NCBI GenBank assembly: GCA_040218735.1
Contig: JAVJQW010000023.1
Location: 288,001-352,000, forward strand
Origin: Deltaproteobacteria bacterium
GTDB taxonomy: Bacteria > Myxococcota > Kuafuiibacteriia > Kuafuiibacteriales > Kuafuiibacteriaceae
Length of the DNA: 64,000 nucleotides
Direction: 5' to 3'
In this document: positions 1-64,000 of the stretch, piece after piece
How the letters are laid out: each line of letters begins with the position of its first letter
Numbering within the stretch: position 1 is the stretch's first letter
Notes under the pieces: generated by a model
Databases searched by the model: none
What the model saw: the letters and a program-made list of their open reading frames with translations, nothing else
Told to the model about the DNA's origin: nothing
Translations under genes and position numbers: made by a program

Positions 1-230
1 CGGAGATCGCGCTCGTGCACCTCGGCGCGGGCGTCGACGTGATCGGCTATCACCTCGAAGACGTGGACGGGTCGACGGTCTCCGCGATCCTCGAAGCCTG
101 GCCGCGCGACGGCTTCAAGGACGAGATACTGGGGCTCCTCGGACGAGAGGCGAAGAAGACACCGAGCTCGCCCCTCGGTGTGCAGTGGCGACTCGGCTTC
201 GCGAAGCGGGTGCGCGCGACGCCGTTCTGA
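1..230 (+). CDS. C-terminal fragment of a probable HD-domain protein (5'-truncated by window)
   Basis: EIALVHLGAGVDVIG...WPRDGFK resembles the C-terminus of cyanamide-hydratase-like HD proteins; only a fragment is visible. Confidence 0.5.
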   Translation, partial: EIALVHLGAGVDVIGYHLEDVDGSTVSAILEAWPRDGFKDEILGLLGREAKKTPSSPLGVQWRLGFAKRVRATPF

Positions 231-234
231 CGCG

Positions 235-3200
235 CTACCTCCTGCGCCGGAGCACCATCAACCCGAGCGCGAGCCACCACGCACCGCCGGTTCCCCGCTC
301 GGTGCTGGAACAGCTGCAGCCACCCTCCTCCTCCTTGGGCGGTGCCTCCGTCGCCGCGGCGACCCGGATCGTCGTCTCGGCCGAGGCGCTCAGCTCTCCG
401 TCGTCGACGACCGCCATCAACACGATCGTCGACGCCTCGGCCGCGTTCGGCGCCACGAACAAGATCCCGTCGTTCGGGATCCGCTCCAGCTCCACCGACG
501 GCCCGGACACCTGAGACCAGGTCACCGTGAGCACGTCGTCGTCCGGATCCGCGACCGTCGGCTCCACGCGCACCGTCGCGCCTGCGTCGACCTCCTGGTC
601 CGGCGGCAGCGTGATCGTCGGCGCCATGTTCGGCGGCAGCACGGTGATCCGCACCTGATCCGAAGTCGTGAACTCACGCTCCGTCGCCGTCAGCTCGAGC
701 GTGAGATCGATCGGCTCACCCTCGCTCGTCGGCGCCGTGAACGAAGGCGTCAACGTATCCGCGCCGGTCAACGTCACCACCGGGCCGTCGACCTGCGTCC
801 ACTCCAGCGTGAAGTCATCTCCGTTGGGGTCCGTCGCAAACGCGATCAGCGTGACCTCTTCCCCGGACGCCACGTCGCGATCGTCCCCGGCGTTCACGTC
901 CACGCCCAAGTTCGAGTTCAGGATCGTGACCGTGACCGACGCCGTGTCCGCCGCCGTGTCGTCGAGGACCGTCAGCTGGAATGTCACGACGGTGTCCTCC
1001 TCGACCAGCGGCGCGTCGAAGGTGCCGACCTGCGACAACGTCACCGACGGCCCGTCGACCTGCGCCCACAGGAACCGAAGCATGTCGCCGTCGACGTCCG
1101 TCGTGCCGGACGCGTCGAGCGGCACGGCGTCCGTCCCTTCGTCCACCGTGAAGTCCATCCCCGCGTCCGCGACGGGCGGGCGGTTGATGCACACGCCGTC
1201 GTCGGTCACGAGCGTCGGGAACGGCGTCCCGTCGATCCCGTCGAACGTGATGTCGTCGATCTCCCAACCCGCCCCGCCGAGCCGAGTGTCGGACCCCACG
1301 CGGAAGCGCACCTGGACGGTCTGCCCCTGGTACGCCGTCCCGAGATCCACCACGACGCGATCGAGCCCCGGGTAGCTCGCGTTGTTGCCGTGCCAAGCGT
1401 CCCGCCCCTGGAGTGGGTTCGGCGTGTCGTCACGGAGCACGCCGTCGTACGGCGGCGAAGCCATCGCACCGACGTCGACCCACGACATGCCGCCGTCGTC
1501 CGACACCTCGATCACCGCGCCGTCCCACGTCTCCTCGAGGTCGTAGCGATGATCGAACGACACCACGAAGCTCCCGGTCGACGACACCACCACCGGCACC
1601 GACGTCAGATACAGATCCGCCGGCGCACCCACGTTCGGGCAGTACCAGCGATGCGAAGACGCCGTCACGGCGATCCGCTCGCAGCGCTGCGAAGTCTCCA
1701 GCGTGTTGTCGAGCGTCGCGGTCCACGGCGACGACGGGGACTCCACGTCATCCGTCGCGCTCGTCTGCGCCACCACGTCCCAGTTCACGCGGAACACCGC
1801 GGAGCCACCGACCGTCGAGGTCGGGACCAACGTCGGATCCTCGATCACCACGTCGAACGGGATCTCGTGCACGTCGGCGGAACCCATCAGCGCCACGTCG
1901 AGCTCCACCTCCGCCACGTCGAACGGCGCGAACGACGGCAGCGTCACGACATTGCCCGCCGGGAACGACACGCGACCGTCCGGGCTCGTCACCGTCGCGA
2001 TCGCCGTGGTCAGCCCGGTGACGCCGACGTTCTTCACGAACAGCCGCAGGCGCCCCACCTCCCCGGCGTCGAGCACGCCGTCGCGATCGCAGTACGTCGC
2101 TTCGTCGTTCAGGCTCGCGTCCGAGAGCTCCACCGCGTTGCCGACCACGAAGCTCTCCACCACCGGCGCGTTGTCCGTCGCCGCGCGGTCCGGCGCGACG
2201 GCGCCGAGCCCGGCCCCGCGACGCGCAAACGCGCGGTACAGCGACTCGAAGTCCACCGGATCGTTCGCGTACGCCGCCGCCAACACGCCGTCGCGCGCCT
2301 CGACGAACGTGGGGTTCGCGGGCGTCATCTTGAGGCCGCCGACGAGGTACCGCGTCATGCGATCTCGCGCTTGATCGAACGTCAGCCGCGAATCACGCAG
2401 CAGCGCGACGTAACACTCCCACAACATCGTCGACCAGACCTCGCCCGTGCGGTGCACGGCGGCGTTCGAGGCGCCGTCCAAACCAAAGTACGTCGGCACG
2501 CCGGGCGGCAGCGCGACACCCTCGGCGATCATGCCGAACGTCAGCGCGTTCTTCGCGAAGTCGACCGAGTACGGCACCCGCCGGATCCCGTAGTACGGGT
2601 GTTTGTACGAGCTGTTCACGCCGACGCCGAACGTGCCCTGCCAATCGTTGTTCACCGCGATCTGCGTGTCCGCCTCGGACGCGGTCATCAGCAGGCTGAC
2701 GAAGTCACTCCACCCCTCGCCCATCCCGCGCGCCTGGTTCGCGGACAGCCCGGACGCGTTCGAGATGAGTCGGTTCGACAGGTAGTGCCCCCACTCGTGT
2801 GACACGACGACGCCGTCGAGGCCGGAGTCCTTGTCCGGTCGCTCGACCTGCGCGAGCGTCACCGTCACCGCCTCGCCATTCGCGATCGCCGCGCGGATCA
2901 CATCGCCGCGCTGCTCGGTCACGGAGACCATCGGCACCGGCGTGCTCGCACCGGACTGGTTCATGTCCGGCGGCACCCACCCGAAGCGGTTGTCCGTCAG
3001 GAGCAGCCCGATCGCACCCGCCGCCTCGGCGTTCTCCGCCTTCGTCCCGAAGTTGCAGTTGCCGCGCGCGACGAGCGCGATGTTCCCCGCCACCGTGCTC
3101 GAGTTCACGTACGGCGAGCAGCCGTCGGTGACGGTGTCCGTACCGTCGTCGACGACCACCAGCGTCCCCGTCACGGAGAAGCTCCGCGGGTCGGTGAACC

Positions 3201-4650
3201 GCGAGTTGCCGGCGACGAAGAGCCCCGAGAGGTTGGCGGGGGACGCGATGTCGATCGTGGCGTTCGGCCGCGCGTCCCAGATGTACATCTGCATCCGGGG
3301 GCGTGCGCCGTCCGCGCGCGTCGACATGTTGGCGTTGCTGCGCCCGCTGTAGTCCTGCACCTCGGCGCGGATGTTGTCGTCGTCCTGACCGCCGCGACCG
3401 TAGTTGTCCGTCTGTGCGTTGCCCGCCGCCTCGTCGAAGCCGCGGTCGTAGAACCAGTCGTGCAGGTAGTTGTTCATGTAGAACAGCTGCACGATCGCGG
3501 CGCGCTGCGAGAGCTCCGGCGCGGCGGCGATGTCGTGGTCGTAGTCGAACGTCGCGGTCGCGGTGATCGTCGCGCGAAAGTCCGAGCCCGACAGCCCATC
3601 CGGCGACTCGAGATCCGCGTAGGCGTCGACATTGTTGCCGTTCGTCTCGGTGGCGTCGCTCTGAAGCCACGGATCCATCGTGGAGATCGGCCCGTGGTCG
3701 AGCGTCACGAGGCTCGCCTGTCCGACCTGCGTGACGTACGGGACGTAGTCCCCCGTCGGGTGCGGCAACCACGCGTTGCCCTGCGGGCCCTCGTAGAACA
3801 GGTGCGGGAGGTTCGGCTCCGCGTAGACGCGGTACGTGAACGCCGCGTCCTCGGTGAGGTTCTTGCGGAAGAGCACGCGCCCCTCCACCGCGTCGATCAC
3901 GTACGCGTAGACCGCGGAGGTCGGTCCCGCGTCGCGCTGCACCGCGAGCTCGACGTGGTACGCCGCGTACAGCCCGGTCGGCATCGCGTACACGACCGGA
4001 CGCACGCGCAAACGCTCCGGGAAGAGGCGCCCGAACGGCCCCTCGACGTCCGGTCCGCGGTACCACGTCCAATCCCCCCGCGCGGCCCCCTCGGCGAAGT
4101 CACCGGGCGCGAACAGCGCGCCCGACAGATCGAGCGCCGCCATCGCGACGGCGGCCTCCGGCGTCAGCTCGCGCCCCGTCGTGTACGCCGCCTCGCGGAG
4201 CGCCTCCGACGGCAGGTAGCCGGAGATCGCGACGAGCTCGTTCGCCTGCGTCATCACGACGTGCAGCTCGTCTCGAAACAGCGGCACGTCCGCGACGCGC
4301 GCGCCGAACGTCACGACGACCGCGCCCTCGCCGGTGTCGTGCACCTCGTCGAGCACGAGCCGATCCGCCGCGGCCGCGTCCGTCCGATAGAGCGCGGCGT
4401 ACGCGGCGAAGTGCTGTCGCGCGGCGAGCTCACGCGACGCGCCGTCGGCGCGCTGCCCGCGCTCCGCCCAAAAGAAGGACGGCACGCCGAGCCGGGGCTC
4501 GTGCGCGGTGACCTGCCCACGAGTCGCGCGAGTCAGCGCATCGCCGGCGAGCGTCGCACCGAGCTCGGCCCGGTGGTCACTTCGGAGGAATTCGTCATGA
4601 TTCGGCGGGAGTGTGCCGAGCCCCGAGAGGAGGACGAGCGTGGTGATCAA
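235..4650 (-). CDS. M36 (fungalysin) family metallopeptidase with PA domain, Ig/PKD-like repeats and MYXO-CTERM-like tail
   Basis: GNNVDAY, GFDEAAGNAQ, HEWGH zinc motif, GMGEGWSD, HRTGEVW; PA domain (ALVARGNCNF..KA.NA..AGA); NRPPVADAG repeats; C-terminal GGCSCS + TM + RRRR. Confidence 0.93.
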   Translation of the reverse strand: MITTLVLLSGLGTLPPNHDEFLRSDHRAELGATLAGDALTRATRGQVTAHEPRLGVPSFFWAERGQRADGASRELAARQHFAAYAALYRTDAAAADRLVLDEVHDTGEGAVVVTFGARVADVPLFRDELHVVMTQANELVAISGYLPSEALREAAYTTGRELTPEAAVAMAALDLSGALFAPGDFAEGAARGDWTWYRGPDVEGPFGRLFPERLRVRPVVYAMPTGLYAAYHVELAVQRDAGPTSAVYAYVIDAVEGRVLFRKNLTEDAAFTYRVYAEPNLPHLFYEGPQGNAWLPHPTGDYVPYVTQVGQASLVTLDHGPISTMDPWLQSDATETNGNNVDAYADLESPDGLSGSDFRATITATATFDYDHDIAAAPELSQRAAIVQLFYMNNYLHDWFYDRGFDEAAGNAQTDNYGRGGQDDDNIRAEVQDYSGRSNANMSTRADGARPRMQMYIWDARPNATIDIASPANLSGLFVAGNSRFTDPRSFSVTGTLVVVDDGTDTVTDGCSPYVNSSTVAGNIALVARGNCNFGTKAENAEAAGAIGLLLTDNRFGWVPPDMNQSGASTPVPMVSVTEQRGDVIRAAIANGEAVTVTLAQVERPDKDSGLDGVVVSHEWGHYLSNRLISNASGLSANQARGMGEGWSDFVSLLMTASEADTQIAVNNDWQGTFGVGVNSSYKHPYYGIRRVPYSVDFAKNALTFGMIAEGVALPPGVPTYFGLDGASNAAVHRTGEVWSTMLWECYVALLRDSRLTFDQARDRMTRYLVGGLKMTPANPTFVEARDGVLAAAYANDPVDFESLYRAFARRGAGLGAVAPDRAATDNAPVVESFVVGNAVELSDASLNDEATYCDRDGVLDAGEVGRLRLFVKNVGVTGLTTAIATVTSPDGRVSFPAGNVVTLPSFAPFDVAEVELDVALMGSADVHEIPFDVVIEDPTLVPTSTVGGSAVFRVNWDVVAQTSATDDVESPSSPWTATLDNTLETSQRCERIAVTASSHRWYCPNVGAPADLYLTSVPVVVSSTGSFVVSFDHRYDLEETWDGAVIEVSDDGGMSWVDVGAMASPPYDGVLRDDTPNPLQGRDAWHGNNASYPGLDRVVVDLGTAYQGQTVQVRFRVGSDTRLGGAGWEIDDITFDGIDGTPFPTLVTDDGVCINRPPVADAGMDFTVDEGTDAVPLDASGTTDVDGDMLRFLWAQVDGPSVTLSQVGTFDAPLVEEDTVVTFQLTVLDDTAADTASVTVTILNSNLGVDVNAGDDRDVASGEEVTLIAFATDPNGDDFTLEWTQVDGPVVTLTGADTLTPSFTAPTSEGEPIDLTLELTATEREFTTSDQVRITVLPPNMAPTITLPPDQEVDAGATVRVEPTVADPDDDVLTVTWSQVSGPSVELERIPNDGILFVAPNAAEASTIVLMAVVDDGELSASAETTIRVAAATEAPPKEEEGGCSCSSTERGTGGAWWLALGLMVLRRRR

Positions 4651-4810
4651 GACGGCGCCATTCTACCCAATCGGCCCCCCTTCGGAGCGGGCGGCGGGTG
4701 CCGACGGCACGAATTCGCCTGGCGGCGACCGCAGCAGAGGAGCACGCGTTCTAGGAATCGTCAGATCGATTGAATGGACCCGGTGTGTTCGGCGTCGGTA
4801 TGCCCACATC

Positions 4811-5869
4811 ATGCTACGACGACTCCTGCCCCTGATCCTCGTCTCGATCCCCGCCCTCGCCGAGGCGTCGGTCTACGAGACGTTCCTCGAGCGTCTGGAG
4901 GAGAAGACCACCCGCCTCGCGCGCGGCGGCTGGACCTCGCGCGACGTCCAAGACCTCTCGGACGAGGTCGCGGGGCGCCCCGCCGCCGACCCGACCGCGT
5001 ACGTCCGGTTCGTGCGGTTGCTCGCGAACGTCGTGAAGTCGGTAGAGCCCGGAGGGGTGATCTCGCAGGAGATCGAAGTCACGCGGATCGTCGCGTCCGC
5101 GAAACCGGACGGCGCTCGCGGCCGCGCGGAACACGAAGCGTTCCTGCGCGCCTTCACGGATCAGCTCGTGCGTGCCTCCGCCGGCGGGGTCATCTCGAAG
5201 GAGATCGAGCTCGCCGAGATCGTCGCGGGCGTGGCGCCGAACAAGGAAGTCCCGCCGCGCGGGTACGAGGGCGCCTACGCGGCGTGGTCCAGCGGGCTCG
5301 GGCGGGTGGAGAAGGAGCTCGCGCGCGGCGGCCTGATCTCGAGCGAGAAGAAGCTCATGGATCTGTACCGAAGCCTCCAACCCCAACGCGGCGCCGCCCC
5401 GGTCGCGCCGCCGCCGGTCGCCGAGCCCACCCCGTCCTCGGGGCAGGAGCGGTTCTGCGGGAGGTTCTTCGCCGTCCGGGAGCGCATCGAGCGCCAACGA
5501 CGCGGCGTCGTCATCCTCACACGCGAAGGCGACGCGATCGCCATCGACGACTGCAACGAGTGGTGGCTCGCGGGCGGCATCACCTCGATGACACGCCTCG
5601 GCCGTCAACTCGTCTTGCTTGGCCGCGACGGCGTCGCGCTCCTCGTGGACAAGGACCACGGCGTGCACCGCCTCGCGCGTGATGTCAGACGGGTGGAGTC
5701 GGACGGTCGTCGCTCCGCGCGGCTCGTGCGTCGCGAGGACAGGTCCCAGACCGTCGAAGTCGCGCGCGAGCCGGCGGGCGGCAACCACTTCGCGGTGAAC
5801 ATCGGCGGGCGACGCAAGCTCCTCCCCCGCCTCTACGAATCGACGCGCCGCAAGATCCGCGGGCGCTGA
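4811..5869 (+). CDS. secreted hypothetical protein with internal GG(V/L/W)xS repeats
   Basis: Signal peptide MLRRLLPLILVSIPALA; four ARGG/GGVIS-type repeats; Pro-rich linker. Confidence 0.7.
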   Translation: MLRRLLPLILVSIPALAEASVYETFLERLEEKTTRLARGGWTSRDVQDLSDEVAGRPAADPTAYVRFVRLLANVVKSVEPGGVISQEIEVTRIVASAKPDGARGRAEHEAFLRAFTDQLVRASAGGVISKEIELAEIVAGVAPNKEVPPRGYEGAYAAWSSGLGRVEKELARGGLISSEKKLMDLYRSLQPQRGAAPVAPPPVAEPTPSSGQERFCGRFFAVRERIERQRRGVVILTREGDAIAIDDCNEWWLAGGITSMTRLGRQLVLLGRDGVALLVDKDHGVHRLARDVRRVESDGRRSARLVRREDRSQTVEVAREPAGGNHFAVNIGGRRKLLPRLYESTRRKIRGR

Positions 5870-7609
5870 TCAGACTTCACGAAGCTGGTAGAGCTGGCCG
5901 TCGGTGAACCCGAGCGACCGGTAGTACCCACGCGTGCCGATCGCCGAGATCACCGCGACGCGTGCGAACCCCTCCGCCGCAGCGATCACACACGCGCGCT
6001 CCACGAAGCGGCGCCCGAGCCCCGCGTGCTGCGCGGCGCGCTGCGAGCGCTCGCCGATGCCGAGCGCCGCGCCGTACACGTGGACCTCGCGGATGATCGC
6101 CGCGCCCTGCAGCTCGTCGACGGCAGCTTCCGTCGCCTTCGGGAGGGACAGGCGGAGGAAGCCGACGATCCGGTCCTCCTCGGTGACGGCCTCCAGGAAC
6201 ACCTCTTCGCTCACCGCGGCGTCGTAGCGTGTCTCGCGGTCCGTCAACTCACCTTGCACGGGCCGACCGCGGATCTCTCGGCTCCTGATGTCAACCTGGG
6301 TTGCGCCCTTCGCCCGCAGTCGAGCCTCGGCGACCTCGCGCAGGTTGGAGGTCTTGTTACCGACCACGATGTCGTGGGACGGGATGTCGCGAATGACCCG
6401 CGTGAGCCGGCAGTACCTCGGGACGCGCACCATGCAGCGTTCGAGCAGGCCGACCAGCGCTTCGTCGTCGTACGGCACCCACGTGCCGTCGCGGTAGCGC
6501 TCCATCAGCTCCGCGGTCTCGATCAGGCTGGTCGGGTAGAGCTTCAACTCGTCGGGTCGGAAGTCCGGGTCGTCGAAGATGCGTACGAAGTCGGCGGCGT
6601 CGCGTTCGACGTCGGAGCCGTAGAGGTTCGGCATCCAGTGCGCGTGAATCTTGAACCCCACGGAGCGGAGCAGATGCATCGCCCGGCGCGTCGCGGCGAC
6701 GTCGTGGCCGCGCCGGTTGGCGGCGAGCACCGCATCGTCGAGCGCCTGGTAGCCGATCTGCACCTTCGTCGCGCCGAGGCGACGGATGCGTTTCACCTCG
6801 TCGAGGTCGATGTGGTCCGGGCGCGTCTCGAGCACGAGGCCCACACACCGCGACGACGCGGACTCGTTGTCGGCGTGCGCCGCCTCCAGCTCGTCCCAGG
6901 TCGCGGACTCCCAGTCGCCGACCATCGCGCCCTGCGCACCTTCGATGAACCGCGACACCACCCGGTTGTACGTCTCGGCTCGATCCGCTTCGTCGTCCAG
7001 GCGCTCGAAGTCGACGTGCCGCGCGTCGGGCGCCGCGCTGTCGGCGACGAAGTCGTTCATCGCGTCGAAGCACCGCTTGATGAACCAGATCTGATACGGC
7101 TCCGGATAGAACGACCACGTGCCGCCGAGGACGATCAGCTCCACCTTGTCGACGACGTGCCCGTTCACGAAGAACGCGTGCAGACGCGACATCGTCTGCG
7201 CGTACGGATCGAACTTGTTCTGCATCGCGCGCTGCGCGCCGGGCTCCATCGCGAGGTAGCTCTTCGGCATCCGCACGTCGTTCGGACAGAAGATGCAGCG
7301 CCCCGGGCAGGGGAACGGCTTGGTCAGCACCGTCACCGGCGCGACGCCGCTCGCGGTGCGGATCGGCTTCATCCTCAGCTTGCGCGCGAACGGCGCGGCG
7401 TCCCAACCGAGGGCATCGGCGAAGTGCCGCACACCGCGGATGAGCTCGCTCTTGGAGAACATCTCGCGGCCGTTCTTCGGGAAGCGCCCGAGCAGCTTGC
7501 GGAGCGCGCGGTCGTCCACCGCGTCGAGCGCTTCGACCGCCACGTAGATCCCTTCGAGCTCGGCGCGGTGCGCCTCGGGCTCGAAGTCGTATTTATGCGG
7601 ATTCGGCAC
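5870..7609 (-). CDS. elp3: Elp3-family tRNA uridine(34) acetyltransferase (radical SAM + KAT)
   Basis: KPIRTASGVAPV, CPGRCIFCP, KSY, GGTW, ETRPD, LKLYP, RVIRDIP, IRSRE, IREVHVYG, QHAGLG, ISAIGTRGYY. Confidence 0.93.
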   Translation of the reverse strand: MPNPHKYDFEPEAHRAELEGIYVAVEALDAVDDRALRKLLGRFPKNGREMFSKSELIRGVRHFADALGWDAAPFARKLRMKPIRTASGVAPVTVLTKPFPCPGRCIFCPNDVRMPKSYLAMEPGAQRAMQNKFDPYAQTMSRLHAFFVNGHVVDKVELIVLGGTWSFYPEPYQIWFIKRCFDAMNDFVADSAAPDARHVDFERLDDEADRAETYNRVVSRFIEGAQGAMVGDWESATWDELEAAHADNESASSRCVGLVLETRPDHIDLDEVKRIRRLGATKVQIGYQALDDAVLAANRRGHDVAATRRAMHLLRSVGFKIHAHWMPNLYGSDVERDAADFVRIFDDPDFRPDELKLYPTSLIETAELMERYRDGTWVPYDDEALVGLLERCMVRVPRYCRLTRVIRDIPSHDIVVGNKTSNLREVAEARLRAKGATQVDIRSREIRGRPVQGELTDRETRYDAAVSEEVFLEAVTEEDRIVGFLRLSLPKATEAAVDELQGAAIIREVHVYGAALGIGERSQRAAQHAGLGRRFVERACVIAAAEGFARVAVISAIGTRGYYRSLGFTDGQLYQLREV

Positions 7610-7689
7610 GCGACGACGTTCTCGATCGAGGGCACGCGCGAGCGCAAGGCCTCTGCTAGACTCCGCGCCGCTCGCACGAGCGTCGTCCC

Positions 7690-8874
7690 ATGTCGAAGAA
7701 GACCGTCCTGAACGCCGCGTTGCTGATCGGCAGCATGGCCATCGCGTTCGCCGTCGCGGAGGCCGGCCTGCGCGGCTACCGCAAGATGCAGCACCGCTAC
7801 TCCGCCGAGAACGCGCAGAAGCGCGCGCACGGCTGGATCCGCGAGAAGAGTCAGGACGCCTTCGACCGCGAAGGTGAGTTCTACGGGCGCTGGGACGAGT
7901 TCGCGAAGATGCGCTACAGCGCGTACCTCGGCTACTGGCCGGCGAGCGGCGTCACCGGCAACGGCTACGTCACGAACGCGCAGGGCTTCCGCAACGTCGA
8001 CGACGTGGCCCGCGAGAAAGCCGACGGCGAGCTGCGGGTCTTCGTCACCGGCGGCTCCACCGCGTGGGCGGCGGGGGTTCGGCAAGAGGACACCTACGCC
8101 GTCGCCCTGGAGGGGATGCTCCGCGAACGCCTCGGCAACCCGAACGTTCACGTGTTCAACGCGGGCGTCGGCGCGTACCTGTCCACGCACGAGCGCATCG
8201 TCGTCACGAACAAGATCGCGCGCCTCGAGCCCGACGCCGTCGTGCACCTGTCGGGGTGGAACGATCCCTACGCCGGCTACCGCGGCTACTCGGTGATGGA
8301 CGACCGCTGGGACTACACGAGCTCGGCCGCGGTCCTCGGCACCTACCACCGGCTCTTCGTCTACGACGCCGACAGCGCGAGGATGATGGACCCGGGGCCG
8401 CCGAAGCCGCACGAACACGGCCTCGCCACGTTCTACTACCTGGATCAGATCTACTACGCGAAGCGCCTCGAGGCGGCGCGCCGACCGCACCAGGCCGTGG
8501 TCGACGACTTCGTCGAGAACCTGAGGCTCGCGAAGGCTGCGGTCGCGGACGACGTCCCCTACGTCCTCGCGCTGCAACCCACCCTCTACGCGACGGAGAA
8601 GAAACTCACCGAGTGGGAGCAGCTCCTGGTCACGAAGAACGAGGCCGCGACGCCCGCCTACGGTCAGTACAACGCGCGGGTCTACGCGCTGTACCGCGCG
8701 CAGCTCCCCGACGCGATGACCGCGTTGGGCATCACGTACACGGACACGGACGGCGCGATCGCCCCCGAGCCCCGGTCGGTGTTCACCGATCACGTCCACT
8801 TCGGCGACCGTGGCAATCGCCTGCTTGCGGAGCGCCTCGCCCAGGTCCTGGAGCCCGTCCTGAAGGCCCGGTGA
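7690..8874 (+). CDS. SGNH/GDSL hydrolase family membrane-anchored protein
   Basis: N-terminal TM; NAQGFR, GGSTAW, NAGVG, GWND, FTDHVHF motifs. Confidence 0.8.
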   Translation: MSKKTVLNAALLIGSMAIAFAVAEAGLRGYRKMQHRYSAENAQKRAHGWIREKSQDAFDREGEFYGRWDEFAKMRYSAYLGYWPASGVTGNGYVTNAQGFRNVDDVAREKADGELRVFVTGGSTAWAAGVRQEDTYAVALEGMLRERLGNPNVHVFNAGVGAYLSTHERIVVTNKIARLEPDAVVHLSGWNDPYAGYRGYSVMDDRWDYTSSAAVLGTYHRLFVYDADSARMMDPGPPKPHEHGLATFYYLDQIYYAKRLEAARRPHQAVVDDFVENLRLAKAAVADDVPYVLALQPTLYATEKKLTEWEQLLVTKNEAATPAYGQYNARVYALYRAQLPDAMTALGITYTDTDGAIAPEPRSVFTDHVHFGDRGNRLLAERLAQVLEPVLKAR

Positions 8875-8908
8875 CGAACGCTTGCCTCACCGCTCGGGGT
8901 GCAAGAAG

Positions 8909-10069
8909 ATGCGCGCCGTCCCGGGTCTGGCCTTGCGCATCCGTCACCAAATCACCGCGATCGCGAGCGTTTTCGTCCTGTTGGTGGCCGGTGAGCTGCA
9001 CGCGGAGAACCGCGTCGCGTCGAACCTGAGCCTGTACACGGACGACGACGCCACGGACGTCGTCACCAGCGTCACGCGCATCAGCGCGGACCCGTGGGAA
9101 GGCGGCACGATCGAGGCGAGCTACCTGATCGACATCATCTCCAGCGCGTCGGTCGATCTCGTCAGCAGCGCGACGGGGCGCTTCGACGAGAACCGCCACG
9201 CGCTCGGCGGCGCCGTCACCCACGCGCTCGACGGCAAGAGCTTCAACCTCAACTACGGGTACAGCCAGGAGAACGACTACGTCGGGCACGGCATCGGCGC
9301 GGGTGCGAACTTCGAGCTCGCGGAGCGGAACGCGACGCTCGGCGTTTCGTATGCGCTGGAGCTGTCGCAGATCGGGCGCGCCGACGACCCGACGTTCGAG
9401 GAAGGCCTCACCACCCACGCCATCGATGTGAATGGATCGCAGATCCTCACGCCGTGGCTCGTGGTCAACGGCGGCTACGCGCTGGCGCTGCAGAACGGGT
9501 ACCTGGCGAAGCCGTACCGGTACGCGCGCCTCGGCAACAACGGCATCGTTACGCAACCGGGTGCGTCGGGTTCGCTCCAGACGGAGCGGCTCTTCACGCC
9601 CGAGTCCGGCGTCCCCGAAACGCACCCGGACTTCCGCATGCGGAACGCGCTCTACGCGGGGATCAAGGCACACCTCGTGCGGGAGACGGCGGCGGAGCTG
9701 CGCTATCGCTTCTACGTCGACAACTGGGCGCTCTCCGGCCACACGATCGAAGCGCTCGGACACCTGGGCTGGAACAAGAACTTCGGCGCGCGTTTGCGGT
9801 ACCGCTTCTACGCGCAGGGCGCCGCGTCGTTCTACCAGTTCGACTACGCGACGCCGCAGCGTTACATGACGCGCGACCGTGAGCTGTCGCCGCTGACCTC
9901 GCACCTCGTGGGCCTCAAGTTGTTTGCGCGCGTCGAGGACCTCGGGTTCCTGTCGGCGCTCGGGATCACCGCGAAGGCCGACCTCTTTCGCTACGACTAC
10001 TCCGACTTCCCGCTCCTGCCGACGCGGCAAGGCTTCGTCCTCGAGACCGGGGTGGAGGCGGTCTTTTGA
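8909..10069 (+). CDS. DUF3570-family outer-membrane beta-barrel protein
   Basis: DIISSASVDLVSSAT, YSQENDY, GYLAKPY, ETHPDFR, YRFYVDNW, RYRFYAQ.AASFY, TRDRELS; ends in F; start codon uncertain. Confidence 0.85.
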   Translation: MRAVPGLALRIRHQITAIASVFVLLVAGELHAENRVASNLSLYTDDDATDVVTSVTRISADPWEGGTIEASYLIDIISSASVDLVSSATGRFDENRHALGGAVTHALDGKSFNLNYGYSQENDYVGHGIGAGANFELAERNATLGVSYALELSQIGRADDPTFEEGLTTHAIDVNGSQILTPWLVVNGGYALALQNGYLAKPYRYARLGNNGIVTQPGASGSLQTERLFTPESGVPETHPDFRMRNALYAGIKAHLVRETAAELRYRFYVDNWALSGHTIEALGHLGWNKNFGARLRYRFYAQGAASFYQFDYATPQRYMTRDRELSPLTSHLVGLKLFARVEDLGFLSALGITAKADLFRYDYSDFPLLPTRQGFVLETGVEAVF

Positions 10070-10542
10070 AGCGAATCTTCCCGCTGCTGCTCCTCGCGGC
10101 CTCGTGTATCGAGAACGAACCCGTCACGCTCGGTGACGTGAACTTCGATACGTATCGGTGCCAGGTGCAGCCGATCATCGACGCCAAGTGCTCGATGCTC
10201 GCGTGCCACGGCGACGTCCGGCGCCCGTTTCACTCGTTCACGCGTAACCGGATGCGGCTCGAGGGGAGTGACATCCAGCGCGACCTCCCGCTCACCCAGC
10301 GCGAGCTGGATCTGAACTACGCGAGCGCGCTCGGCTTCGTGACGGACGATCCGGACGTGTCCTGGCTGCTCCTCAAGCCGCTCGACTCCGACGCGGGCGG
10401 CTACTACCACCGCGGCAAGGAGATCTTCGGCGGCCCCGACGTCTTCAGCGACACCGAGGACCCGGACTACCAGATCATGCGCAACTGGCTCGCGGGCGCC
10501 GAAGAAGACCCCGCGTGTGTGTACCCGGGGACGGAGGGCTGA
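10066..10542 (+). CDS. lipoprotein with atypical CxxxxCH heme-like motif
   Basis: Lipobox LAASC; VQPIIDAKCSMLACH; LLLKPL...HRG; DPDYQIMRNWL. Confidence 0.75.
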   Translation: MKRIFPLLLLAASCIENEPVTLGDVNFDTYRCQVQPIIDAKCSMLACHGDVRRPFHSFTRNRMRLEGSDIQRDLPLTQRELDLNYASALGFVTDDPDVSWLLLKPLDSDAGGYYHRGKEIFGGPDVFSDTEDPDYQIMRNWLAGAEEDPACVYPGTEG

Positions 10543-10543
10543 C

Positions 10544-11275
10544 GTGAAGTATCTGCTGCTCGCCCTCGCGCTGCTCGCTTCGACGCCCGCGTACGCGTTC
10601 CACACCGACGAGACGTTCGAGGAGAACGCCGCGGCGGGCGGTGCGAGCGGGATCTATTACACCGGCTCGCCGCGCTCGCGCGCGTGGGACTGCACGGCGT
10701 GCCACCTCGACCCGCCGGGGGCGGTGTCGTTCACGCTGTCGGCGTCGCCGCGCACGTTGTTCACCGAGATGCGTTACACGCCGGGGGAGACCTACCAGAT
10801 CACGGTGGGGTTCCTGAACGAGTCGAAGGGGCTGGAGGCCTCGGCGAACTACAACTCGTTTGCGTTGGAGATCCTCGACCCGGAGACGATGCCGGTCGGT
10901 GGGTTCTTCGGGTTCGACGAGGCCATTGTCTCGACGATCGGCAACGGCGGTGTGTTGTTCGCTATCGGCCAGAAGAACCTGAACCTCATCGAGTGGCGGT
11001 TCTCATGGCAGGCGCCGATGGACGGGCCGGACTACCTCGACTTCTACCTCGCGGGCGTCGACGGTGACGGCGCGAGCGACGCGATGGTCGCGTCGTCCAA
11101 CCCGGGCAACGACGACGTCGTGACGGGCGCGCTCCGCATCGCACGGGACGGCGCGACGCCCCCGCCGCCGATCCCACGCACCGGCGTGTCCGGGAGCGGC
11201 TGCACGACGGTCGCCAACGACGCGTCGCTGTTGTGGCTCCTGCTCCTGCTCCCCCTCGTGCGAAGGATCCGATGA
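10544..11275 (+). CDS. secreted CxxCH / Reeler-like domain protein with MYXO-CTERM-like tail
   Basis: Signal peptide; TGSPRSRAWDCTACH; WRFSWQAP; FYLAGVDGDG; C-terminal GSGC + hydrophobic stretch + RRIR. Confidence 0.75.
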   Translation: MKYLLLALALLASTPAYAFHTDETFEENAAAGGASGIYYTGSPRSRAWDCTACHLDPPGAVSFTLSASPRTLFTEMRYTPGETYQITVGFLNESKGLEASANYNSFALEILDPETMPVGGFFGFDEAIVSTIGNGGVLFAIGQKNLNLIEWRFSWQAPMDGPDYLDFYLAGVDGDGASDAMVASSNPGNDDVVTGALRIARDGATPPPPIPRTGVSGSGCTTVANDASLLWLLLLLPLVRRIR

Positions 11276-12465
11276 CCAAACCCATTCACGTCGGCGTCGA
11301 TGCCACCACCTGGTGGAACGACCGCGGCTTCGGCCGCTTCACCCGCGAGCTCCTCATCGCGCTCCTCGAGCGGGAGGACTCCGGGTTCGAGTACACGCTG
11401 GTCGTCGACCGCAAACCCGACGGCGCGTTTCCGAAGAACGCGAAGGTGATGTCGGTCGACACCGCGAAGAACCTCGACGAGTCCGCGGTGGGTGACACGT
11501 CGCGGAGCCCGCTCTACCTGTTCAAGCTCGGCGCGGCGCTGCGCCGGCAGAAGTTCGATCTGTTCTTCTACCCCGCAGTCTACTCGTACTTCCCGATGCT
11601 CGCGCGGATGCCGTGTGTCGTCTGCTATCACGACACCACGGCCGAGCGGTTCCCGAAGCTGATCTTCCCGACGACGAAGAACTACCGGCTGTGGCAGGCG
11701 AAGACCTTCCTCGCGCGCGCGCAGACCACCCGCGCGATGACGGTGTCGCAGGCGTCGGCGGGCGACCTCGAGCAGATCCTCCACTTCTCGCGTAACAAGA
11801 TCGACGTGGTCACCGAGGCCGCGGACCCGGTGTTCCGCGTGACGGGCGACGCCGAGCACACCCGACGCGTCCGCGAACAACACGGCATCGGCGAGGACCG
11901 CCGCGTGCTCGTCTACGTGGGCGGCATGAACCCGCACAAGAACCTGCTCGGCCTCTTGAAGGCGATGCCGGACGTCGTGAAGAAGACACCCGACGTACAC
12001 CTCGCAATCGTCGGCAGCACTTCCGGCAAGGGGTTCTGGGACGACGTCCCCGGCCTGATGCGCTTCGTCGAAGACAACCCGCCGCTGTCGGAGCACGTCA
12101 CGTTCACCGGGTACATGAGCGACGAAGACCTCGTCGCGCTCTTCCAGACCGCGAGCGCGCTGGTGTTCCCGTCGCTGTGGGAGGGCTTCGGTCTCCCCGC
12201 GGTGGAGGCGATGGCGTGCGGCGTCCCGGTGCTCGCGAGCCGTCGCGGGAGCCTCCCCGAGGTCGTGGGGGACGCGGGCTTGTTCTTCGATCCCGAGTCG
12301 CCGTGGGCGATGTACACGACGATCACCAAGTTCCTCGAGAACGAAGAGATGCAAGAGGACTTGCGCAAGAAGGCGCGCGCGCGCGCCGAGACGTTCACCT
12401 GGTCACGCGCCGCAGAGCTCGCCGAGGTGTGCTTCAGGAAGTGCGTCCAAGATGGCCGACGCTGA
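11272..12465 (+). CDS. glycosyltransferase family 4
   Basis: GFGRF N-terminus; HKNL; FPSLWEGFGLPAVEAMACG. Confidence 0.92.
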   Translation: MTKPIHVGVDATTWWNDRGFGRFTRELLIALLEREDSGFEYTLVVDRKPDGAFPKNAKVMSVDTAKNLDESAVGDTSRSPLYLFKLGAALRRQKFDLFFYPAVYSYFPMLARMPCVVCYHDTTAERFPKLIFPTTKNYRLWQAKTFLARAQTTRAMTVSQASAGDLEQILHFSRNKIDVVTEAADPVFRVTGDAEHTRRVREQHGIGEDRRVLVYVGGMNPHKNLLGLLKAMPDVVKKTPDVHLAIVGSTSGKGFWDDVPGLMRFVEDNPPLSEHVTFTGYMSDEDLVALFQTASALVFPSLWEGFGLPAVEAMACGVPVLASRRGSLPEVVGDAGLFFDPESPWAMYTTITKFLENEEMQEDLRKKARARAETFTWSRAAELAEVCFRKCVQDGRR

Positions 12466-13870
12466 CCAAGGCGCGAAGCGGCGGACGTTCTTCGACTTCA
12501 TCCTCCTCTCCGGCGGCGAGAGCCTGAGCAAGGTCGCCGGCTTCATCGCGTTCGGGTACCTCGGACGCACCCTCACCAAAGAAGGCTACGGGACGGTCGA
12601 GACCGCGGCGTCCTTCGTCGGGTTCTTCTCGATCATGGTCGACTTCGGCCTCGGCACGATCGGGGCGCGCGAAGCGGCGAAGGACCGGAAGGTCGTCCCT
12701 TCGTACGCGGCGTTGATCCCGGGCGCGCGGCTCCTGCTCGGCGTCCTCGCCGTGCCGGCGATGTTGTTGCTGTCGTACCTGATCGTCGAGCCGTCGGCGC
12801 GCCCGCTGGTCTGGCTGTTCGCGGCGAGCCTGCCGTTCCTGGTGCTCAACCAACGGTGGCTCTTCCAGGGCATCGAGCGCATGACCGTCGTCGCGGGCGC
12901 ACAGCTCCTGCGGATGGTCGCGTTCCTCGCCGCGGTGCTGCTCCTGGTCCGCAGCGCCGACGACCTGCTCGCGGTCGGCTACGCCGAGGTCGGCGCCGTG
13001 GCGATCATGGCGCTGTACTTCGTCGGCAACCAGCTCCGTTTCTCGATCCCGGTGCGTCTGGCGTGGCCGCGCGATCCACTGAAGGGATTGTTCTCGGAGG
13101 CGTGGTTCGTCGGGCTCGGCCAGATGGTCTGGGCGTTCAACCAGCACACCCCGGTGCTCCTCATCGCCGGGCTGGTGTCCGCGACGGAGGTCGGTGTCTA
13201 CGGCTCGGCGAATCGAATCTTCGTCTCGCTGTCGACGTTCTCGATGCTCTACCACTTCAACCTGTTCCCGACGATCTCGCGCCTGCTCGTCGAATCGAAG
13301 GAAGCGTTCGACCGCGCCATCGAGGCTTCGTTCCGCGTGACGTCGTGGGCGTCGGTCGCGGTCGCGGTCGCGTTGACGATCCTCGCGGAGGAGGCCTGCA
13401 CGATCGCGTTCGGCGCGGACTTCGCGAGCTCAGGTCCCGCGCTCGCGATCCTCGCGTGGAGCCTCCCGATCACCCTCGTCTCCGGGCACGCGCGGTGGGG
13501 TCTCGTCGCGTGTGGCCAGCAGCGGTACGGGCTCGTGGCGCAGGTCGGCGGCGCGGTCGTCACCGCGGGGCTCGGGTTCGCGATGGTCGCGGAGTACGGC
13601 GCGATCGGCGCGGCGATCACCAACGTCGTCGCGGCGTCGGTGGCGTGGGGGGTGTGCCAGTTCTACGCGGTGCGGCACCTCGGCCGCATGCCCTTCCTCG
13701 TAGCGTCGATCAAGCCGGCGGTCGCGGCGATCACGGCGCTCGGCGCCGCGCACTTCGTACCCAACCCGTGGGTCGCGACCGCGGCAGCGGCGGGTGTGTA
13801 CGTGGTGGTCGCGCTGGTGATCGAACGCGCACTGATCACCGACTTCTCGGATCTGTTGGCGCGGCGATAG
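12452..13870 (+). CDS. Wzx/MOP-family oligosaccharide flippase
   Basis: Many TM helices; DFGL, WLFQGIERM, EVGVYG, YGAIGAA. Confidence 0.88.
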   Translation: MADADQGAKRRTFFDFILLSGGESLSKVAGFIAFGYLGRTLTKEGYGTVETAASFVGFFSIMVDFGLGTIGAREAAKDRKVVPSYAALIPGARLLLGVLAVPAMLLLSYLIVEPSARPLVWLFAASLPFLVLNQRWLFQGIERMTVVAGAQLLRMVAFLAAVLLLVRSADDLLAVGYAEVGAVAIMALYFVGNQLRFSIPVRLAWPRDPLKGLFSEAWFVGLGQMVWAFNQHTPVLLIAGLVSATEVGVYGSANRIFVSLSTFSMLYHFNLFPTISRLLVESKEAFDRAIEASFRVTSWASVAVAVALTILAEEACTIAFGADFASSGPALAILAWSLPITLVSGHARWGLVACGQQRYGLVAQVGGAVVTAGLGFAMVAEYGAIGAAITNVVAASVAWGVCQFYAVRHLGRMPFLVASIKPAVAAITALGAAHFVPNPWVATAAAAGVYVVVALVIERALITDFSDLLARR

Positions 13871-13897
13871 CCACGAACGGCCGTACCCGGAGCGGGT

Positions 13898-14725
13898 ATG
13901 ATGCCGTCGTTGGCGACGCTCCCTCAGCTCCTCGACGGCCGCAGCGTCGCCGTCCTCACCGGCGCGGGCGTGAGCACCGACTCCGGCATCCCCGACTACC
14001 GGGGCCCCGCGACGCGCGACCGCGTGCGGCAGCCGATGCAGCACAAGACCTTCGTCACGAACGCCGACGCGCGAAGGCGGTACTGGGCCCGTAGCGTCGT
14101 GGGCTGGCCGCGCATCCGTGACGCCGGCCCGAACGGCGGACACGAAGCGCTCGCGCACCTCGAACGCGCAGGGCTCGTCCACGGCGTCATCACCCAGAAC
14201 GTCGACGGATTGCACCAGCGCGCCGGGAGCCGGCGGGTCATCGAGCTGCACGGCGCGCTCGCCGATGTCGTCTGCCTCGCGTGCGGGACGCGCGAGCACC
14301 GGGAGGGCCTGCAAGCTCGCTTGCTCGCGATGAACCCGGGGGCGGACCGCGCCGCGGAGGTCCACGCGCCCGACGGCGACGCCGATGTCGACGATCTCGC
14401 CGGCTTCGAGGTCCCCACTTGTCAGCTCTGCGACGGCGTCCTCAAACCCGACGTGGTGTTCTTCGGCGGGAGCGTGCCCCGCCCGCGGGTGGAAGCAGCG
14501 TACGCGCTCGTCGACGCAGCCGATGCGCTCCTCGTCGTCGGGAGCTCCCTCGCGGTGTTCTCCGGGCTGCGCTTCGTCCGGCGCGCCCACGCCGCCGACA
14601 AGCCGATCGTCATCGTGAACCTCGGCCCGACCCGGGGCGACCCGATGGCGACCACCAAGCTCGAAGCCCCCGCCACGCCGACGTTGCGAGGCTGGGCAGC
14701 TGTCCTACCCACGACGGCCGTCTGA
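13898..14725 (+). CDS. cobB: NAD-dependent protein deacylase, sirtuin (class II-like)
   Basis: GAGVSTDSGIPDYRG, RRYWARS, TQNVDGLH, ELHG, two CxxC, LKPDVVFFG, GSSL. Confidence 0.92.
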   Translation: MMPSLATLPQLLDGRSVAVLTGAGVSTDSGIPDYRGPATRDRVRQPMQHKTFVTNADARRRYWARSVVGWPRIRDAGPNGGHEALAHLERAGLVHGVITQNVDGLHQRAGSRRVIELHGALADVVCLACGTREHREGLQARLLAMNPGADRAAEVHAPDGDADVDDLAGFEVPTCQLCDGVLKPDVVFFGGSVPRPRVEAAYALVDAADALLVVGSSLAVFSGLRFVRRAHAADKPIVIVNLGPTRGDPMATTKLEAPATPTLRGWAAVLPTTAV

Positions 14726-14752
14726 TCGCGCCCACGCCGGAGTCGATGCAGT

Positions 14753-17257
14753 ATGGGGGTCATGCCTCGGAACTGGTCCCTGCTCGCGATCCTCGTCCTG
14801 GCGGGGTGTGACTGCGGCGAGGGCACGACCGACCCCACGCCGGACGGCGGGCCCGACGTCTGCGGGGCGCTCGTCGCGTGCGGCGACACGTGCTGCGAGG
14901 CCGGCGAGATCTGCAGCGCCAACACCACGTGCATCGAGGAGGCGTCCTGCACCACCGTCGTCTGCGACGGCCAGTGCTGCGACAGCGGCGAGCAATGTGA
15001 CAGCGGCGCGTGCACGATGGTGAGCTGCCCGACCGTGGTCTGTGGTCCGTCGAGCGCGTGCTGCGCCGCTGGGGAGAGCTGCATCGCCGACGTGTGCTGC
15101 GCCGCCGACAGCGTGTGCGGGTCCGCGTGCTGCGGCTCCGACGAGCTGTGCGACCAGGGCGTGTGCAAGATGGATTGCGGCAACGGGGAGGTCGGGTGCG
15201 GCGCAATGAACGAGTGCTGCGCCGCCGGTGACATCTGCTACCTCGGCGCGTGTGTGACGCCCGGCGATCCGTGCGCCGCCGCCGGCTGCGCGACGCGCCC
15301 CGACGAGGCAGCGTGCCCGCCCGGGCAGGTGTGTGATCCAGGGCTCGGCTTCTGCGTACCGCGGCAGATCGATGAAACCTGTCAGTTCATCCCGCAGGTC
15401 GGTCAGTTCGATCCGCAGCCGCTGTTCACCTGGGGCCAGCGCCGCGAGCGGACGTGCACCACGGCGACGGAGTGCCAGACCGCGGAGACATGCACGCAGG
15501 GCATGTGCACGCCGACGTGGCCGCACGTCACGCCGCAGGAGCTCCCCGAGTGGTACCAGTCCACGTCGATCCCGATGGTCACCGACCTCGACGGCGACTG
15601 CGTGCCGGAGATCGTCTTCAACACGTTCCGCGACAGCGCCTTCACCACGAACGGCGTCCTGCGGGCGATCCGCGGCGACGACGGCTCGCCGGTGTGGACG
15701 GTGACCGACGAGGCCTACCGCACCGACGCCACCGCGAACCTCGCGATCGGCGACGCCAACGGGGACGGGACGGTCGAGATCTACGTCGCCGCCGCGAACA
15801 AACGCATCCTCGCGATCAACGCGGACGGCTCACCCCGCTGGACCTCCGACCCGTTCACCGGCGCCGACGACAGCGGCTCCGTCACCATCGCGAACCTCGA
15901 CGGCCTCGGGGACGCGGAGCTCGTCTTCGGCTCCGCAGTCTACGACGCGCAAGGTAGCTTGCTCTTCGAGGGGGCCGCCGGCCGCGGCATCGCGGGGCAG
16001 GGGCCCATCGCCTGCATCGCGGACCTCGATGGCGACGACCGCGCGGAGCTGATCGCCGGCCAGACGATCTACGAGTTCACCGGCACCGTCGCGGGTGGCG
16101 ACTTCGCGGGCGCCGTTCGAATGACCTCCACCGCGCCCGACGGTTACTGCGGCATCGCCGACCTCGACGGGGACATGGCCCCGGAGATCGTCCTGGTCGC
16201 CGGCGGCACGGTGTACGTGCTCGCGGGGCAGACGGCCGCGGTGCGTGCGCAGCTCGCGATCCCCGGCGGTGGCCAAGGCGGCGCGCCGAACATCGCCGAC
16301 TTCGACGGCGACGGGACGCCGGACATCGGTACCGCGGGCGCGAGCAACTACGTGGTCATGCGCTTCGCCAACGACGCGCTGACGTTGCTGTGGCAAGCGC
16401 CGACGGAGGACGACTCGTCCTCGCGCACGGGGTCTTCGGTGTTCGACTTCGACGGCGACGGCCGGAACGAGGTCGTCTACAACGACGAGGAGTACGTGCG
16501 CATCTACCCGGGTGTGGAGCCCGACTGCCTGCTGACGCCCCCCGGCGCGGGGTGCGACGGCGTGATGAACGACGACGAGATCCTCTTCCGCGATCTGTCC
16601 TCGTCACGCACGCGCACCGAGTACCCGGTCATCGCGGACATCGACGGCGACTTCAAAGCGGAGATCGTCTTCTCCACGAGCAATGAGGCGGGGTTCCTCG
16701 ACCCGATGCTCGTCGCCGACGCGGGCATCGAAGTCTGGCGCGACGCGCTCGACAACTGGGTCGCGACGCGCCCGGTGTGGAACCAACACGCGTACCACAT
16801 CACCAACGTCGGCCTGCTCGGCGAGGTCCCCGTCGTCGAGATGCCGAGCTGGCGGACCTTCAACAGCTACCGCCGCAACGCGCAGGGCGAGCGCGACACG
16901 TTCTGTGCGCCGAACCTCCGCATCGTGGAGCCGAAGGTCGATCCGCTCCAGTGCCCGGACCTCGTCTTCACCGCGTTCGTCGTGAACGAAGGTTGCCTCG
17001 GCGTCGGGCCGGGGGTGTCCGTCGCGCTCTACGACGACGAGGGCAACTTCCTCGGCAACACGACCACCACGACGGCGATCGCCCCCGGCGCCGCCGCGGC
17101 GGTGGAGATCCGTTTGGAGAACCTCGGCGTGTCGTTCTCGTTCGAGGTGAACGCGGTGGTCGATGACGACGGCATGGGCAACGGCGCGAACAACGAGTGC
17201 GAGGAGGACGACAACACCTCCGACACCGTGGTCGCGGAGTGTGAGACGGGCGTCTGA
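14753..17257 (+). CDS. Cys-rich lipoprotein with FG-GAP/VCBS repeats and C-terminal CARDB-like domain
   Basis: Lipobox LAGC; CC-rich N-terminus; repeated DLDGDG motifs; DSSSRTGSSVFDFDGDG; WNQHAY; NECEEDDN. Confidence 0.85.
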   Translation: MGVMPRNWSLLAILVLAGCDCGEGTTDPTPDGGPDVCGALVACGDTCCEAGEICSANTTCIEEASCTTVVCDGQCCDSGEQCDSGACTMVSCPTVVCGPSSACCAAGESCIADVCCAADSVCGSACCGSDELCDQGVCKMDCGNGEVGCGAMNECCAAGDICYLGACVTPGDPCAAAGCATRPDEAACPPGQVCDPGLGFCVPRQIDETCQFIPQVGQFDPQPLFTWGQRRERTCTTATECQTAETCTQGMCTPTWPHVTPQELPEWYQSTSIPMVTDLDGDCVPEIVFNTFRDSAFTTNGVLRAIRGDDGSPVWTVTDEAYRTDATANLAIGDANGDGTVEIYVAAANKRILAINADGSPRWTSDPFTGADDSGSVTIANLDGLGDAELVFGSAVYDAQGSLLFEGAAGRGIAGQGPIACIADLDGDDRAELIAGQTIYEFTGTVAGGDFAGAVRMTSTAPDGYCGIADLDGDMAPEIVLVAGGTVYVLAGQTAAVRAQLAIPGGGQGGAPNIADFDGDGTPDIGTAGASNYVVMRFANDALTLLWQAPTEDDSSSRTGSSVFDFDGDGRNEVVYNDEEYVRIYPGVEPDCLLTPPGAGCDGVMNDDEILFRDLSSSRTRTEYPVIADIDGDFKAEIVFSTSNEAGFLDPMLVADAGIEVWRDALDNWVATRPVWNQHAYHITNVGLLGEVPVVEMPSWRTFNSYRRNAQGERDTFCAPNLRIVEPKVDPLQCPDLVFTAFVVNEGCLGVGPGVSVALYDDEGNFLGNTTTTTAIAPGAAAAVEIRLENLGVSFSFEVNAVVDDDGMGNGANNECEEDDNTSDTVVAECETGV

Positions 17258-17299
17258 CGTGGCGCGGCGCTTCGATCGCTGCTAACTCCCGTCCCGACG

Positions 17300-18217
17300 G
17301 TGCGCGACGCGAGGACCAGCATCGAGCGAGCCCTCTTCTTCGGGCTACCCGCGTTCGTCCTCGTCGCGAGCTACGTCGCCGTCGCGATCGACACCGGACA
17401 CGCCTGGGCCTGGATGCAGATCGCCCACGAGTCCGGCGACAAGACCCTCCTCGACACCCTGCTGTACTTCGACCACGCCGCGCGCGAGCTGCCCGGCGAC
17501 CTCGTGCTCGGCGTCGCGGTGGCCGGCGCGATGATCGCCCAGGGTCGTCGATCGAACCGCGCCGACACGCCGATGCTCGGCGCGTGGGTCGCGGTCGTGC
17601 TCGTCATCTTCGTGGGCTCCGCGTCGAAGGTCGGCGTCGACGGTCTGGTCGCCAACCTCACGCAGATGTACACCCGCCCCGGCGCACCGCCGGACTGGGG
17701 CGCGCACTGGCGCTATCACTTCCTGTCGCGGCTGGGGCTCATACTCATGTGCTGGTGGGCGGTGGCGCTGCACCGGTGGTGGTTCCGGGAGGCGGCCGAC
17801 CGTCCGTCGCGTCGTCCGTACGTCATCGCGCTCGTGGCGTTCGGTGGTTTGTCGCTGGTGTTCATCCCGACGCTGGAGCCGTTCTTCGAGCCGCGCTTCC
17901 TCGGGCACCAGGCGCGCGAGGCCATGACCCACGCGATCGTCACCGTGCCGCTCGCGCTCGGCCTCTGCTACGCGCAGTCCGAACGCGGTGGGACCGAAGC
18001 GCGATCGAAGCTCGGGCCGATCGCGATCGTGATGGCGCTGTCGGCGGCGTGTGTCGTTTACGTCGGGCTCGGCGCGGTGCTCATGGACGCGAGCGGCGAC
18101 GCGCAGAGCAAGAACCCGGTGCGCCTCGTCGCGACGCACTTCTACGAGCACGGGTTCACGTACCTCGTCACGCCGTTCTTCGCCGCGTGGCTGCATCGGT
18201 TGTGGTCGAAGTCGTGA
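17300..18217 (+). CDS. hypothetical multi-pass membrane protein
   Basis: Several TM segments carrying His residues; stop overlaps next start (GTGA). Confidence 0.7.
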   Translation: MRDARTSIERALFFGLPAFVLVASYVAVAIDTGHAWAWMQIAHESGDKTLLDTLLYFDHAARELPGDLVLGVAVAGAMIAQGRRSNRADTPMLGAWVAVVLVIFVGSASKVGVDGLVANLTQMYTRPGAPPDWGAHWRYHFLSRLGLILMCWWAVALHRWWFREAADRPSRRPYVIALVAFGGLSLVFIPTLEPFFEPRFLGHQAREAMTHAIVTVPLALGLCYAQSERGGTEARSKLGPIAIVMALSAACVVYVGLGAVLMDASGDAQSKNPVRLVATHFYEHGFTYLVTPFFAAWLHRLWSKS

Positions 18218-19440
18218 GCCTGCGCTTCGTCATGGTCACGACGTTCTACCCGCCCTACAACTTCGGCGGGGACGGCGTGTACGTGCGGCGCCTCGCGCAC
18301 GCGCTCGTCCGGCGCGGTCACACCGTCGACATCATCCACGACGCCGACAGCTACGACGTCCTCAGCGGCGGGCGCGACGTCACGCCGATCGAGGAGCCGC
18401 CGGGGCTGACCGTCCACACGCTGAAGAGCCCGCTCAAGACGGCGTCCCTCCTCGCGACGCAGCAAACGGGGCACCCCGTCGTGAACGGCCGCAAGATCCG
18501 AGCGCTCCTCGACCGCGGTCGCTACGACGTCATCCACTTCCACAACATCTCGCTCGTCGGCGGCCCCGGCGTGCTCGCGTACGGCGACGCGATCAAGGTC
18601 TACACCGCGCACGAGCACTGGCTCGTCTGTCCGTCGCACATCCTGTGGCGCCACGACCGCGAGGTATGCACCGGCCGCGAATGTCTGCGCTGTGTGTTGA
18701 ACCACGGGCGCCCCCCTCAGGCGTGGCGACGTACTTCACTCCTCGCCGACAAGGCGAAACACGTCGACACCTTCTTCGCGCTCAGCCAGTTCTCCGCCGA
18801 GAAACACCGTGAGTTCGGATTCACCGAGCCGATGACGGTGGTCCCGTCGTTCCTCCCCGACCGGGACGAAGCGCCCAAGGTCGAGCCGCAGCCGACGCCG
18901 TACTTCCTGTTCGTCGGGCGCCTCGAGAAGATCAAAGGCCTGCAGGACGTCATCCCGATGTTCGGCGCCGACGCCCCCGCCGAGCTGTGGATCGCCGGCA
19001 GTGGCGACTACGAAGCCGAGCTTCGCGCGCTCGCGGAGGGCAAGCCGAAGGTGAAGTTCCTCGGCAAGCGACCGCCCGAAACCCTCCCGGCGCTGTACGC
19101 CAACGCGATCGCGCTCGTGACCCCCTCCGTCTGTTACGAGGTGTTCCCGCTCGTGGTGTTGGAGGCGTTCCGCGAAGGCACCCCGATCGTCGCGCGCCGC
19201 CTCGGGCCCTACCCGGAGATCGTAGACGAGACCAACGGCGGCCTCCTCTTCGGCGACCCGACCGAGCTCCGCCACGCGCTGCGCCGCATCCCGACGCTCC
19301 GCGACGAGCTCGGCGCCAACGCCAAACGCGCGTTCGATTCGCAGTGGAGCGAGGACGTGTCGCTGTCGGTATACTTCGACGAGATCCGAAAGATCGCCGA
19401 GCGCCGAAACGACCGCCGGGTCCTCGACGCGCTCGCCTGA
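18214..19440 (+). CDS. glycosyltransferase family 4
   Basis: FYPPYNFGG, FVGRLEKIKG, PSVCYEVFPLVVLEAF. Confidence 0.9.
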   Translation: MSLRFVMVTTFYPPYNFGGDGVYVRRLAHALVRRGHTVDIIHDADSYDVLSGGRDVTPIEEPPGLTVHTLKSPLKTASLLATQQTGHPVVNGRKIRALLDRGRYDVIHFHNISLVGGPGVLAYGDAIKVYTAHEHWLVCPSHILWRHDREVCTGRECLRCVLNHGRPPQAWRRTSLLADKAKHVDTFFALSQFSAEKHREFGFTEPMTVVPSFLPDRDEAPKVEPQPTPYFLFVGRLEKIKGLQDVIPMFGADAPAELWIAGSGDYEAELRALAEGKPKVKFLGKRPPETLPALYANAIALVTPSVCYEVFPLVVLEAFREGTPIVARRLGPYPEIVDETNGGLLFGDPTELRHALRRIPTLRDELGANAKRAFDSQWSEDVSLSVYFDEIRKIAERRNDRRVLDALA

Positions 19441-19447
19441 CGAAGCC

Positions 19448-20215
19448 ATGCGCGCCATCCTCACCTTCCACAGCGTCGACGACTCCGGGTCGGTGATCTC
19501 GTTTTCGCCGTCCACGTTCGCAGCGCTGATCGAAGCGGTCGGCCGACGCCACGCCATCGTGGATCTCGACGCGCTGCTCGACGGCGGCGACGGCGTCGCG
19601 ATCACCTTCGACGACGGGATGCGCTCGGTCTTCCAGCACGCCCTCCCCGTCCTCGAAACCCACGGCGTCCCCGCGCACCTCTTCCTCACCACCAACACCG
19701 TCGGCCGCCCGACGCCGTGGCCCGACCCGCCCGCCGACATCCCGGCGTTCCCGATGCTCGGGTGGCACGAAGTCGAAGCCCTCGCACGCGGCGGCATCCG
19801 CATCGAGAACCACACCACCTCGCACCCCGATCTGCGCGCGACCTCGGACGCCGACATCACCACCGAGCTCGACCACGCCGACGCCATCATCGAGGAGCGC
19901 CTCGGCCGACGACCGAAGTACTTCGCGTATCCGTTCGGCTACTACGACGGACGCACCCGCGACCTCGTGCGCCATCGCTACCGCGCGAGTGTCACCACCG
20001 AGCTGCGCACCCTCGCAACGGACGAGGACCCGACGGCGCTCCCGCGCCTCGACGCGTATTATCTGCAGGACCCACGCTGGTTCGAGACCCTCGGCGATCC
20101 CGCGACGCGCGCCTATCTCTCCGCGCGGAGCCTCCTGAGGACGATGCGCGGCTCCCACGTCGTGCCCCAGGCCGGCTACGCCGCGGCGGTGCGGCGCGCG
20201 ATCCTGCCGAGCTGA
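19448..20215 (+). CDS. polysaccharide deacetylase (CE4)
   Basis: ITFDDG, NHTTSH, FAYPFG. Confidence 0.9.
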   Translation: MRAILTFHSVDDSGSVISFSPSTFAALIEAVGRRHAIVDLDALLDGGDGVAITFDDGMRSVFQHALPVLETHGVPAHLFLTTNTVGRPTPWPDPPADIPAFPMLGWHEVEALARGGIRIENHTTSHPDLRATSDADITTELDHADAIIEERLGRRPKYFAYPFGYYDGRTRDLVRHRYRASVTTELRTLATDEDPTALPRLDAYYLQDPRWFETLGDPATRAYLSARSLLRTMRGSHVVPQAGYAAAVRRAILPS

Positions 20216-20271
20216 CGCGGACTTCGACTTCGTCTCACCAACCGGCCGCGCTCGGTTGTACGGTAGTGCAC

Positions 20272-21156
20272 ATGCGCCGCGTCAGCCCGCTCGCAGCCCT
20301 CGTCATCGCGGCCTGCTCGACCGGCACCTCGGACCTCGACGCCCGTGACGCCGGCGCGATCGAACGCGACGCCGGTCCGCGCGACGCTGGCTTCCGAGAC
20401 GGCGGCACCCTCGACAGCGGCACCCCCGACGCGGGCGCCAGAGACGGCGGCGAACGGGACGCGGGGAGCCGCGACGCCGGCTCGCGAGACGGTGGCACCT
20501 GCGCGCCGGGCACGCCGCGGTTCGAGATGGATCCGGCGAGCGTGCTCATCTTCCACGACGTCACCACGGACCTCGACGCTCTGATCACCAACGACGGCGA
20601 CGGCGAGCTGCACCTGATCTCGGCTCGCATCGAGCCTGGCCCCGACACACCGGCCGGTGAGTTCTCCATCCCCGGGTGTAACGGCAACCCGTGCCCGCTC
20701 GAAGTCGCGCTCTGCGCTGGCGACACGCTGACCCTCCCCGTGAACTTCACGAACACCGACGGCACCGAGACGGACTTCGCCGTCCTTCACCTCGGGACGA
20801 ACCTGCCCGGCGACCCCGTCCGAACGCTGGACCTTCAGGCCCTTCGCGCCAACTGCGCGCCGCCCCCCACGCCGATCTTCGAGGTCTCTACGCTGACGGC
20901 GACGGTCGGCGCGACGGTCGTGCTCGACGGCTCGATGTCACTCCCGGGCGGCCCGCCCGGCACGCAGGTCGTTCGCTGGGACTGGTCGTGGATCTTCACG
21001 CCGCAACCGACGCCGACCATCGTCGGCCAGGGGAACGTTCGGGCGTCGTTCGTCCCCCAAGCGTCGGGGTCGTACTTCATCCAGCTGCAGGTGCAGAACG
21101 CCTGCAACGCCTACTCGCTGGCCCCGTCCAACGCGGCGGTGAACGTCTCGCCCTGA
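20272..21156 (+). CDS. lipoprotein with RDAG low-complexity linker and Ig/PKD-like domains
   Basis: Lipobox IAAC; (R/L/P)D(A/G/S)G repeats; VVLDGSMS..WDWSW PKD-like segment. Confidence 0.72.
   Translation: MRRVSPLAALVIAACSTGTSDLDARDAGAIERDAGPRDAGFRDGGTLDSGTPDAGARDGGERDAGSRDAGSRDGGTCAPGTPRFEMDPASVLIFHDVTTDLDALITNDGDGELHLISARIEPGPDTPAGEFSIPGCNGNPCPLEVALCAGDTLTLPVNFTNTDGTETDFAVLHLGTNLPGDPVRTLDLQALRANCAPPPTPIFEVSTLTATVGATVVLDGSMSLPGGPPGTQVVRWDWSWIFTPQPTPTIVGQGNVRASFVPQASGSYFIQLQVQNACNAYSLAPSNAAVNVSP
20345..20497 (+). repeat. imperfect 15-nt tandem repeat encoding xRD(A/G)G pentapeptides
   Basis: RDAGAIERDAGPRDAGFRDGGTLDSGTPDAGARDGGERDAGSRDAGSRDGG; boundaries approximate. Confidence 0.6.
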
Positions 21157-21165
21157 CGGCGACGC

Positions 21166-22452
21166 TCAGTTACAGGCGCAGCCGCCGCCGGCGCCGGCGG
21201 CACTTCCGCCGGAGGAGGCTTCGCGGGACTCGAGGAAGGTGCGCTCGACCATCGCTTCTTCGATGTCGGGGCCGCGGGTCATGACGGCGGTCGCCATGCG
21301 GCCACGCTCCCACGCCTTAACGTTCACGCAGCCCGCGAAGAACGCGAGGAACATCGCGCCGCTCGCGGCGAGCGCGACCGCGCGTGCGCGACGCGAGCGG
21401 AAGAGCAGAATCACCGAGGCGATCAGCGCGGCCAGCGTCGCGAGCAACCACATCGGCGGGGGCTGCGGGCCCTTCGGCGTCGTCACCACCGGCGGGACCT
21501 CCGTCGAGTTCCACGGCGGGTTCGTCGGGTTGCACGCGCCCACGCCCTGCGGACACGCGGCGCGCCGGAACTCGGCGACGTCGTCGTCGTACGTGTCGCT
21601 GTAGCCGTCACCGTCGACCGCCGCGATGTAGAAGCGGATGCGCCCGTTGCCGACGCTCGGCGCGGGGTTCGGCGCCTGCCAGAAGAAGTGCCACTGCACG
21701 TTGTTGAAGGCCTGGCCCGCGTCCGGCGTGATGTCGCCGCCGACGTTCGCGACGATCGTGTCGCAGCTCTGATCGCAGGTCCACTGACCGAACGGCGGGT
21801 TCGAGTTCGGGTCCGACAGGCGCCACCGGTGCAGGCTCATTGTCGTCGGCCCGCCCTGCAGGATCGCCGGCGGGTACGTCGCACCGAACGAACACAGCTC
21901 CGAGCCGCTGTTGCACGCCCCCGCGGCGGTCGAGCCCGGGTTGTTGTCGCTGTCGGGCTGGAGGATGCCGGCCTGCGGGCTGCCCGCGTAGTTCGCGTAC
22001 TGGTTGCCCTCGCTCATCACCTCCGCGGACATCAGGTTGCGGTTCTCCGCCACGCGCGGGCACGCCACCTTCTCGGCGGTGCCCATCGGGTTCTCGTAGC
22101 TCCCGTTCGACGGCTGTCGACCGCGGTGCTCACCTGTCAACGTGACCGTGACCTTGTAACGCGCGCCGGGCTGGTACCCGTTCGCGAAGATGTCGTCCGC
22201 GACGAGCGAGCCGCCATTGTCACGACGTGTGGTCACCTGAACGCCGATGCGCTCGTTCGGCGGGATGTTCTGACTCCCGAGGTGGCAGCTCGTGCACGTG
22301 ATCCCGAGGCTCCGCGGCGACCCCGTCGCGAAGTTGCCTCCGGAGCCGCGCCACGGTCCTCGCGAGAACGGGCTGCCCCAGTCCCAGGCCATGGCCTCAC
22401 CGGCGAGGCCCATCGATAGGAAGAGCGAAGTAGCGATGACGATCTTCTTCAT
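21166..22452 (-). CDS. CxxCH / Reeler-like protein fused to a C-terminal DUF4266 domain
   Basis: GAGGAG RBS; signal peptide; TGSPRSLGITCTSCH; WHFFWQAP; FYIAAVDGDG (paralog of 10544-11275); C-terminus GCVNVKAWERGRMA...SREASSGG..GGGCACN. Confidence 0.8.
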   Translation of the reverse strand: MKKIVIATSLFLSMGLAGEAMAWDWGSPFSRGPWRGSGGNFATGSPRSLGITCTSCHLGSQNIPPNERIGVQVTTRRDNGGSLVADDIFANGYQPGARYKVTVTLTGEHRGRQPSNGSYENPMGTAEKVACPRVAENRNLMSAEVMSEGNQYANYAGSPQAGILQPDSDNNPGSTAAGACNSGSELCSFGATYPPAILQGGPTTMSLHRWRLSDPNSNPPFGQWTCDQSCDTIVANVGGDITPDAGQAFNNVQWHFFWQAPNPAPSVGNGRIRFYIAAVDGDGYSDTYDDDVAEFRRAACPQGVGACNPTNPPWNSTEVPPVVTTPKGPQPPPMWLLATLAALIASVILLFRSRRARAVALAASGAMFLAFFAGCVNVKAWERGRMATAVMTRGPDIEEAMVERTFLESREASSGGSAAGAGGGCACN

Positions 22453-22463
22453 CTTCGTTCTCC

Positions 22464-24002
22464 TCAGCGCATGCACTGCGTCGGGTCACACGGCGGTGTG
22501 ACGTTGGGGGGCGTGCCGCACTGCGACGTGCTGCCCTGGGTGCACTGCGGGCACTGCCCGCCGTTGGTGTTCAAGTCGAGCGCGGTGTCGTTGCGCGTCG
22601 GGAGGGGGAGGTTGTTGCAGTTCGCGGGATCCGTCTGGCCGTTCAACCACCCGAGGATCGCCTGGTAACGCACGTCGTTCGTCGACGCGAAGATGTCGAA
22701 GTTGTCGTGCACGTGCCCGCGCGGGTCCCCGGTGAGCGGCTGCGTGAGCAGCTCGTTGTTCGTCGACGCCGGCGCATCGAGCGCAAACAGCCGCGCGTTG
22801 TCGTAGTTGAAGGCCCACTCCGCCGTCGTCAGCGGATCCGGCCCGCAGTTCGCCTCCGGATACTGACCACCCCCGTTGCAGAACCCGGGGTTGATCGGCC
22901 CGTCGTGGTCCTTGCCCGACAGCAGCGGCGCCATGCGCTTCATGTTCACCGCGAACGTCTGCAAGCGACGCGTCGGCGTGTCCGTCGTGTGGCAGCCGAG
23001 GTACGCGCAGCTCGCCTCGAGGATCGGCTGCATCCGGCACCTGAAGTAGTTCTCGTCGAGGTTCGGCAGCGCCGTCGTCGTGGGGCACGCGGCGTCGCCG
23101 CAGGTCCGCACCGCCGTGCCGTTCGGCGTCGCCGGGAGCGCCCACGGCTGGCACGTCGTCTCGTTGCAATTTGTGTTGCAAGCGCCGTTGCTGCAGCCCG
23201 GGGCGCCGCAGTTCATGTCCGTCGACGGGTAGTCACACATCGACGTGCCCGGGTTGCACATCGCGCCGTTGATCGTGAACGTGCGGAGCGTCGTCGCATC
23301 GACGCAGGTCGGCGCCGGCGGCTGGTCACACACCACGCCATTGCCGAGGCAGGAGCCGTCCCCCTGGCAGGCGTCGCCCATCGTGCACGCGTCGCCGTCG
23401 TCACAGGTCGTGATGTTGCCGTCGACCATGTACGAACATGCGCCCGTCTGCTCGTCGCAGGTGCCGGGCACCGCGTAGCAGGTGGTCGGCGGCGTGTTGC
23501 AGGTCCGGTTCGCGCAGGGGTTCGGGCACAGGCCGGCGGTCACCGAGCCGCACATGCCGGGGCACGACACCGTCTGCTGGTTGTAGTTGCACGTCCCCAT
23601 CGAGCACGAGCCCTGCGTGTCGTAGACCACCGAGGTGTCGGCGTCGCTGCAGGTCGGCGCGGGCGGGGTGTTGCACATCATCGGCGTGCCGGCGCACGAG
23701 CCGTCGGCGGCGCACATATCCCCCTGGGTGCAGGCGTTGCCGTCGCTGCACGACTGGCCGGGGGCGAGCGCGTAGCTGCACGTCCCGTTGGCGCAGGTCC
23801 CGGTCGGCGCGTGGCACTGCGAGGGCGGCGTGTTGCACACGACGTTCAGGCAGGGGTCGTTCGGGTCGGACCCGCCGTCCCGCTCCGTCCCGATGCAGAT
23901 CCCGTTGTTGCAGGGGTCGTCGGGTTGATCGCGGTCCACGTTGCAGGCCGCGGCTGTCGTACACAGCCAGGTGAGCGCGAAGAGTCTGAAAAGCGTGCGC
24001 AT
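22464..24002 (-). CDS. Cys-rich repeat lipoprotein with C-terminal CxxxxCH domain
   Basis: Lipobox AAAC; CSDGNACT/CDDGDACT repeats; YFRCRMQPILEASCAYLGCH, LLTQPL, DVRYQAILGWL (paralogous to 10066-10542). Confidence 0.78.
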   Translation of the reverse strand: MRTLFRLFALTWLCTTAAACNVDRDQPDDPCNNGICIGTERDGGSDPNDPCLNVVCNTPPSQCHAPTGTCANGTCSYALAPGQSCSDGNACTQGDMCAADGSCAGTPMMCNTPPAPTCSDADTSVVYDTQGSCSMGTCNYNQQTVSCPGMCGSVTAGLCPNPCANRTCNTPPTTCYAVPGTCDEQTGACSYMVDGNITTCDDGDACTMGDACQGDGSCLGNGVVCDQPPAPTCVDATTLRTFTINGAMCNPGTSMCDYPSTDMNCGAPGCSNGACNTNCNETTCQPWALPATPNGTAVRTCGDAACPTTTALPNLDENYFRCRMQPILEASCAYLGCHTTDTPTRRLQTFAVNMKRMAPLLSGKDHDGPINPGFCNGGGQYPEANCGPDPLTTAEWAFNYDNARLFALDAPASTNNELLTQPLTGDPRGHVHDNFDIFASTNDVRYQAILGWLNGQTDPANCNNLPLPTRNDTALDLNTNGGQCPQCTQGSTSQCGTPPNVTPPCDPTQCMR

Positions 24003-24099
24003 CGAATGCAGTCCTCGGGGAGGGGTCACAGAGTGAATACGAAGTAGCGAGGGCTCGTGGTCCACTCAAAGGGGAATCGAGCTACGCGTCAACCGGACA

Positions 24100-26100
24100 T
24101 CACAACGTCCGCCCGAGGGCGTCCACCAGCCAGTCGACGGTCATCGCGTCGATCCGTGCCACATTGTCGTACAGGCCGCGGTCGCGGAGCAGCGCGTCGA
24201 CCTTGTCGCGTTTGCCCGGACGGTAGTCGATGCCGACCACCGCGCACCCCTGCGACAGCGCGAAGATGTTCGCGTGGAAGCGCATCGCGATCACCGCGTC
24301 GATGCGCCGCAGGAGCGCCACGACGCCGTCGAGCGTCGCGTCGCCCTCCCAGACCCGGAAATCGACGTCGCTGCGCAGGTGCCGCGCGAGGCGATACGCG
24401 CTCTTGAGGTCCGACGAGCCGAACTGAATCGCGTTCATCGGGTAGTAGACGTAGCGAACCTTCTTCTTGCGCGACTTCGAGAAGATCTTCATCGCCTCGG
24501 CGAGCCGCTCCTCGAACCGCCGCTCCACGAACCGCGTGTACGAATCCCGCTGCTCCGGCGGCACCCCCGTCGTGAACAGTGGTCGGATTGGCCGAAGATT
24601 CAGGCCGACGATCTGCTTGTCCTCTCGATCTGCGACGAGCCGTTCGACCCACGCGCGATCCACGTCCGGCAGACGCGACAGCTCCTGCCCCCGCGACGCG
24701 AGGTAGTCGAACGCGGGATCGTGCCCGAGCTCCGGCGTCAGCCCGTCGAGGATCGAGCACTCCTGATCCGCCGCCGTGCGAATCGAGATGCGATTCGCCG
24801 CCAACGTGATCTGTCGACCGACCCACTCCGAAGGTTTGCGCTCGAACGGCCCCGCGCCGATCCCCTCCAGGACGATCGGCTTGCCCTGCTTCTTCGCGAG
24901 TGACACCGCGTAGAGGTGACGCACGAGCTGCTTCGGCAGATCCATCAACGGCCCGCCCGCGTAGACGACGCCGTCCGTCTCGGCGACCGCAGCCTCGATC
25001 CGGTCGTGCTCGTACAGCTCCACGCGGAGCTCCACCGGCGTGTCGAGCAACCGCACCAACCGCTGCGTGTGGTCCGGCCGCTGCGTCATCAACACGCCGC
25101 GCTTCGTGCCGAACTTCTCGTGCGCGCGGAGGAGGACGCCGCCGAGGATCGCGGCGTCGCCGATGTGCTCGCCACCGTACGCGCCGATCAACGTGATCGA
25201 CTCCATCTGCGTCCCGTCGGCGAGCGGCGGTGCCGCGCGCTCCGCCGCGAGGCGAACACGCGACCAAACGCCGAGCGCGCGCTGCCCGTCGAGCAACACG
25301 CCGCCGACGTCCTTCACCTGCGCGATGAGCTGCTCACGCTCCGCCGGACCTTCGTCGATCTGCAGGTCGTGTTCGTCCTCGACGGTCGGGAGGTTGCCGA
25401 CCTCGAGGCCGGACGCCGTGAGGTGCGCGACCGGTCGCGCGCCCGCGGGGCGCCGCGGACCGACACCGTCGAGCACGCCGAGCAGGAAGTGATGGTAGGC
25501 GGTGCGCTTCGGCGTATATGCGTCGACCTCTTCGTCGAGGAGCCGGTACTTCAGGAAGTCGCGGACGAACAGCTGCGCGTCTTCGTCGAGCGCGCCGTCG
25601 AAGTCCCAACCCGGCAACGCCCACGCGGGCGCGAGGCGCGGGTCGATGCGTTCGTCCTGCGCGAGGGAGAAGAGCCCCTCCAGCCGAAACACCAGCGGCG
25701 CGGTCAGCGGGACGACGAAGCGGATCATGACGCCGCGCGTGCGTAAGGTCTTCGCCGTCTCGAAGATCGGCGCGAGCGTGGTGGGGCGCTTTTGGAACGC
25801 CTCGAAGGTGTCGGCCTCCGCGTCGAGGACAAACGCGACGGTCAGCTCCAGGTTCTTCGCCGCACGGACCCAGGCGAGGCCCGCGTCGAGGTCGACCCCG
25901 TCGGCGACCTCGGCGAGCTGCACTTCGATCCGCGCGAGCTGCGGGAGCGCCGCGCGCATCTCCCCGAGCAGCGGTCCCACCGCGTCGACCGCGGGCCGCA
26001 CCAAGGTCACCGAGGTGACGCTCGCGAGGCGCCGATCTGCGAGCTGCGCGCTCTCGGGCGAGCCTTCGACGACGAGGTGCCGTACTTCCGTGCCGTCCAC
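24100..26100 (-). CDS. polysaccharide pyruvyl transferase family protein with long N-terminal extension
   Basis: IGAYGGEHIGDAAIL, AGG, GIGAGP, DPAF, IAMRFHANIFA, IDY..K. Confidence 0.82.
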   Translation of the reverse strand: MDGTEVRHLVVEGSPESAQLADRRLASVTSVTLVRPAVDAVGPLLGEMRAALPQLARIEVQLAEVADGVDLDAGLAWVRAAKNLELTVAFVLDAEADTFEAFQKRPTTLAPIFETAKTLRTRGVMIRFVVPLTAPLVFRLEGLFSLAQDERIDPRLAPAWALPGWDFDGALDEDAQLFVRDFLKYRLLDEEVDAYTPKRTAYHHFLLGVLDGVGPRRPAGARPVAHLTASGLEVGNLPTVEDEHDLQIDEGPAEREQLIAQVKDVGGVLLDGQRALGVWSRVRLAAERAAPPLADGTQMESITLIGAYGGEHIGDAAILGGVLLRAHEKFGTKRGVLMTQRPDHTQRLVRLLDTPVELRVELYEHDRIEAAVAETDGVVYAGGPLMDLPKQLVRHLYAVSLAKKQGKPIVLEGIGAGPFERKPSEWVGRQITLAANRISIRTAADQECSILDGLTPELGHDPAFDYLASRGQELSRLPDVDRAWVERLVADREDKQIVGLNLRPIRPLFTTGVPPEQRDSYTRFVERRFEERLAEAMKIFSKSRKKKVRYVYYPMNAIQFGSSDLKSAYRLARHLRSDVDFRVWEGDATLDGVVALLRRIDAVIAMRFHANIFALSQGCAVVGIDYRPGKRDKVDALLRDRGLYDNVARIDAMTVDWLVDALGRTL

Positions 26101-26177
26101 GAGCCGGGCGGTACGGCAATCCGAGACCCGTGTCCAACCCCATTCGTGACGGCGCCAGGCCGTGGTATCAGCGAGGC

Positions 26178-27098
26178 GTGATCGTCAAACCCCGAGGCAC
26201 TTGGCTGTCGCTCATGTTCTCCTGGCGGGGCAGCGTCATCACGTCGATCTGGCCGCGGCTGCTCTTCGTGCTGATCGTCTCGATCGCGGTGGAAGAGGCC
26301 CACCGCCAGAACGTCATCCCGGAACGCATCACCCTCACGCCCCTACCCTTCAGCCTGATCGGGCTCGCGCTCTCCATCTTCCTCGGCTTCCGCAACAACA
26401 CGAGCTACGACCGCTTCTGGGAGGGCCGTAAGCTGTGGGGCCGCGTCGTGAACACGTCGCGCAGCCTGACGCGCCAGATCCTCACGCTCGTCGCCTCCGA
26501 AGACGGCGCCACGCACAAGACACTCGTGTACCGGCTGATGGGTTACGTCCACGCGCTGCGCCTGCACCTACGCACGCAGAAGGATCTCTCGGAGCTGTCG
26601 CCCTTCATCGGCGAAGCGCGCGCGAAGGCGCTGGAGGGCGAGACCAACCCACCCATCGCGCTGTTGCAGGACCTCGGCGACGACTTCGCCGCGGAGTGGA
26701 AGAAGGGCAACGTCGACGCCTTCCACCTCCCGGTCCTCGAAGCCAGCCTCACCGAATTCGCGAACATCCAGGGCGGCTGCGAGCGCATCCGCGCCACGCC
26801 GATCCCGTTCTCGTACACGGTGCTGATGCACAGGATCGTGGAGCTGTACTGCCTCGGCCTCCCCTTCGGCATCGTGAACAGCACCGGCGTCGCGACGCCG
26901 TTCGTGGTGCTGATGATCGCCTACGCCTTCCTCGCGCTGGACGCGATCGGCGAGGAGATCGAGGACCCCTTCGGCACGGACAACAACGACCTGCCGCTGT
27001 CGCAGCTGTCGCGGATGATCGAGATCAATCTGCGGGAGCGGTTGGGGGAGGAGGAGCTGCCCGACCCGGTGACCCCGGTGAACGGGGTGCTGAGCTGA
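26178..27098 (+). CDS. bestrophin family anion channel
   Basis: FLGFRNNTSYDRFWEGRKLWG, GGCERI..TPIPFSY, EIEDPFG.D.NDLPL. Confidence 0.93.
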   Translation: MIVKPRGTWLSLMFSWRGSVITSIWPRLLFVLIVSIAVEEAHRQNVIPERITLTPLPFSLIGLALSIFLGFRNNTSYDRFWEGRKLWGRVVNTSRSLTRQILTLVASEDGATHKTLVYRLMGYVHALRLHLRTQKDLSELSPFIGEARAKALEGETNPPIALLQDLGDDFAAEWKKGNVDAFHLPVLEASLTEFANIQGGCERIRATPIPFSYTVLMHRIVELYCLGLPFGIVNSTGVATPFVVLMIAYAFLALDAIGEEIEDPFGTDNNDLPLSQLSRMIEINLRERLGEEELPDPVTPVNGVLS

Positions 27099-27101
27099 GC
27101 G

Positions 27102-28274
<1,173 letters not shown>

Positions 28275-28317
28275 GAAGACGAGTCAACCTGCTGCCTGAT
28301 GGGCTGTCAAACCGAAC

Positions 28318-29952
28318 TCAACTCGACTGCGCCACGCGTGCGTCGTTCTCGTACTTGTCGTCCCCCTCGGGACGCACGACCTCGCTCAAGTCGTACAGGA
28401 TCAGCACCATGCCGTAGCCCTCGACCGTCTCGACGCGACGCGCGCCGTGTCGGTCCAGGTAACGCGTCATGAATGCGAACAGCGACTCCTCGCTGCGCCC
28501 CACGACCTTGGGGTCCTTGGTCCCCTGGTACGTCGAGAGGACGAACCACACGCGCTCGCGCCCGAATACATCGTCCACGACGCGCGGCAGGTTCACGAAC
28601 CGGCCGTCGGGGTCGAGGCGCCGCGGCTCGTAGCGCCCGAGGTAGTCCATCGGGAGCCGGTACTTCGGACCGTAGTGGTCGTAGACCGTCCCGAGCCCCG
28701 CGCCGGACAGGAACACGAGGTCCCCCGGCTGCTTGCGCTCCGACAACTCGCGCGCGAGGTCTTCGAAGTCCGGCGCGGCGGCCGGTGCGTAGGTGAACTC
28801 GAACGTCTGCGGCATCACGGGGACGGTGACCGTGGCGACACAGACGACCGCGACCGCCCCGACGAGCCAGGAGCGACGCTCCGCGATCACCGCGATCCCG
28901 ACGCCCATGAGGATGCCCATCGAGGGCACCGCGAACATCAGGAGCCGTTCGATCGCGGGGTACTTCCGGAGCATCGACGCCGCCAACGCGAGGAGCGCCG
29001 GCCCCGCGACGAGCATCAGCAGCTTGTACTGCTTGCGAACGATCGCGGCGAAGATGCCGGCCCCCCCGATCGCACCCGCGAGGTACTTGTGCGCGAGGCC
29101 CCCCGGGTTGCTGTACGAGTAGAAGTAACGGCCGACGTACCAGCGTAGATCCGAGAGATCGCGCGGCGGGAACGGCGCGAAGCCCGGGTCCCAGTAGGTC
29201 GAGGCCCCCTTCGACGAAGCGACCGTGCTCTGCACGATCACCATCTGGTAGTGCACGGCGAACGCGGCGACCCACGTGATGCCGAGCGCCGCGACGAGGC
29301 CCATGCGACGGACGTCGCGACCCGACGACCACGCGTCCATCATCAACGCCGCACCGCAGGCCCCCAAGACGAACAGCGACGGCAACGACACCCACCCCGC
29401 CACGACGCCCGCGACCCCGATCACCCACCAACGCGCGCGCTCGTGCGGTTGGTCGAGCACCCGAACCGTCAGGAACATGCTGACGCCCGCGACCGCGGCG
29501 TCGATCGCGTACGGCTTCACCTCGGCGCCGTAGTACGTGAGCAGCGACGAGCTCCCGATGAAGAACATCGCCGACAACGCGGCGATCGGCCCGGCGAAGC
29601 GGCGCGCGATCGGGTAGACGACGGCCGTCGCGACGACGCTCCCCAAGAACGGGAACAGGCGGAAGCCGAAGTCGTTCGCGCCGGCGACCAGCGTCGACAG
29701 CTTCATCCCCGCGAGCACGCCCCAGGGCGCGACCTGCCGGTAGACGAACGGCTTACCGAGCTCGAAGAACGAGCGAGGCTCGACGTTGAGCGCGAGCGCC
29801 GCCTCGTCGCCCCACAGCGAGGGGCGGTAGAGGAGCGTCCCGATCCGCGCCACGATCCCAAAGAGGAGCACGACCGCAAAAAGTGCCAATTCGACCTTTG
29901 GTCGCCGCTCGAGCCAACGCCGCGCGTCGACTGCTGTCTCCCCCCAACGCAT
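28318..29952 (-). CDS. GT-C fold glycosyltransferase (family 39 / ArnT-like)
   Basis: SLWGDE after TM1, EVKPY motif, many TMs. Confidence 0.8.
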   Translation of the reverse strand: MRWGETAVDARRWLERRPKVELALFAVVLLFGIVARIGTLLYRPSLWGDEAALALNVEPRSFFELGKPFVYRQVAPWGVLAGMKLSTLVAGANDFGFRLFPFLGSVVATAVVYPIARRFAGPIAALSAMFFIGSSSLLTYYGAEVKPYAIDAAVAGVSMFLTVRVLDQPHERARWWVIGVAGVVAGWVSLPSLFVLGACGAALMMDAWSSGRDVRRMGLVAALGITWVAAFAVHYQMVIVQSTVASSKGASTYWDPGFAPFPPRDLSDLRWYVGRYFYSYSNPGGLAHKYLAGAIGGAGIFAAIVRKQYKLLMLVAGPALLALAASMLRKYPAIERLLMFAVPSMGILMGVGIAVIAERRSWLVGAVAVVCVATVTVPVMPQTFEFTYAPAAAPDFEDLARELSERKQPGDLVFLSGAGLGTVYDHYGPKYRLPMDYLGRYEPRRLDPDGRFVNLPRVVDDVFGRERVWFVLSTYQGTKDPKVVGRSEESLFAFMTRYLDRHGARRVETVEGYGMVLILYDLSEVVRPEGDDKYENDARVAQSS

Positions 29953-30074
29953 CGATCCAACGAAATCAGGATACCGGACGTCACGATCCTACGACGTCGG
30001 AGCCGGGATTCTGACACCGGGTTTCGAGGGTGTCGATGACCCGAAGGCCAGGTTTCGGGCTAGGCTGCGGCCCC

Positions 30075-30698
30075 ATGGAGCTCGTGGCGATCGACCACCT
30101 CGACGACGACGCACGGCGTCGTCTCGCGTCCCTCCACGCCCAGGCGATGCCCACCAGCCTCCTGACGCGGCTCGGCCCCGGGATCGTCCAACGCTTCTAC
30201 GCGCGGATCCCGGACGTGCAGCATTTCGTCGCCTTCGCCGCCACGCTCGACGGCGTCGTCCAGGGCGCCGTCGTCGGCACGCCGCAGCCGAACGCCGCCT
30301 TCGACGCGGTGGCGAACCCTCTGTGGCGATTCGGCGCCCACGTCCTCCGACACCGGCCCCACATGGTCGCGCAGCTGCTCTACGCGAAGCTGCGCCCCGC
30401 CCACGACGTCGCGCGCCCCACGAACAGCGTGGAGCTCATGTACATCTTCGCGTCGCCCGAGGCGCGCGGTCGCGGGATCGGGCGAGCGCTGGTGCAGCGG
30501 TTCGTCGAGGCCAGTCGCGCGCGCGGCGCGGAGCACGTGACGCTGAGCGTGGAGGTCGACAACGCCCCTGCGATCCAGCTGTACGAGCGGATGGGGTTCA
30601 CGATCAGCGCCGCGCGACAGCGCGAGGGGCGCACGCTGTGCCACCGCATGACCTTGACGCTCGAACCCGCCGCTTCGACGATGCCCGCGACGTCGTGA
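30075..30698 (+). CDS. GNAT family N-acetyltransferase
   Basis: SPEARGRGIGRAL, NAPAIQLYERMGF. Confidence 0.88.
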   Translation: MELVAIDHLDDDARRRLASLHAQAMPTSLLTRLGPGIVQRFYARIPDVQHFVAFAATLDGVVQGAVVGTPQPNAAFDAVANPLWRFGAHVLRHRPHMVAQLLYAKLRPAHDVARPTNSVELMYIFASPEARGRGIGRALVQRFVEASRARGAEHVTLSVEVDNAPAIQLYERMGFTISAARQREGRTLCHRMTLTLEPAASTMPATS

Positions 30699-31639
30699 AG
30701 TACGCCGCGGTCAACATCAACTTCGACTCCCTCGGCGAAGCGTACGGCTTCCCGACCGACTACCGCGACCCGTCCTTTCACGCGATCGCGGATCGGTTCT
30801 TCGCGATCGCCGACAAGTACGGCTTCAAGTACAGCATCTACATCATCGCCAAGGATCTCGAGCGCCCCGAGAACCGCGCCGCGGTGAAGCGCTGGGCCGA
30901 GATGGGCCACGAGATCGGCAACCACACCTACCACCACCGCGTGAACCTCGGCGCGCTCTCCGATACGGAGCTCGACGAAGAGATCGGCCGCGCGCACGAT
31001 CTGATCGGCGACACCACCGGCGTCGCGCCCACCGGCTTCATCGCCCCCGTCTGGGCGACTTCGCAACGCGTGCTCGAGAAGCTCATCACGCTCGGCTACC
31101 ACTACGACACGTCGGCGCACCCGTCGTGGTTGATGTACCCGTCGCTCCTGAAGATGACGGTGAACCACCTCGGCAACGAGCGGATGTGGAGCTTCCTGTC
31201 CCGCCGCGACTTCGGCTACTTCCTCGCGGGGTCACGCCACCCGTTCCTGACGAACGGCGATCTCTACGGCCGACACTACGACCCGTCACGCCCTGCGCTG
31301 ACCGTGCTGCCGCTCCCGTCGACCCCCGCGCGCATGGCGTGCTGGCACACCCTCGCGTTCATGTTCGACTGGCCGGTCTTCGAACGCATCCTGACCGCGT
31401 GCCTCGAGAGCCTCGATTGCTTCTACTACCTGGTGCACCCGGCGGACCTCGCGCAGCCCTCCGATCTGGATCCGTCGATGAAGATCCACCTCGAGCGCCT
31501 CGACGTCCCGCTCGCCACGAAGATCAGCCGGCTGGAGCGCGCCGTGGAGCACATGCTCTCCGACGGTCGGGAGATCGTGACGATGCAGCGGCTCGCGGAG
31601 CACGCCCGCGCGCAGATCGAAGCGCGCCGCGCGGCGTGA
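30695..31639 (+). CDS. polysaccharide deacetylase family protein
   Basis: GHEIGNHTYHH, GFIAP, YDTS, HPAD. Confidence 0.85.
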   Translation: MKYAAVNINFDSLGEAYGFPTDYRDPSFHAIADRFFAIADKYGFKYSIYIIAKDLERPENRAAVKRWAEMGHEIGNHTYHHRVNLGALSDTELDEEIGRAHDLIGDTTGVAPTGFIAPVWATSQRVLEKLITLGYHYDTSAHPSWLMYPSLLKMTVNHLGNERMWSFLSRRDFGYFLAGSRHPFLTNGDLYGRHYDPSRPALTVLPLPSTPARMACWHTLAFMFDWPVFERILTACLESLDCFYYLVHPADLAQPSDLDPSMKIHLERLDVPLATKISRLERAVEHMLSDGREIVTMQRLAEHARAQIEARRAA

Positions 31640-31944
31640 TGCGCTGGCTGTACCACGTGCGCGTGCGCGCGCCGGTCACCGACGACTACGTCGGCCCCAC
31701 CTTCGCGAAGGAAGGCTTCACGCACTGCTCGTACGCGGACCGGATCCTGGAGTCGGCGTCGCTCTACTTCGCGGACCACGACGACCTCGAGCTGCTGATG
31801 ATCGATCCGCGCGGGCTGGACGTCCGCGTCGCCACCACGCCGCGCGGGCCAATGCCTCATGTGTACCAACCCATCCCGGCGGCGGCGGTTCAGCGCGTGA
31901 TTCAGCTCCCGACCGACGAGACGCTCGCGGACGTTTTGTCCTGA
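31639..31944 (+). CDS. DUF952 domain protein
   Basis: LYH, EGFTHCS, LLMIDP, PHVYQPIP. Confidence 0.8.
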   Translation: MRWLYHVRVRAPVTDDYVGPTFAKEGFTHCSYADRILESASLYFADHDDLELLMIDPRGLDVRVATTPRGPMPHVYQPIPAAAVQRVIQLPTDETLADVLS

Positions 31945-33527
31945 GCCGCCAGGCTCCGCTCCACGAACGCATCCCGCGCGGGCGGCGACGGCATCCCGGC
32001 CATCACGCCGCGCAGGGGGATCGACTCCACCAACGCGAGATTGACGCCGTGGCGCGCGAGGATTCGGTTCGCCGCGATGAGGCCGCCGGTGAACGCGCCC
32101 TCCATCAGCATCGTCGGGAACGACTGCCGCACCCAGTCGCCGGCGAGGTAGAGCCCCTCCGTGCCCGAGTCGACCGTGGGGCGCGTCGCGTTCGCGCCGA
32201 CGTGGAACGCCGGGAAGTCACGCCGGAGCTGGAGGTCCTCTTGGACGATGGCTGCGTCGTACTCGAAGCGACGCTTGAGCTCGTCGTAGAGCAGGCCTCC
32301 CACGGCGTCGTCCGGGATGTCGTCCGGGAGCGCGTAGCAGTGCAGCTCCAACACCGCGCCGCCGTTCTTCTCCGCCCACGCGCGCGCTTCGGGTTCGTAG
32401 CGATCGTTGAGGGCGACTGCGTCGAGCACCCGTTCGCTCTCGGTGATCACGAAGTCACGGATGTCGTGCTCGAAGGGGCGGTCGAGCCACAGGCGCTGCA
32501 CGGCGTAGCGCTGACCGGCGCGGAGGGTGTCGAGGCCCGGCACCGGCTCGATGCCTTCCGCGGCGCCGAGGATCTTCTTCGTGCCGACCACGTTCGTCGC
32601 GATGACGACGTCGTCGAACGTCTCGCCGTCGACCTCGAACCCCCGCGCGGTGCGCCGCAGGCGCTCGACCGGCTTCCCCAACGACAGCGTCACGCCGAGG
32701 CCTCGGAGGTGATCGCGGATCGGCGCGATCAGCGCGTGTTCGTAGTCGTGCTGCGGGAAGTCGTAGACCAGCCCGAGGTCGTGGCCGAGGAAGTAGAAGT
32801 GAAAGCACTTCACGAGCTCCGCGAGCGACATCTTGTCCTCGTCGGCGAAGAACGCGCGGGCGAACGTGCCGAACGCGAGGCGGAGGCGCCGCGGGAGCTT
32901 CGCGGCCTCCGCGAACTGCGCGAAGCTGACGTCGTCGTAGCGCCGGTAGGTGTCGGCGCGATCGTACTCGAGGAACACACCCATCAGATCGCGCGCGGGC
33001 CCGAACACGATTCCGCCGAGTGCGTAGACGCCGCGCCGCCACAGCGACAGGAGGTTGAGGATCGGCGTCTTGTCGATCCCGCCGAACGACAGGCGCGTGC
33101 CGTCGCGCTCTACGATCTGGTAGTCACCGATCGACCGAAACGCCTCCCGCACGCCGAGTCCGTGGAGGAAGCGATCGAGGTTGTAGTAATTGAGGAAGAA
33201 CGCGTGGAAGCCGTGCCCGATCCACGTCGAGCTGTCGTCGGGGAGCGTCGTCTTCCACGCGCCGACCTTGCCGCCGAGGTAGGGCTCGGCCTCGAACAGC
33301 TCGACCTCGAACCCGCGCTCCGCGAGCGTCGACGCGGCGGCGATCCCCGCGAGCCCGCCGCCGACGACGGCCACGCGCTTCGGCTCGGCGACGCGCTCGA
33401 CGCGCTCGCTCCCCTCGATCACGATGCGCTGCGGACCGAGCCGCCACGCGACGACCCGACGGACGAGCGGCTTGAACGACAACCCCCCGACGATCGCGAG
33501 GACCAACGCCGCGACGGCCCAGACCAC
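31902..33527 (-). CDS. FAD-dependent oxidoreductase, carotenoid desaturase (CrtU-like) family
   Basis: GGGLAG dinucleotide motif, LGGKVGAW, HGFHAFF..YYN, LAGDWV, LMEGA. Confidence 0.75.
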   Translation of the reverse strand: MVWAVAALVLAIVGGLSFKPLVRRVVAWRLGPQRIVIEGSERVERVAEPKRVAVVGGGLAGIAAASTLAERGFEVELFEAEPYLGGKVGAWKTTLPDDSSTWIGHGFHAFFLNYYNLDRFLHGLGVREAFRSIGDYQIVERDGTRLSFGGIDKTPILNLLSLWRRGVYALGGIVFGPARDLMGVFLEYDRADTYRRYDDVSFAQFAEAAKLPRRLRLAFGTFARAFFADEDKMSLAELVKCFHFYFLGHDLGLVYDFPQHDYEHALIAPIRDHLRGLGVTLSLGKPVERLRRTARGFEVDGETFDDVVIATNVVGTKKILGAAEGIEPVPGLDTLRAGQRYAVQRLWLDRPFEHDIRDFVITESERVLDAVALNDRYEPEARAWAEKNGGAVLELHCYALPDDIPDDAVGGLLYDELKRRFEYDAAIVQEDLQLRRDFPAFHVGANATRPTVDSGTEGLYLAGDWVRQSFPTMLMEGAFTGGLIAANRILARHGVNLALVESIPLRGVMAGMPSPPARDAFVERSLAAQDKTSASVSSVGS

Positions 33528-33545
33528 GCGCGGAGGCTAGCACCG

Positions 33546-35276
33546 CTGATCGCGGCTTCGTTGCTGCTTTGTTCACCCGCGGTCGCAGCCCCTCTCGACG
33601 ATCCGACTCCGGCCGAGCCGCGCAGTCGATTCTGCTGCGCGCTGGGCCGTGATCTCCCGGTGCGGTTGGGGCCGTTGATGCTCCCGATCCGTCTGAAGAA
33701 CGTGGTCTCCGTAGAGCGGCTCGGCGCGCATCACTACACGGGAAAGCTCCCGCTCGAGGAGCGTACCGGCCTGCTCTATACGTGCCGCGGCGGGTTGATC
33801 GATCTCGGTCACGTGCGCGCGTCGATCGATCGCGTCGCCTTCCTCTACGCCGCGAGCGTGCGACCGCGCGTCGAGCTCGGCGTGCAGGGCGGAACGGGCG
33901 TCTTCGTCCACAACGCGACCACCGCCGAGGACCGCCGCGCCTTCGCCGCGCGGGGCGCCTACCGGCTCGCGGTCTGGCACGAACAGGCCACCACGCGCGG
34001 GGTGGGCCGACGCCCTTACTTCGCCGAAGACTTCTCCGCCGGCTCGCCCGAAGACCTCTACTCCGACGCCCTCGGCGCGACGATCGGCCTCGCGGCGCTC
34101 TTGGATCCGCGACCGTTCGAAGAGGCCGTCGACGACCTCCTCGTGCGCCACCTCGAAGCGCTCGGCGCCGTCCCGGCCGGCGCGACGAAGACGGCGCTCG
34201 ACCGCGTCGAAGGACAGTGGTGGCGACGCGGGGTCATGGTGCCCGACGGCGCCCTGCTCCTCGCGCGCCGTGACGACGACGGGCTCCCGATTCAACCCTG
34301 GCGCCTCGACGCCGACGACGCCGCGTTACTCGGTTGCACCGCGAACGCCGAGTCCCTCGACCTCCCCGCGGCGCCGCCGTTCACCTTCGCCGTCGACGAC
34401 GCCGAGCCGGGCTCCGACGCGAGACCCGAGCGCCCGTGGATCGGCGCGCTCCGTCTGCAGTCGATTCGGTTGATGCCGTTCGAGCTCTTCGCGGGCGGTT
34501 TCGGGCGGGAAAAGTTCACCCCTTCGTTCGGACTGCGGGTGCGCGGCGGCGAAGCGCGCACGTGGGGCGGCGACGCTCGCATCGTCCGCTTCGCCACGGC
34601 GTTCGCCGACGCGGACCGAGGCACGGTGTTCAACATCGTCGGCGTCGAAGCCGAGTCGCTGTCGTTCTGCACCGACGCCGACGACGGCACGCTGCACGGT
34701 CCGATCAGCGCGTGGTTCATGGCGTGTCGCCCGGGCGGCGTCGGGGTCGGCGGTCGACTCCTGCACGCGCAGTACGACGGGCGCACCGGGCGCACGATCG
34801 TCCGACCCGTCGAGCTGACGGTCGACGTCGACCTGCTCCGCAACGCGTTCACGCCGGCGTGGTTCACCCGACGCCTCACGGTCGCCGCGGGGTTCGGCGT
34901 CGACGACGTCCGCGAAGGCGTCCGCCACCGCGTCATCCCGCGCGCGGTCGCCTCGCTTCGGTTCGACCTCGGCGACGAAGACGGCGACTTCGGCCTCCGC
35001 GTTCGGGGATCGGTGCGGCAGTCGGTCACCACGTTCGCCGACCGCGGGATCGAGTCGTCGCTGAGGCTAGTGCATCGCCTCTACCTCGGCGCCGAGACGC
35101 CTCGGTCGATTCCGACGGCGCTCATCGAGCTCGGCGCGGAGATCGGCCACGCGTACTGGGCCGACCCGTGGACGTCGATCTCGGATTGGTCGCTTCCGCT
35201 CCTCTCCGCGCGCGACCCGCATACGCTCTACGGCGCCCTCACCGTCGGCGCGCGCTTCGAGGCGATCACCTTCTGA
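33546..35276 (+). CDS. DUF4056-like domain protein with C-terminal beta-rich region
   Basis: RFCCALG, LGAHHY, GLLYTCRGGLIDLGHVR, WHE, SPEDLYSDALG; start uncertain. Confidence 0.72.
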   Translation: MIAASLLLCSPAVAAPLDDPTPAEPRSRFCCALGRDLPVRLGPLMLPIRLKNVVSVERLGAHHYTGKLPLEERTGLLYTCRGGLIDLGHVRASIDRVAFLYAASVRPRVELGVQGGTGVFVHNATTAEDRRAFAARGAYRLAVWHEQATTRGVGRRPYFAEDFSAGSPEDLYSDALGATIGLAALLDPRPFEEAVDDLLVRHLEALGAVPAGATKTALDRVEGQWWRRGVMVPDGALLLARRDDDGLPIQPWRLDADDAALLGCTANAESLDLPAAPPFTFAVDDAEPGSDARPERPWIGALRLQSIRLMPFELFAGGFGREKFTPSFGLRVRGGEARTWGGDARIVRFATAFADADRGTVFNIVGVEAESLSFCTDADDGTLHGPISAWFMACRPGGVGVGGRLLHAQYDGRTGRTIVRPVELTVDVDLLRNAFTPAWFTRRLTVAAGFGVDDVREGVRHRVIPRAVASLRFDLGDEDGDFGLRVRGSVRQSVTTFADRGIESSLRLVHRLYLGAETPRSIPTALIELGAEIGHAYWADPWTSISDWSLPLLSARDPHTLYGALTVGARFEAITF

Positions 35277-35317
35277 TCGAGGAACAACACCCGCGCATCG
35301 ATGGTTCCGGCTGAGAA

Positions 35318-36349
35318 ATGGGGCCGGTCGACGCGCAGAAGATTGCCGTGCCCGCCGTCGGCGCGCTGCACGACGACCCTTTCCTCCGCCGATGGTCGCG
35401 CCGCTTCGTGAGCTTCTCCTTCGTGGGGATGGCGCTGCTCGTGAGCGTCGTAGCGTTCCCGCTCGCGCTCGTCCACGACGCCATACGCCGACGCCGCTTC
35501 TCCGGCGTGCGGTTCTGGGCCGTCGTGATCGTCTTCCTCGGCGCGGAGCTCGTCGGGCTCACGCTCGCGTTCGAGTTGTGGCTCCGCCGCCTGCTCGGCG
35601 GGAGCGAAGCGGCGTACCTCGACGCGCACTACCGCCTGCAGTGGTGGTGGGTCAGCACGATCTTCGAGTGGTCGCGACGCATCCTCGACGTCCACGTGGA
35701 GGTCGAAGGCCTCGACGCGGTCGAGCCCGGACCGATGCTCCTCGTGCTCCGTCACGCGAGCCTCGTCGACACCCTCCTCCCCGGCCACCTCGTGTCGAGT
35801 CGACTCGGGCTCAAGCTCCGTTACGTCCTCAAACGCGAGCTGGTGTGGGACCCGTGTCTCGATGTCGTCGGGCACCGCATCCCCAACGCTTTCGTGCAGC
35901 GCGGCGGCGCAGATCATGACAAGGATCTGAGCGCGGTGCGTGCGCTCGTCGAAGGTCTCGGTCGTCACGAAGGTGTGTTGCTCTTCCCCGAGGGCACCCG
36001 GTTCTCCGAGTCGCGTCGGCGGCGGTCGCTCGAATATCTCGAAGCGAACGAACCCGAGATCCACGCGCTCGCCGAGCCCCTCGAGAACGTCCTCCCGCCG
36101 CGCCTCGGCGGGTTGTTCGCGCTGCTCGACGCGGCCCCGAACCTCCACGTCGTCTTCTGCAGCCACCGCGGCCTCGACGGCATCCGAACCTTCGACGATC
36201 TCCTGAACGGCACGCTGATCGGTCGAACGATCGCCGTCCGCTTCTGGCGCTACTCCGCCGACACCATCCCCACGGCACCGGCCGAACGCACGCGATGGCT
36301 CTACGACGCCTGGGCCGACGTGGACCGGTTCGTCGGGGAGGCGGCGTGA
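35318..36349 (+). CDS. 1-acyl-sn-glycerol-3-phosphate acyltransferase family
   Basis: RHASLVD (HxxxxD), LKREL, FPEGTRF. Confidence 0.88.
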   Translation: MGPVDAQKIAVPAVGALHDDPFLRRWSRRFVSFSFVGMALLVSVVAFPLALVHDAIRRRRFSGVRFWAVVIVFLGAELVGLTLAFELWLRRLLGGSEAAYLDAHYRLQWWWVSTIFEWSRRILDVHVEVEGLDAVEPGPMLLVLRHASLVDTLLPGHLVSSRLGLKLRYVLKRELVWDPCLDVVGHRIPNAFVQRGGADHDKDLSAVRALVEGLGRHEGVLLFPEGTRFSESRRRRSLEYLEANEPEIHALAEPLENVLPPRLGGLFALLDAAPNLHVVFCSHRGLDGIRTFDDLLNGTLIGRTIAVRFWRYSADTIPTAPAERTRWLYDAWADVDRFVGEAA

Positions 36350-37278
36350 ACGTCATCGACCGCCTGCTCGACAAGAGCATCGTCTTCTCGTTCGACAAGA
36401 GCGGCTTCGAACGGCACCGCGCCTCCTTCGCGGACCCGGAGCTACGCGTGGACCTCACCGGGCGGCGGATGCTGGTCACCGGCGCCAACTCGGGCCTCGG
36501 CTTCGCGACGACGCGCGCGCTCGCGGAGCGCGGCGCCACCGTCTACATGCTGTGCCGGAGCGTGGAGCGTGGAGAGGCCGCGAAGGCGGAGCTGAGCGGC
36601 GACGTTCAGCTCGAACGCATCGATGTCTCGGACCTCGGCGACGTCCGCCGCTTCGCGGAGCGGTTCGAGCCGGACCACGTCGACGTGTTGATCCACAACG
36701 CGGGTGTCCTCCCGAACACCCGGACGCTCACGCCGGACGGGCTGGAGCAGACCTGGGCGACCAACGTCGTCGGGCCGTTCCTGCTCACCCACCTGATGCG
36801 CTCGCGGCTCGCCGCTTCGGACGACGCTCGGATCGTCAACGTCTCGTCGGGCGGCATGTACACCACGCGCCTCACCACGTCGGACACCCGATGGGAGCAG
36901 CGCGACTTCGACGGCGTGCAGGCGTACGCCGAGACGAAGCGCGCCGAGGTCGTGCTCACCGAGCAGTGGGCGGAGCGCCTCGCGCCCGAGGGCATCGCGG
37001 TGCACGCGATGCACCCCGGTTGGGCCGACACCCCCGGCGTGAAGACGTCGATCCCGCGCTTCCACCAGATGACGAAACACCGCCTCCGCACCTGGGAGCA
37101 GGGCGCCGACACCACGGTGTGGCTCGCGGCCTCCCCGGAGGTGCGCGGCGTGAGCGGGAAGTTCTACTTCGATCGCCGAGAGGCCCCCACGCATATCGTC
37201 GAGCGCACCAAGGAGACGGCCTCGCAGCGCGACGCGCTGTGGGCGCGCTGCTGCGAGGACGCGGGGATCGAAGTGTGA
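36346..37278 (+). CDS. SDR family oxidoreductase (DHRS12-like)
   Basis: TGANSGLG, HNAG, VSSGGMY, YAETK, MHPGWADTPG. Confidence 0.9.
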   Translation: MNVIDRLLDKSIVFSFDKSGFERHRASFADPELRVDLTGRRMLVTGANSGLGFATTRALAERGATVYMLCRSVERGEAAKAELSGDVQLERIDVSDLGDVRRFAERFEPDHVDVLIHNAGVLPNTRTLTPDGLEQTWATNVVGPFLLTHLMRSRLAASDDARIVNVSSGGMYTTRLTTSDTRWEQRDFDGVQAYAETKRAEVVLTEQWAERLAPEGIAVHAMHPGWADTPGVKTSIPRFHQMTKHRLRTWEQGADTTVWLAASPEVRGVSGKFYFDRREAPTHIVERTKETASQRDALWARCCEDAGIEV

Positions 37279-38054
37279 GCGCCCTGCCCTACGCCGGCGG
37301 TGCGGTGTTCGTGTTGATGCTCGCGCAGTGGATCGCGAGCCTCCCGCTGAAGGACGCGAGCATCGTCGATCGCTTCTGGGGCGCGGGGTTTGTGTTGGTC
37401 GCGGCGTGCACTGCGTACGTGACCGCACCGCCGACACCACGCGGGTGGATCGTGCTCGCGGTCGTCACGGTGTGGGGGCTGCGACTGTCGGCGTACCTGA
37501 CCTGGCGCAACTGGGGCGAGGGTGAGGACCGTCGCTACCAGAAGATGCGCGCGCACTGGGGCGCGCGTTTCGGCGTCGTGTCGCTGTTCACCGTGTTCCT
37601 GTTCCAGGGCGCGGTCATGCTGGTCATCGCGACGCCGGTGATGGTCGCGATCGCCGCGCGAGACACATCACTCGGCGCGCTCGACGTCGGCGCCGGGGTC
37701 ACGTTTTTGATAGGCTTCACCTTCGAGGCGGTCGGTGATCTCCAGCTCGCACGCTTCCTCGCCTCACCGAGCACCGACGGCCAGGTCATGGACCGCGGCC
37801 TGTGGCGCTACACCCGCCACCCGAACTACTTCGGCGACGCGCTCGCGTGGTGGGGCATCGCGACGTTGGCCTTCGCGACCGGCGCGTGGTGGACCGCCTT
37901 CGCGCCGGCGATCATGACGTTCCTGCTCCTGAAGGTCTCGGGCGTCGTGCTGCTGGAGAAGACGATCGTGAAGCGCCGCCCGGCGTACGAGGACTACGCG
38001 CGGCGAACGTCGGCGTTCATCCCTTGGCCGCCGCGCGAGACTCAGCCGCGATAG
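37275..38054 (+). CDS. DUF1295 family membrane protein
   Basis: SIVDRFWG, WGLRL, EDRRY, GLWRYTRHPNYFG, SGVVLLE. Confidence 0.9.
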   Translation: MSALPYAGGAVFVLMLAQWIASLPLKDASIVDRFWGAGFVLVAACTAYVTAPPTPRGWIVLAVVTVWGLRLSAYLTWRNWGEGEDRRYQKMRAHWGARFGVVSLFTVFLFQGAVMLVIATPVMVAIAARDTSLGALDVGAGVTFLIGFTFEAVGDLQLARFLASPSTDGQVMDRGLWRYTRHPNYFGDALAWWGIATLAFATGAWWTAFAPAIMTFLLLKVSGVVLLEKTIVKRRPAYEDYARRTSAFIPWPPRETQPR

Positions 38055-39385
38055 TGGTCGGGGTCGAGCCCTTCCTTGCGGAGCCACCGGTAGACCTGCG
38101 CGCGGTGTTTGCCGAGGAGCTTGGCGATCGTCGCGACGTTGCCCTGGTGCTCCTCGAGCAACGCGACCAGGCCGCTTCGGTCCAACGCGACCGGTTGCGC
38201 TTCGGCCTCGGGCTTGCGCTTGCGCGCGCTGGTGAGGTTCGCGGCGAATTCGGGCGGGAGGCTCGAAAGCTCGAGGACGCGCTGGTCGAACATCTGGATC
38301 TGCGCGGCGAGGTGCTGCACCTCGCGGACGTTCTGCGGCCAGTCGTGGAGGAGCATCGCCTCGGCCGCGTCGGCGGAGATCGCGTGCAGCGGCATCGACG
38401 CCATCTGGGTGAACAGCGGGAGGACCTCCTCGCGGCGATCCGCGAGGCCGGGGAGCCGCAGCACCATCCCCGAGAGTCGCGCGTACAGGTCGCGGCGGAA
38501 GGTGCCCTGCTCGACGAGCACGTCCAACGACTTGTGCGTCGCGGCGACGACGCGAACGTCGACGGCCGTCTCCACGTCCGAGCCGACCGGGCGCACCGTC
38601 TTCTCCTGTAGGGTCCGGAGCAGCGACGGCTGCTGGTCGAGGGGGAGGTCCGCGATCTCGTCGAGGAAGAGTGTGCCGCGATCGGCGGCGACGAAGAGCC
38701 CGGAGCGATCACCGGAGGCTCCCGAGAAGGCGCCGGCCGCGTGGCCGAAGAGCTCACTCGCGATCAGCTCGCGGTTGAGCGCGCCGCAGTTCACGGCGAC
38801 GAGCCGACCGGGGCGACCGCTCGCTTCGTGAATCTGCTTCGCGAGGCGCTCCTTACCGGCGCCGGTCGGACCGAGGAGGAGCAGCGACAGCGGCGCGCGT
38901 GCCGCGAGCGTCGCGCGCGCTTCGACGACCTCGCGCAGCACACTCGCGGTCGGCGACAACCGAGGCCGCGGGAGCCCCTCGGGGAGGTCGGCCTCCGAGA
39001 ACACAAACGTCGAGTCGGCGATGCGAATGACGCTCCCGTGTTCGAGCTCCGCCTTGGCGGCGCGGGTGCCGTCGACGAACGTGCCGTTTCGGCTCCCGAG
39101 ATCTTCGACCGTGAAGACGTCCCGATCCTCGTCGTGAACGATCCGCGCGTGACGGCGACTCGACCCGGGGTCGCAGATCTCGATGCCGCCCGCGCCCGGG
39201 TCGCGTCCGATGACCACCGTGCCGTCGAGCTCCCAGACGCGCTCGGTCTGATCCGGATCCTCGACGTGATGCGCGAGCGTGAGCACTCGAACGCGCGGCG
39301 GATCGATCGCGTCGAGGCGATCGAGAAGGTCGACGTGGTCCGCGGTCTCGTCGTATCGGGAACGTGCCATCGGCGTAGGCGTCAC
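38042..39385 (-). CDS. FHA-domain sigma54-dependent enhancer-binding protein (Fis-type HTH)
   Basis: FHA (IGR, SRRHA, DLGSRNGT); AAA+ (GPTGAGKE, SELFGH, GAFSGA, LFLDEI, FRRDLY, WPQNVRE); C-terminal HTH. Confidence 0.93.
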   Translation of the reverse strand: MTPTPMARSRYDETADHVDLLDRLDAIDPPRVRVLTLAHHVEDPDQTERVWELDGTVVIGRDPGAGGIEICDPGSSRRHARIVHDEDRDVFTVEDLGSRNGTFVDGTRAAKAELEHGSVIRIADSTFVFSEADLPEGLPRPRLSPTASVLREVVEARATLAARAPLSLLLLGPTGAGKERLAKQIHEASGRPGRLVAVNCGALNRELIASELFGHAAGAFSGASGDRSGLFVAADRGTLFLDEIADLPLDQQPSLLRTLQEKTVRPVGSDVETAVDVRVVAATHKSLDVLVEQGTFRRDLYARLSGMVLRLPGLADRREEVLPLFTQMASMPLHAISADAAEAMLLHDWPQNVREVQHLAAQIQMFDQRVLELSSLPPEFAANLTSARKRKPEAEAQPVALDRSGLVALLEEHQGNVATIAKLLGKHRAQVYRWLRKEGLDPDHYRG

Positions 39386-40629
39386 TTGCCGCGTTGTGCG
39401 CCGCCCGTCGAGGGGGGGGCCTCGAGCGTGGCCGTGAGCGAGATGTCGTCGAGCTCGTCCGCGGTCTCCTCGAAGTCACCGACCACCGTATCGGCGGCCG
39501 CGATTCCCGCCGGAATGGCCGGGCCACGGTCCGTCGCGGCGATCGATCCGTCGTCCAACAGCTGCGGGAGCTCGGTCGTGGAAGGGACCTCGGCGTCCGG
39601 CGTGTTCATGCCCTGCACCACGGTTTCCACCGGGCCCGATACACTCGCAGTCGGGCCGGCGTCGTCGAAGGGGCCCGTCTCCATCTCGTCGGACGGGTTC
39701 CAGGCCGGCATCAGCTCCGGAGCGTCGAGCATGGCGGCGCGGAACGCACCGCGGAAGGTCGTGATGTCCTCGAAGCGCTCCTCGGGGCTCGTCGACATGC
39801 CGCGGACGAGCACCTCGTCGACCGAAGCGGGCACGTCGTCGCGCACGGCGGACGCGCGCGGTCGTTCACCGCGGAGGATTCGCTTCATGATGTCGAGCTG
39901 CGAGTTGGCGTCGCCGATCGACGCGTGGGCCACGAGCGGCTCGCCGTATACGTCCGTCGCCCAGGCGCGGCGGAGCGTGATGAGCTCGTAGAGGATCACC
40001 GCGAGCGCAAACTGATCCGTGCGGCCGTCGACGGGGCGCTGCCGCATCTGCTCCGGCGTCATGTAGGCGATCGATCCGATCACCCGACCAATGGTGGTCG
40101 GGTCGAAGCGCTCGTTGTCGAGGGACTTCGCGGCCCCGAAGTCGAGCACCTTCACGAAAGGCGGCTTGCGGGGGGCGTTGACCATGATGTTCGCCGGCTT
40201 GAGATCCCGGTGAACGACGGCGTGCTCGTGGGCGCAGGCGAGCGCGTCGCAGATGCGATCGCAGAGCCACGCGATTCCGATGAGTGGGATGGCGTGGCGC
40301 TTCGCCGAGCGCCGCTGCATGCGCGCTTGCAACGTCTCCCCCTCCACGTACTCGAGCGTGAAGAACCGCGGCGCGGACGTCGTTCGGTCGAGGTAAGCGC
40401 GCGCGATCGACTGATGCTCGAGGCTCGAGAGCAGCTCGGCCTCCTGACGAAAACGCTCCACGGCGCCCACCGTGGCTTCGTGTCCCGCGTGGAGGATCTT
40501 CACCGCGACGGCCGCGTCGGTCGTGAGCTCTGTTGCGCGCCAGACCGAAGAAAAGCCGCCCGACCCGAGCCGCCTCTCCAGCCGAATCCGGCCGTCGAGG
40601 ACGGCGCCTTCGGCCAAGTGCTCCGCCAT
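39382..40629 (-). CDS. cytoplasmic Hanks-type Ser/Thr protein kinase
   Basis: LGSGGFSSV, VAVK, HRDLKPANI, DFG, YMTPEQ; acidic Thr-rich tail; no TM. Confidence 0.93.
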   Translation of the reverse strand: MAEHLAEGAVLDGRIRLERRLGSGGFSSVWRATELTTDAAVAVKILHAGHEATVGAVERFRQEAELLSSLEHQSIARAYLDRTTSAPRFFTLEYVEGETLQARMQRRSAKRHAIPLIGIAWLCDRICDALACAHEHAVVHRDLKPANIMVNAPRKPPFVKVLDFGAAKSLDNERFDPTTIGRVIGSIAYMTPEQMRQRPVDGRTDQFALAVILYELITLRRAWATDVYGEPLVAHASIGDANSQLDIMKRILRGERPRASAVRDDVPASVDEVLVRGMSTSPEERFEDITTFRGAFRAAMLDAPELMPAWNPSDEMETGPFDDAGPTASVSGPVETVVQGMNTPDAEVPSTTELPQLLDDGSIAATDRGPAIPAGIAAADTVVGDFEETADELDDISLTATLEAPPSTGGAQRGK

Positions 40630-40658
40630 CGCGGATCAGCGTAGCACACGCCTCGCAC

Positions 40659-42605
40659 CTACGAAGTCCTCCGAGCGTCCGTCACGAACGCCGTGAGCTC
40701 GAAGTCCGCGGCCGACACGATGCGCGGCGTGCCGTCCTCGCGGATAGCGACGGCGACCGGTGTCACGTGTTCATCGGTGTCGCGTACGTCGACATGCGCG
40801 CGCAACACATCGAGCGTCGCATCGACGATCGCATCGAGCGTATCTCCGCTCGGGCGATTCGCGCGTGACTTGAGGTCGAGCAACACGTCGACCTCCTGCA
40901 CCGGCCGCCCCGCGCGCTCGATCGTGTTGGCGAGGCGGGTGAGCGCGCTCGTGAGACCGTCGCGATTCGCGGGGCGCGCCGTCACCAACGCGAGCGCCTC
41001 CGGGCCGACCGGTACGTCGAACAAATACGCCGTCCCCAACGTGGCGACCGGCTCGCGGCGGCCCTCGGCGTGCAGGACGATCGGTGCGCCTCGCGCCGCA
41101 AGGGTGCGCAGTCGTTGCAACGTGTCGGGCACCTCGGCGTGCACGGGTGCATCGAACACCTTGGAGACGACCGCTTCCTCCGACGTCGCTTGGAGCAAGC
41201 CACCTTGCACGCCGTCGGCGACCAGTGAAGCGTGCAGCGCCGCAGCGTAGGGGTCGACCGAAGCCTGAACGAACGGGTCGGCCGACTCGAGACGATCGAC
41301 GAGGCCGACGCCCTCCTGCGGGTGCGCGACCTTCGCGAAGACTTCGAGCTGTTCGAGCGAGAGGCGCACGCCGAGGGACGTGTCCGCGTGTGGCCCGCGC
41401 GGGTCCTCGCCGTGCCGCACGCCATTCACGACGTAGCCCTCGAACCTCGGATCGACGTCGCGCCGCCGCGCGAGCGCGAAGACGGCCGCCGCGAAGCTCG
41501 CGTCGCCGGCGAGCACCACCCGCGGCGGGATCGGGCGGCGGCCGAGCATGTCCAACCGCTCCGCGCGCGCCTCGATGCCTCGCCACAGCTCCGCGCCGAG
41601 GACACGCATCCGCGTGAAGTGGACGGCGGCGTCGCGGACCTCTTCGCGTCGCGGCCCGGCGATCTGCGCCGCGTCGTCGTCGCCGAGCACCTGGCCCTGC
41701 GCGTTGGCGACGAGGAACCTCAGCTGCGCGGGCGACAGGTCGGCGACCGCGTCTCGCGCCTTCACGTCGCCGACGGCGTCGAGGCGCTGCCACACCCGGA
41801 CGAACCGCCGCGCATCGACACGTCCGGCGTGACCGTGCGCGGCGATCGCGGGGGTGGCGAAGTCGGCGAAGAGGAGCTTGAGGTCCGCGAACGAGAGATC
41901 CGGCGCGATCTCGGCGACGCTCGCGAGGAACGCGTGCGCGTCGGCGAGCGCGCCGCTCAACCGCGCGAGCTCCGCTTCGTCGCCGGACTCGATCGCACGT
42001 GTCATCTGCTCGCGGACCTCGTCGAACGTTCGACCGGCGAGCGCACCCGGGATCCTCTTCGCTCCGAGATCGAACCGCAGGTGAACCGGCCCGTACGGCC
42101 GCTCGACGTCCACCGGCGCGGCGCGCCCCGAAGCCGCGAGCAGCGCCGCCGCGGCGCGCCGATCCGATCGTGCACCGAGCGCGGAGAGCCGGAGCCGACC
42201 GTTCAGCACCATCCGCACCAGGCCCCCGTCGGCGACGAGGTCCAGGCCTCCGCTCGCGAAGCCTCGCCCGAGCGCGGCCGCATCGAAGATCCCCTCGGCG
42301 ACGGGGCGTCCGCCCCCGTTTGTCAGCACCGGCGCGCCGTCGACGAAGACAAACTGCTCGGGCTCACCGCGCTCGTCCGACTGTGAGCCCCCCTGCCCGC
42401 CGTCCCGGTCGATCGACGGGAGCCAGGGCTGGTCGACGCGCCCCTCCTCGATCTGCTCGCGCTCGATCTGCTCACGCTCGATGATCTCGATCTGGCGCGG
42501 CTCGATCGGCTGCGTGACGTGGGCGTGGGCGAGCTCGTCGACGAGCTCGTGGGGCTCCGCGTGGGCGGGAACACGAACGGCGGTCTGCGGTCGGACTTCT
42601 CGCAT
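40659..42605 (-). CDS. hypothetical protein, candidate T3SS-associated substrate
   Basis: 648-aa ORF without a Sec signal; divergent from sctV; sigma54 promoter directly upstream. Confidence 0.6.
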   Translation of the reverse strand: MREVRPQTAVRVPAHAEPHELVDELAHAHVTQPIEPRQIEIIEREQIEREQIEEGRVDQPWLPSIDRDGGQGGSQSDERGEPEQFVFVDGAPVLTNGGGRPVAEGIFDAAALGRGFASGGLDLVADGGLVRMVLNGRLRLSALGARSDRRAAAALLAASGRAAPVDVERPYGPVHLRFDLGAKRIPGALAGRTFDEVREQMTRAIESGDEAELARLSGALADAHAFLASVAEIAPDLSFADLKLLFADFATPAIAAHGHAGRVDARRFVRVWQRLDAVGDVKARDAVADLSPAQLRFLVANAQGQVLGDDDAAQIAGPRREEVRDAAVHFTRMRVLGAELWRGIEARAERLDMLGRRPIPPRVVLAGDASFAAAVFALARRRDVDPRFEGYVVNGVRHGEDPRGPHADTSLGVRLSLEQLEVFAKVAHPQEGVGLVDRLESADPFVQASVDPYAAALHASLVADGVQGGLLQATSEEAVVSKVFDAPVHAEVPDTLQRLRTLAARGAPIVLHAEGRREPVATLGTAYLFDVPVGPEALALVTARPANRDGLTSALTRLANTIERAGRPVQEVDVLLDLKSRANRPSGDTLDAIVDATLDVLRAHVDVRDTDEHVTPVAVAIREDGTPRIVSAADFELTAFVTDARRTS

Positions 42606-42621
42606 GGCGCGCCGTCGGTTC

Positions 42622-42636
42622 GCACGACACGTGCCA
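42622..42636 (-). promoter_or_regulatory. sigma54 -24/-12 promoter (TGGCACGTGTCGTGC)
   Basis: GG-N10-GC with TGGCACG, 16 nt upstream of the 648-aa ORF start. Confidence 0.7.
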
Positions 42637-42669
42637 GGACCCGCCCCTCGATTCCGCGTCCGTCACGGG

Positions 42670-42703
42670 CGAAACCGTCACGGAACACCGCGGAACCGTT
42701 CCG
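42670..42703. promoter_or_regulatory. putative enhancer-binding-protein sites (CGAAACCGTCACG; CGGAACCGTTCCG)
   Basis: One perfect and one degenerate palindrome centred between two divergent sigma54 promoters (33 and 34 nt away). Confidence 0.6.
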
Positions 42704-42737
42704 CGGCGCACAGGGACGACCGCCATCCGGGTCGGTG

Positions 42738-42752
42738 TGGCCCGCGACTTGC
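42738..42752 (+). promoter_or_regulatory. sigma54 -24/-12 promoter (TGGCCCGCGACTTGC)
   Basis: TGGC-N7-TTGC immediately upstream of sctV. Confidence 0.7.
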
Positions 42753-42766
42753 CAAGGGCGAGGGCC

Positions 42767-44899
42767 ATGCTCGCGTACCTTCGTCAGGCCCGCATCGGAA
42801 GGCCCGGGGACGTCGCCGTCGCCGGCTTCATGCTCCTCGCGCTGTCGGTGATGCTCGTCCCGCTCCCCGCGGCCGCGCTCGACGTGCTCATCGCGATCAA
42901 CCTGATCGCCGCGCTGACGTTGCTCCTCCTCGCGATCCACATCCCCACGCCGTCGCGCCTCGCGTCGTTCCCCTCGATCCTCCTCCTCACGACGCTGCTC
43001 CGCCTGTCGCTGAACGTCGCGTCCACGCGGCTGATCCTCGCGAGTGGACAAGGGAGCGCGATCGTCACCGCGTTCGCCACGCTGGTGACCGGCGGCGACC
43101 TCTTCGTCGGGCTGATCCTCTTCGTCATCGTCACGGTCGTGCAGTTCATGGTCATCGCGAAGGGCTCGGAGCGCGTCGCCGAAGTCGCCGCGCGTTTCAC
43201 GCTCGACGCGATGCCGGGCAAGCAGATGTCGATCGACGCCGACCTCCGCAGCGGCAACATCGAGTTCGACGAAGGCGCCCGCCGCCGCGAAGGCCTACAG
43301 GTCGAGTCGCAGCTCTACGGCGCGATGGACGGCGCGATGAAGTTCGTGAAGGGCGACGCCGTCGCGGGGCTGATCATCACGGCGATCAACCTGGTGGGCG
43401 GCATCATCATCGGCGTCAGCCGCCTCGACATGTCCGCGGCCGAAGCCGGTAGCACGTTCGCCGCGCTCACCGTCGGCGACGGTCTCGTCTCGCAGATCCC
43501 CGCGATGCTGATCTCCGTCGCGGCCGGCTTCATGACCACCGCGGTCAACGAAGGTGAGCAGAACCTCGGCGCGCGCCTCGAGCAGCAGCTCCGCGCCTTC
43601 CCGCGCGCCCCGGCGGTGGCCGGCGCGTTCCTCGTCGTGCTCGCGTTCGTGCCCGGGATGCCCGGGTGGGTGCTCGCGACCGTGGGCATCGCGACGGTCG
43701 CGGGCGCCGTGCACCTCATCCGCCGCGAGACCCTGAAGGCGTTCGACGACGAGGACGAAGCGCCCGCCGAGCCGGAGGTCACCAAGGCCGAAGTGAAGAT
43801 CGCGCGGATGCAGCGCGCGACGGCGGACCGGATGCTCCCGATGGTCACGCCCGTCCTCATCGAGTTCTCGAAGAACCTCGAAGGGCTCCTCGGCGACCCC
43901 CGCGGGCGCTTCGTCCGCGATCTGATCCCAGAGATGCGGAACGGGCTCTTCTTCGAGCTCGGGATGCGCTTTCCGAACGTCCGCATGCGCGTGAACCCGT
44001 GGCTCGAGGAGTCGGACTGCTACGTCGTCTACATCAACGAGATCCCCGGCCCGGTGCGCAAGCTCCGGCGCGATCGCATCCTCGTGAACGAGTCGCCGAA
44101 CCGCCTCCGTGCGTTCAACGTCCGCGGCGAACCCGTCGAGAACCCCGCGACCGGCACGACGTGCGCGTGGGTCGAGCCGAAGTACCGCGCCGTGCTGGAG
44201 CGTGCGTGTTTCGAGTGCTGGAGCGGTGAAGAGTTCGTGATCCTCGACCTCGCGGAGCAGATGCGTCGCAACGCGTCGCGGTTCCTGAGCGTGCACGACG
44301 TGAAGGAGATGTTGAATCACCTCCAGTCCGCGTTCCCGGCGCTCGTCGACGAGATCGTCCCGCGCCTGATCTCCGTCCCGCAGCTCACCGACGTGCTGAG
44401 GCGGCTGGTGAGCGAGAGCATCTCCATCCGCGACCAGAAGTCGATCCTGCAGTCCATCGCCGAGTGGGCGCCGGTCTTGTCGCGCCCCGAGGACCTCGTC
44501 GCCGCCGTACGACGGGACCTACGCGACTACATCACTTACAAGTACGCCGGCGTCGGCGAGAGCCTCGCCGCTTACGTCCTCGATCCCCTCATCGAAGACA
44601 CCGTCCGCGGCGGCATCCTCGAGGGACCGGAGGGCCGCGTGCTCGCCCTCGACCCGGACCTCGTGAACGTCATCGTCCGCGCCGTGCGCAACGCCGTCGA
44701 GGGGACGCGCCACCGCGACCAGCTCGGGCCGGTGTTCCTGACGAGCTCTTCGGTGCGCCCGTTCATTCGCCGGCTGCTGGAGTTCGAGTGTCCGCGCCTG
44801 CGTGTCGTCTCCTACGACGAGCTGCGCCCCAACGTGGTCGTCGAACCGCTCGGACGCGTGAGCATCGACGACGAGATGGGTGAGGTGGTGGCGGCATGA
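42767..44899 (+). CDS. sctV: type III secretion export gate SctV (LcrD/FlhA, FHIPEP family)
   Basis: FPSILLLTTLLRLSLNVASTRLIL; KGSERVAEVAARFTLDAMPGKQMSIDADL; LYGAMDGAMKFVKGD; GDGLVSQIPA; LVSESISIRD; VVSYDEL. Confidence 0.92.
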   Translation: MLAYLRQARIGRPGDVAVAGFMLLALSVMLVPLPAAALDVLIAINLIAALTLLLLAIHIPTPSRLASFPSILLLTTLLRLSLNVASTRLILASGQGSAIVTAFATLVTGGDLFVGLILFVIVTVVQFMVIAKGSERVAEVAARFTLDAMPGKQMSIDADLRSGNIEFDEGARRREGLQVESQLYGAMDGAMKFVKGDAVAGLIITAINLVGGIIIGVSRLDMSAAEAGSTFAALTVGDGLVSQIPAMLISVAAGFMTTAVNEGEQNLGARLEQQLRAFPRAPAVAGAFLVVLAFVPGMPGWVLATVGIATVAGAVHLIRRETLKAFDDEDEAPAEPEVTKAEVKIARMQRATADRMLPMVTPVLIEFSKNLEGLLGDPRGRFVRDLIPEMRNGLFFELGMRFPNVRMRVNPWLEESDCYVVYINEIPGPVRKLRRDRILVNESPNRLRAFNVRGEPVENPATGTTCAWVEPKYRAVLERACFECWSGEEFVILDLAEQMRRNASRFLSVHDVKEMLNHLQSAFPALVDEIVPRLISVPQLTDVLRRLVSESISIRDQKSILQSIAEWAPVLSRPEDLVAAVRRDLRDYITYKYAGVGESLAAYVLDPLIEDTVRGGILEGPEGRVLALDPDLVNVIVRAVRNAVEGTRHRDQLGPVFLTSSSVRPFIRRLLEFECPRLRVVSYDELRPNVVVEPLGRVSIDDEMGEVVAA

Positions 44900-45267
44900 C
44901 CATCGACAAACTCCCCCGACGCGAAGTCACCATCGGACTCGCGGACGTCTCCTTCCCCGAAAAGCTCCTCGAAGCGCTCGGCCCCGCGGGCGTCACGCGC
45001 CCGGAGGTGAACCCGGTCGCGCGCCACGAGGCGGTGCGTTTCGTGAATGGACTGTCACGCCGCTCGGGGGCGACCGGGGGCTTCGGTCCACCGCCCGAGA
45101 CCGCGCACCGACGTGAAGCCATCGAGGCTTTCCTCGCGGGCGCGGATCGCGGCGGTGTCGGCGAACCGGAGCGACGCCTGATCGCGCTGCTCGAGGAGCG
45201 GCGACAGGACGTCCGCGGCGTGCAGGTCGCGATGATGCAGAACGGTCTGACGACGAGGGAGATCTGA
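44896..45267 (+). CDS. hypothetical protein, possible SctX-like
   Basis: 123 aa; ATGA-coupled to sctV; precedes a small TPR protein; assignment by size and position only. Confidence 0.45.
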   Translation: MTIDKLPRREVTIGLADVSFPEKLLEALGPAGVTRPEVNPVARHEAVRFVNGLSRRSGATGGFGPPPETAHRREAIEAFLAGADRGGVGEPERRLIALLEERRQDVRGVQVAMMQNGLTTREI

Positions 45268-45268
45268 G

Positions 45269-45727
45269 TTGCGTCGCCGAAACCCATCCCCGCGATCCCG
45301 CCCCTCACCCGCAGCCCGTCCGCGTCCCGTGACGCCCCCCCGCGACGATACCGTGCCCCCCTCGGTGCGACGTGTCTGTGAAGCTCAGCTCCGGGCGATC
45401 GAGCGCATCGGCTACGACTACTACCAGTCGGACCGCTTCGACCGCGCACGCACCGTGTTCGAGGGGCTTCACGCCCTGGCGGCGCGCCGCGTCTATCCGC
45501 TCCGTGGGCTCGCGGAGACCTGCCTCGCGCTCGGCGACGGCCCCGCCGCCCTCCGCGCCGCGAACGGTGTCGTCGCGCTCGCGTCCGACGACGGCGGCGC
45601 GTACTGCCTCCGCGGGCGGGTACTCCTCGCTGCGAACCGCTCCGGCGACGCCAAGAACGATCTGATTCGCGCAGCGCGCCTCGGCGACGACCTCGCAGAG
45701 GCGCTGCTCCTCACCCTCCCCCGCTGA
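45269..45727 (+). CDS. small TPR protein, T3SS chaperone (SctY/SycD-like)
   Basis: IGYDYYQSDRFDRARTVFEGL..GLAETCL..AYCLRGRVLL TPR pattern; start uncertain. Confidence 0.7.
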   Translation: MRRRNPSPRSRPSPAARPRPVTPPRDDTVPPSVRRVCEAQLRAIERIGYDYYQSDRFDRARTVFEGLHALAARRVYPLRGLAETCLALGDGPAALRAANGVVALASDDGGAYCLRGRVLLAANRSGDAKNDLIRAARLGDDLAEALLLTLPR

Positions 45728-45814
45728 GTTGCGGAACGGACGCGAAACAGTTTCGCCCGCGAACCCACCGAAACGCCGCAACACACGACCGCATCGCCTG
45801 GCACGGAAAGTGAT
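45728..45814 (+). promoter_or_regulatory. enhancer palindrome (GTTGCGGAAC-N5-CGAAACAGTTTCG) plus sigma54-like promoter (TGGCACGGAAAGTGAT)
   Basis: Same layout as 51204-51289; the -12 element is GA instead of GC. Confidence 0.6.
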
Positions 45815-45826
45815 TTACCGAAAGTC

Positions 45827-46726
45827 ATGCAGCGCGATGAGTTCTCGATCGAACAGCTCGGCATCGGCGCTCCGACGCATGGGTTCCGCTGGATGACCTT
45901 CCCCCTCTACCAGCGCCACCTCGCGGGCCTTGGAATGCCCGGCGAGCGTGTCTCGGTGATCGCGATCGGCGCGCGCGTCGGCGTGCAGCCGATCGGTCTG
46001 CTCGTCGCCGAGCGACCCGCGACGGGGCCGGCGCGGCTCGTCTCCGTCGCCGTCCGCCCGGGGCACCGCCAGCGCGGCTGCGCGCGCAGCATGTTCTTGG
46101 AGCTCGAGTCGGTCCTTGGCTCCCAGGACGTGCCCCAGCTCGTCGCGGGCGGCGCCGACGCGGTGCTCACGACCGAGATCCGCGCGCTGCTCGGACGCGT
46201 CGGTTTTGGGCCCCTCACCCCCGCCGGGCAGTGCATCGAGCTCGAGAGCGAACGGCTCGGACCCCTCGTCACGCGGCGCGAGCGTTGGCTCCCAAGCGGT
46301 TACTCGGCGGTCCCCTGGACCTCGCTGACCGCTCAACGGCGCGGTGCGCTCCGCGCGACGCTCACTTACCCGGAGTCGCTCTCACCGTTCCGCCACGAAG
46401 CACAGATCGAACCCACGACGAGCCTCGCGCTCCTCGCGAACGACCAAGTCGTCGGCTGGGCGATCGGCCACCGCATCAACGCCGACATCGTGCACTACGC
46501 GACGATCTTCGTCCGCGAGGACCTCCAGAACCTCGGCCTCGGCGCGGGGCTCTTCTTCACCGCGCTCGCGCGGCACTGCACGAGCCCCAAGACCCGTCGC
46601 GCGCGGGGGCGCTTCCTGGTGCGCGACGAGAGCGCCCGAATGCGGCGCCTCCTCGAGCGCCGCATTCACCCGTACGCCTCGCGGCGCGCGGCCTACTTCG
46701 AAGCTGCGAAAGACCTCACCGTCTGA
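45827..46726 (+). CDS. tandem-GNAT acetyltransferase
   Basis: Two acetyl-CoA loops: VAVRPGHRQRGCA and IFVREDLQNLGLG. Confidence 0.8.
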   Translation: MQRDEFSIEQLGIGAPTHGFRWMTFPLYQRHLAGLGMPGERVSVIAIGARVGVQPIGLLVAERPATGPARLVSVAVRPGHRQRGCARSMFLELESVLGSQDVPQLVAGGADAVLTTEIRALLGRVGFGPLTPAGQCIELESERLGPLVTRRERWLPSGYSAVPWTSLTAQRRGALRATLTYPESLSPFRHEAQIEPTTSLALLANDQVVGWAIGHRINADIVHYATIFVREDLQNLGLGAGLFFTALARHCTSPKTRRARGRFLVRDESARMRRLLERRIHPYASRRAAYFEAAKDLTV

Positions 46727-46776
46727 CGCTCCCGTCCACCTCGAAACCCATGCCTTCGGCAGAAAGAGAGTAACCC

Positions 46777-47397
46777 ATGTCCAACCCGCGCAACGTCAAC
46801 AGCAACCCCCAGGTCCGGGCGCAGAACCTCAACTGGCGTCCCAACCAGATGCACGACGGTGGGTACTCCACCGTCGACTGGGCGACGCTTCCCGCCTCGA
46901 CGCCCGCGATCAACGACCGCGTCCTGCTCTACCTCATCCTCAAAGCGATGAAGGACGGCGCGCTCGACGATCTGCGCTCCCTGGAGAAGACCATCTCGGA
47001 GAACAACCAGAAGAAGGCCGTGCTGCGCGACATCCGCAAGGCGGTCAGCAACGGCGTGTCCACGGACAAGGACGGCAAACACAAGTTCGAGAAGGGGAAG
47101 GTCGGGACCATCCAGTACCAAAACCCCGACACCGGCAAGACCGAGACGCTCGACTACGCCGGCATGCAGTCGCTGTACAAGCAACTCACGGGCGAGAGCC
47201 TCGACGGAACCAACGCGCAGGTCCTGACCAACATCGACAACGACATCTCCACGCTCGGTGACTTCGGACAGGAGCTCGCGACGAAGATGCAGCTGTACAA
47301 CCAGCGATTCACGGAGGCGAGCGATCTGCTCACCGGCATCCTCAACTCATGGCACGGCGCCATCAAGAAGATCATCGGCAACATCGGGCAGGCCTAG
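46777..47397 (+). CDS. putative T3SS tip/filament protein (EspA/SseB/Bsp22-like)
   Basis: Helical 206-aa protein; C-terminus ISTLGDFGQELATKMQLYNQRFTEASDLLTGILNSWHGAIKKIIGNI resembles tip/filament protein termini. Confidence 0.6.
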   Translation: MSNPRNVNSNPQVRAQNLNWRPNQMHDGGYSTVDWATLPASTPAINDRVLLYLILKAMKDGALDDLRSLEKTISENNQKKAVLRDIRKAVSNGVSTDKDGKHKFEKGKVGTIQYQNPDTGKTETLDYAGMQSLYKQLTGESLDGTNAQVLTNIDNDISTLGDFGQELATKMQLYNQRFTEASDLLTGILNSWHGAIKKIIGNIGQA

Positions 47398-47399
47398 TC

Positions 47400-48134
47400 A
47401 TGAATGGTTCTCAACCGATCCAACGTTCGCCGCGCCTGGCGCCGGTGCTCCCGACGGAGCGGTTCGGTGCGTCGCGCATCGACGACGCAGCGCCGGGCGC
47501 GACCGGTCCGCAGGGCGCGAGTCACGACGTGCGCCTCCCGCGCGCGAGTCACACGGGCTCGGACCCCGCCGAGACGCTCGCGGCGGTCGACGCGGAGTAC
47601 GGCGCGCTGATGCGCAGCGCACGCGCCGCCGCCGGCAGCCTCGACGGTGACACGGTCGACATCCACCGGATCCTGATGACGGTCGCGCGCGAGACGCGAC
47701 TCGACCAGCAGGGGAGCCTGGAGCAAGCGCAGTCGACGATCGACACCAACCGCCGGCTGCGGGACCAGATCTACGAGCGCGTCCAGGAGATCCAGGAGGA
47801 GCTGCAGAAGCTCCAAGAGGAGATCGCGGACCTGAAGGCGGAGATCGACGGGCACAACTTCTTCGAGAAGGCGGGTGAAGGCATCTCCTCCGCGTTCGGC
47901 GGTGGGAAGGGCAAGGACCTTCAGAAGAAGCAGGCGTCGATGACCATCAAACAGGGCAAGCTCAAGGAGGCCGAAGCCCGCCTCGAAGACGCCAAGAAAC
48001 TCATCGAGCACGGGCACGATCTCATGGAGTCGAGCATCAACGATCTCAAGAAGATCGTGGAGCGCATCAACGCCTCGATCCAGCTCGTTAAAGACGCCGT
48101 CAACAAGGAAACGAACGCCGTCGGGCGTTCCTGA
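47400..48134 (+). CDS. coiled-coil putative T3SS substrate / translocon component
   Basis: Disordered N-terminus, long heptad repeats around a short FFEKAGEGISSAFGGG segment. Confidence 0.6.
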   Translation: MNGSQPIQRSPRLAPVLPTERFGASRIDDAAPGATGPQGASHDVRLPRASHTGSDPAETLAAVDAEYGALMRSARAAAGSLDGDTVDIHRILMTVARETRLDQQGSLEQAQSTIDTNRRLRDQIYERVQEIQEELQKLQEEIADLKAEIDGHNFFEKAGEGISSAFGGGKGKDLQKKQASMTIKQGKLKEAEARLEDAKKLIEHGHDLMESSINDLKKIVERINASIQLVKDAVNKETNAVGRS

Positions 48135-48145
48135 GGAGGTTCGAT

Positions 48146-48928
48146 ATGACCGTTCAGTCCCTCGACCACAAACCCATCTCCGTGCGCGCGCCGGAGGACG
48201 CCCTCGCAAACGACGACGCGCGCGTCGGGAGTGAGCCGGAGCTCTCGCTCGGGCCCGTCCATCCGATCGCGTCGGCGCGTACGTCGTCGGCGGAGGAGCT
48301 CACGGCGCTGATGCGTCAGGTGCAGAGCTTCGCGACACAGGCGCTGAGCGACCCGAACAGCGTCTTCGAGAACGCCGGAGAGATCATCAACGTGATCGAG
48401 AAACTCATGGTGCTGCTCGCCAAGGAGGAGCGGAAGGCTCGGCACGACCGCTTCTCCGCGAAGATGACGAAGCTGGTCCAGCGCATCGAAAAGATGCTCG
48501 CGGCGGCTCAGAAGACGCTGGAGGCCGGACAGAAGGAGCTCGACGCGATCTCCAAGAAGTCCGGGTGGCAGATCGCGTTCGCGGTGCTCGCGGTGATCAT
48601 CATCGCCGTCGCGATTGCGGCGGCGGTCGCGACCGGGGGGGCCGCCGCGTTGATGGTCGGCGCCGCGCTCGCCGCGGTGATGCCGGTGCTCGGCACGGCG
48701 GCCGGTGAGCTGCACGCGCGCGGCGACACGAAGGACAAGCAGGCGCTGAACGAGGAGTCGGCGGATCTCAACGCGATGGCGAGTGAGCTCGAGAAGCTCA
48801 TGGAGAACGAGTCCGAGCTGTCCGCCGAAGCAAAAGAGCTCCTGCGGAAGCTGCTCGAGATCCTCATGAAGATCTTCGAGAAGCTCAACGCCTCGCGGCG
48901 CAAGGCCACGGACGGGATGACGTCATGA
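48146..48928 (+). CDS. putative hydrophobic T3SS translocator (SctE/SctB-like)
   Basis: GAGGAGG RBS; coiled coil + hydrophobic hairpin IAFAVLAVIIIAVAIAAAVATGGAAALMVGAALAAV + coiled coil; no Sec signal. Confidence 0.7.
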   Translation: MTVQSLDHKPISVRAPEDALANDDARVGSEPELSLGPVHPIASARTSSAEELTALMRQVQSFATQALSDPNSVFENAGEIINVIEKLMVLLAKEERKARHDRFSAKMTKLVQRIEKMLAAAQKTLEAGQKELDAISKKSGWQIAFAVLAVIIIAVAIAAAVATGGAAALMVGAALAAVMPVLGTAAGELHARGDTKDKQALNEESADLNAMASELEKLMENESELSAEAKELLRKLLEILMKIFEKLNASRRKATDGMTS

Positions 48929-50109
48929 CGGTCGCTTTGAACGTCCACCGGCCGTCCGTCGTCGCGCTCGGGCAGACCTCGGATCCCGTCGCATCGGATC
49001 GTGGCACCGAGTCGCTGGGGCCGGTGCGCCGGCTCGACGCGGATCGGAGCGTCAACCGGGACGTCTCGCTGCTCCTCGCCCTCGCGCTCGCCGAGAGCAC
49101 GCGCGAGCTGGCGAGGATGCGGCGAACCACGGCGCGTGCGTTCCTCGAGGGGCAGGTCGCGCTCCTCACCGGGATGATTCGGCTGGAGCCGAGCGTCGCG
49201 GCATTCCTCGAGGACACACGCTTCCTGGAGACGATGGCGATGTCGGCCGTGAGCCTGGCTTCGACGGGCGCGGGCGCGAAGAAGCCGTTGAAGTCAAAGC
49301 TCCCGAAGAAGGCGCAGGCGAAGATCGACGCGGCGACGAGGCCGTTCGAGCTTTCGCGACACCTGAAGACACTCGCGGCGAAGCCCGCGGTCGCGAAGCG
49401 GCTCGGGCGTTTCCACGCGGTCCGCGACGAGCTGGTCCGCCGCAACCCCCGCGCGCGACATCTCTTCGAGCGACTCGCAAGCCAGGTTGCGCCGAACCAG
49501 CGGCTCGACGTTCGGGACTGGACGATCGAGGGGGCGCCTCTCCGGGGCCAGGCAACCTCCGAGCAGATGGCGCGTGACGTCTTCGGCGACGCGCCGACGA
49601 AGCGTCAGATCCAGCTCGTCGAGGAGGCTGCTTCGATCCTCGCGCGGGGCGGCGATCCCATCTACGGCACGGCCGGGCGCATGACGAAACTCATGACGCG
49701 CGATGAGTTGGCCACGAAGCTCGAGACGCGACGCCCGTTCTGGGCGCGTGAATCGGACGCCGCGGACACCGCCAGGATCGTGGAGGCGATTCGCACCCGG
49801 AAGGTGGACCTGTCGCTGCCCTTGAAGGACGTCGACGGCACGCCGAAGAAGGTCGACCACGCGAAGGCGAAGGACCTCCTCGGTAACGCGGCGAGCCACC
49901 TCGAGAAGACGTGGCAGGACGGGTGGTCGAAGGAGGAGGCCGAGATGCCGGAGGGGCTCCACGGAGTCACCGAAGGTGAACGCGCCATCCTCGACGCTTG
50001 GTACGCCGAGCTCATGTCGGCACAGCTCGATCTCATTCGGTGGTCGGGACGTTTCGGAGATCTGCTCGCGGACGTCGCAGACATCGGGATGGGTATTTCG
50101 GACGAATGA
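48925..50109 (+). CDS. hypothetical protein in translocon operon
   Basis: 394 aa; ATGA-coupled to the translocator gene; helical. Confidence 0.6.
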   Translation: MTVALNVHRPSVVALGQTSDPVASDRGTESLGPVRRLDADRSVNRDVSLLLALALAESTRELARMRRTTARAFLEGQVALLTGMIRLEPSVAAFLEDTRFLETMAMSAVSLASTGAGAKKPLKSKLPKKAQAKIDAATRPFELSRHLKTLAAKPAVAKRLGRFHAVRDELVRRNPRARHLFERLASQVAPNQRLDVRDWTIEGAPLRGQATSEQMARDVFGDAPTKRQIQLVEEAASILARGGDPIYGTAGRMTKLMTRDELATKLETRRPFWARESDAADTARIVEAIRTRKVDLSLPLKDVDGTPKKVDHAKAKDLLGNAASHLEKTWQDGWSKEEAEMPEGLHGVTEGERAILDAWYAELMSAQLDLIRWSGRFGDLLADVADIGMGISDE

Positions 50110-50123
50110 AGGAGGCCTACGAA

Positions 50124-50609
50124 ATGGACGACATCGAAGAACGTGTCCTTGCCATCATGAACGCGGCGGCGGAAGGACTCATCAGCGTCCCTGAGCTGCT
50201 CGGGTTCACGGACGACGACGCCGAACGACTCTACGACAGCGCGCTCTCGCTCTACGAACGCGGCGCCACTTCGCAGGCGGAGCTCGTGTTGGAGTGGGTC
50301 GTGAACGCGAAGCCGTACACGGCGCGGTACTGGACGGCCTACGCCGCGACGCTGCAAGCGCGCGAGGCGTTCGTCCCGGCGATTCGCCTGTACACCGTGG
50401 CGCTGACGCTCGACCCCGACGACGTCATCGCGCTCGCCCACCGCGGTGAGTGCTGCCTGCTCGTGGGCCTCGTGGAACGCGGCCTCGACGATCTGGGACG
50501 GGCGTGCGCCCAGGCCCCCCGCTCGGACGAACGCCGCCACTGGGTCGAACACGCCCGCCGACTGCTGGCGCTCCACGAAGGCGTGCGTGCCCTGGCGCCC
50601 GTGGCCTGA
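50124..50609 (+). CDS. SycD/LcrH-family class II T3SS translocator chaperone
   Basis: ELLGFTDDDAERLYDSALSLYERG..AE..PYTARYW..AIRLY..LDPDD..HRGECCL; AGGAGG RBS (alternative start 50106). Confidence 0.82.
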   Translation: MDDIEERVLAIMNAAAEGLISVPELLGFTDDDAERLYDSALSLYERGATSQAELVLEWVVNAKPYTARYWTAYAATLQAREAFVPAIRLYTVALTLDPDDVIALAHRGECCLLVGLVERGLDDLGRACAQAPRSDERRHWVEHARRLLALHEGVRALAPVA

Positions 50610-50654
50610 TCCGAACCACCTCTCGAAACTCAGGAAGAATACTCAGGAGAACTC

Positions 50655-51203
50655 ATGCAGACCGTCACCCGTACCCCACGCTCGAACCGCAACCCCCTTA
50701 GGCTGCGCCGGGTCACCGTCCCCGAGCACACTGTCGTCGCCAAGGAGCTGGGGCGCCAAGACGAAGACCCGCTCGCGATCGATCCCCTGGAGCTGGAGCG
50801 CTTCATCACCCGCGTCATGAAACGCGTGGGACGTGACGCCGTGGATCTGAAACGACTTGGCTTCTACCTTCAGGTCGATCCGTTGGTGCTCCTCCTCAAC
50901 GGTCACACGGACGGTGTGCGCAGGACGGCTTGCGTTCCGGTCCGGGACGACACGACGAGCACCGACGCGGAGGACGTCCTGACCTTCCCGCCGGCGTACG
51001 CGCTCGAGGTGGCGCTCCCCGACGGCGTGGCGCTGAACGTCGCGCTCCCGTCGGCGTTGGACGCCGCCCGTCGGTGGGCGCTCGCCGACGACTCCCGGCG
51101 CCTCGGCGGGTTCGTTCGTCTGCACGTCGTGCCGGACCGCAAGGCGCCCGACGGTGCCCGCACCGCGCTGTGCATCGAGTGCCTCCCCGACGACGTGGAC
51201 TGA
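50655..51203 (+). CDS. hypothetical protein
   Basis: 182-aa ORF with AGGAG RBS; no recognised motif. Confidence 0.6.
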   Translation: MQTVTRTPRSNRNPLRLRRVTVPEHTVVAKELGRQDEDPLAIDPLELERFITRVMKRVGRDAVDLKRLGFYLQVDPLVLLLNGHTDGVRRTACVPVRDDTTSTDAEDVLTFPPAYALEVALPDGVALNVALPSALDAARRWALADDSRRLGGFVRLHVVPDRKAPDGARTALCIECLPDDVD

Positions 51204-51289
51204 GTTCCGCAACACCCCCGAAACGGTTTCGCGAATCACACCTCCGCGCGGTCATAAACCCACGACATCGACTTGGCACGCGCGGTGCT
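51204..51289 (+). promoter_or_regulatory. enhancer palindrome (GTTCCGCAAC-N5-CGAAACGGTTTCG) plus sigma54 promoter (TGGCACGCGCGGTGCT)
   Basis: GG-N10-GC match 42 nt after the palindrome; AAAGGA RBS and ATG follow. Confidence 0.72.
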
Positions 51290-51318
51290 CTCTTCAAGGA
51301 ACGAAAGGAACGACCACC

Positions 51319-52659
51319 ATGCCACCCACCCTGACCATGAAACCCAAGATGCCCGCCATGGATCCCAGCGCGAAGCTGATGGACGACGCCGGGCCCATCA
51401 CGAGCACGAAGTCCTCAGGTTCGTCGGTCGCCGTGGCCGGCGCCGGCGGCGATCCGCCGAAGCGCCCGAACGGTTCTGGCCTGCCGAATGGTCACTACCT
51501 CGACGTCGACCAGACCGGGCGCCTCCCGGTGAAACACCTCAACCTGAAGATGGCGAGCACGACGCCCCCTTCCCGCTTCATCGATCCCGCGACGAAGTCG
51601 GAGCGCTCCGACGCCACGCGGTACCTCGCGCTCCGGCAGAACAGCGCGGCGCGAAACCTGCTCTACAACCCGGGCCCCACGGTGCGGGAGGAGCTGTCGC
51701 TCGCCGCGGGGCGCCTCCACACGATCATGGGCCAGCTCGACGCGCAGGATCAGCGTACGCTCGGAACGCGGCTCCTCGGCGCCGAAGGGATGCTCGCCGG
51801 CCAGGGGCCCGACGCGATCCTCGCGACGCTGGATCGCGTGGCGCGTGAGTTCGACGGCGGCAACCCCACGGCCAACGATCGCGCGATCGTCCTCGCGTTG
51901 ATGGGTGACATCGGCGCGCTCTACGCCGACACCGGCGCGACCACCGGCGTGCAGGGGCGCACCGAGCTCGCCGCAGCGCGACTGCGCGACAACCTCGGCA
52001 ACATCGCCGAGGCATCAGGGCTGCAGGCCGTCCGCCGCGAGGACATCCAGCGTGTGCAGCGACTCGGCGGCTCGGGCGCCGTCGGGCCGACGAAGAAACA
52101 AGAGCGGCAGCGCCCCGAGAACGACAAACCTCCGCGCTCGGGCATTCACAACCTCGGCTTCCAGGCGGACGTCGACCTCGGGACCGACGGACCCACGGAG
52201 CTGACTCCGACGCGCTGGGACGTCGCGACGATCCGCAAGGACCGCGTCGATGAGTCAGCCGAGCCCCTGGTCGGACATATGTCGGGCTCTCCGGCGGAGA
52301 TCCTCCAGGTGTTCGACTTCCTCCGCGGCGTCGGCCGGGACGGTCAGTACACTCAGGTCATGGATCAGCAGCGGGCGCTCCCGATGTTGAACCCCATGCG
52401 GGCGCAACTCACCCCGGCGGCCAACGAGGCCCGACACGCACGCGCGGCGGCGGCGGGGGCGTTCCTCGTAGGCATGGGTTATCACAGCGCCGTCGAAGTC
52501 GCGGAGGGCATTCTGGCGTACACGGGCCAGGACGCCCGCGGCTCGCTCTCCAGCCCGCGGCGCGACGCGGTCGAGCTGCTCGGCCAGGGTGCCGCGACGG
52601 ACCTCCTCACCGACATGTTCGACGGCTACGCCATGCCGCGCGACGAGCCGGAGATGTAA
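51319..52659 (+). CDS. putative T3SS effector with S-HxxxE motif
   Basis: S/T/P-rich disordered N-terminus; PLVGHMSGS and GMGYHSAVEV motifs; shares regulatory motif with T3SS genes. Confidence 0.62.
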   Translation: MPPTLTMKPKMPAMDPSAKLMDDAGPITSTKSSGSSVAVAGAGGDPPKRPNGSGLPNGHYLDVDQTGRLPVKHLNLKMASTTPPSRFIDPATKSERSDATRYLALRQNSAARNLLYNPGPTVREELSLAAGRLHTIMGQLDAQDQRTLGTRLLGAEGMLAGQGPDAILATLDRVAREFDGGNPTANDRAIVLALMGDIGALYADTGATTGVQGRTELAAARLRDNLGNIAEASGLQAVRREDIQRVQRLGGSGAVGPTKKQERQRPENDKPPRSGIHNLGFQADVDLGTDGPTELTPTRWDVATIRKDRVDESAEPLVGHMSGSPAEILQVFDFLRGVGRDGQYTQVMDQQRALPMLNPMRAQLTPAANEARHARAAAAGAFLVGMGYHSAVEVAEGILAYTGQDARGSLSSPRRDAVELLGQGAATDLLTDMFDGYAMPRDEPEM

Positions 52660-52682
52660 CCCACCGGAGCGCAGGATCCGAG

Positions 52683-53285
52683 CTACCGCAGCGCGATCTC
52701 GGCGCAGGCCACCGGCGCGCCGGCGTGTCCGCTGTACCCCTTCCCGTCGTCGTAACGCGCGTGCATCACGAGCGCGCGGCCCATGAGCTCATAGCCGCCG
52801 AAGTCATCGAGCGTCGTGTTCGGCACGACGCGCTCGAGGCGCCCGCGCCGATCCGCTTCGACGAGGAGGTTGCCGAGGTCGCCGAGGTGGTGCTCGGCGG
52901 ACGACGGCCAGCCGTGGTCGTTGCCTTCGGGCGCAAGGTGACCGCCGGTGCTCTGCGCGCCGAGCTCGCAGTCCGCGCGACGATGGATGTGGACGCCGTG
53001 CAAGCCAGGTTGCGCGCGCTCGACCTCGACGCGGACGAGCACACCATCGGCGGTCTCCGAGAGCGCAACGACGCCGACGACGGCGTCGGTGTCGACGTCA
53101 CGGAGCGGCACCACGAGGGTGTCGGTGTCGTCGCGGTCCGCGCGCCAGGCGTCGTGGTCGGGATCAATGAGGTTCGGCGGCGGCGGCGCGGCCGGGACCG
53201 TCTCGGCGACCGTAGGGGCGCGCTCGGTCGTCGCGCACGCGGTCGCGAGGAGGAGGAGGCTGGTCAGGAGCTTCGCGTCGATCAT
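52683..53285 (-). CDS. sodC: Cu/Zn superoxide dismutase family lipoprotein
   Basis: Lipobox ATAC; GLHGVHIH, STGGH, HHLGDLGN, GRALVMH, VAC. Confidence 0.85.
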   Translation of the reverse strand: MIDAKLLTSLLLLATACATTERAPTVAETVPAAPPPPNLIDPDHDAWRADRDDTDTLVVPLRDVDTDAVVGVVALSETADGVLVRVEVERAQPGLHGVHIHRRADCELGAQSTGGHLAPEGNDHGWPSSAEHHLGDLGNLLVEADRRGRLERVVPNTTLDDFGGYELMGRALVMHARYDDGKGYSGHAGAPVACAEIALR

Positions 53286-53431
53286 GCCGAATACGAGGAG
53301 CATGTTTCGGACCAACGACGACGCCGCGTCGTCACCGCTCGGCTCGCGCGACAGAAGGACGCGATCGTGACGGGATGACACGGACCGCGCAGGATTTGAC
53401 CCCCTGATTGGGATCGGCGAGGGTCCGCCGC

Positions 53432-55111
53432 GTGGACGCGAAGGCTCCGGCGCATCCCTTCCTCGATGCGATCCTCGACCAGGCGCCGCGCGTCATGGGC
53501 CTCATGGACCGCGAGGCGCTGAGCCCGACCGTCGGGTGCTGCGACCGGACGTACTGGGCGTGGAAGTTCGTCGACTTCCCGGGCGCGCGGTTCCAGGAGT
53601 CGCTGTGTGTGATGGGCTTCCTGTACGGGACGGAGGCCGCAGGGGAGCCGTACTACGGCAACCCAAACCTCCTCCGATGGATCGAGCTGGGCCTCGACTA
53701 CTGGTGTTCCATTCAATATCGCGACGGCTCCTTCGATGAAGCGTACCCCTACGAGCGCTCGCTCGCGGCGACGGCGTTCACGAGCTTCTACGTCTCGGAG
53801 GGCATCCGGTTCGTCGGCGACGCGCTCCCGCAGGCGACGAAGGCGCGCGCGACCCTCGCGTTGCGGAAGGCCGGCGACTGGCTCGTCACCCACGACGAGC
53901 ACCACGGCTTCCTCTCGAATCACCTCGCGGCCGCGGCCGCCGCGTTGATGAACATTCACCTCCTGACCGGCGACCCGAAGTACAAGGAGCGTTGCCGATA
54001 CTTCGTCGACAAGATCCTCGCGCACCAATCATCGGAGGGTTGGTACGAAGAGTACGGCGGCGCCGACCCGGGCTACCAAACCCACGGTAGCTTCTACCTC
54101 GCGCGGATCTGGCAGCTCGACCCGGACGATCGTCTGCTCGATTCGATCGAACGGTCGATGCGGTTCCTGTCGTACTTCCTGCACGTCGACAAGAGCCTCG
54201 GCGGGGAGTACGCGAGCCGGAACACGCAGACCTACTACCCCGCCGCGTTCGAGATGCTCGCCAGCGAGCGCGGCGTCGCGTCGTGGGTCGCCGACACCAT
54301 GCGCGAAGCGGTGGGCACGGCGAGCGCCGCCGGGCTTCGGTCGGTCGACGCGTACAACTACTTCCCGTTCCTCAACAACCTGGTCTTCGCCCACGTCGCG
54401 TCCGAGGCGCGCACGAAGATGGCGGAACACGATCCGCCGGAGCAGGCGAACGGGGTGGTGTGGTTCCCGAAGGCCGGGCTCGCGCGCGTGCGTAAAGAGG
54501 CCTACGACGCCTACATCGGCGCCCGGAAGGGTGGGGTGTTGAAGGTGTTCGACCGGCGCCGGGGCGCGCTCGTCTACAACGACTGCGGGTACCTCGGCCG
54601 GATGAAGTCGAAGAAGCTCTGCTCCAATCAGTACGAGGACCTGGAGCGTGAGGCCGAGGTCGACGCGCACGGCATTACGGTGCGCGGGCGGTTCGTGCAG
54701 CTGTCGAAGCCGATCATGTCGCCGCTGAAGTTCATGGCGTTCCGCGCGTTCAACATGACGGCGGGGCAGGTACCTCAGCTCGCATTCTGGATGAAGAACG
54801 TCCTGGTGAAGGCCCTCATCTACAAGAAGAAGGAGCTGGACCTGTTCTTCGTGCGGAAGGTGACGCTCGACGAGACGTCGATCGTCGTCCGCGACGTCCT
54901 GAGCGGCGACGCGTCGAGCCTCGCGGAGCTCCGCTGGGAGCCCCAATTCACCACGATCCACATGGGATCCTCGCGTTACTACGTCCCCAACGAGCTGGAA
55001 GTGGCCCGTGGTCCGGCGGCGCGCTTGCAATCGACCTCGGTCCAGTTGGATCGTATCGCCGACGGGCTGCAAATCGAGCGGCGCGTCAGCTTCGACGAGG
55101 ATCCGGCTTGA
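53432..55111 (+). CDS. hypothetical protein, alpha/alpha-toroid (heparinase II/III-like) of glycan loci
   Basis: GCCDRTYWAWKFVDF, Q.RDGSFDE.YPYE, Q..EGWYEEYGGADPGY, GGEYASRNT; upstream of a GT2. Confidence 0.65.
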   Translation: MDAKAPAHPFLDAILDQAPRVMGLMDREALSPTVGCCDRTYWAWKFVDFPGARFQESLCVMGFLYGTEAAGEPYYGNPNLLRWIELGLDYWCSIQYRDGSFDEAYPYERSLAATAFTSFYVSEGIRFVGDALPQATKARATLALRKAGDWLVTHDEHHGFLSNHLAAAAAALMNIHLLTGDPKYKERCRYFVDKILAHQSSEGWYEEYGGADPGYQTHGSFYLARIWQLDPDDRLLDSIERSMRFLSYFLHVDKSLGGEYASRNTQTYYPAAFEMLASERGVASWVADTMREAVGTASAAGLRSVDAYNYFPFLNNLVFAHVASEARTKMAEHDPPEQANGVVWFPKAGLARVRKEAYDAYIGARKGGVLKVFDRRRGALVYNDCGYLGRMKSKKLCSNQYEDLEREAEVDAHGITVRGRFVQLSKPIMSPLKFMAFRAFNMTAGQVPQLAFWMKNVLVKALIYKKKELDLFFVRKVTLDETSIVVRDVLSGDASSLAELRWEPQFTTIHMGSSRYYVPNELEVARGPAARLQSTSVQLDRIADGLQIERRVSFDEDPA

Positions 55112-56199
55112 GCGAACGAGAGAACCTGGACCTGACGGTCGTGTGCCCGTTCTACAACGAGGGCGCGCTCATCCAGAAGAACATCGTCAAGATGCTCACG
55201 CGTCTGAAGACGCTCGACCTGACGTGGGAGCTCATCGTCGTCAACGACGGGTCGACGGACGAATCGCTCGAGCTCGCGCGCGCGGCGGCACCTGACGAGC
55301 CCCGGCTGAAGATCCTCAGCTACTCGAAGAACAAGGGCCGCGGGCACGCGCTGCGCACCGGTATCACCGCGGCGCGTGGTGACGTCATCGTCACCACGGA
55401 GGCAGACCTGTCGTGGGGCGAGGACGTGGTCGAGAACCTCTACGCGGCGATGCAGAAGTGGCCGGACGCGGACGTCGTCGTCGGCAGCCCAAACCTCGAG
55501 GGGGGCGGCTACGAGAACGTCCCGTACAAACGCGTGCTGTTGTCGCGGCTCGGCAACACGATCATTCGGACGTTCATGCTCGACGTGTGCACGATGAACA
55601 CCGGCATGACGCGGGCGTACCGACGCGAGGTGATCCAAACGCTCCCGCTGTTCGCGAACCAAAAAGAGTTTCACGTCGAGGTCATCCTCAAGGCACACGC
55701 GCTCAACCTCACGATCAAAGAGATCCCCGCGGTCCTGACTTGGCCCCCGGAGCGCCACGCGTCGGGGCCCAAGAAGAAGGGCGGCTTCTTCGCGTCGAAG
55801 CTGTTCAAGTTCGTCATCACGCACAGCATGATGAGCATCACCGGCAACCCCACGCGGTACATCTGGGGGCTGTCGATGATCGCGTTCGTGCTGAGCATGG
55901 TCTTCCTCGGCGTCGCCGTCGTGAACTACGTCCTCGGCCTGATCTCCGCGTACACCGCGTTGCTCGCGGTCTCGTTGTTCATCCTCGCGCTGGTGTTGTT
56001 CGTGTTCGGCGTCGTGCTCCACCAAGGGTCGACCGTGCTGCGGGAGATCTGGGTCATGCAGCGCCAACAGATGATGGCGACGCGCCGGCCCGGCGGTTCC
56101 ATCTACGAGGTCGCGGCGACGCGCGTGAACGAGCCGTCGAGCCAAGCCATCGAGCCCGTCGCCGCCGTCGCTCCGGAGCGGCCGGTCGCTCCGTCCTGA
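55108..56199 (+). CDS. glycosyltransferase family 2 (polyprenol-phosphate GT-like)
   Basis: PFYNE, VNDGSTD, NKGRGHAL..G, EAD, two C-terminal TMs. Confidence 0.88.
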   Translation: MSERENLDLTVVCPFYNEGALIQKNIVKMLTRLKTLDLTWELIVVNDGSTDESLELARAAAPDEPRLKILSYSKNKGRGHALRTGITAARGDVIVTTEADLSWGEDVVENLYAAMQKWPDADVVVGSPNLEGGGYENVPYKRVLLSRLGNTIIRTFMLDVCTMNTGMTRAYRREVIQTLPLFANQKEFHVEVILKAHALNLTIKEIPAVLTWPPERHASGPKKKGGFFASKLFKFVITHSMMSITGNPTRYIWGLSMIAFVLSMVFLGVAVVNYVLGLISAYTALLAVSLFILALVLFVFGVVLHQGSTVLREIWVMQRQQMMATRRPGGSIYEVAATRVNEPSSQAIEPVAAVAPERPVAPS

Positions 56200-56200
56200 C

Positions 56201-57697
56201 GTGCAGTTCGGCGAGCTCCTCTACGCTTCGCAGCACCGCCCCGAGACGCGAGTCCACCGCGTCACGCAGGGGATCGTGTGGGCGTTCATCGGTGTCTCCA
56301 TCGCGCTGGTCGCGGCGGAGCTGATGTTCGAAGTCCCCGCCCGGCTGCACACGTGGTTCGTCTGGGTCGATCGCGCCACGCTCGTCGTGTTCGGCATCGA
56401 TCTCGTCCTGATGGTCGGCACGTACCGACCGCCCGAGCTCGACGTCTTCAACGGCTCGCCGCTGTGGCGCTTGCGGCGTCACGTCATCGATCGCGTGCGG
56501 TTCCTGTTCCGTCCTTTGGTGATGATCGACGTCATCACGCTGCTCGCGTTGGTCCCGGCGCTGCGCGCGCTGCGGGTGCTCCGCCTGTTGAAGCTCCTCA
56601 ACGGCGTTCAGTTCTTCCGGTACTCGAACCCGATCCTCGGCGTCTTCCGGAGCTTCGCGGAAAACAAACTCCTCTACCAGGGGACACTCGGGCTCCTCGG
56701 CGTGGTGGTCATCGCGGCGGGCGGCAGCATCTACCTGCTAGAGGTCGGCCAGAACGACAGCATCAAGACGCTCCAAGACGGCATCTGGTGGGCGTTGGTC
56801 ACGGTGACGACGGTGGGGTTCGGGGACATCGCGCCGAAGTCGCCGGAGGGGCGCATCGTCGCGAGTGTCCTGATGGTCTGTGGGATGTTCACGCTCGCGT
56901 TGTTCGCCGGCATCGTGAGCTCGACGATGCTCGAGATCATGATGCGGCTCAGGGAGGAGCAGTTTCGTATGACGACTCACACCAATCACGTCGTCGTCTG
57001 TGGGTACGACGCGGGCTCGCGGATGCTCCTGGAGTCCATCCTCGAGGAGAAGATCGTCCAGAGCGATCGCGAGGTGATCATCTTCGCGCCCTACGAGCGG
57101 CCCCCCGATCTCCCGGATGAGTTCACGTGGATTCGCGGTGACCCGACGAAGGAGAGTGAGCTCGAGAAGGTGAAGGTCGCGCACGCCAACGCAGTGATCG
57201 TGGTGGGGCAGCGCTCCAAGTCGATCGGCGAGGCGGACGCGACCACGATCCTCACGCTGTTCACGCTGCGCTCCTACGCGGCGAAGACGCGGCTCGAGGA
57301 GCGCCGAAAGAAACCCATCTACATCGTCGCGGAGATCCTCGACGCCGAGAACGTCGCCCACGCCTATGCGGCCGGCGCCAACGAAGTCATCGAAACCACG
57401 CGCCTCGGTTTCTCACTCATGGCCCACGCCCTCACCGCCCACGGCTCCGGCGAGGTCCTCGGCAGCGTCGCCTCCGCGAGCGCAGCGAGTGTCTACGTCG
57501 GCGTGACACCCATCGAACCCGGCGCCAACTACGGCGACATCGCGCAGCGCGTGCGCCGCGAGCACGGCGTCACCGTGATCGGCGTGCGCGACATGGAGAC
57601 GGGGGCCCTGGTGCTGTCGCCGACGGACGAAACAGCGCTGTCGCCGGGGCAGGCTATCGTCTATCTCGCGAACCAGCCGGTGCTCGAGTCGGTCTGA
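56201..57697 (+). CDS. potassium channel with RCK/TrkA-N domain
   Basis: S4-like LRALRVLRLLK; WWALVTVTTVGFGD filter; NHVVVCGY; GDPT. Confidence 0.9.
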   Translation: MQFGELLYASQHRPETRVHRVTQGIVWAFIGVSIALVAAELMFEVPARLHTWFVWVDRATLVVFGIDLVLMVGTYRPPELDVFNGSPLWRLRRHVIDRVRFLFRPLVMIDVITLLALVPALRALRVLRLLKLLNGVQFFRYSNPILGVFRSFAENKLLYQGTLGLLGVVVIAAGGSIYLLEVGQNDSIKTLQDGIWWALVTVTTVGFGDIAPKSPEGRIVASVLMVCGMFTLALFAGIVSSTMLEIMMRLREEQFRMTTHTNHVVVCGYDAGSRMLLESILEEKIVQSDREVIIFAPYERPPDLPDEFTWIRGDPTKESELEKVKVAHANAVIVVGQRSKSIGEADATTILTLFTLRSYAAKTRLEERRKKPIYIVAEILDAENVAHAYAAGANEVIETTRLGFSLMAHALTAHGSGEVLGSVASASAASVYVGVTPIEPGANYGDIAQRVRREHGVTVIGVRDMETGALVLSPTDETALSPGQAIVYLANQPVLESV

Positions 57698-58820
57698 CGA
57701 GCCCACCCAGCCACGCGCTGGCCGCGCGGACCGACGCGTAGGTCGTACGCATGACGCCGAAGTGGATCGAACGGACCGCGCGCGTCGCCGGCGCGAGGGG
57801 TTCGATCGCCTCGATGACGTCGTAGGGGCGGGCCGCGATCGCCTCGTGCGCGGTTTGGATCGTGGTCGTCCCCGCGCCGACGGCATCCGCAACGATCGAA
57901 ACGTAGGGGGACAGCTTTCGAGGCGACGCGTCGACGGGTCGCGGCGTGTTCACCGGTGCGTCCCGCGGGGGGCCGCAGCGAGCGGCGATCCACGCGTAGA
58001 CGTCGGCGTGGTGCGCGAGCGTGAGGTGCGCGAGGCCCGGGAACACGCCGACCCGCTCCGACTCGAGCCCGGCCGATGCGCTGTCGAGGCGGACGAGGCC
58101 GTCCCCGAGCGCAAACGCGGCGACCGCGCCCCGCAGCGTTCCGCCGACGGCGTAGTGTTCGATGCGCGGGTCGAGCGGCACCTCGGCGCCGCCTTCGACG
58201 AGGTCGCCGCGCCGTAGGTCGCGCACGGCGGCGCTCCGCAGCTCGGCGACCTCGGCGACGGCGTTCACGACGGGTTCGTCGACGACGTCGAGTGCGGCGG
58301 CCACCAAGTGCCCGACGCGAGCGACCGGCGAGCCGAGGTGCGGCGAACCGACGTAGAACGCGCAACGCACCCGACTCGACCACGTGTGCTCCGCGCCGTA
58401 GTGGCACGCGCTACGAATGACGAGGCCGCCGAGGCTGTGCCCGATGAGGGTCAGCGACTCAATCGGTGCGTCGGCGTTCGTCACGAGGTCTTCGAGGAGG
58501 CCAGCGAGCGCGAGGCCGTTCTCGAAGATGGGCAGGCCCGTGTTGTAGCGGACGTAGAGCGGAGTCAGGTGAAGGTCGCGCGCGAGGAGGCGCCCATAGT
58601 CGAGCTCTGGCTCGCCGGGGAAGCTCCAGCAACGCTCGTTGCAGCCGAGGCCGTGCACGAACACGACGACGTGTTGGGCGCCCTCCGCCGGCGCGGTCGC
58701 GCGTGCGCCGCGATCGTAGAACGCCATGTCGATCGCGAGCGGACTGCCGCGCTCGGCGAGGGTGTCGCCTAAGGCGGCGTTGAGCGCGGCGTCACCCGCG
58801 TCGATCCACGCGCCGCTCAC
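57654..58820 (-). CDS. PGAP1-like alpha/beta hydrolase
   Basis: FVHGLG, RYNTG, GHSLGG, GSPHLGSP, GDGLV..SA, terminal His. Confidence 0.85.
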   Translation of the reverse strand: MSGAWIDAGDAALNAALGDTLAERGSPLAIDMAFYDRGARATAPAEGAQHVVVFVHGLGCNERCWSFPGEPELDYGRLLARDLHLTPLYVRYNTGLPIFENGLALAGLLEDLVTNADAPIESLTLIGHSLGGLVIRSACHYGAEHTWSSRVRCAFYVGSPHLGSPVARVGHLVAAALDVVDEPVVNAVAEVAELRSAAVRDLRRGDLVEGGAEVPLDPRIEHYAVGGTLRGAVAAFALGDGLVRLDSASAGLESERVGVFPGLAHLTLAHHADVYAWIAARCGPPRDAPVNTPRPVDASPRKLSPYVSIVADAVGAGTTTIQTAHEAIAARPYDVIEAIEPLAPATRAVRSIHFGVMRTTYASVRAASAWLGGLVRPTRAPAGSRDRR

Positions 58821-59590
58821 GACGACACCTCTTCCAGCGCGTCGGCGTGCTCGGGGATGAGCTGCGCGTGATCGATGTCGAGCGCGCCGAGCGCCGCGAG
58901 GGCACGGACGGCGACGAACCCGAGGTCGACTTCGGACCTTCGGTAGGAGAACCGCGCGGAGCGAGGGAACGCGTGGTGGTTGTTCTGGAAGCCCTCGCCG
59001 AAGATCAACCAGGCCGCGAGGGTGTTGTTCCGCGAGTTGTCCGGCGTGTCGAAGTTCCGGCCGCCCACGGCGTGACCGAGCGCGTTGACGATCCAGCCCT
59101 GGAGGGGGTGGCTCATCATCCCGGCGAAGTAGGCGAGGCCGAGCATCCAGGTGCCGAACGCGATCGCGAGGCCGAGCGCGACCAGGGCGTGCACGACGTA
59201 GGGGAGGAACCAGATCCGACGGCGGTTCAGCCAGTGCGTCGGGAAGTCGAGATCCGGCACGTGCGCGGTGTAGTCCGGGTTCCCCTTGGCGAGGCCGACC
59301 AGCGTGCGCTCATAGGACTCGAGCTGGCCGAGCAGCACCCCGAACAGCCCGAACGTGACCGGGCTGTGCGGGTCGTCCGACGTGTCGGAGAAGGCATGAT
59401 GGCGCCGGTGCATGCAGACCCAGCCCTTGGGGTCGAGCCCGGTGATCCAAATGCCGCCGCGCACCACGAGGCGGCGCAGCCACGGGCGAAGCTCTACGGC
59501 CCCGTGGGCCAACCCGCGGTGGTAGAAGACGGTGATCGTGACGACGTTGAGCAGATAGGCAGCGGCAAAGACGACGAGACAGAGCAACAA
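58817..59590 (-). CDS. membrane fatty acid desaturase (delta-9-like)
   Basis: His boxes HRGLAH, HRRHH, QNNHH; DPHSP; GGAGG RBS before TTG. Confidence 0.9.
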   Translation of the reverse strand: MLLCLVVFAAAYLLNVVTITVFYHRGLAHGAVELRPWLRRLVVRGGIWITGLDPKGWVCMHRRHHAFSDTSDDPHSPVTFGLFGVLLGQLESYERTLVGLAKGNPDYTAHVPDLDFPTHWLNRRRIWFLPYVVHALVALGLAIAFGTWMLGLAYFAGMMSHPLQGWIVNALGHAVGGRNFDTPDNSRNNTLAAWLIFGEGFQNNHHAFPRSARFSYRRSEVDLGFVAVRALAALGALDIDHAQLIPEHADALEEVSS

Positions 59591-59606
59591 GGGACACCTC
59601 CTAAGC

Positions 59607-59648
59607 TACGACACCGTAACTTACGGTGTCGTAACCTACGGAGGCGTA
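59607..59648. promoter_or_regulatory. putative TetR operator array: three TACG-N4-CGTA boxes at 15-bp period
   Basis: TACGACACCGTA (59607), TACGGTGTCGTA (59622), TACGGAGGCGTA (59637); 59607-59633 is a perfect 13-1-13 inverted repeat between divergent desaturase and tetR. Confidence 0.8.
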
Positions 59649-59662
59649 GTAAAGGTGTCAAG

Positions 59663-60319
59663 ATGGCGAGCAAGAAAAGGCTCTCGGCCTCCGCGCGGCG
59701 CGCGCAGCTGATCGAGGTAGGCCGGACGGTCTTCGCAGAGCGCGGGTACGAAGCGACGTCCGTGGAGATCCTGGCGGAGCGCGCGGGGGTGTCGAAGCCC
59801 ATCCTCTACGAGCACTTCGGCGGGAAGGAGGGGCTCTACGCCGTCATCGTCGACCGCGAGATCGAGCACGTGGTGTCGTTGATCTCGGCGTCGATCGCAG
59901 AGGGCTCACCCCGCGAGCGCGTGGAAGCCGCCGCACTCGCGTTCCTCACCTACGTCGAGCAACACCCGAACGGGTTCGCCGTCCTCGCGCACGACGCCCC
60001 CGCGGCGGCGCGCGGGACGAACATGACGAGCCTGCTGAACGAAGTCGCCGAGCGCGTGGGCGTGGTGTTCGCGGAGACGTTCAAGGCGGCGGGGTACAAC
60101 GCCAAGACCGCGCCGATCTACGCGCACGCGTTGGTGGGAATGGTCACGTTCGTCGGTCAGTGGTGGACGGAGGCCCGCGGTCCGAGCGTGGAGAAGGTCG
60201 CGAGCCACATCGCGGGGCTCGCGTGGATGGGGCTTCGGCACCTCCCCAAGAAACCCGCGGCGATCCCGCGCGAGCGCGTCAAGGCCGCGCGCGCGATCGC
60301 GCGCCGAGACGATCGGTGA
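59663..60319 (+). CDS. TetR/AcrR family transcriptional regulator
   Basis: RRAQLI..FAERGYEATSVE.LAERAGVSKPILYEHFGGKEGLY. Confidence 0.93.
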   Translation: MASKKRLSASARRAQLIEVGRTVFAERGYEATSVEILAERAGVSKPILYEHFGGKEGLYAVIVDREIEHVVSLISASIAEGSPRERVEAAALAFLTYVEQHPNGFAVLAHDAPAAARGTNMTSLLNEVAERVGVVFAETFKAAGYNAKTAPIYAHALVGMVTFVGQWWTEARGPSVEKVASHIAGLAWMGLRHLPKKPAAIPRERVKAARAIARRDDR

Positions 60320-60322
60320 TGG

Positions 60323-61366
60323 TCAGCAGAACCAGCGGGTGAGCATCGCGCCCGCGAGCTTCGTCGCAGGGAGCGGCATCTTCTTCCACATCTTCTTCAG
60401 CGTCCCGTACCCCTCGTAGAGGTCCTCGTACGAAGGGGGCGTCGCGCCGAGGGCGTAGACGTAGGAGCTGAGCGGGCGCGCGGTGGCGTTGAAACCTTCC
60501 TTGAACTTCAGGACGTGCGTCTGGGACTGGAGCGAGATACCCAGGTTGAGGACGTCGTAACCCGCCGACTTGCCCCACTCCATCGTGCTCCACACGAGGC
60601 CCTTCCCGATTCCGGTGCGGACGTGGTCGGGCATGACGACGGCCTGCTTCGAGAAGATCGTCTTGTGGTGGCAGAGGAGGAACGCGCCCGCGATGACTTC
60701 GCCGTCGAGGCGCGCGAGGCGGACCTTGGCTTTGGTCGGGAGATTCAGGAACAGGTTCTCGAAGATCGCCCACCCGAGCCCGATAGCCGCGAACTCACGC
60801 TGGAGGAACTCGAACATCTCGTAGAAGGTTCGCCACTCCGCGAGGGAAGTCGCCTCGCGGATCTCGATGCCGAGGCGGTTCACGCGGTTGAGATCCTGTC
60901 GGTGGCCGCGGTGAATCGTCGACCGGGTGACTTCGTGCATCCGGATGACGCTGTCGAAGGTACCGCCGTGGCGTTCGTCGAAGCCGGCCGAAGTCATCCG
61001 GGCGTCGTTCGCCGGTCCGCGGATCTCGACGAACTTGGCGTCGGCGGCGCGACCCATCTCGATCGCGGCCTCCAGCAACGCCTTGAACACGTCGTCGTCG
61101 TTCGCCAACGGCGGTCCGGCGCTCGCCTGGTACGGGCACGCGATGAGTTTGGCGCCGAGGACGGGGAGCTTCACCAACATCATCGGGAGCACCCCTGCGA
61201 TGCGGTCCTCGTCGTCGTACGCGACGAGCAGACGTTTGTCGTGACCGTAGGTGTCGGCGAGGACGTCGTACCAGGCGTGGTGGTGGTAGAGCGTCGCGTC
61301 GTCGAAGCCGGTGACGAAGGCGTCCCATTCCCTCGCGCGGCGGTCGGAGAGGAGCGTGATGTTCAT
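60323..61366 (-). CDS. FemAB-like / GNAT family protein of glycan loci
   Basis: WDAFV..ATLYHH..W, IAGVLP, FVEIR, LNLGIS, FKEGF. Confidence 0.8.
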   Translation of the reverse strand: MNITLLSDRRAREWDAFVTGFDDATLYHHHAWYDVLADTYGHDKRLLVAYDDEDRIAGVLPMMLVKLPVLGAKLIACPYQASAGPPLANDDDVFKALLEAAIEMGRAADAKFVEIRGPANDARMTSAGFDERHGGTFDSVIRMHEVTRSTIHRGHRQDLNRVNRLGIEIREATSLAEWRTFYEMFEFLQREFAAIGLGWAIFENLFLNLPTKAKVRLARLDGEVIAGAFLLCHHKTIFSKQAVVMPDHVRTGIGKGLVWSTMEWGKSAGYDVLNLGISLQSQTHVLKFKEGFNATARPLSSYVYALGATPPSYEDLYEGYGTLKKMWKKMPLPATKLAGAMLTRWFC

Positions 61367-63045
61367 CCTTGGCCTCGCTTCGCGTAGATGCGGATCGGCG
61401 GATTCACCACCGGGTAGTCGAGCTTCGGCCGCTGCACCCAGGGGAACAGCGAAGGCGTCTGAAACAGCTGCACGCGATCCCACCCCAGCGCGCCGGACTC
61501 GAGGTCGCGGAACGTCTGCGGCGGGCACGTGTGGTGGAAGGGCCCGTGTTTCGCGGCGTGGTCCGGCATCAACACGATGAACTTCGGCGGGTCCTCGTCC
61601 CAACGCTTCTTGATGCGCGCCTGCATCTCCGGGCCGTCCGGCGCCTTCTTGTGAAACGACAAGTGCGGCGCTGCGCGCGTCGACTCCACGCCGACCGGGA
61701 GCGGCGGCAGCTTCTCCGTGCCGCCGAAGTGATCGACACGATCGCCGGCGGCCAATCGCGGCGCGAGCCACTCCGCCGCCGCGTAGCGCGAGTCGTTCAA
61801 CATCGCGTGCGTGAGATCGGCCCCGCGAAGACCGCCCCACGCGAACGCCACCGCCGTCGCGGCGAGCACGGCGTAGGTGACGGGCTTCCTGGCGTCGAGC
61901 GCCCACCGCACGGCGTAGCCCCCCGCGACCGCGAACACCACGGACACCGGGAGCATCATGCGGAGCGTCGAGATCGAGAGTCGCGACGCCGACAGCAGCA
62001 GATAGAGGACCGCGGTACCGACGAGGATCAACGCGACACCGTCGCGACGACGGATCATTACGCCAACGCCGAGGGCGATCACGGCGAGGCCCGTCCAGGT
62101 GTGCGTACCGGCGAGGTGTTTCAGGTAGTCGACCGCAAGGCCGAAGTACCCCGCGAGGTTCTGCTCGCGGAGGACGTGGTCGGCCTGCCCGCTCGCGTAG
62201 AGCTCGGCGAGCTGCGCGTGGAACTCGAGGTGCGCGAAGTAGCGGCTGGGTTCGATGAACAACCCACTCCCGAATCCGAACGCGAGGACGCCAGCCACCG
62301 CGGTCGCGACGTCGGGCCGGCGGTACCAAGCGACGCCCGCCCCGCCCCGCTTGTACTGAAAGTAGATCAACGCGATCGGGATCAGCGGAAACATGCTGTA
62401 ACACGCCTCCTTGGTACCGAGCCCGAAACCCATCGCCGCCCCGAGCAGGAGCCCCCGCCGCGCCGTGATCCCCTCCTTCATCATCCAGACGAAACTCATC
62501 AACGCGAGCGCAACGAAGAAGGTCATCGGGACGTCCACGTTCCCGCTGCGCGCGTAATAGAAGTATGGGTACGCCGTGACGATGAACCCTGCCGCCGCGA
62601 GCCCCGCCCTTTCGTCCCACAGCAGCTTCGCCGTGCGGAACACACAGAGCGCGATGCCCACGCCGAGTAACACGGTCAGGAAGTGCGCGAGACCCGTGAG
62701 GACCTTGAGCGCTCGCACCGGGTCCTTCAGCCCGAAGGGGTACTCACCCGAGACCTTCTCGAAGTCACCCGAGACGACGAGGTAGCCCAGGTACGGCGCG
62801 TACATGCCCGCCGCCATGAACGAGTACATCAACGGGTAGCCGAGGTTTCGATCCTTCTTCGGTTGGATGATGTTGTGCAGCTCGGCGAGCGGGCCGAGCG
62901 GTGTCTCGTCGTCCGTGCCCCAAGAGAGCTTTCGGTCCGGCGCCGTGGCGGTCGGCGCCCCCCACCAGAACGCTGGCGTGAACGCGAGCAACGCGGCGAC
63001 GGCGACCCCCGCGGCCGCCGGCGAGATGCGCGAGAGGAGCTTCAT
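61363..63045 (-). CDS. GT-C fold glycosyltransferase (family 39 / ArnT-like)
   Basis: WGTDDE after TM1, NVDVP, GTK, many TMs. Confidence 0.75.
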   Translation of the reverse strand: MKLLSRISPAAAGVAVAALLAFTPAFWWGAPTATAPDRKLSWGTDDETPLGPLAELHNIIQPKKDRNLGYPLMYSFMAAGMYAPYLGYLVVSGDFEKVSGEYPFGLKDPVRALKVLTGLAHFLTVLLGVGIALCVFRTAKLLWDERAGLAAAGFIVTAYPYFYYARSGNVDVPMTFFVALALMSFVWMMKEGITARRGLLLGAAMGFGLGTKEACYSMFPLIPIALIYFQYKRGGAGVAWYRRPDVATAVAGVLAFGFGSGLFIEPSRYFAHLEFHAQLAELYASGQADHVLREQNLAGYFGLAVDYLKHLAGTHTWTGLAVIALGVGVMIRRRDGVALILVGTAVLYLLLSASRLSISTLRMMLPVSVVFAVAGGYAVRWALDARKPVTYAVLAATAVAFAWGGLRGADLTHAMLNDSRYAAAEWLAPRLAAGDRVDHFGGTEKLPPLPVGVESTRAAPHLSFHKKAPDGPEMQARIKKRWDEDPPKFIVLMPDHAAKHGPFHHTCPPQTFRDLESGALGWDRVQLFQTPSLFPWVQRPKLDYPVVNPPIRIYAKRGQG

Positions 63046-63617
63046 CCGAGGCGCACGATCACCAAGAGCAGGACACTCACGACCATGCTCACCGCGAGGA
63101 GGATGCCGCCCACGCGGCGCTCCCGGTTCCGCTTGAACCACATCCACACGCCGGTGAGGGACACGACGATCAGGAACGCGGACATCAGCCCGACGAACGC
63201 CCCCCACGCGGAGAGCAGCGGGTCGTCGTGCCACATCCCTCCGGTGTGGTGCATCTTGTCGATCATCTCCCAGAACCCACCGCTCTTGGTCGACACGACG
63301 GCGCTCCGAGAGGTGACGTCGTACTTCACGCGGTGCTCGGTCCCCGGTCGCTTCACCATGAATGCGATGCCGGTCGAGCTGGTCTCGACGTCGAAGAGAT
63401 CCCCGCGCATGTCTCCGCGTTCGCGGATCGCCGTCACGAGCGCGCGCGGATCCGTCGGCGGGTCGGTGAGCTCGACCTTGGTCTCGACCGAGGTCGGGGA
63501 CGACCACTTGAAGAGGAAGTAGTGTCCCATTCGGAAGGCGCTCGCCGCGTAGACGAACATGAAGGCCGCGATGGCGAGCCCGAGGGCGAGGTGAATGTTG
63601 CGGAGGAGCTGATACAT
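63042..63617 (-). CDS. PepSY-associated TM helix protein
   Basis: RNIHLALG, DKMH, SLTGVWMW. Confidence 0.78.
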   Translation of the reverse strand: MYQLLRNIHLALGLAIAAFMFVYAASAFRMGHYFLFKWSSPTSVETKVELTDPPTDPRALVTAIRERGDMRGDLFDVETSSTGIAFMVKRPGTEHRVKYDVTSRSAVVSTKSGGFWEMIDKMHHTGGMWHDDPLLSAWGAFVGLMSAFLIVVSLTGVWMWFKRNRERRVGGILLAVSMVVSVLLLVIVRLG

Positions 63618-64000
63618 CAGGACATCGCCACGTAGAAATAGACGAGCGCGCCCGTGCCCGCCGCCAGACTCAAACCGGCCCACCACAGCTTCGGGCGCGT
63701 CACCGCCCAGAGGTACACGCCGCTCAGCGCGAGGAACGCGAGGCCGAAGATCGCGAGCTCCATGTACACCGACCAGATCCACGCGAAGATGGCGCGTTTC
63801 CCGAGCGGCAGGTGCGTGTGCATCTGGTTGACGTACTCACCGAACCCGAACTCATCGATGGTGACTTCGGCCTCGCCGCCCCCTTGGTAGCGAACCGTGA
63901 CGTAGCCGTTCGGGCTCCACAGGGGGATCGTCAGGACGCCGTCCGTGCGATCGATCGCCCAGTGCGGAACGGGTTTGCTCTGGAAGAAGCCGAACTGCTC
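63617..64000 (-). CDS. PepSY-associated TM helix protein (5'-truncated by window)
   Basis: Frame open to window end; NQMH..W..LSGVYLW; similar to the neighbouring gene. Confidence 0.7.
   Translation of the reverse strand, partial: EQFGFFQSKPVPHWAIDRTDGVLTIPLWSPNGYVTVRYQGGGEAEVTIDEFGFGEYVNQMHTHLPLGKRAIFAWIWSVYMELAIFGLAFLALSGVYLWAVTRPKLWWAGLSLAAGTGALVYFYVAMS

Follow-up and report, generated by a model that had tools for sequence, protein, structure and literature searches.

The island spans positions 38042–52659 of the window, the 64,000-nucleotide stretch that was analyzed (contig C9, 288001–352000), and comprises genes assigned to a proposed accessory type III secretion system (T3SS) cassette. 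The ORFs named in a first-pass annotation of this DNA (sctV, two TPR genes, tip-like, coiled-coil, hairpin, and effector-like ORFs, a 648-aa ORF, a kinase, and an FHA-sigma54 activator) are all present and coding-like. GC3 of the island ORFs lies between 0.81 and 0.93 on a background GC of 69%, and the GC content does not differ from that of the flanking DNA. The minus strand carries a regulatory operon. Its first gene, the 648-aa ORF (40659–42605; GC3 0.87), matches no Pfam or NCBIfam family, and tblastn detected no second copy of it in the genome. It is followed by a soluble Hanks-type Ser/Thr kinase (39382–40629; Pkinase, 127.8 bits), which has HRDLKPAN and DFG motifs and no hydrophobic segment, and by a sigma54 activator (EBP) at 38042–39385, for which an alternative start at 39286 is possible. 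The activator combines an FHA domain (58.6 bits), a Sigma54_activat domain (186.2 bits), and a C-terminal HTH (HTH_8, 19.4 bits, below the cut-off), and its sequence shows a GAFSGA loop.

The plus strand begins with sctV, which as the longest ORF extends from a GTG at 42737 to 44899. The Pfam FHIPEP profile matched its product with 662.8 bits (E = 7.9e-199), the only curated family cut-off reached among the T3SS-type proteins of the island. With NCBIfam profiles, the SctV model scored 664.2 bits, just short of its equivalog cut-off of 692.25, versus 588 bits for FlhA. Translation probably starts at the ATG at 42767, because a 99%-identical database protein is 710 aa long and a sigma54 site occupies 42738–42752. 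In a 59-row tree containing both SctV and FlhA rows, the protein joined the 46-row clade of all non-flagellar SctVs and did not group with the FlhA of this genome; the split between that clade and the 13 flagellar rows had an SH-aLRT of 100. The placement agrees with the non-flagellar identity claimed for the protein earlier. Its branch is long (0.92), and the tree does not resolve its placement within the non-flagellar clade. Of 91 near-universal FHIPEP positions (columns with an identity of 90% or more among 100 other FHIPEPs), 85 are kept, compared with 88 in the SctV of the core cluster described below and 84 in the flagellar FlhA; seven hydrophobic segments lie within the N-terminal 320 residues. 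Identity is 47% to the core SctV on contig C23 and 35% to the FlhA on C59. Orthologues were found at 78%, 74%, and 68% identity, after which the next relatives drop to 47%. The close relatives carry the names Myxococcota or Deltaproteobacteria, as anticipated for a myxobacteria-like host. Judged from its sequence, sctV (42767–44899) is an intact but divergent non-flagellar export-gate gene.

Overlapping the sctV stop is a 123-aa ORF (44896–45267), which matched no family in Pfam, NCBIfam, or profile searches and holds the position of the small ORF that adjoins the TPR gene at other SctV loci. The adjacent small chaperone-like protein, TPR-A (45329–45727; longest ORF from 45269), matched LcrH_SycD and SctY with 42.8 bits each, both below the curated cut-off. 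TPR-B (50157–50609), a candidate SycD/LcrH-like class II chaperone, matched LcrH_SycD with 67.5 bits (E = 9.4e-19; cut-off 104.8) and SicA with 36.7 bits; the LcrH_SycD model also catches generic TPR proteins, with 89 matches across the genome. Within the genome, TPR-A best matches C23_320004, the first TPR gene in the core cluster, and its orthologues in related genomes (L104, L108) score slightly above this gene. The best paralogue of TPR-B is the second, C23_322239. Both core TPR genes are located between sctU and sctV on C23, and since TPR-A and TPR-B are closest to them respectively, the cassette resembles an expanded version of the gate-proximal module of the core.

The remaining plus-strand genes encode candidate substrates and helpers. 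A 299-aa protein (45827–46726) has a C-terminal GNAT acetyltransferase domain (Acetyltransf_1, 37.3 bits), with weak matches to RimI and Eis. The 206-aa needle/tip-like axial protein (46777–47397) gave no match to PF09392 on its own and is linked to needles at the level of the family profile, which matched a PrgI-SipD fusion (E = 3.7e-4, the best), a needle fragment (8.1e-4), and also SipD, MxiH, and PrgI; 7 of 17 family members match PF09392, below its cut-off. AF2 predicts a long helical hairpin into which a small domain is inserted; Foldseek returned no significant match for this model (best E 0.11). The orthologues are 72%–81% identical and the C-terminal helix, which is nearly invariant, appears to resemble distantly that of needle and tip proteins (PrgI, MxiH, SipD). 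The 229-aa coiled-coil protein (47445–48134; longest ORF from 47349) lacks hydrophobic segments and gave only coiled-coil noise in Pfam. In the 260-aa hairpin protein (48146–48928), two adjacent hydrophobic segments occupy residues 137–174, and an N-terminal S-L-(A/G)-P-V motif is conserved among orthologues of 56%–67% identity. Its profile reached an SseC-family protein, P0136 (E = 2.7e-5; hhalign probability 74%), and ESM Atlas leads were SseC and SseD clusters; directly against SseC there was no match, the link passing through hydrophobic, low-complexity sequence. The AF2 model was unusable (pLDDT 40). This transitive similarity weakly suggests a small SseC-type translocator candidate. The translocation competence and the possible aim at eukaryotic prey or predators that the first-pass annotation suggested are conjectural. 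The 394-aa ORF (48925–50109), with an E-S-L-G-P-V motif near the N terminus, and the 182-aa ORF (50655–51203), preceded by an AGGAG ribosome-binding site, belong to no known family by profile searches. The 446-aa ORF (51319–52659), a candidate secreted substrate, had no Pfam match and nothing above 0.77 in the ESM Atlas. These orphan proteins are likely to be secretion substrates. The GNAT-domain, 394-aa, and 182-aa ORFs had been absent from the first-pass annotation.

Four sigma54 (−24/−12) sites, an addition to the first-pass annotation, precede the island operons, each with a copy of a shared palindrome 35–55 bp upstream. A TGGCAC-N5-GTGC site (42622–42636, minus strand) lies 17 nt before the 648-aa ORF, a TGGCCC-N5-TTGC site (42738–42752, plus strand) 15 nt before the sctV ATG, and a second TGGCAC-N5-GTGC site (51274–51288, plus strand) 31 nt before the ATG of the 446-aa gene. 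These are the only sites with at most one mismatch in the 64 kb, and all three are intergenic and correctly oriented. The fourth (45799–45813, plus strand), before the GNAT gene, is weak, with two mismatches and a poor −12 element. The palindrome CGGAAC-C-GTTCCG (42691–42703), the core of a 9+9 inverted repeat and a candidate EBP site, sits between the divergent sites at 42622 and 42738; CGAAAC-A-GTTTCG (45743–45755) and CGAAAC-G-GTTTCG (51219–51231) lie 44 and 43 bp upstream of the sites at 45799 and 51274. The pattern CGRAAC-N-GTTYCG has exactly three matches in the window, all at this spacing, and as it was built from two of them, independent confirmation comes from the third only (45743). 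Because the four sites and their palindromes precede the operons, the control circuit of its own that had been ascribed to the island, composed of kinase, FHA domain, and sigma54, is visible in the DNA and gains support. The genome has one rpoN gene.

Searches of the whole genome for FliP, Bac_export_2, fliI_yscN, YscJ_FliF, T3SS_needle_F, Secretin, and FliMN_C found none in the window. Together with tblastn, they bear out the earlier statement that sctR/S/T/U/N/J/C/Q/F are missing from the 64 kb; the description of the island as self-contained is wrong, as the window contains zero core genes. Non-flagellar SctL/N/O/P/Q/R/S/T/U are each present in a single copy in a core cluster on C23. In tblastn with these nine, copies were found on C23 and C59 only, as were SctR, SctU, SctN above its cut-off, and SctQ; weaker SctN matches at C59:167k, C70, and C64 were all below the fliI_yscN cut-off. 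C59 carries a flagellar cluster (FliF, rod, hook, and FlhF/G-type gene order, with an FlhA inside the flagellar clade) that holds flagellar versions of N, Q, R, S, T, and U. The C23 core also has FliH/SctL, YscO-like, FliK-type (Flg_hook), and FliO-like genes. SctJ, SctC, and SctF were not detectable there by Pfam, so the envelope-crossing route is not evident, and the only secretins of the genome are on C21 and at C59:261k. The existence of this core elsewhere in the genome means that one option raised by the first-pass annotation, an alternative export gate and substrate set, fits.

Six full FHIPEP genes are present in the genome: one in the core, one flagellar, and four orphans. The island is thus one of four paralogous cassettes, a point not made earlier. 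The other three orphan loci (C38, C41, and C70) each line up a small ORF, a TPR gene of the LcrH-like type, and SctV, and kinases are encoded close by; paralogues of the FHA activator and homologues of the 206-aa protein are further present at C38 and C70. The three share the design of TPR gene, needle-like gene, kinase and/or FHA activator, and sigma54 sites. Around the four orphan loci, 11 sigma54 sites were observed in 102 kb versus about 2.3 expected from the genome-wide density of 23 per Mb, and 44 kb of the core contained no such site. The C38 and C41 cassettes have their own, differing repeated motifs at the same spacing from the sigma54 sites. In related genomes, needle-like genes were found 1.5–7 kb from orphan SctVs (once in G012, three times in G013, and twice in G002). 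The 19 other genomes of the class yielded no orthologous island. In other assemblies, the longest listed contigs of two pairs of 206-aa and 260-aa orthologues are equal in size (565,245 and 26,504 nt), which suggests that the two genes are co-located there. All six indel variants listed (contigs from four runs and three studies) fall within the 760 intergenic bases of 14,618.

We favor, with a probability of about 0.55, the reading of the island as an accessory type III secretion cassette, incomplete as a system, which provides a swappable gate and substrates for the single C23 core. The soluble kinase would generate a phospho-threonine signal to be read by the FHA domain of the adjacent activator. 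The activator would then bind the cassette-specific palindrome and fire the four sigma54 promoters, those of its own operon, sctV, the needle/translocator operon, and the 446-aa gene, so that the whole cassette would be switched on as a single regulon. Its products would use SctL/N/O/P/Q/R/S/T/U on C23, the only non-flagellar core of the genome. There, a ring of the paralogous SctV may take the place of the resident SctV or combine with it, and would in this way select the chaperone-substrate complexes of the cassette, leading to secretion of the cassette ORFs. A limited literature search found no described precedent for gate swapping. In this marine myxobacterium-like genome, a spare gate gene comes with needle-like, pore-former-like, and helper proteins and a switch of its own, apparently to refit a secretion machine whose genes lie on another contig.

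The cassette could instead serve bacterial predation in the manner of the Myxococcus xanthus T3SS*, with the hairpin and orphan ORFs as prey-directed lytic or membrane-damaging cargo and no eukaryote-type translocon. The needle-like protein would then be a short periplasmic or inner-rod-like conduit, and gate swapping could remain true. The C23 core lacks a secretin, as does the M. xanthus cluster in the available text of PMC12075869, and the translocator assignment of the hairpin protein is weak. We nevertheless regard this as doubtful, since needle/tip-like and SseC-like signals with SycD-like chaperones are a hallmark of contact-dependent injection. Moreover, each of five complete genomes of the large family f9 contains only two FHIPEP genes, and the needle-like family was not found in 172 sampled f9 genomes; the lineage studied here therefore differs from the M. 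xanthus type. That the locus is the remnant of a formerly complete, horizontally acquired T3SS, which lost its core and secretes nothing with the SctV and neighbors it kept, would account for the missing core genes, the long, lone SctV branch, and the lack of an orthologue in the 19 genomes. It is unlikely, however, given that every ORF is intact with coding-type GC3, SctV keeps its universal positions, orthologues of 68%–81% identity exist in other assemblies, the indels of the four runs all fall between genes, promoters and palindromes form a coherent layout, GC matches the surroundings, and three other loci, as well as related genomes, show the same design without core genes.

Kinases immediately adjoin the FHIPEP genes at C38 and C16, lie within about 2–10 kb of those at C41 and C70, and are two genes from sctV in the island, and the C16 FHIPEP is a 366-aa protein consisting of the C-terminal domain only, without the membrane part. 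Such an arrangement could point to an orphan SctV that works outside secretion machines, as a membrane docking or signaling platform tied to Ser/Thr kinases that sequesters chaperone-substrate complexes or senses the proton-motive force. This is improbable for the island, where the full membrane domain is conserved, near-universal positions included, and needle-like and translocator-like genes accompany class II-like chaperones; to our knowledge, secretion is the only use of such proteins. Some bacteria can export non-flagellar proteins through their flagellar T3SSs, and the complete-looking cluster on C59 might serve the cassette in place of the C23 core. There is very little chance of this, as the island SctV groups with non-flagellar proteins, is closer to the C23 SctV than to the C59 FlhA, and is accompanied by paralogues of the C23 TPR genes.

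The gene order of the Yersinia Ysc region is yscX-yscY-yscV(lcrD)-lcrR-lcrG-lcrV-lcrH-yopB-yopD. As in that region, the island gate adjoins a small protein and a TPR chaperone (here the SctY-like match of TPR-A), and a tip-type protein, a SycD/LcrH-type chaperone, and hydrophobic translocators, all candidates in the island, are found near it. In contrast to Ysc, sctV comes first, no other sct genes are nearby, the 206-aa axial protein has an inserted domain, the hairpin protein has 260 aa (YopB has roughly 400 aa), and the regulators are sigma54, an FHA-EBP, and a Ser/Thr kinase, where Ysc has an AraC-type activator. The 'needleless' M. xanthus T3SS* and the 'Myxo' long and short loci (Abby and Rocha, 2012) come from the same phylum. 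In the available text, the former (mxan_2434-2464) is described without secretin, needle, or translocon and as needed for prey lysis (PMC12075869). The C23 core, non-flagellar and without a secretin, belongs to the T3SS type outlined in the accessible parts of PMC12075869 and PMC3459982. A difference is that the extra SctVs here adjoin genes for needle/tip-like and SseC-like proteins and for class II-like chaperones, and that the genome has six full FHIPEP genes against two in each of the five complete f9 genomes. T3SS genes of Chlamydiales are spread over several chromosomal loci, according to the part of PMC3459982 available, and are likewise split here. In Chlamydiales one core set is dispersed, whereas here sctV has multiplied, each copy with its own substrate, chaperone, and regulator set.

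Control by sigma54 and an AAA+ activator for secretion is shared with the hrp T3SS genes of Pseudomonas syringae, which are under HrpR/HrpS, and FHA-domain EBPs occur in M. xanthus. A Hanks kinase paired with an FHA reader also forms the PpkA-Fha1 threonine-phosphorylation switch of type VI secretion. The island differs in that its FHA domain is part of the EBP itself, that kinase and EBP would share a transcript with the 648-aa ORF, and that the activator seems to control structural and substrate operons directly, by way of the cassette-specific palindrome.

The protein encoded by the island's sctV gene (42767-44899 of the window) matches the FHIPEP family PF00771 over its full length (profile positions 2-656 of 657; 662.8 bits against a cut-off of 29.1). 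It scores 664.2 bits with the NCBIfam SctV equivalog TIGR01399, below the cut-off of 692.25, and lower, 588.3 bits, with the FlhA model. A quick LG+G4 tree was computed from 59 of 106 FHIPEPs, namely all six copies of this genome, 20 of related genomes and 33 chosen from 80 public loci. In this tree, the island SctV lies inside a 46-row non-flagellar SctV clade that is separated from a 13-row flagellar clade with an SH-aLRT of 100. The first-pass annotation had called the gene a non-flagellar sctV, and its position in a tree containing both SctV and FlhA sequences bears this out; an identity as FlhA is ruled out. The protein forms a lone long branch (length 0.92), and its placement inside the non-flagellar clade is not resolved by the 59 rows.

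In the host genome (11.6 Mb in 70 contigs, 69% GC), six genes encode a full-length FHIPEP and one a C-terminal fragment. Two FHIPEP genes were counted in each of five complete genomes belonging to the largest family of the phylum. The SctV of contig C23, which shares 91% identity with its core counterpart in another genus of the family, belongs to a tight core clade. The SctVs of contigs C38, C41 and C70, which with that of the island are the four orphan copies, fall in an 18-row clade (SH-aLRT 100) made up solely of extra copies from this family. Whole-genome family searches placed SctR, SctU, SctN (over cut-off) and SctQ on C23 and C59 only, YscJ/FliF on C59 only and the genome's two secretins on contig C21 and at C59:261k. 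The non-flagellar core at C23:287-325 kb has genes for FliH/SctL, SctN, a YscO-like protein, a FliK-type (Flg_hook) protein, SctQ and a FliO-like protein, and further holds SctR/S/T/U, two LcrH-like TPR genes and SctV. No further copies of the C23 core proteins were found by tblastn of the genome. The core genes thus lie outside the window, on C23 and C59 alone, and the initial description of the island as a self-contained T3SS does not stand.

The ORFs of the first-pass annotation were recovered by a GC3-based gene call. Three closely packed regulatory genes on the minus strand encode an FHA, sigma54-AAA+ and HTH activator (EBP, 38042-39385), a soluble Hanks-type Ser/Thr kinase (39382-40629; PF00069 Pkinase, 127.8 bits, with HRDLKPAN and DFG motifs present) and a 648-aa ORF (40659-42605) that matched no family. 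Divergent from these, the plus strand carries, in order, sctV, a 123-aa ORF, the first of two SycD/LcrH-like TPR genes (TPR-A, 45329-45727), a gene for a GNAT-domain protein that had been absent from the first account, and the gene for a 206-aa needle/tip-like protein (46777-47397). These are followed by genes for a 229-aa coiled-coil protein, a 260-aa hydrophobic-hairpin protein (48146-48928), a 394-aa ORF (48925-50109), the second TPR protein (TPR-B, 50157-50609), a 182-aa ORF and a 446-aa ORF (51319-52659). An ESM Atlas search with the 446-aa ORF gave no useful neighbor (best 0.77). The flanking genes show no evident tie to secretion: upstream (32049-38054) are genes for a DUF4056 protein, an acyltransferase and a DUF1295/ICMT-like membrane methyltransferase, and downstream (53408-56199) a 567-aa ORF without an assigned family and a family-2 glycosyltransferase gene.

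Both TPR proteins match LcrH_SycD (TIGR02552) below its curated cut-off of 104.8 bits, TPR-B with 67.5 bits (E 9.4e-19) and TPR-A with 42.8 bits (E 3.9e-11), the latter scoring equally (42.8 bits) with SctY. They rank sixth and ninth, respectively, among 89 LcrH_SycD matches in the genome. Six of the top eight matches (at least 66 bits) have an sctV no more than about 3 kb away, on C23, C70, C41, C38 or C9, the contig that holds the window at 288001-352000; the remaining two, C8:182533 and C41:259074, are away from known SctV loci. TPR-A and TPR-B are nearest to the first and second TPR genes, respectively, between sctU and sctV in the core, a correspondence that makes the island resemble an elaborated version of the gate-proximal module of the core. 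A Pfam search with the small ORFs beside the TPR genes yielded no match to YscX or any other family, and an "SctX-like" label, based on positional analogy alone, was dropped.

A similar arrangement is repeated at the other orphan gates. At each of C38, C41 and C70, sctV follows a small ORF and an LcrH-like TPR gene and has Ser/Thr kinase genes nearby. FHA-EBP paralogs, 39%-44% identical to that of the island, are further present on C38 and C70, together with weak homologs of the 206-aa protein. In the related genomes G012, G013 and G002, a 206-aa-type gene is found 1.5-7 kb from the extra SctV copies, and in some cassettes genes for such small proteins form tandem sets of two or three.

The orthologs of the 206-aa protein are 72%-81% identical, and their C-terminal 48 residues are nearly invariant. 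The protein itself does not match the needle family PF09392 (gathering score 29.4 bits); the sole match to that family in the genome is the C terminus of its C70 paralog, at 21.7 bits and below the gathering score. Among 17 members of the family, 7 matched PF09392 below the cut-off (best E 1.3e-4), and the next families were matched by 2 members each. A profile of the 17 C termini was searched against 177,635 PDB sequences, and needle or tip chains made up 12 of the 22 matches at E up to 10. A PrgI-SipD fusion (E 3.7e-4), a 43-residue needle fragment (7y6c_F, 8.1e-4) and SipD (0.026) were at the top, and MxiH and PrgI followed with E values of 0.26-0.73, individually not significant. An AF2 model (mean pLDDT 67) shows a long helical hairpin of helices 45-91 and 148-205 with a small inserted beta domain. 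Foldseek of this model against the PDB gave no match at E ≤ 0.001; the best (E 0.11) was a flagellin core, and IpaD, SipD and FlgL were among the nonsignificant matches. The 206-aa protein is read as a distant axial protein of the needle, tip or filament type and not as a member of SctF. At C70:149653-151201, three tandem genes (169, 138 and 147 aa) match the needle-like C-terminal profile with E values of 4e-26, 0.003 and 6e-6, and this cassette may encode several axial subunits.

The 260-aa protein has a hydrophobic hairpin at residues 137-174 and does not match SseC (PF04888; family cut-off 30.2 bits) at E up to 0.01. Its five orthologs share an S-L-(A/G)-P-V motif in a variable N terminus, a conserved helix, the hairpin and a C-terminal helix that is likewise conserved. 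The five-ortholog profile retrieved 6 proteins among 1.84 billion, including a true SseC-family protein (P0136, 67.3 bits) and one below the SseC threshold (P0137, 18.5 bits). An hhalign comparison gave a probability of 74% (E 2.8e-5) over 100 columns spanning the hydrophobic part, and the ESM Atlas neighbors, taken as leads only, included SseC- and SseD-annotated clusters (0.87-0.89). The family profile found chance-level matches among PDB sequences (best E 0.45), and an AF2 model built from the 5-sequence alignment was unusable (pLDDT 40). A complex prediction of TPR-B with residues 1-100 of the 260-aa family scored 0.02 and returned no answer. An (E)-S-L-G-P-V motif stands about 30 residues from the N terminus in both the 260-aa (48236-48259) and the 394-aa (49003-49020) proteins, with L35 and P37 invariant amid the variable region of the 260-aa family. 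This motif may serve in chaperone binding or in secretion.

The EBP matches PF00158 (Sigma54_activat) with 186.2 bits and retains the GAFSGA loop, while its HTH_8 score is only 19.4 bits, below the cut-off of 22; rpoN is located at C9:168658. In the 64 kb, three sigma54 -24/-12 sites with at most one mismatch were found, at 42622(-), 42738(+) and 51274(+). All are in the island, intergenic and properly oriented, preceding the 648-aa operon, sctV and the 446-aa gene, and are predicted sigma54 promoters. A weaker site with two mismatches, 45799(+), lies ahead of the GNAT operon. Sites with at most one mismatch occur at 23 per Mb genome-wide; the 102 kb around the four orphan gates contain 11 against about 2.3 expected, and none was found in 44 kb of the core. 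The window contains three copies of the palindrome CGRAAC-N-GTTYCG and no more, and each copy precedes a sigma54 site by 35-55 bp; the third occurrence is an independent confirmation, since the pattern was derived from the other two. Sites precede operons on C38 (19457-19471 and 11322-11336), C41 (148196-148210 and 149409-149423) and C70 (146923, 149352 and 161169). C38 (CGGCA-N5-TGCCG-like) and C41 (CGTCCGGACG-like) have their own, differing repeated motifs at the same distance upstream as the island palindrome, which suggests that the orphan cassettes have orthogonal activators. At 7 of the 11 sites, including 42636-42605 and 42752-42767 of the window, the start codon is 10-17 nt past the -12 element. 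This spacing suggests very short leaders, with transcripts that are leaderless or nearly so, or start codons annotated too far upstream.

The specificity of a T3SS is usually viewed in terms of a single locus, with a single machine and a single set of substrates, and the cytoplasmic ring of SctV is the docking site that orders substrates. The data for the island fit an accessory T3SS cassette. Such a cassette would supply an alternative gate together with matched chaperones, an axial subunit, a pore-former-like protein and cargo, would be placed under a private kinase/FHA-EBP/sigma54 switch by a proposed kinase-to-FHA signal and would rely on the single core on C23. Extended to the whole genome, a tentative reading, to which we give a probability of roughly 30%, is that as many as five gates, interchangeable with one another, serve one secretin-less core. 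Every orphan sctV would then be a plug-in with its own needle/tip-like subunit, pore-former, chaperones, cargo, orthogonal kinase/FHA-activator/sigma54 switch and palindrome.

A less probable alternative is that the cassette uses the flagellar core. Gene calls gave a flagellar order of genes, with rod- and hook-type C termini, at C59:380-410 kb. C59:372000-410360 is a complete-looking flagellar cluster, with a FliF-size ring protein, rod/hook-type proteins, FliPQR/FlhBA and FlhF/G-, FliA- and FlgH/I-size genes, and its FlhA falls in the flagellar clade (SH-aLRT 100); the island SctV is 35% identical to this FlhA and 47% to the C23 copy. A decaying remnant is a further rival to the shared-core reading. 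Against it, the island SctV retains 85 of 91 near-universal FHIPEP columns, and among the metagenomic contigs aligned to the island all six listed indels are in intergenic DNA, which makes up 760 of 14,618 bases.

A nonsecretory role for the island SctV is a less likely rival, against which stand its seven hydrophobic 19-mers between residues 13 and 318 and the neighboring genes for the TPR, axial-type and hairpin proteins. Another rival is a prey-directed role without a true translocon. The T3SS of M. xanthus is described, in the available part of PMC12075869, without secretin, needle and translocon, and in the island our best guess from the profile comparisons is that the 260-aa protein is SseC-like, its membership in the family not being established.

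If the reading of a shared core with plug-in gates is true, the cell rebuilds, as needed, the specificity of one machine, and the label "needleless" does not fit this class of Myxococcota at least. Multiplication of the gate only, each copy with chaperones, axial and pore-former-like proteins and a private sigma54 switch, makes reprogramming by the gate alone testable. The available part of PMC3459982 gives Myxococcales systems a basal position in the tree of non-flagellar T3SSs. The picture of injectisome origin would change if the distant needle/tip-like and SseC-like genes of a sister class were confirmed. No description of orphan sctV cassettes was found in the literature searched, supplementary gene tables being outside its reach. 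For Myxococcia and Polyangia, the portion of PMC11509652 available mentions in passing that sctV and sctR are present as "multi-copies."

Orthologs of the island SctV in public protein sets are 78%, 74% and 68% identical, and the 19 further genomes of its GTDB class (one order, one family) have none. A search of genome contigs, in which the best among the matches listed was 45% identical, is uninformative on close orthologs because the universal FHIPEP motif dominated these matches. Near-identical island DNA was found in sponge, aquaculture and biofloc metagenome runs, which offers a place to search for the target organism; a metagenome contig scan gave no relatives of the 206-aa protein. No RNA run was among those listed with island DNA. 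The island is covered by contigs of four runs. Runs X2-X5, from three studies, contain strains about 99% identical across 38000-52700 of the window, and in X2 the island is spanned by two contigs, one of 51.9 kb and one of 25.2 kb; the differences number 41 over 5,315 bases and 116 over 9,369. Some parts of the run contigs join distant island positions; the joined sides are short (20-34 letters), so these joins were treated as noise from assembly or other organisms. Run X1, the full-share run, is a mixed-culture metagenome and may be the source.

Some further features of the host genome were observed. The core on C23, which has no secretin, encodes a FliK-type (Flg_hook), ruler-like protein (295258-296139) and a FliO-like protein (304937-305521), and a length ruler is unexpected in a machine considered needle-free. 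Between its two TPR genes is the gene for a 407-aa protein (C23:320866-322089). A needle-like tail noted in this protein by eye was dropped, as the 206-aa family profile does not detect it. The C-terminal 120 residues recur with 46%-66% identity at C18:144656, C50:50721, C14:39509 and C39:239540, as if a common module were fused to varied N termini. The C-terminal FHIPEP fragment (C16:73173-74273, 366 aa) is without the membrane part and is nearest to the flagellar FlhA (35% identity), and a Ser/Thr kinase gene immediately adjoins it.
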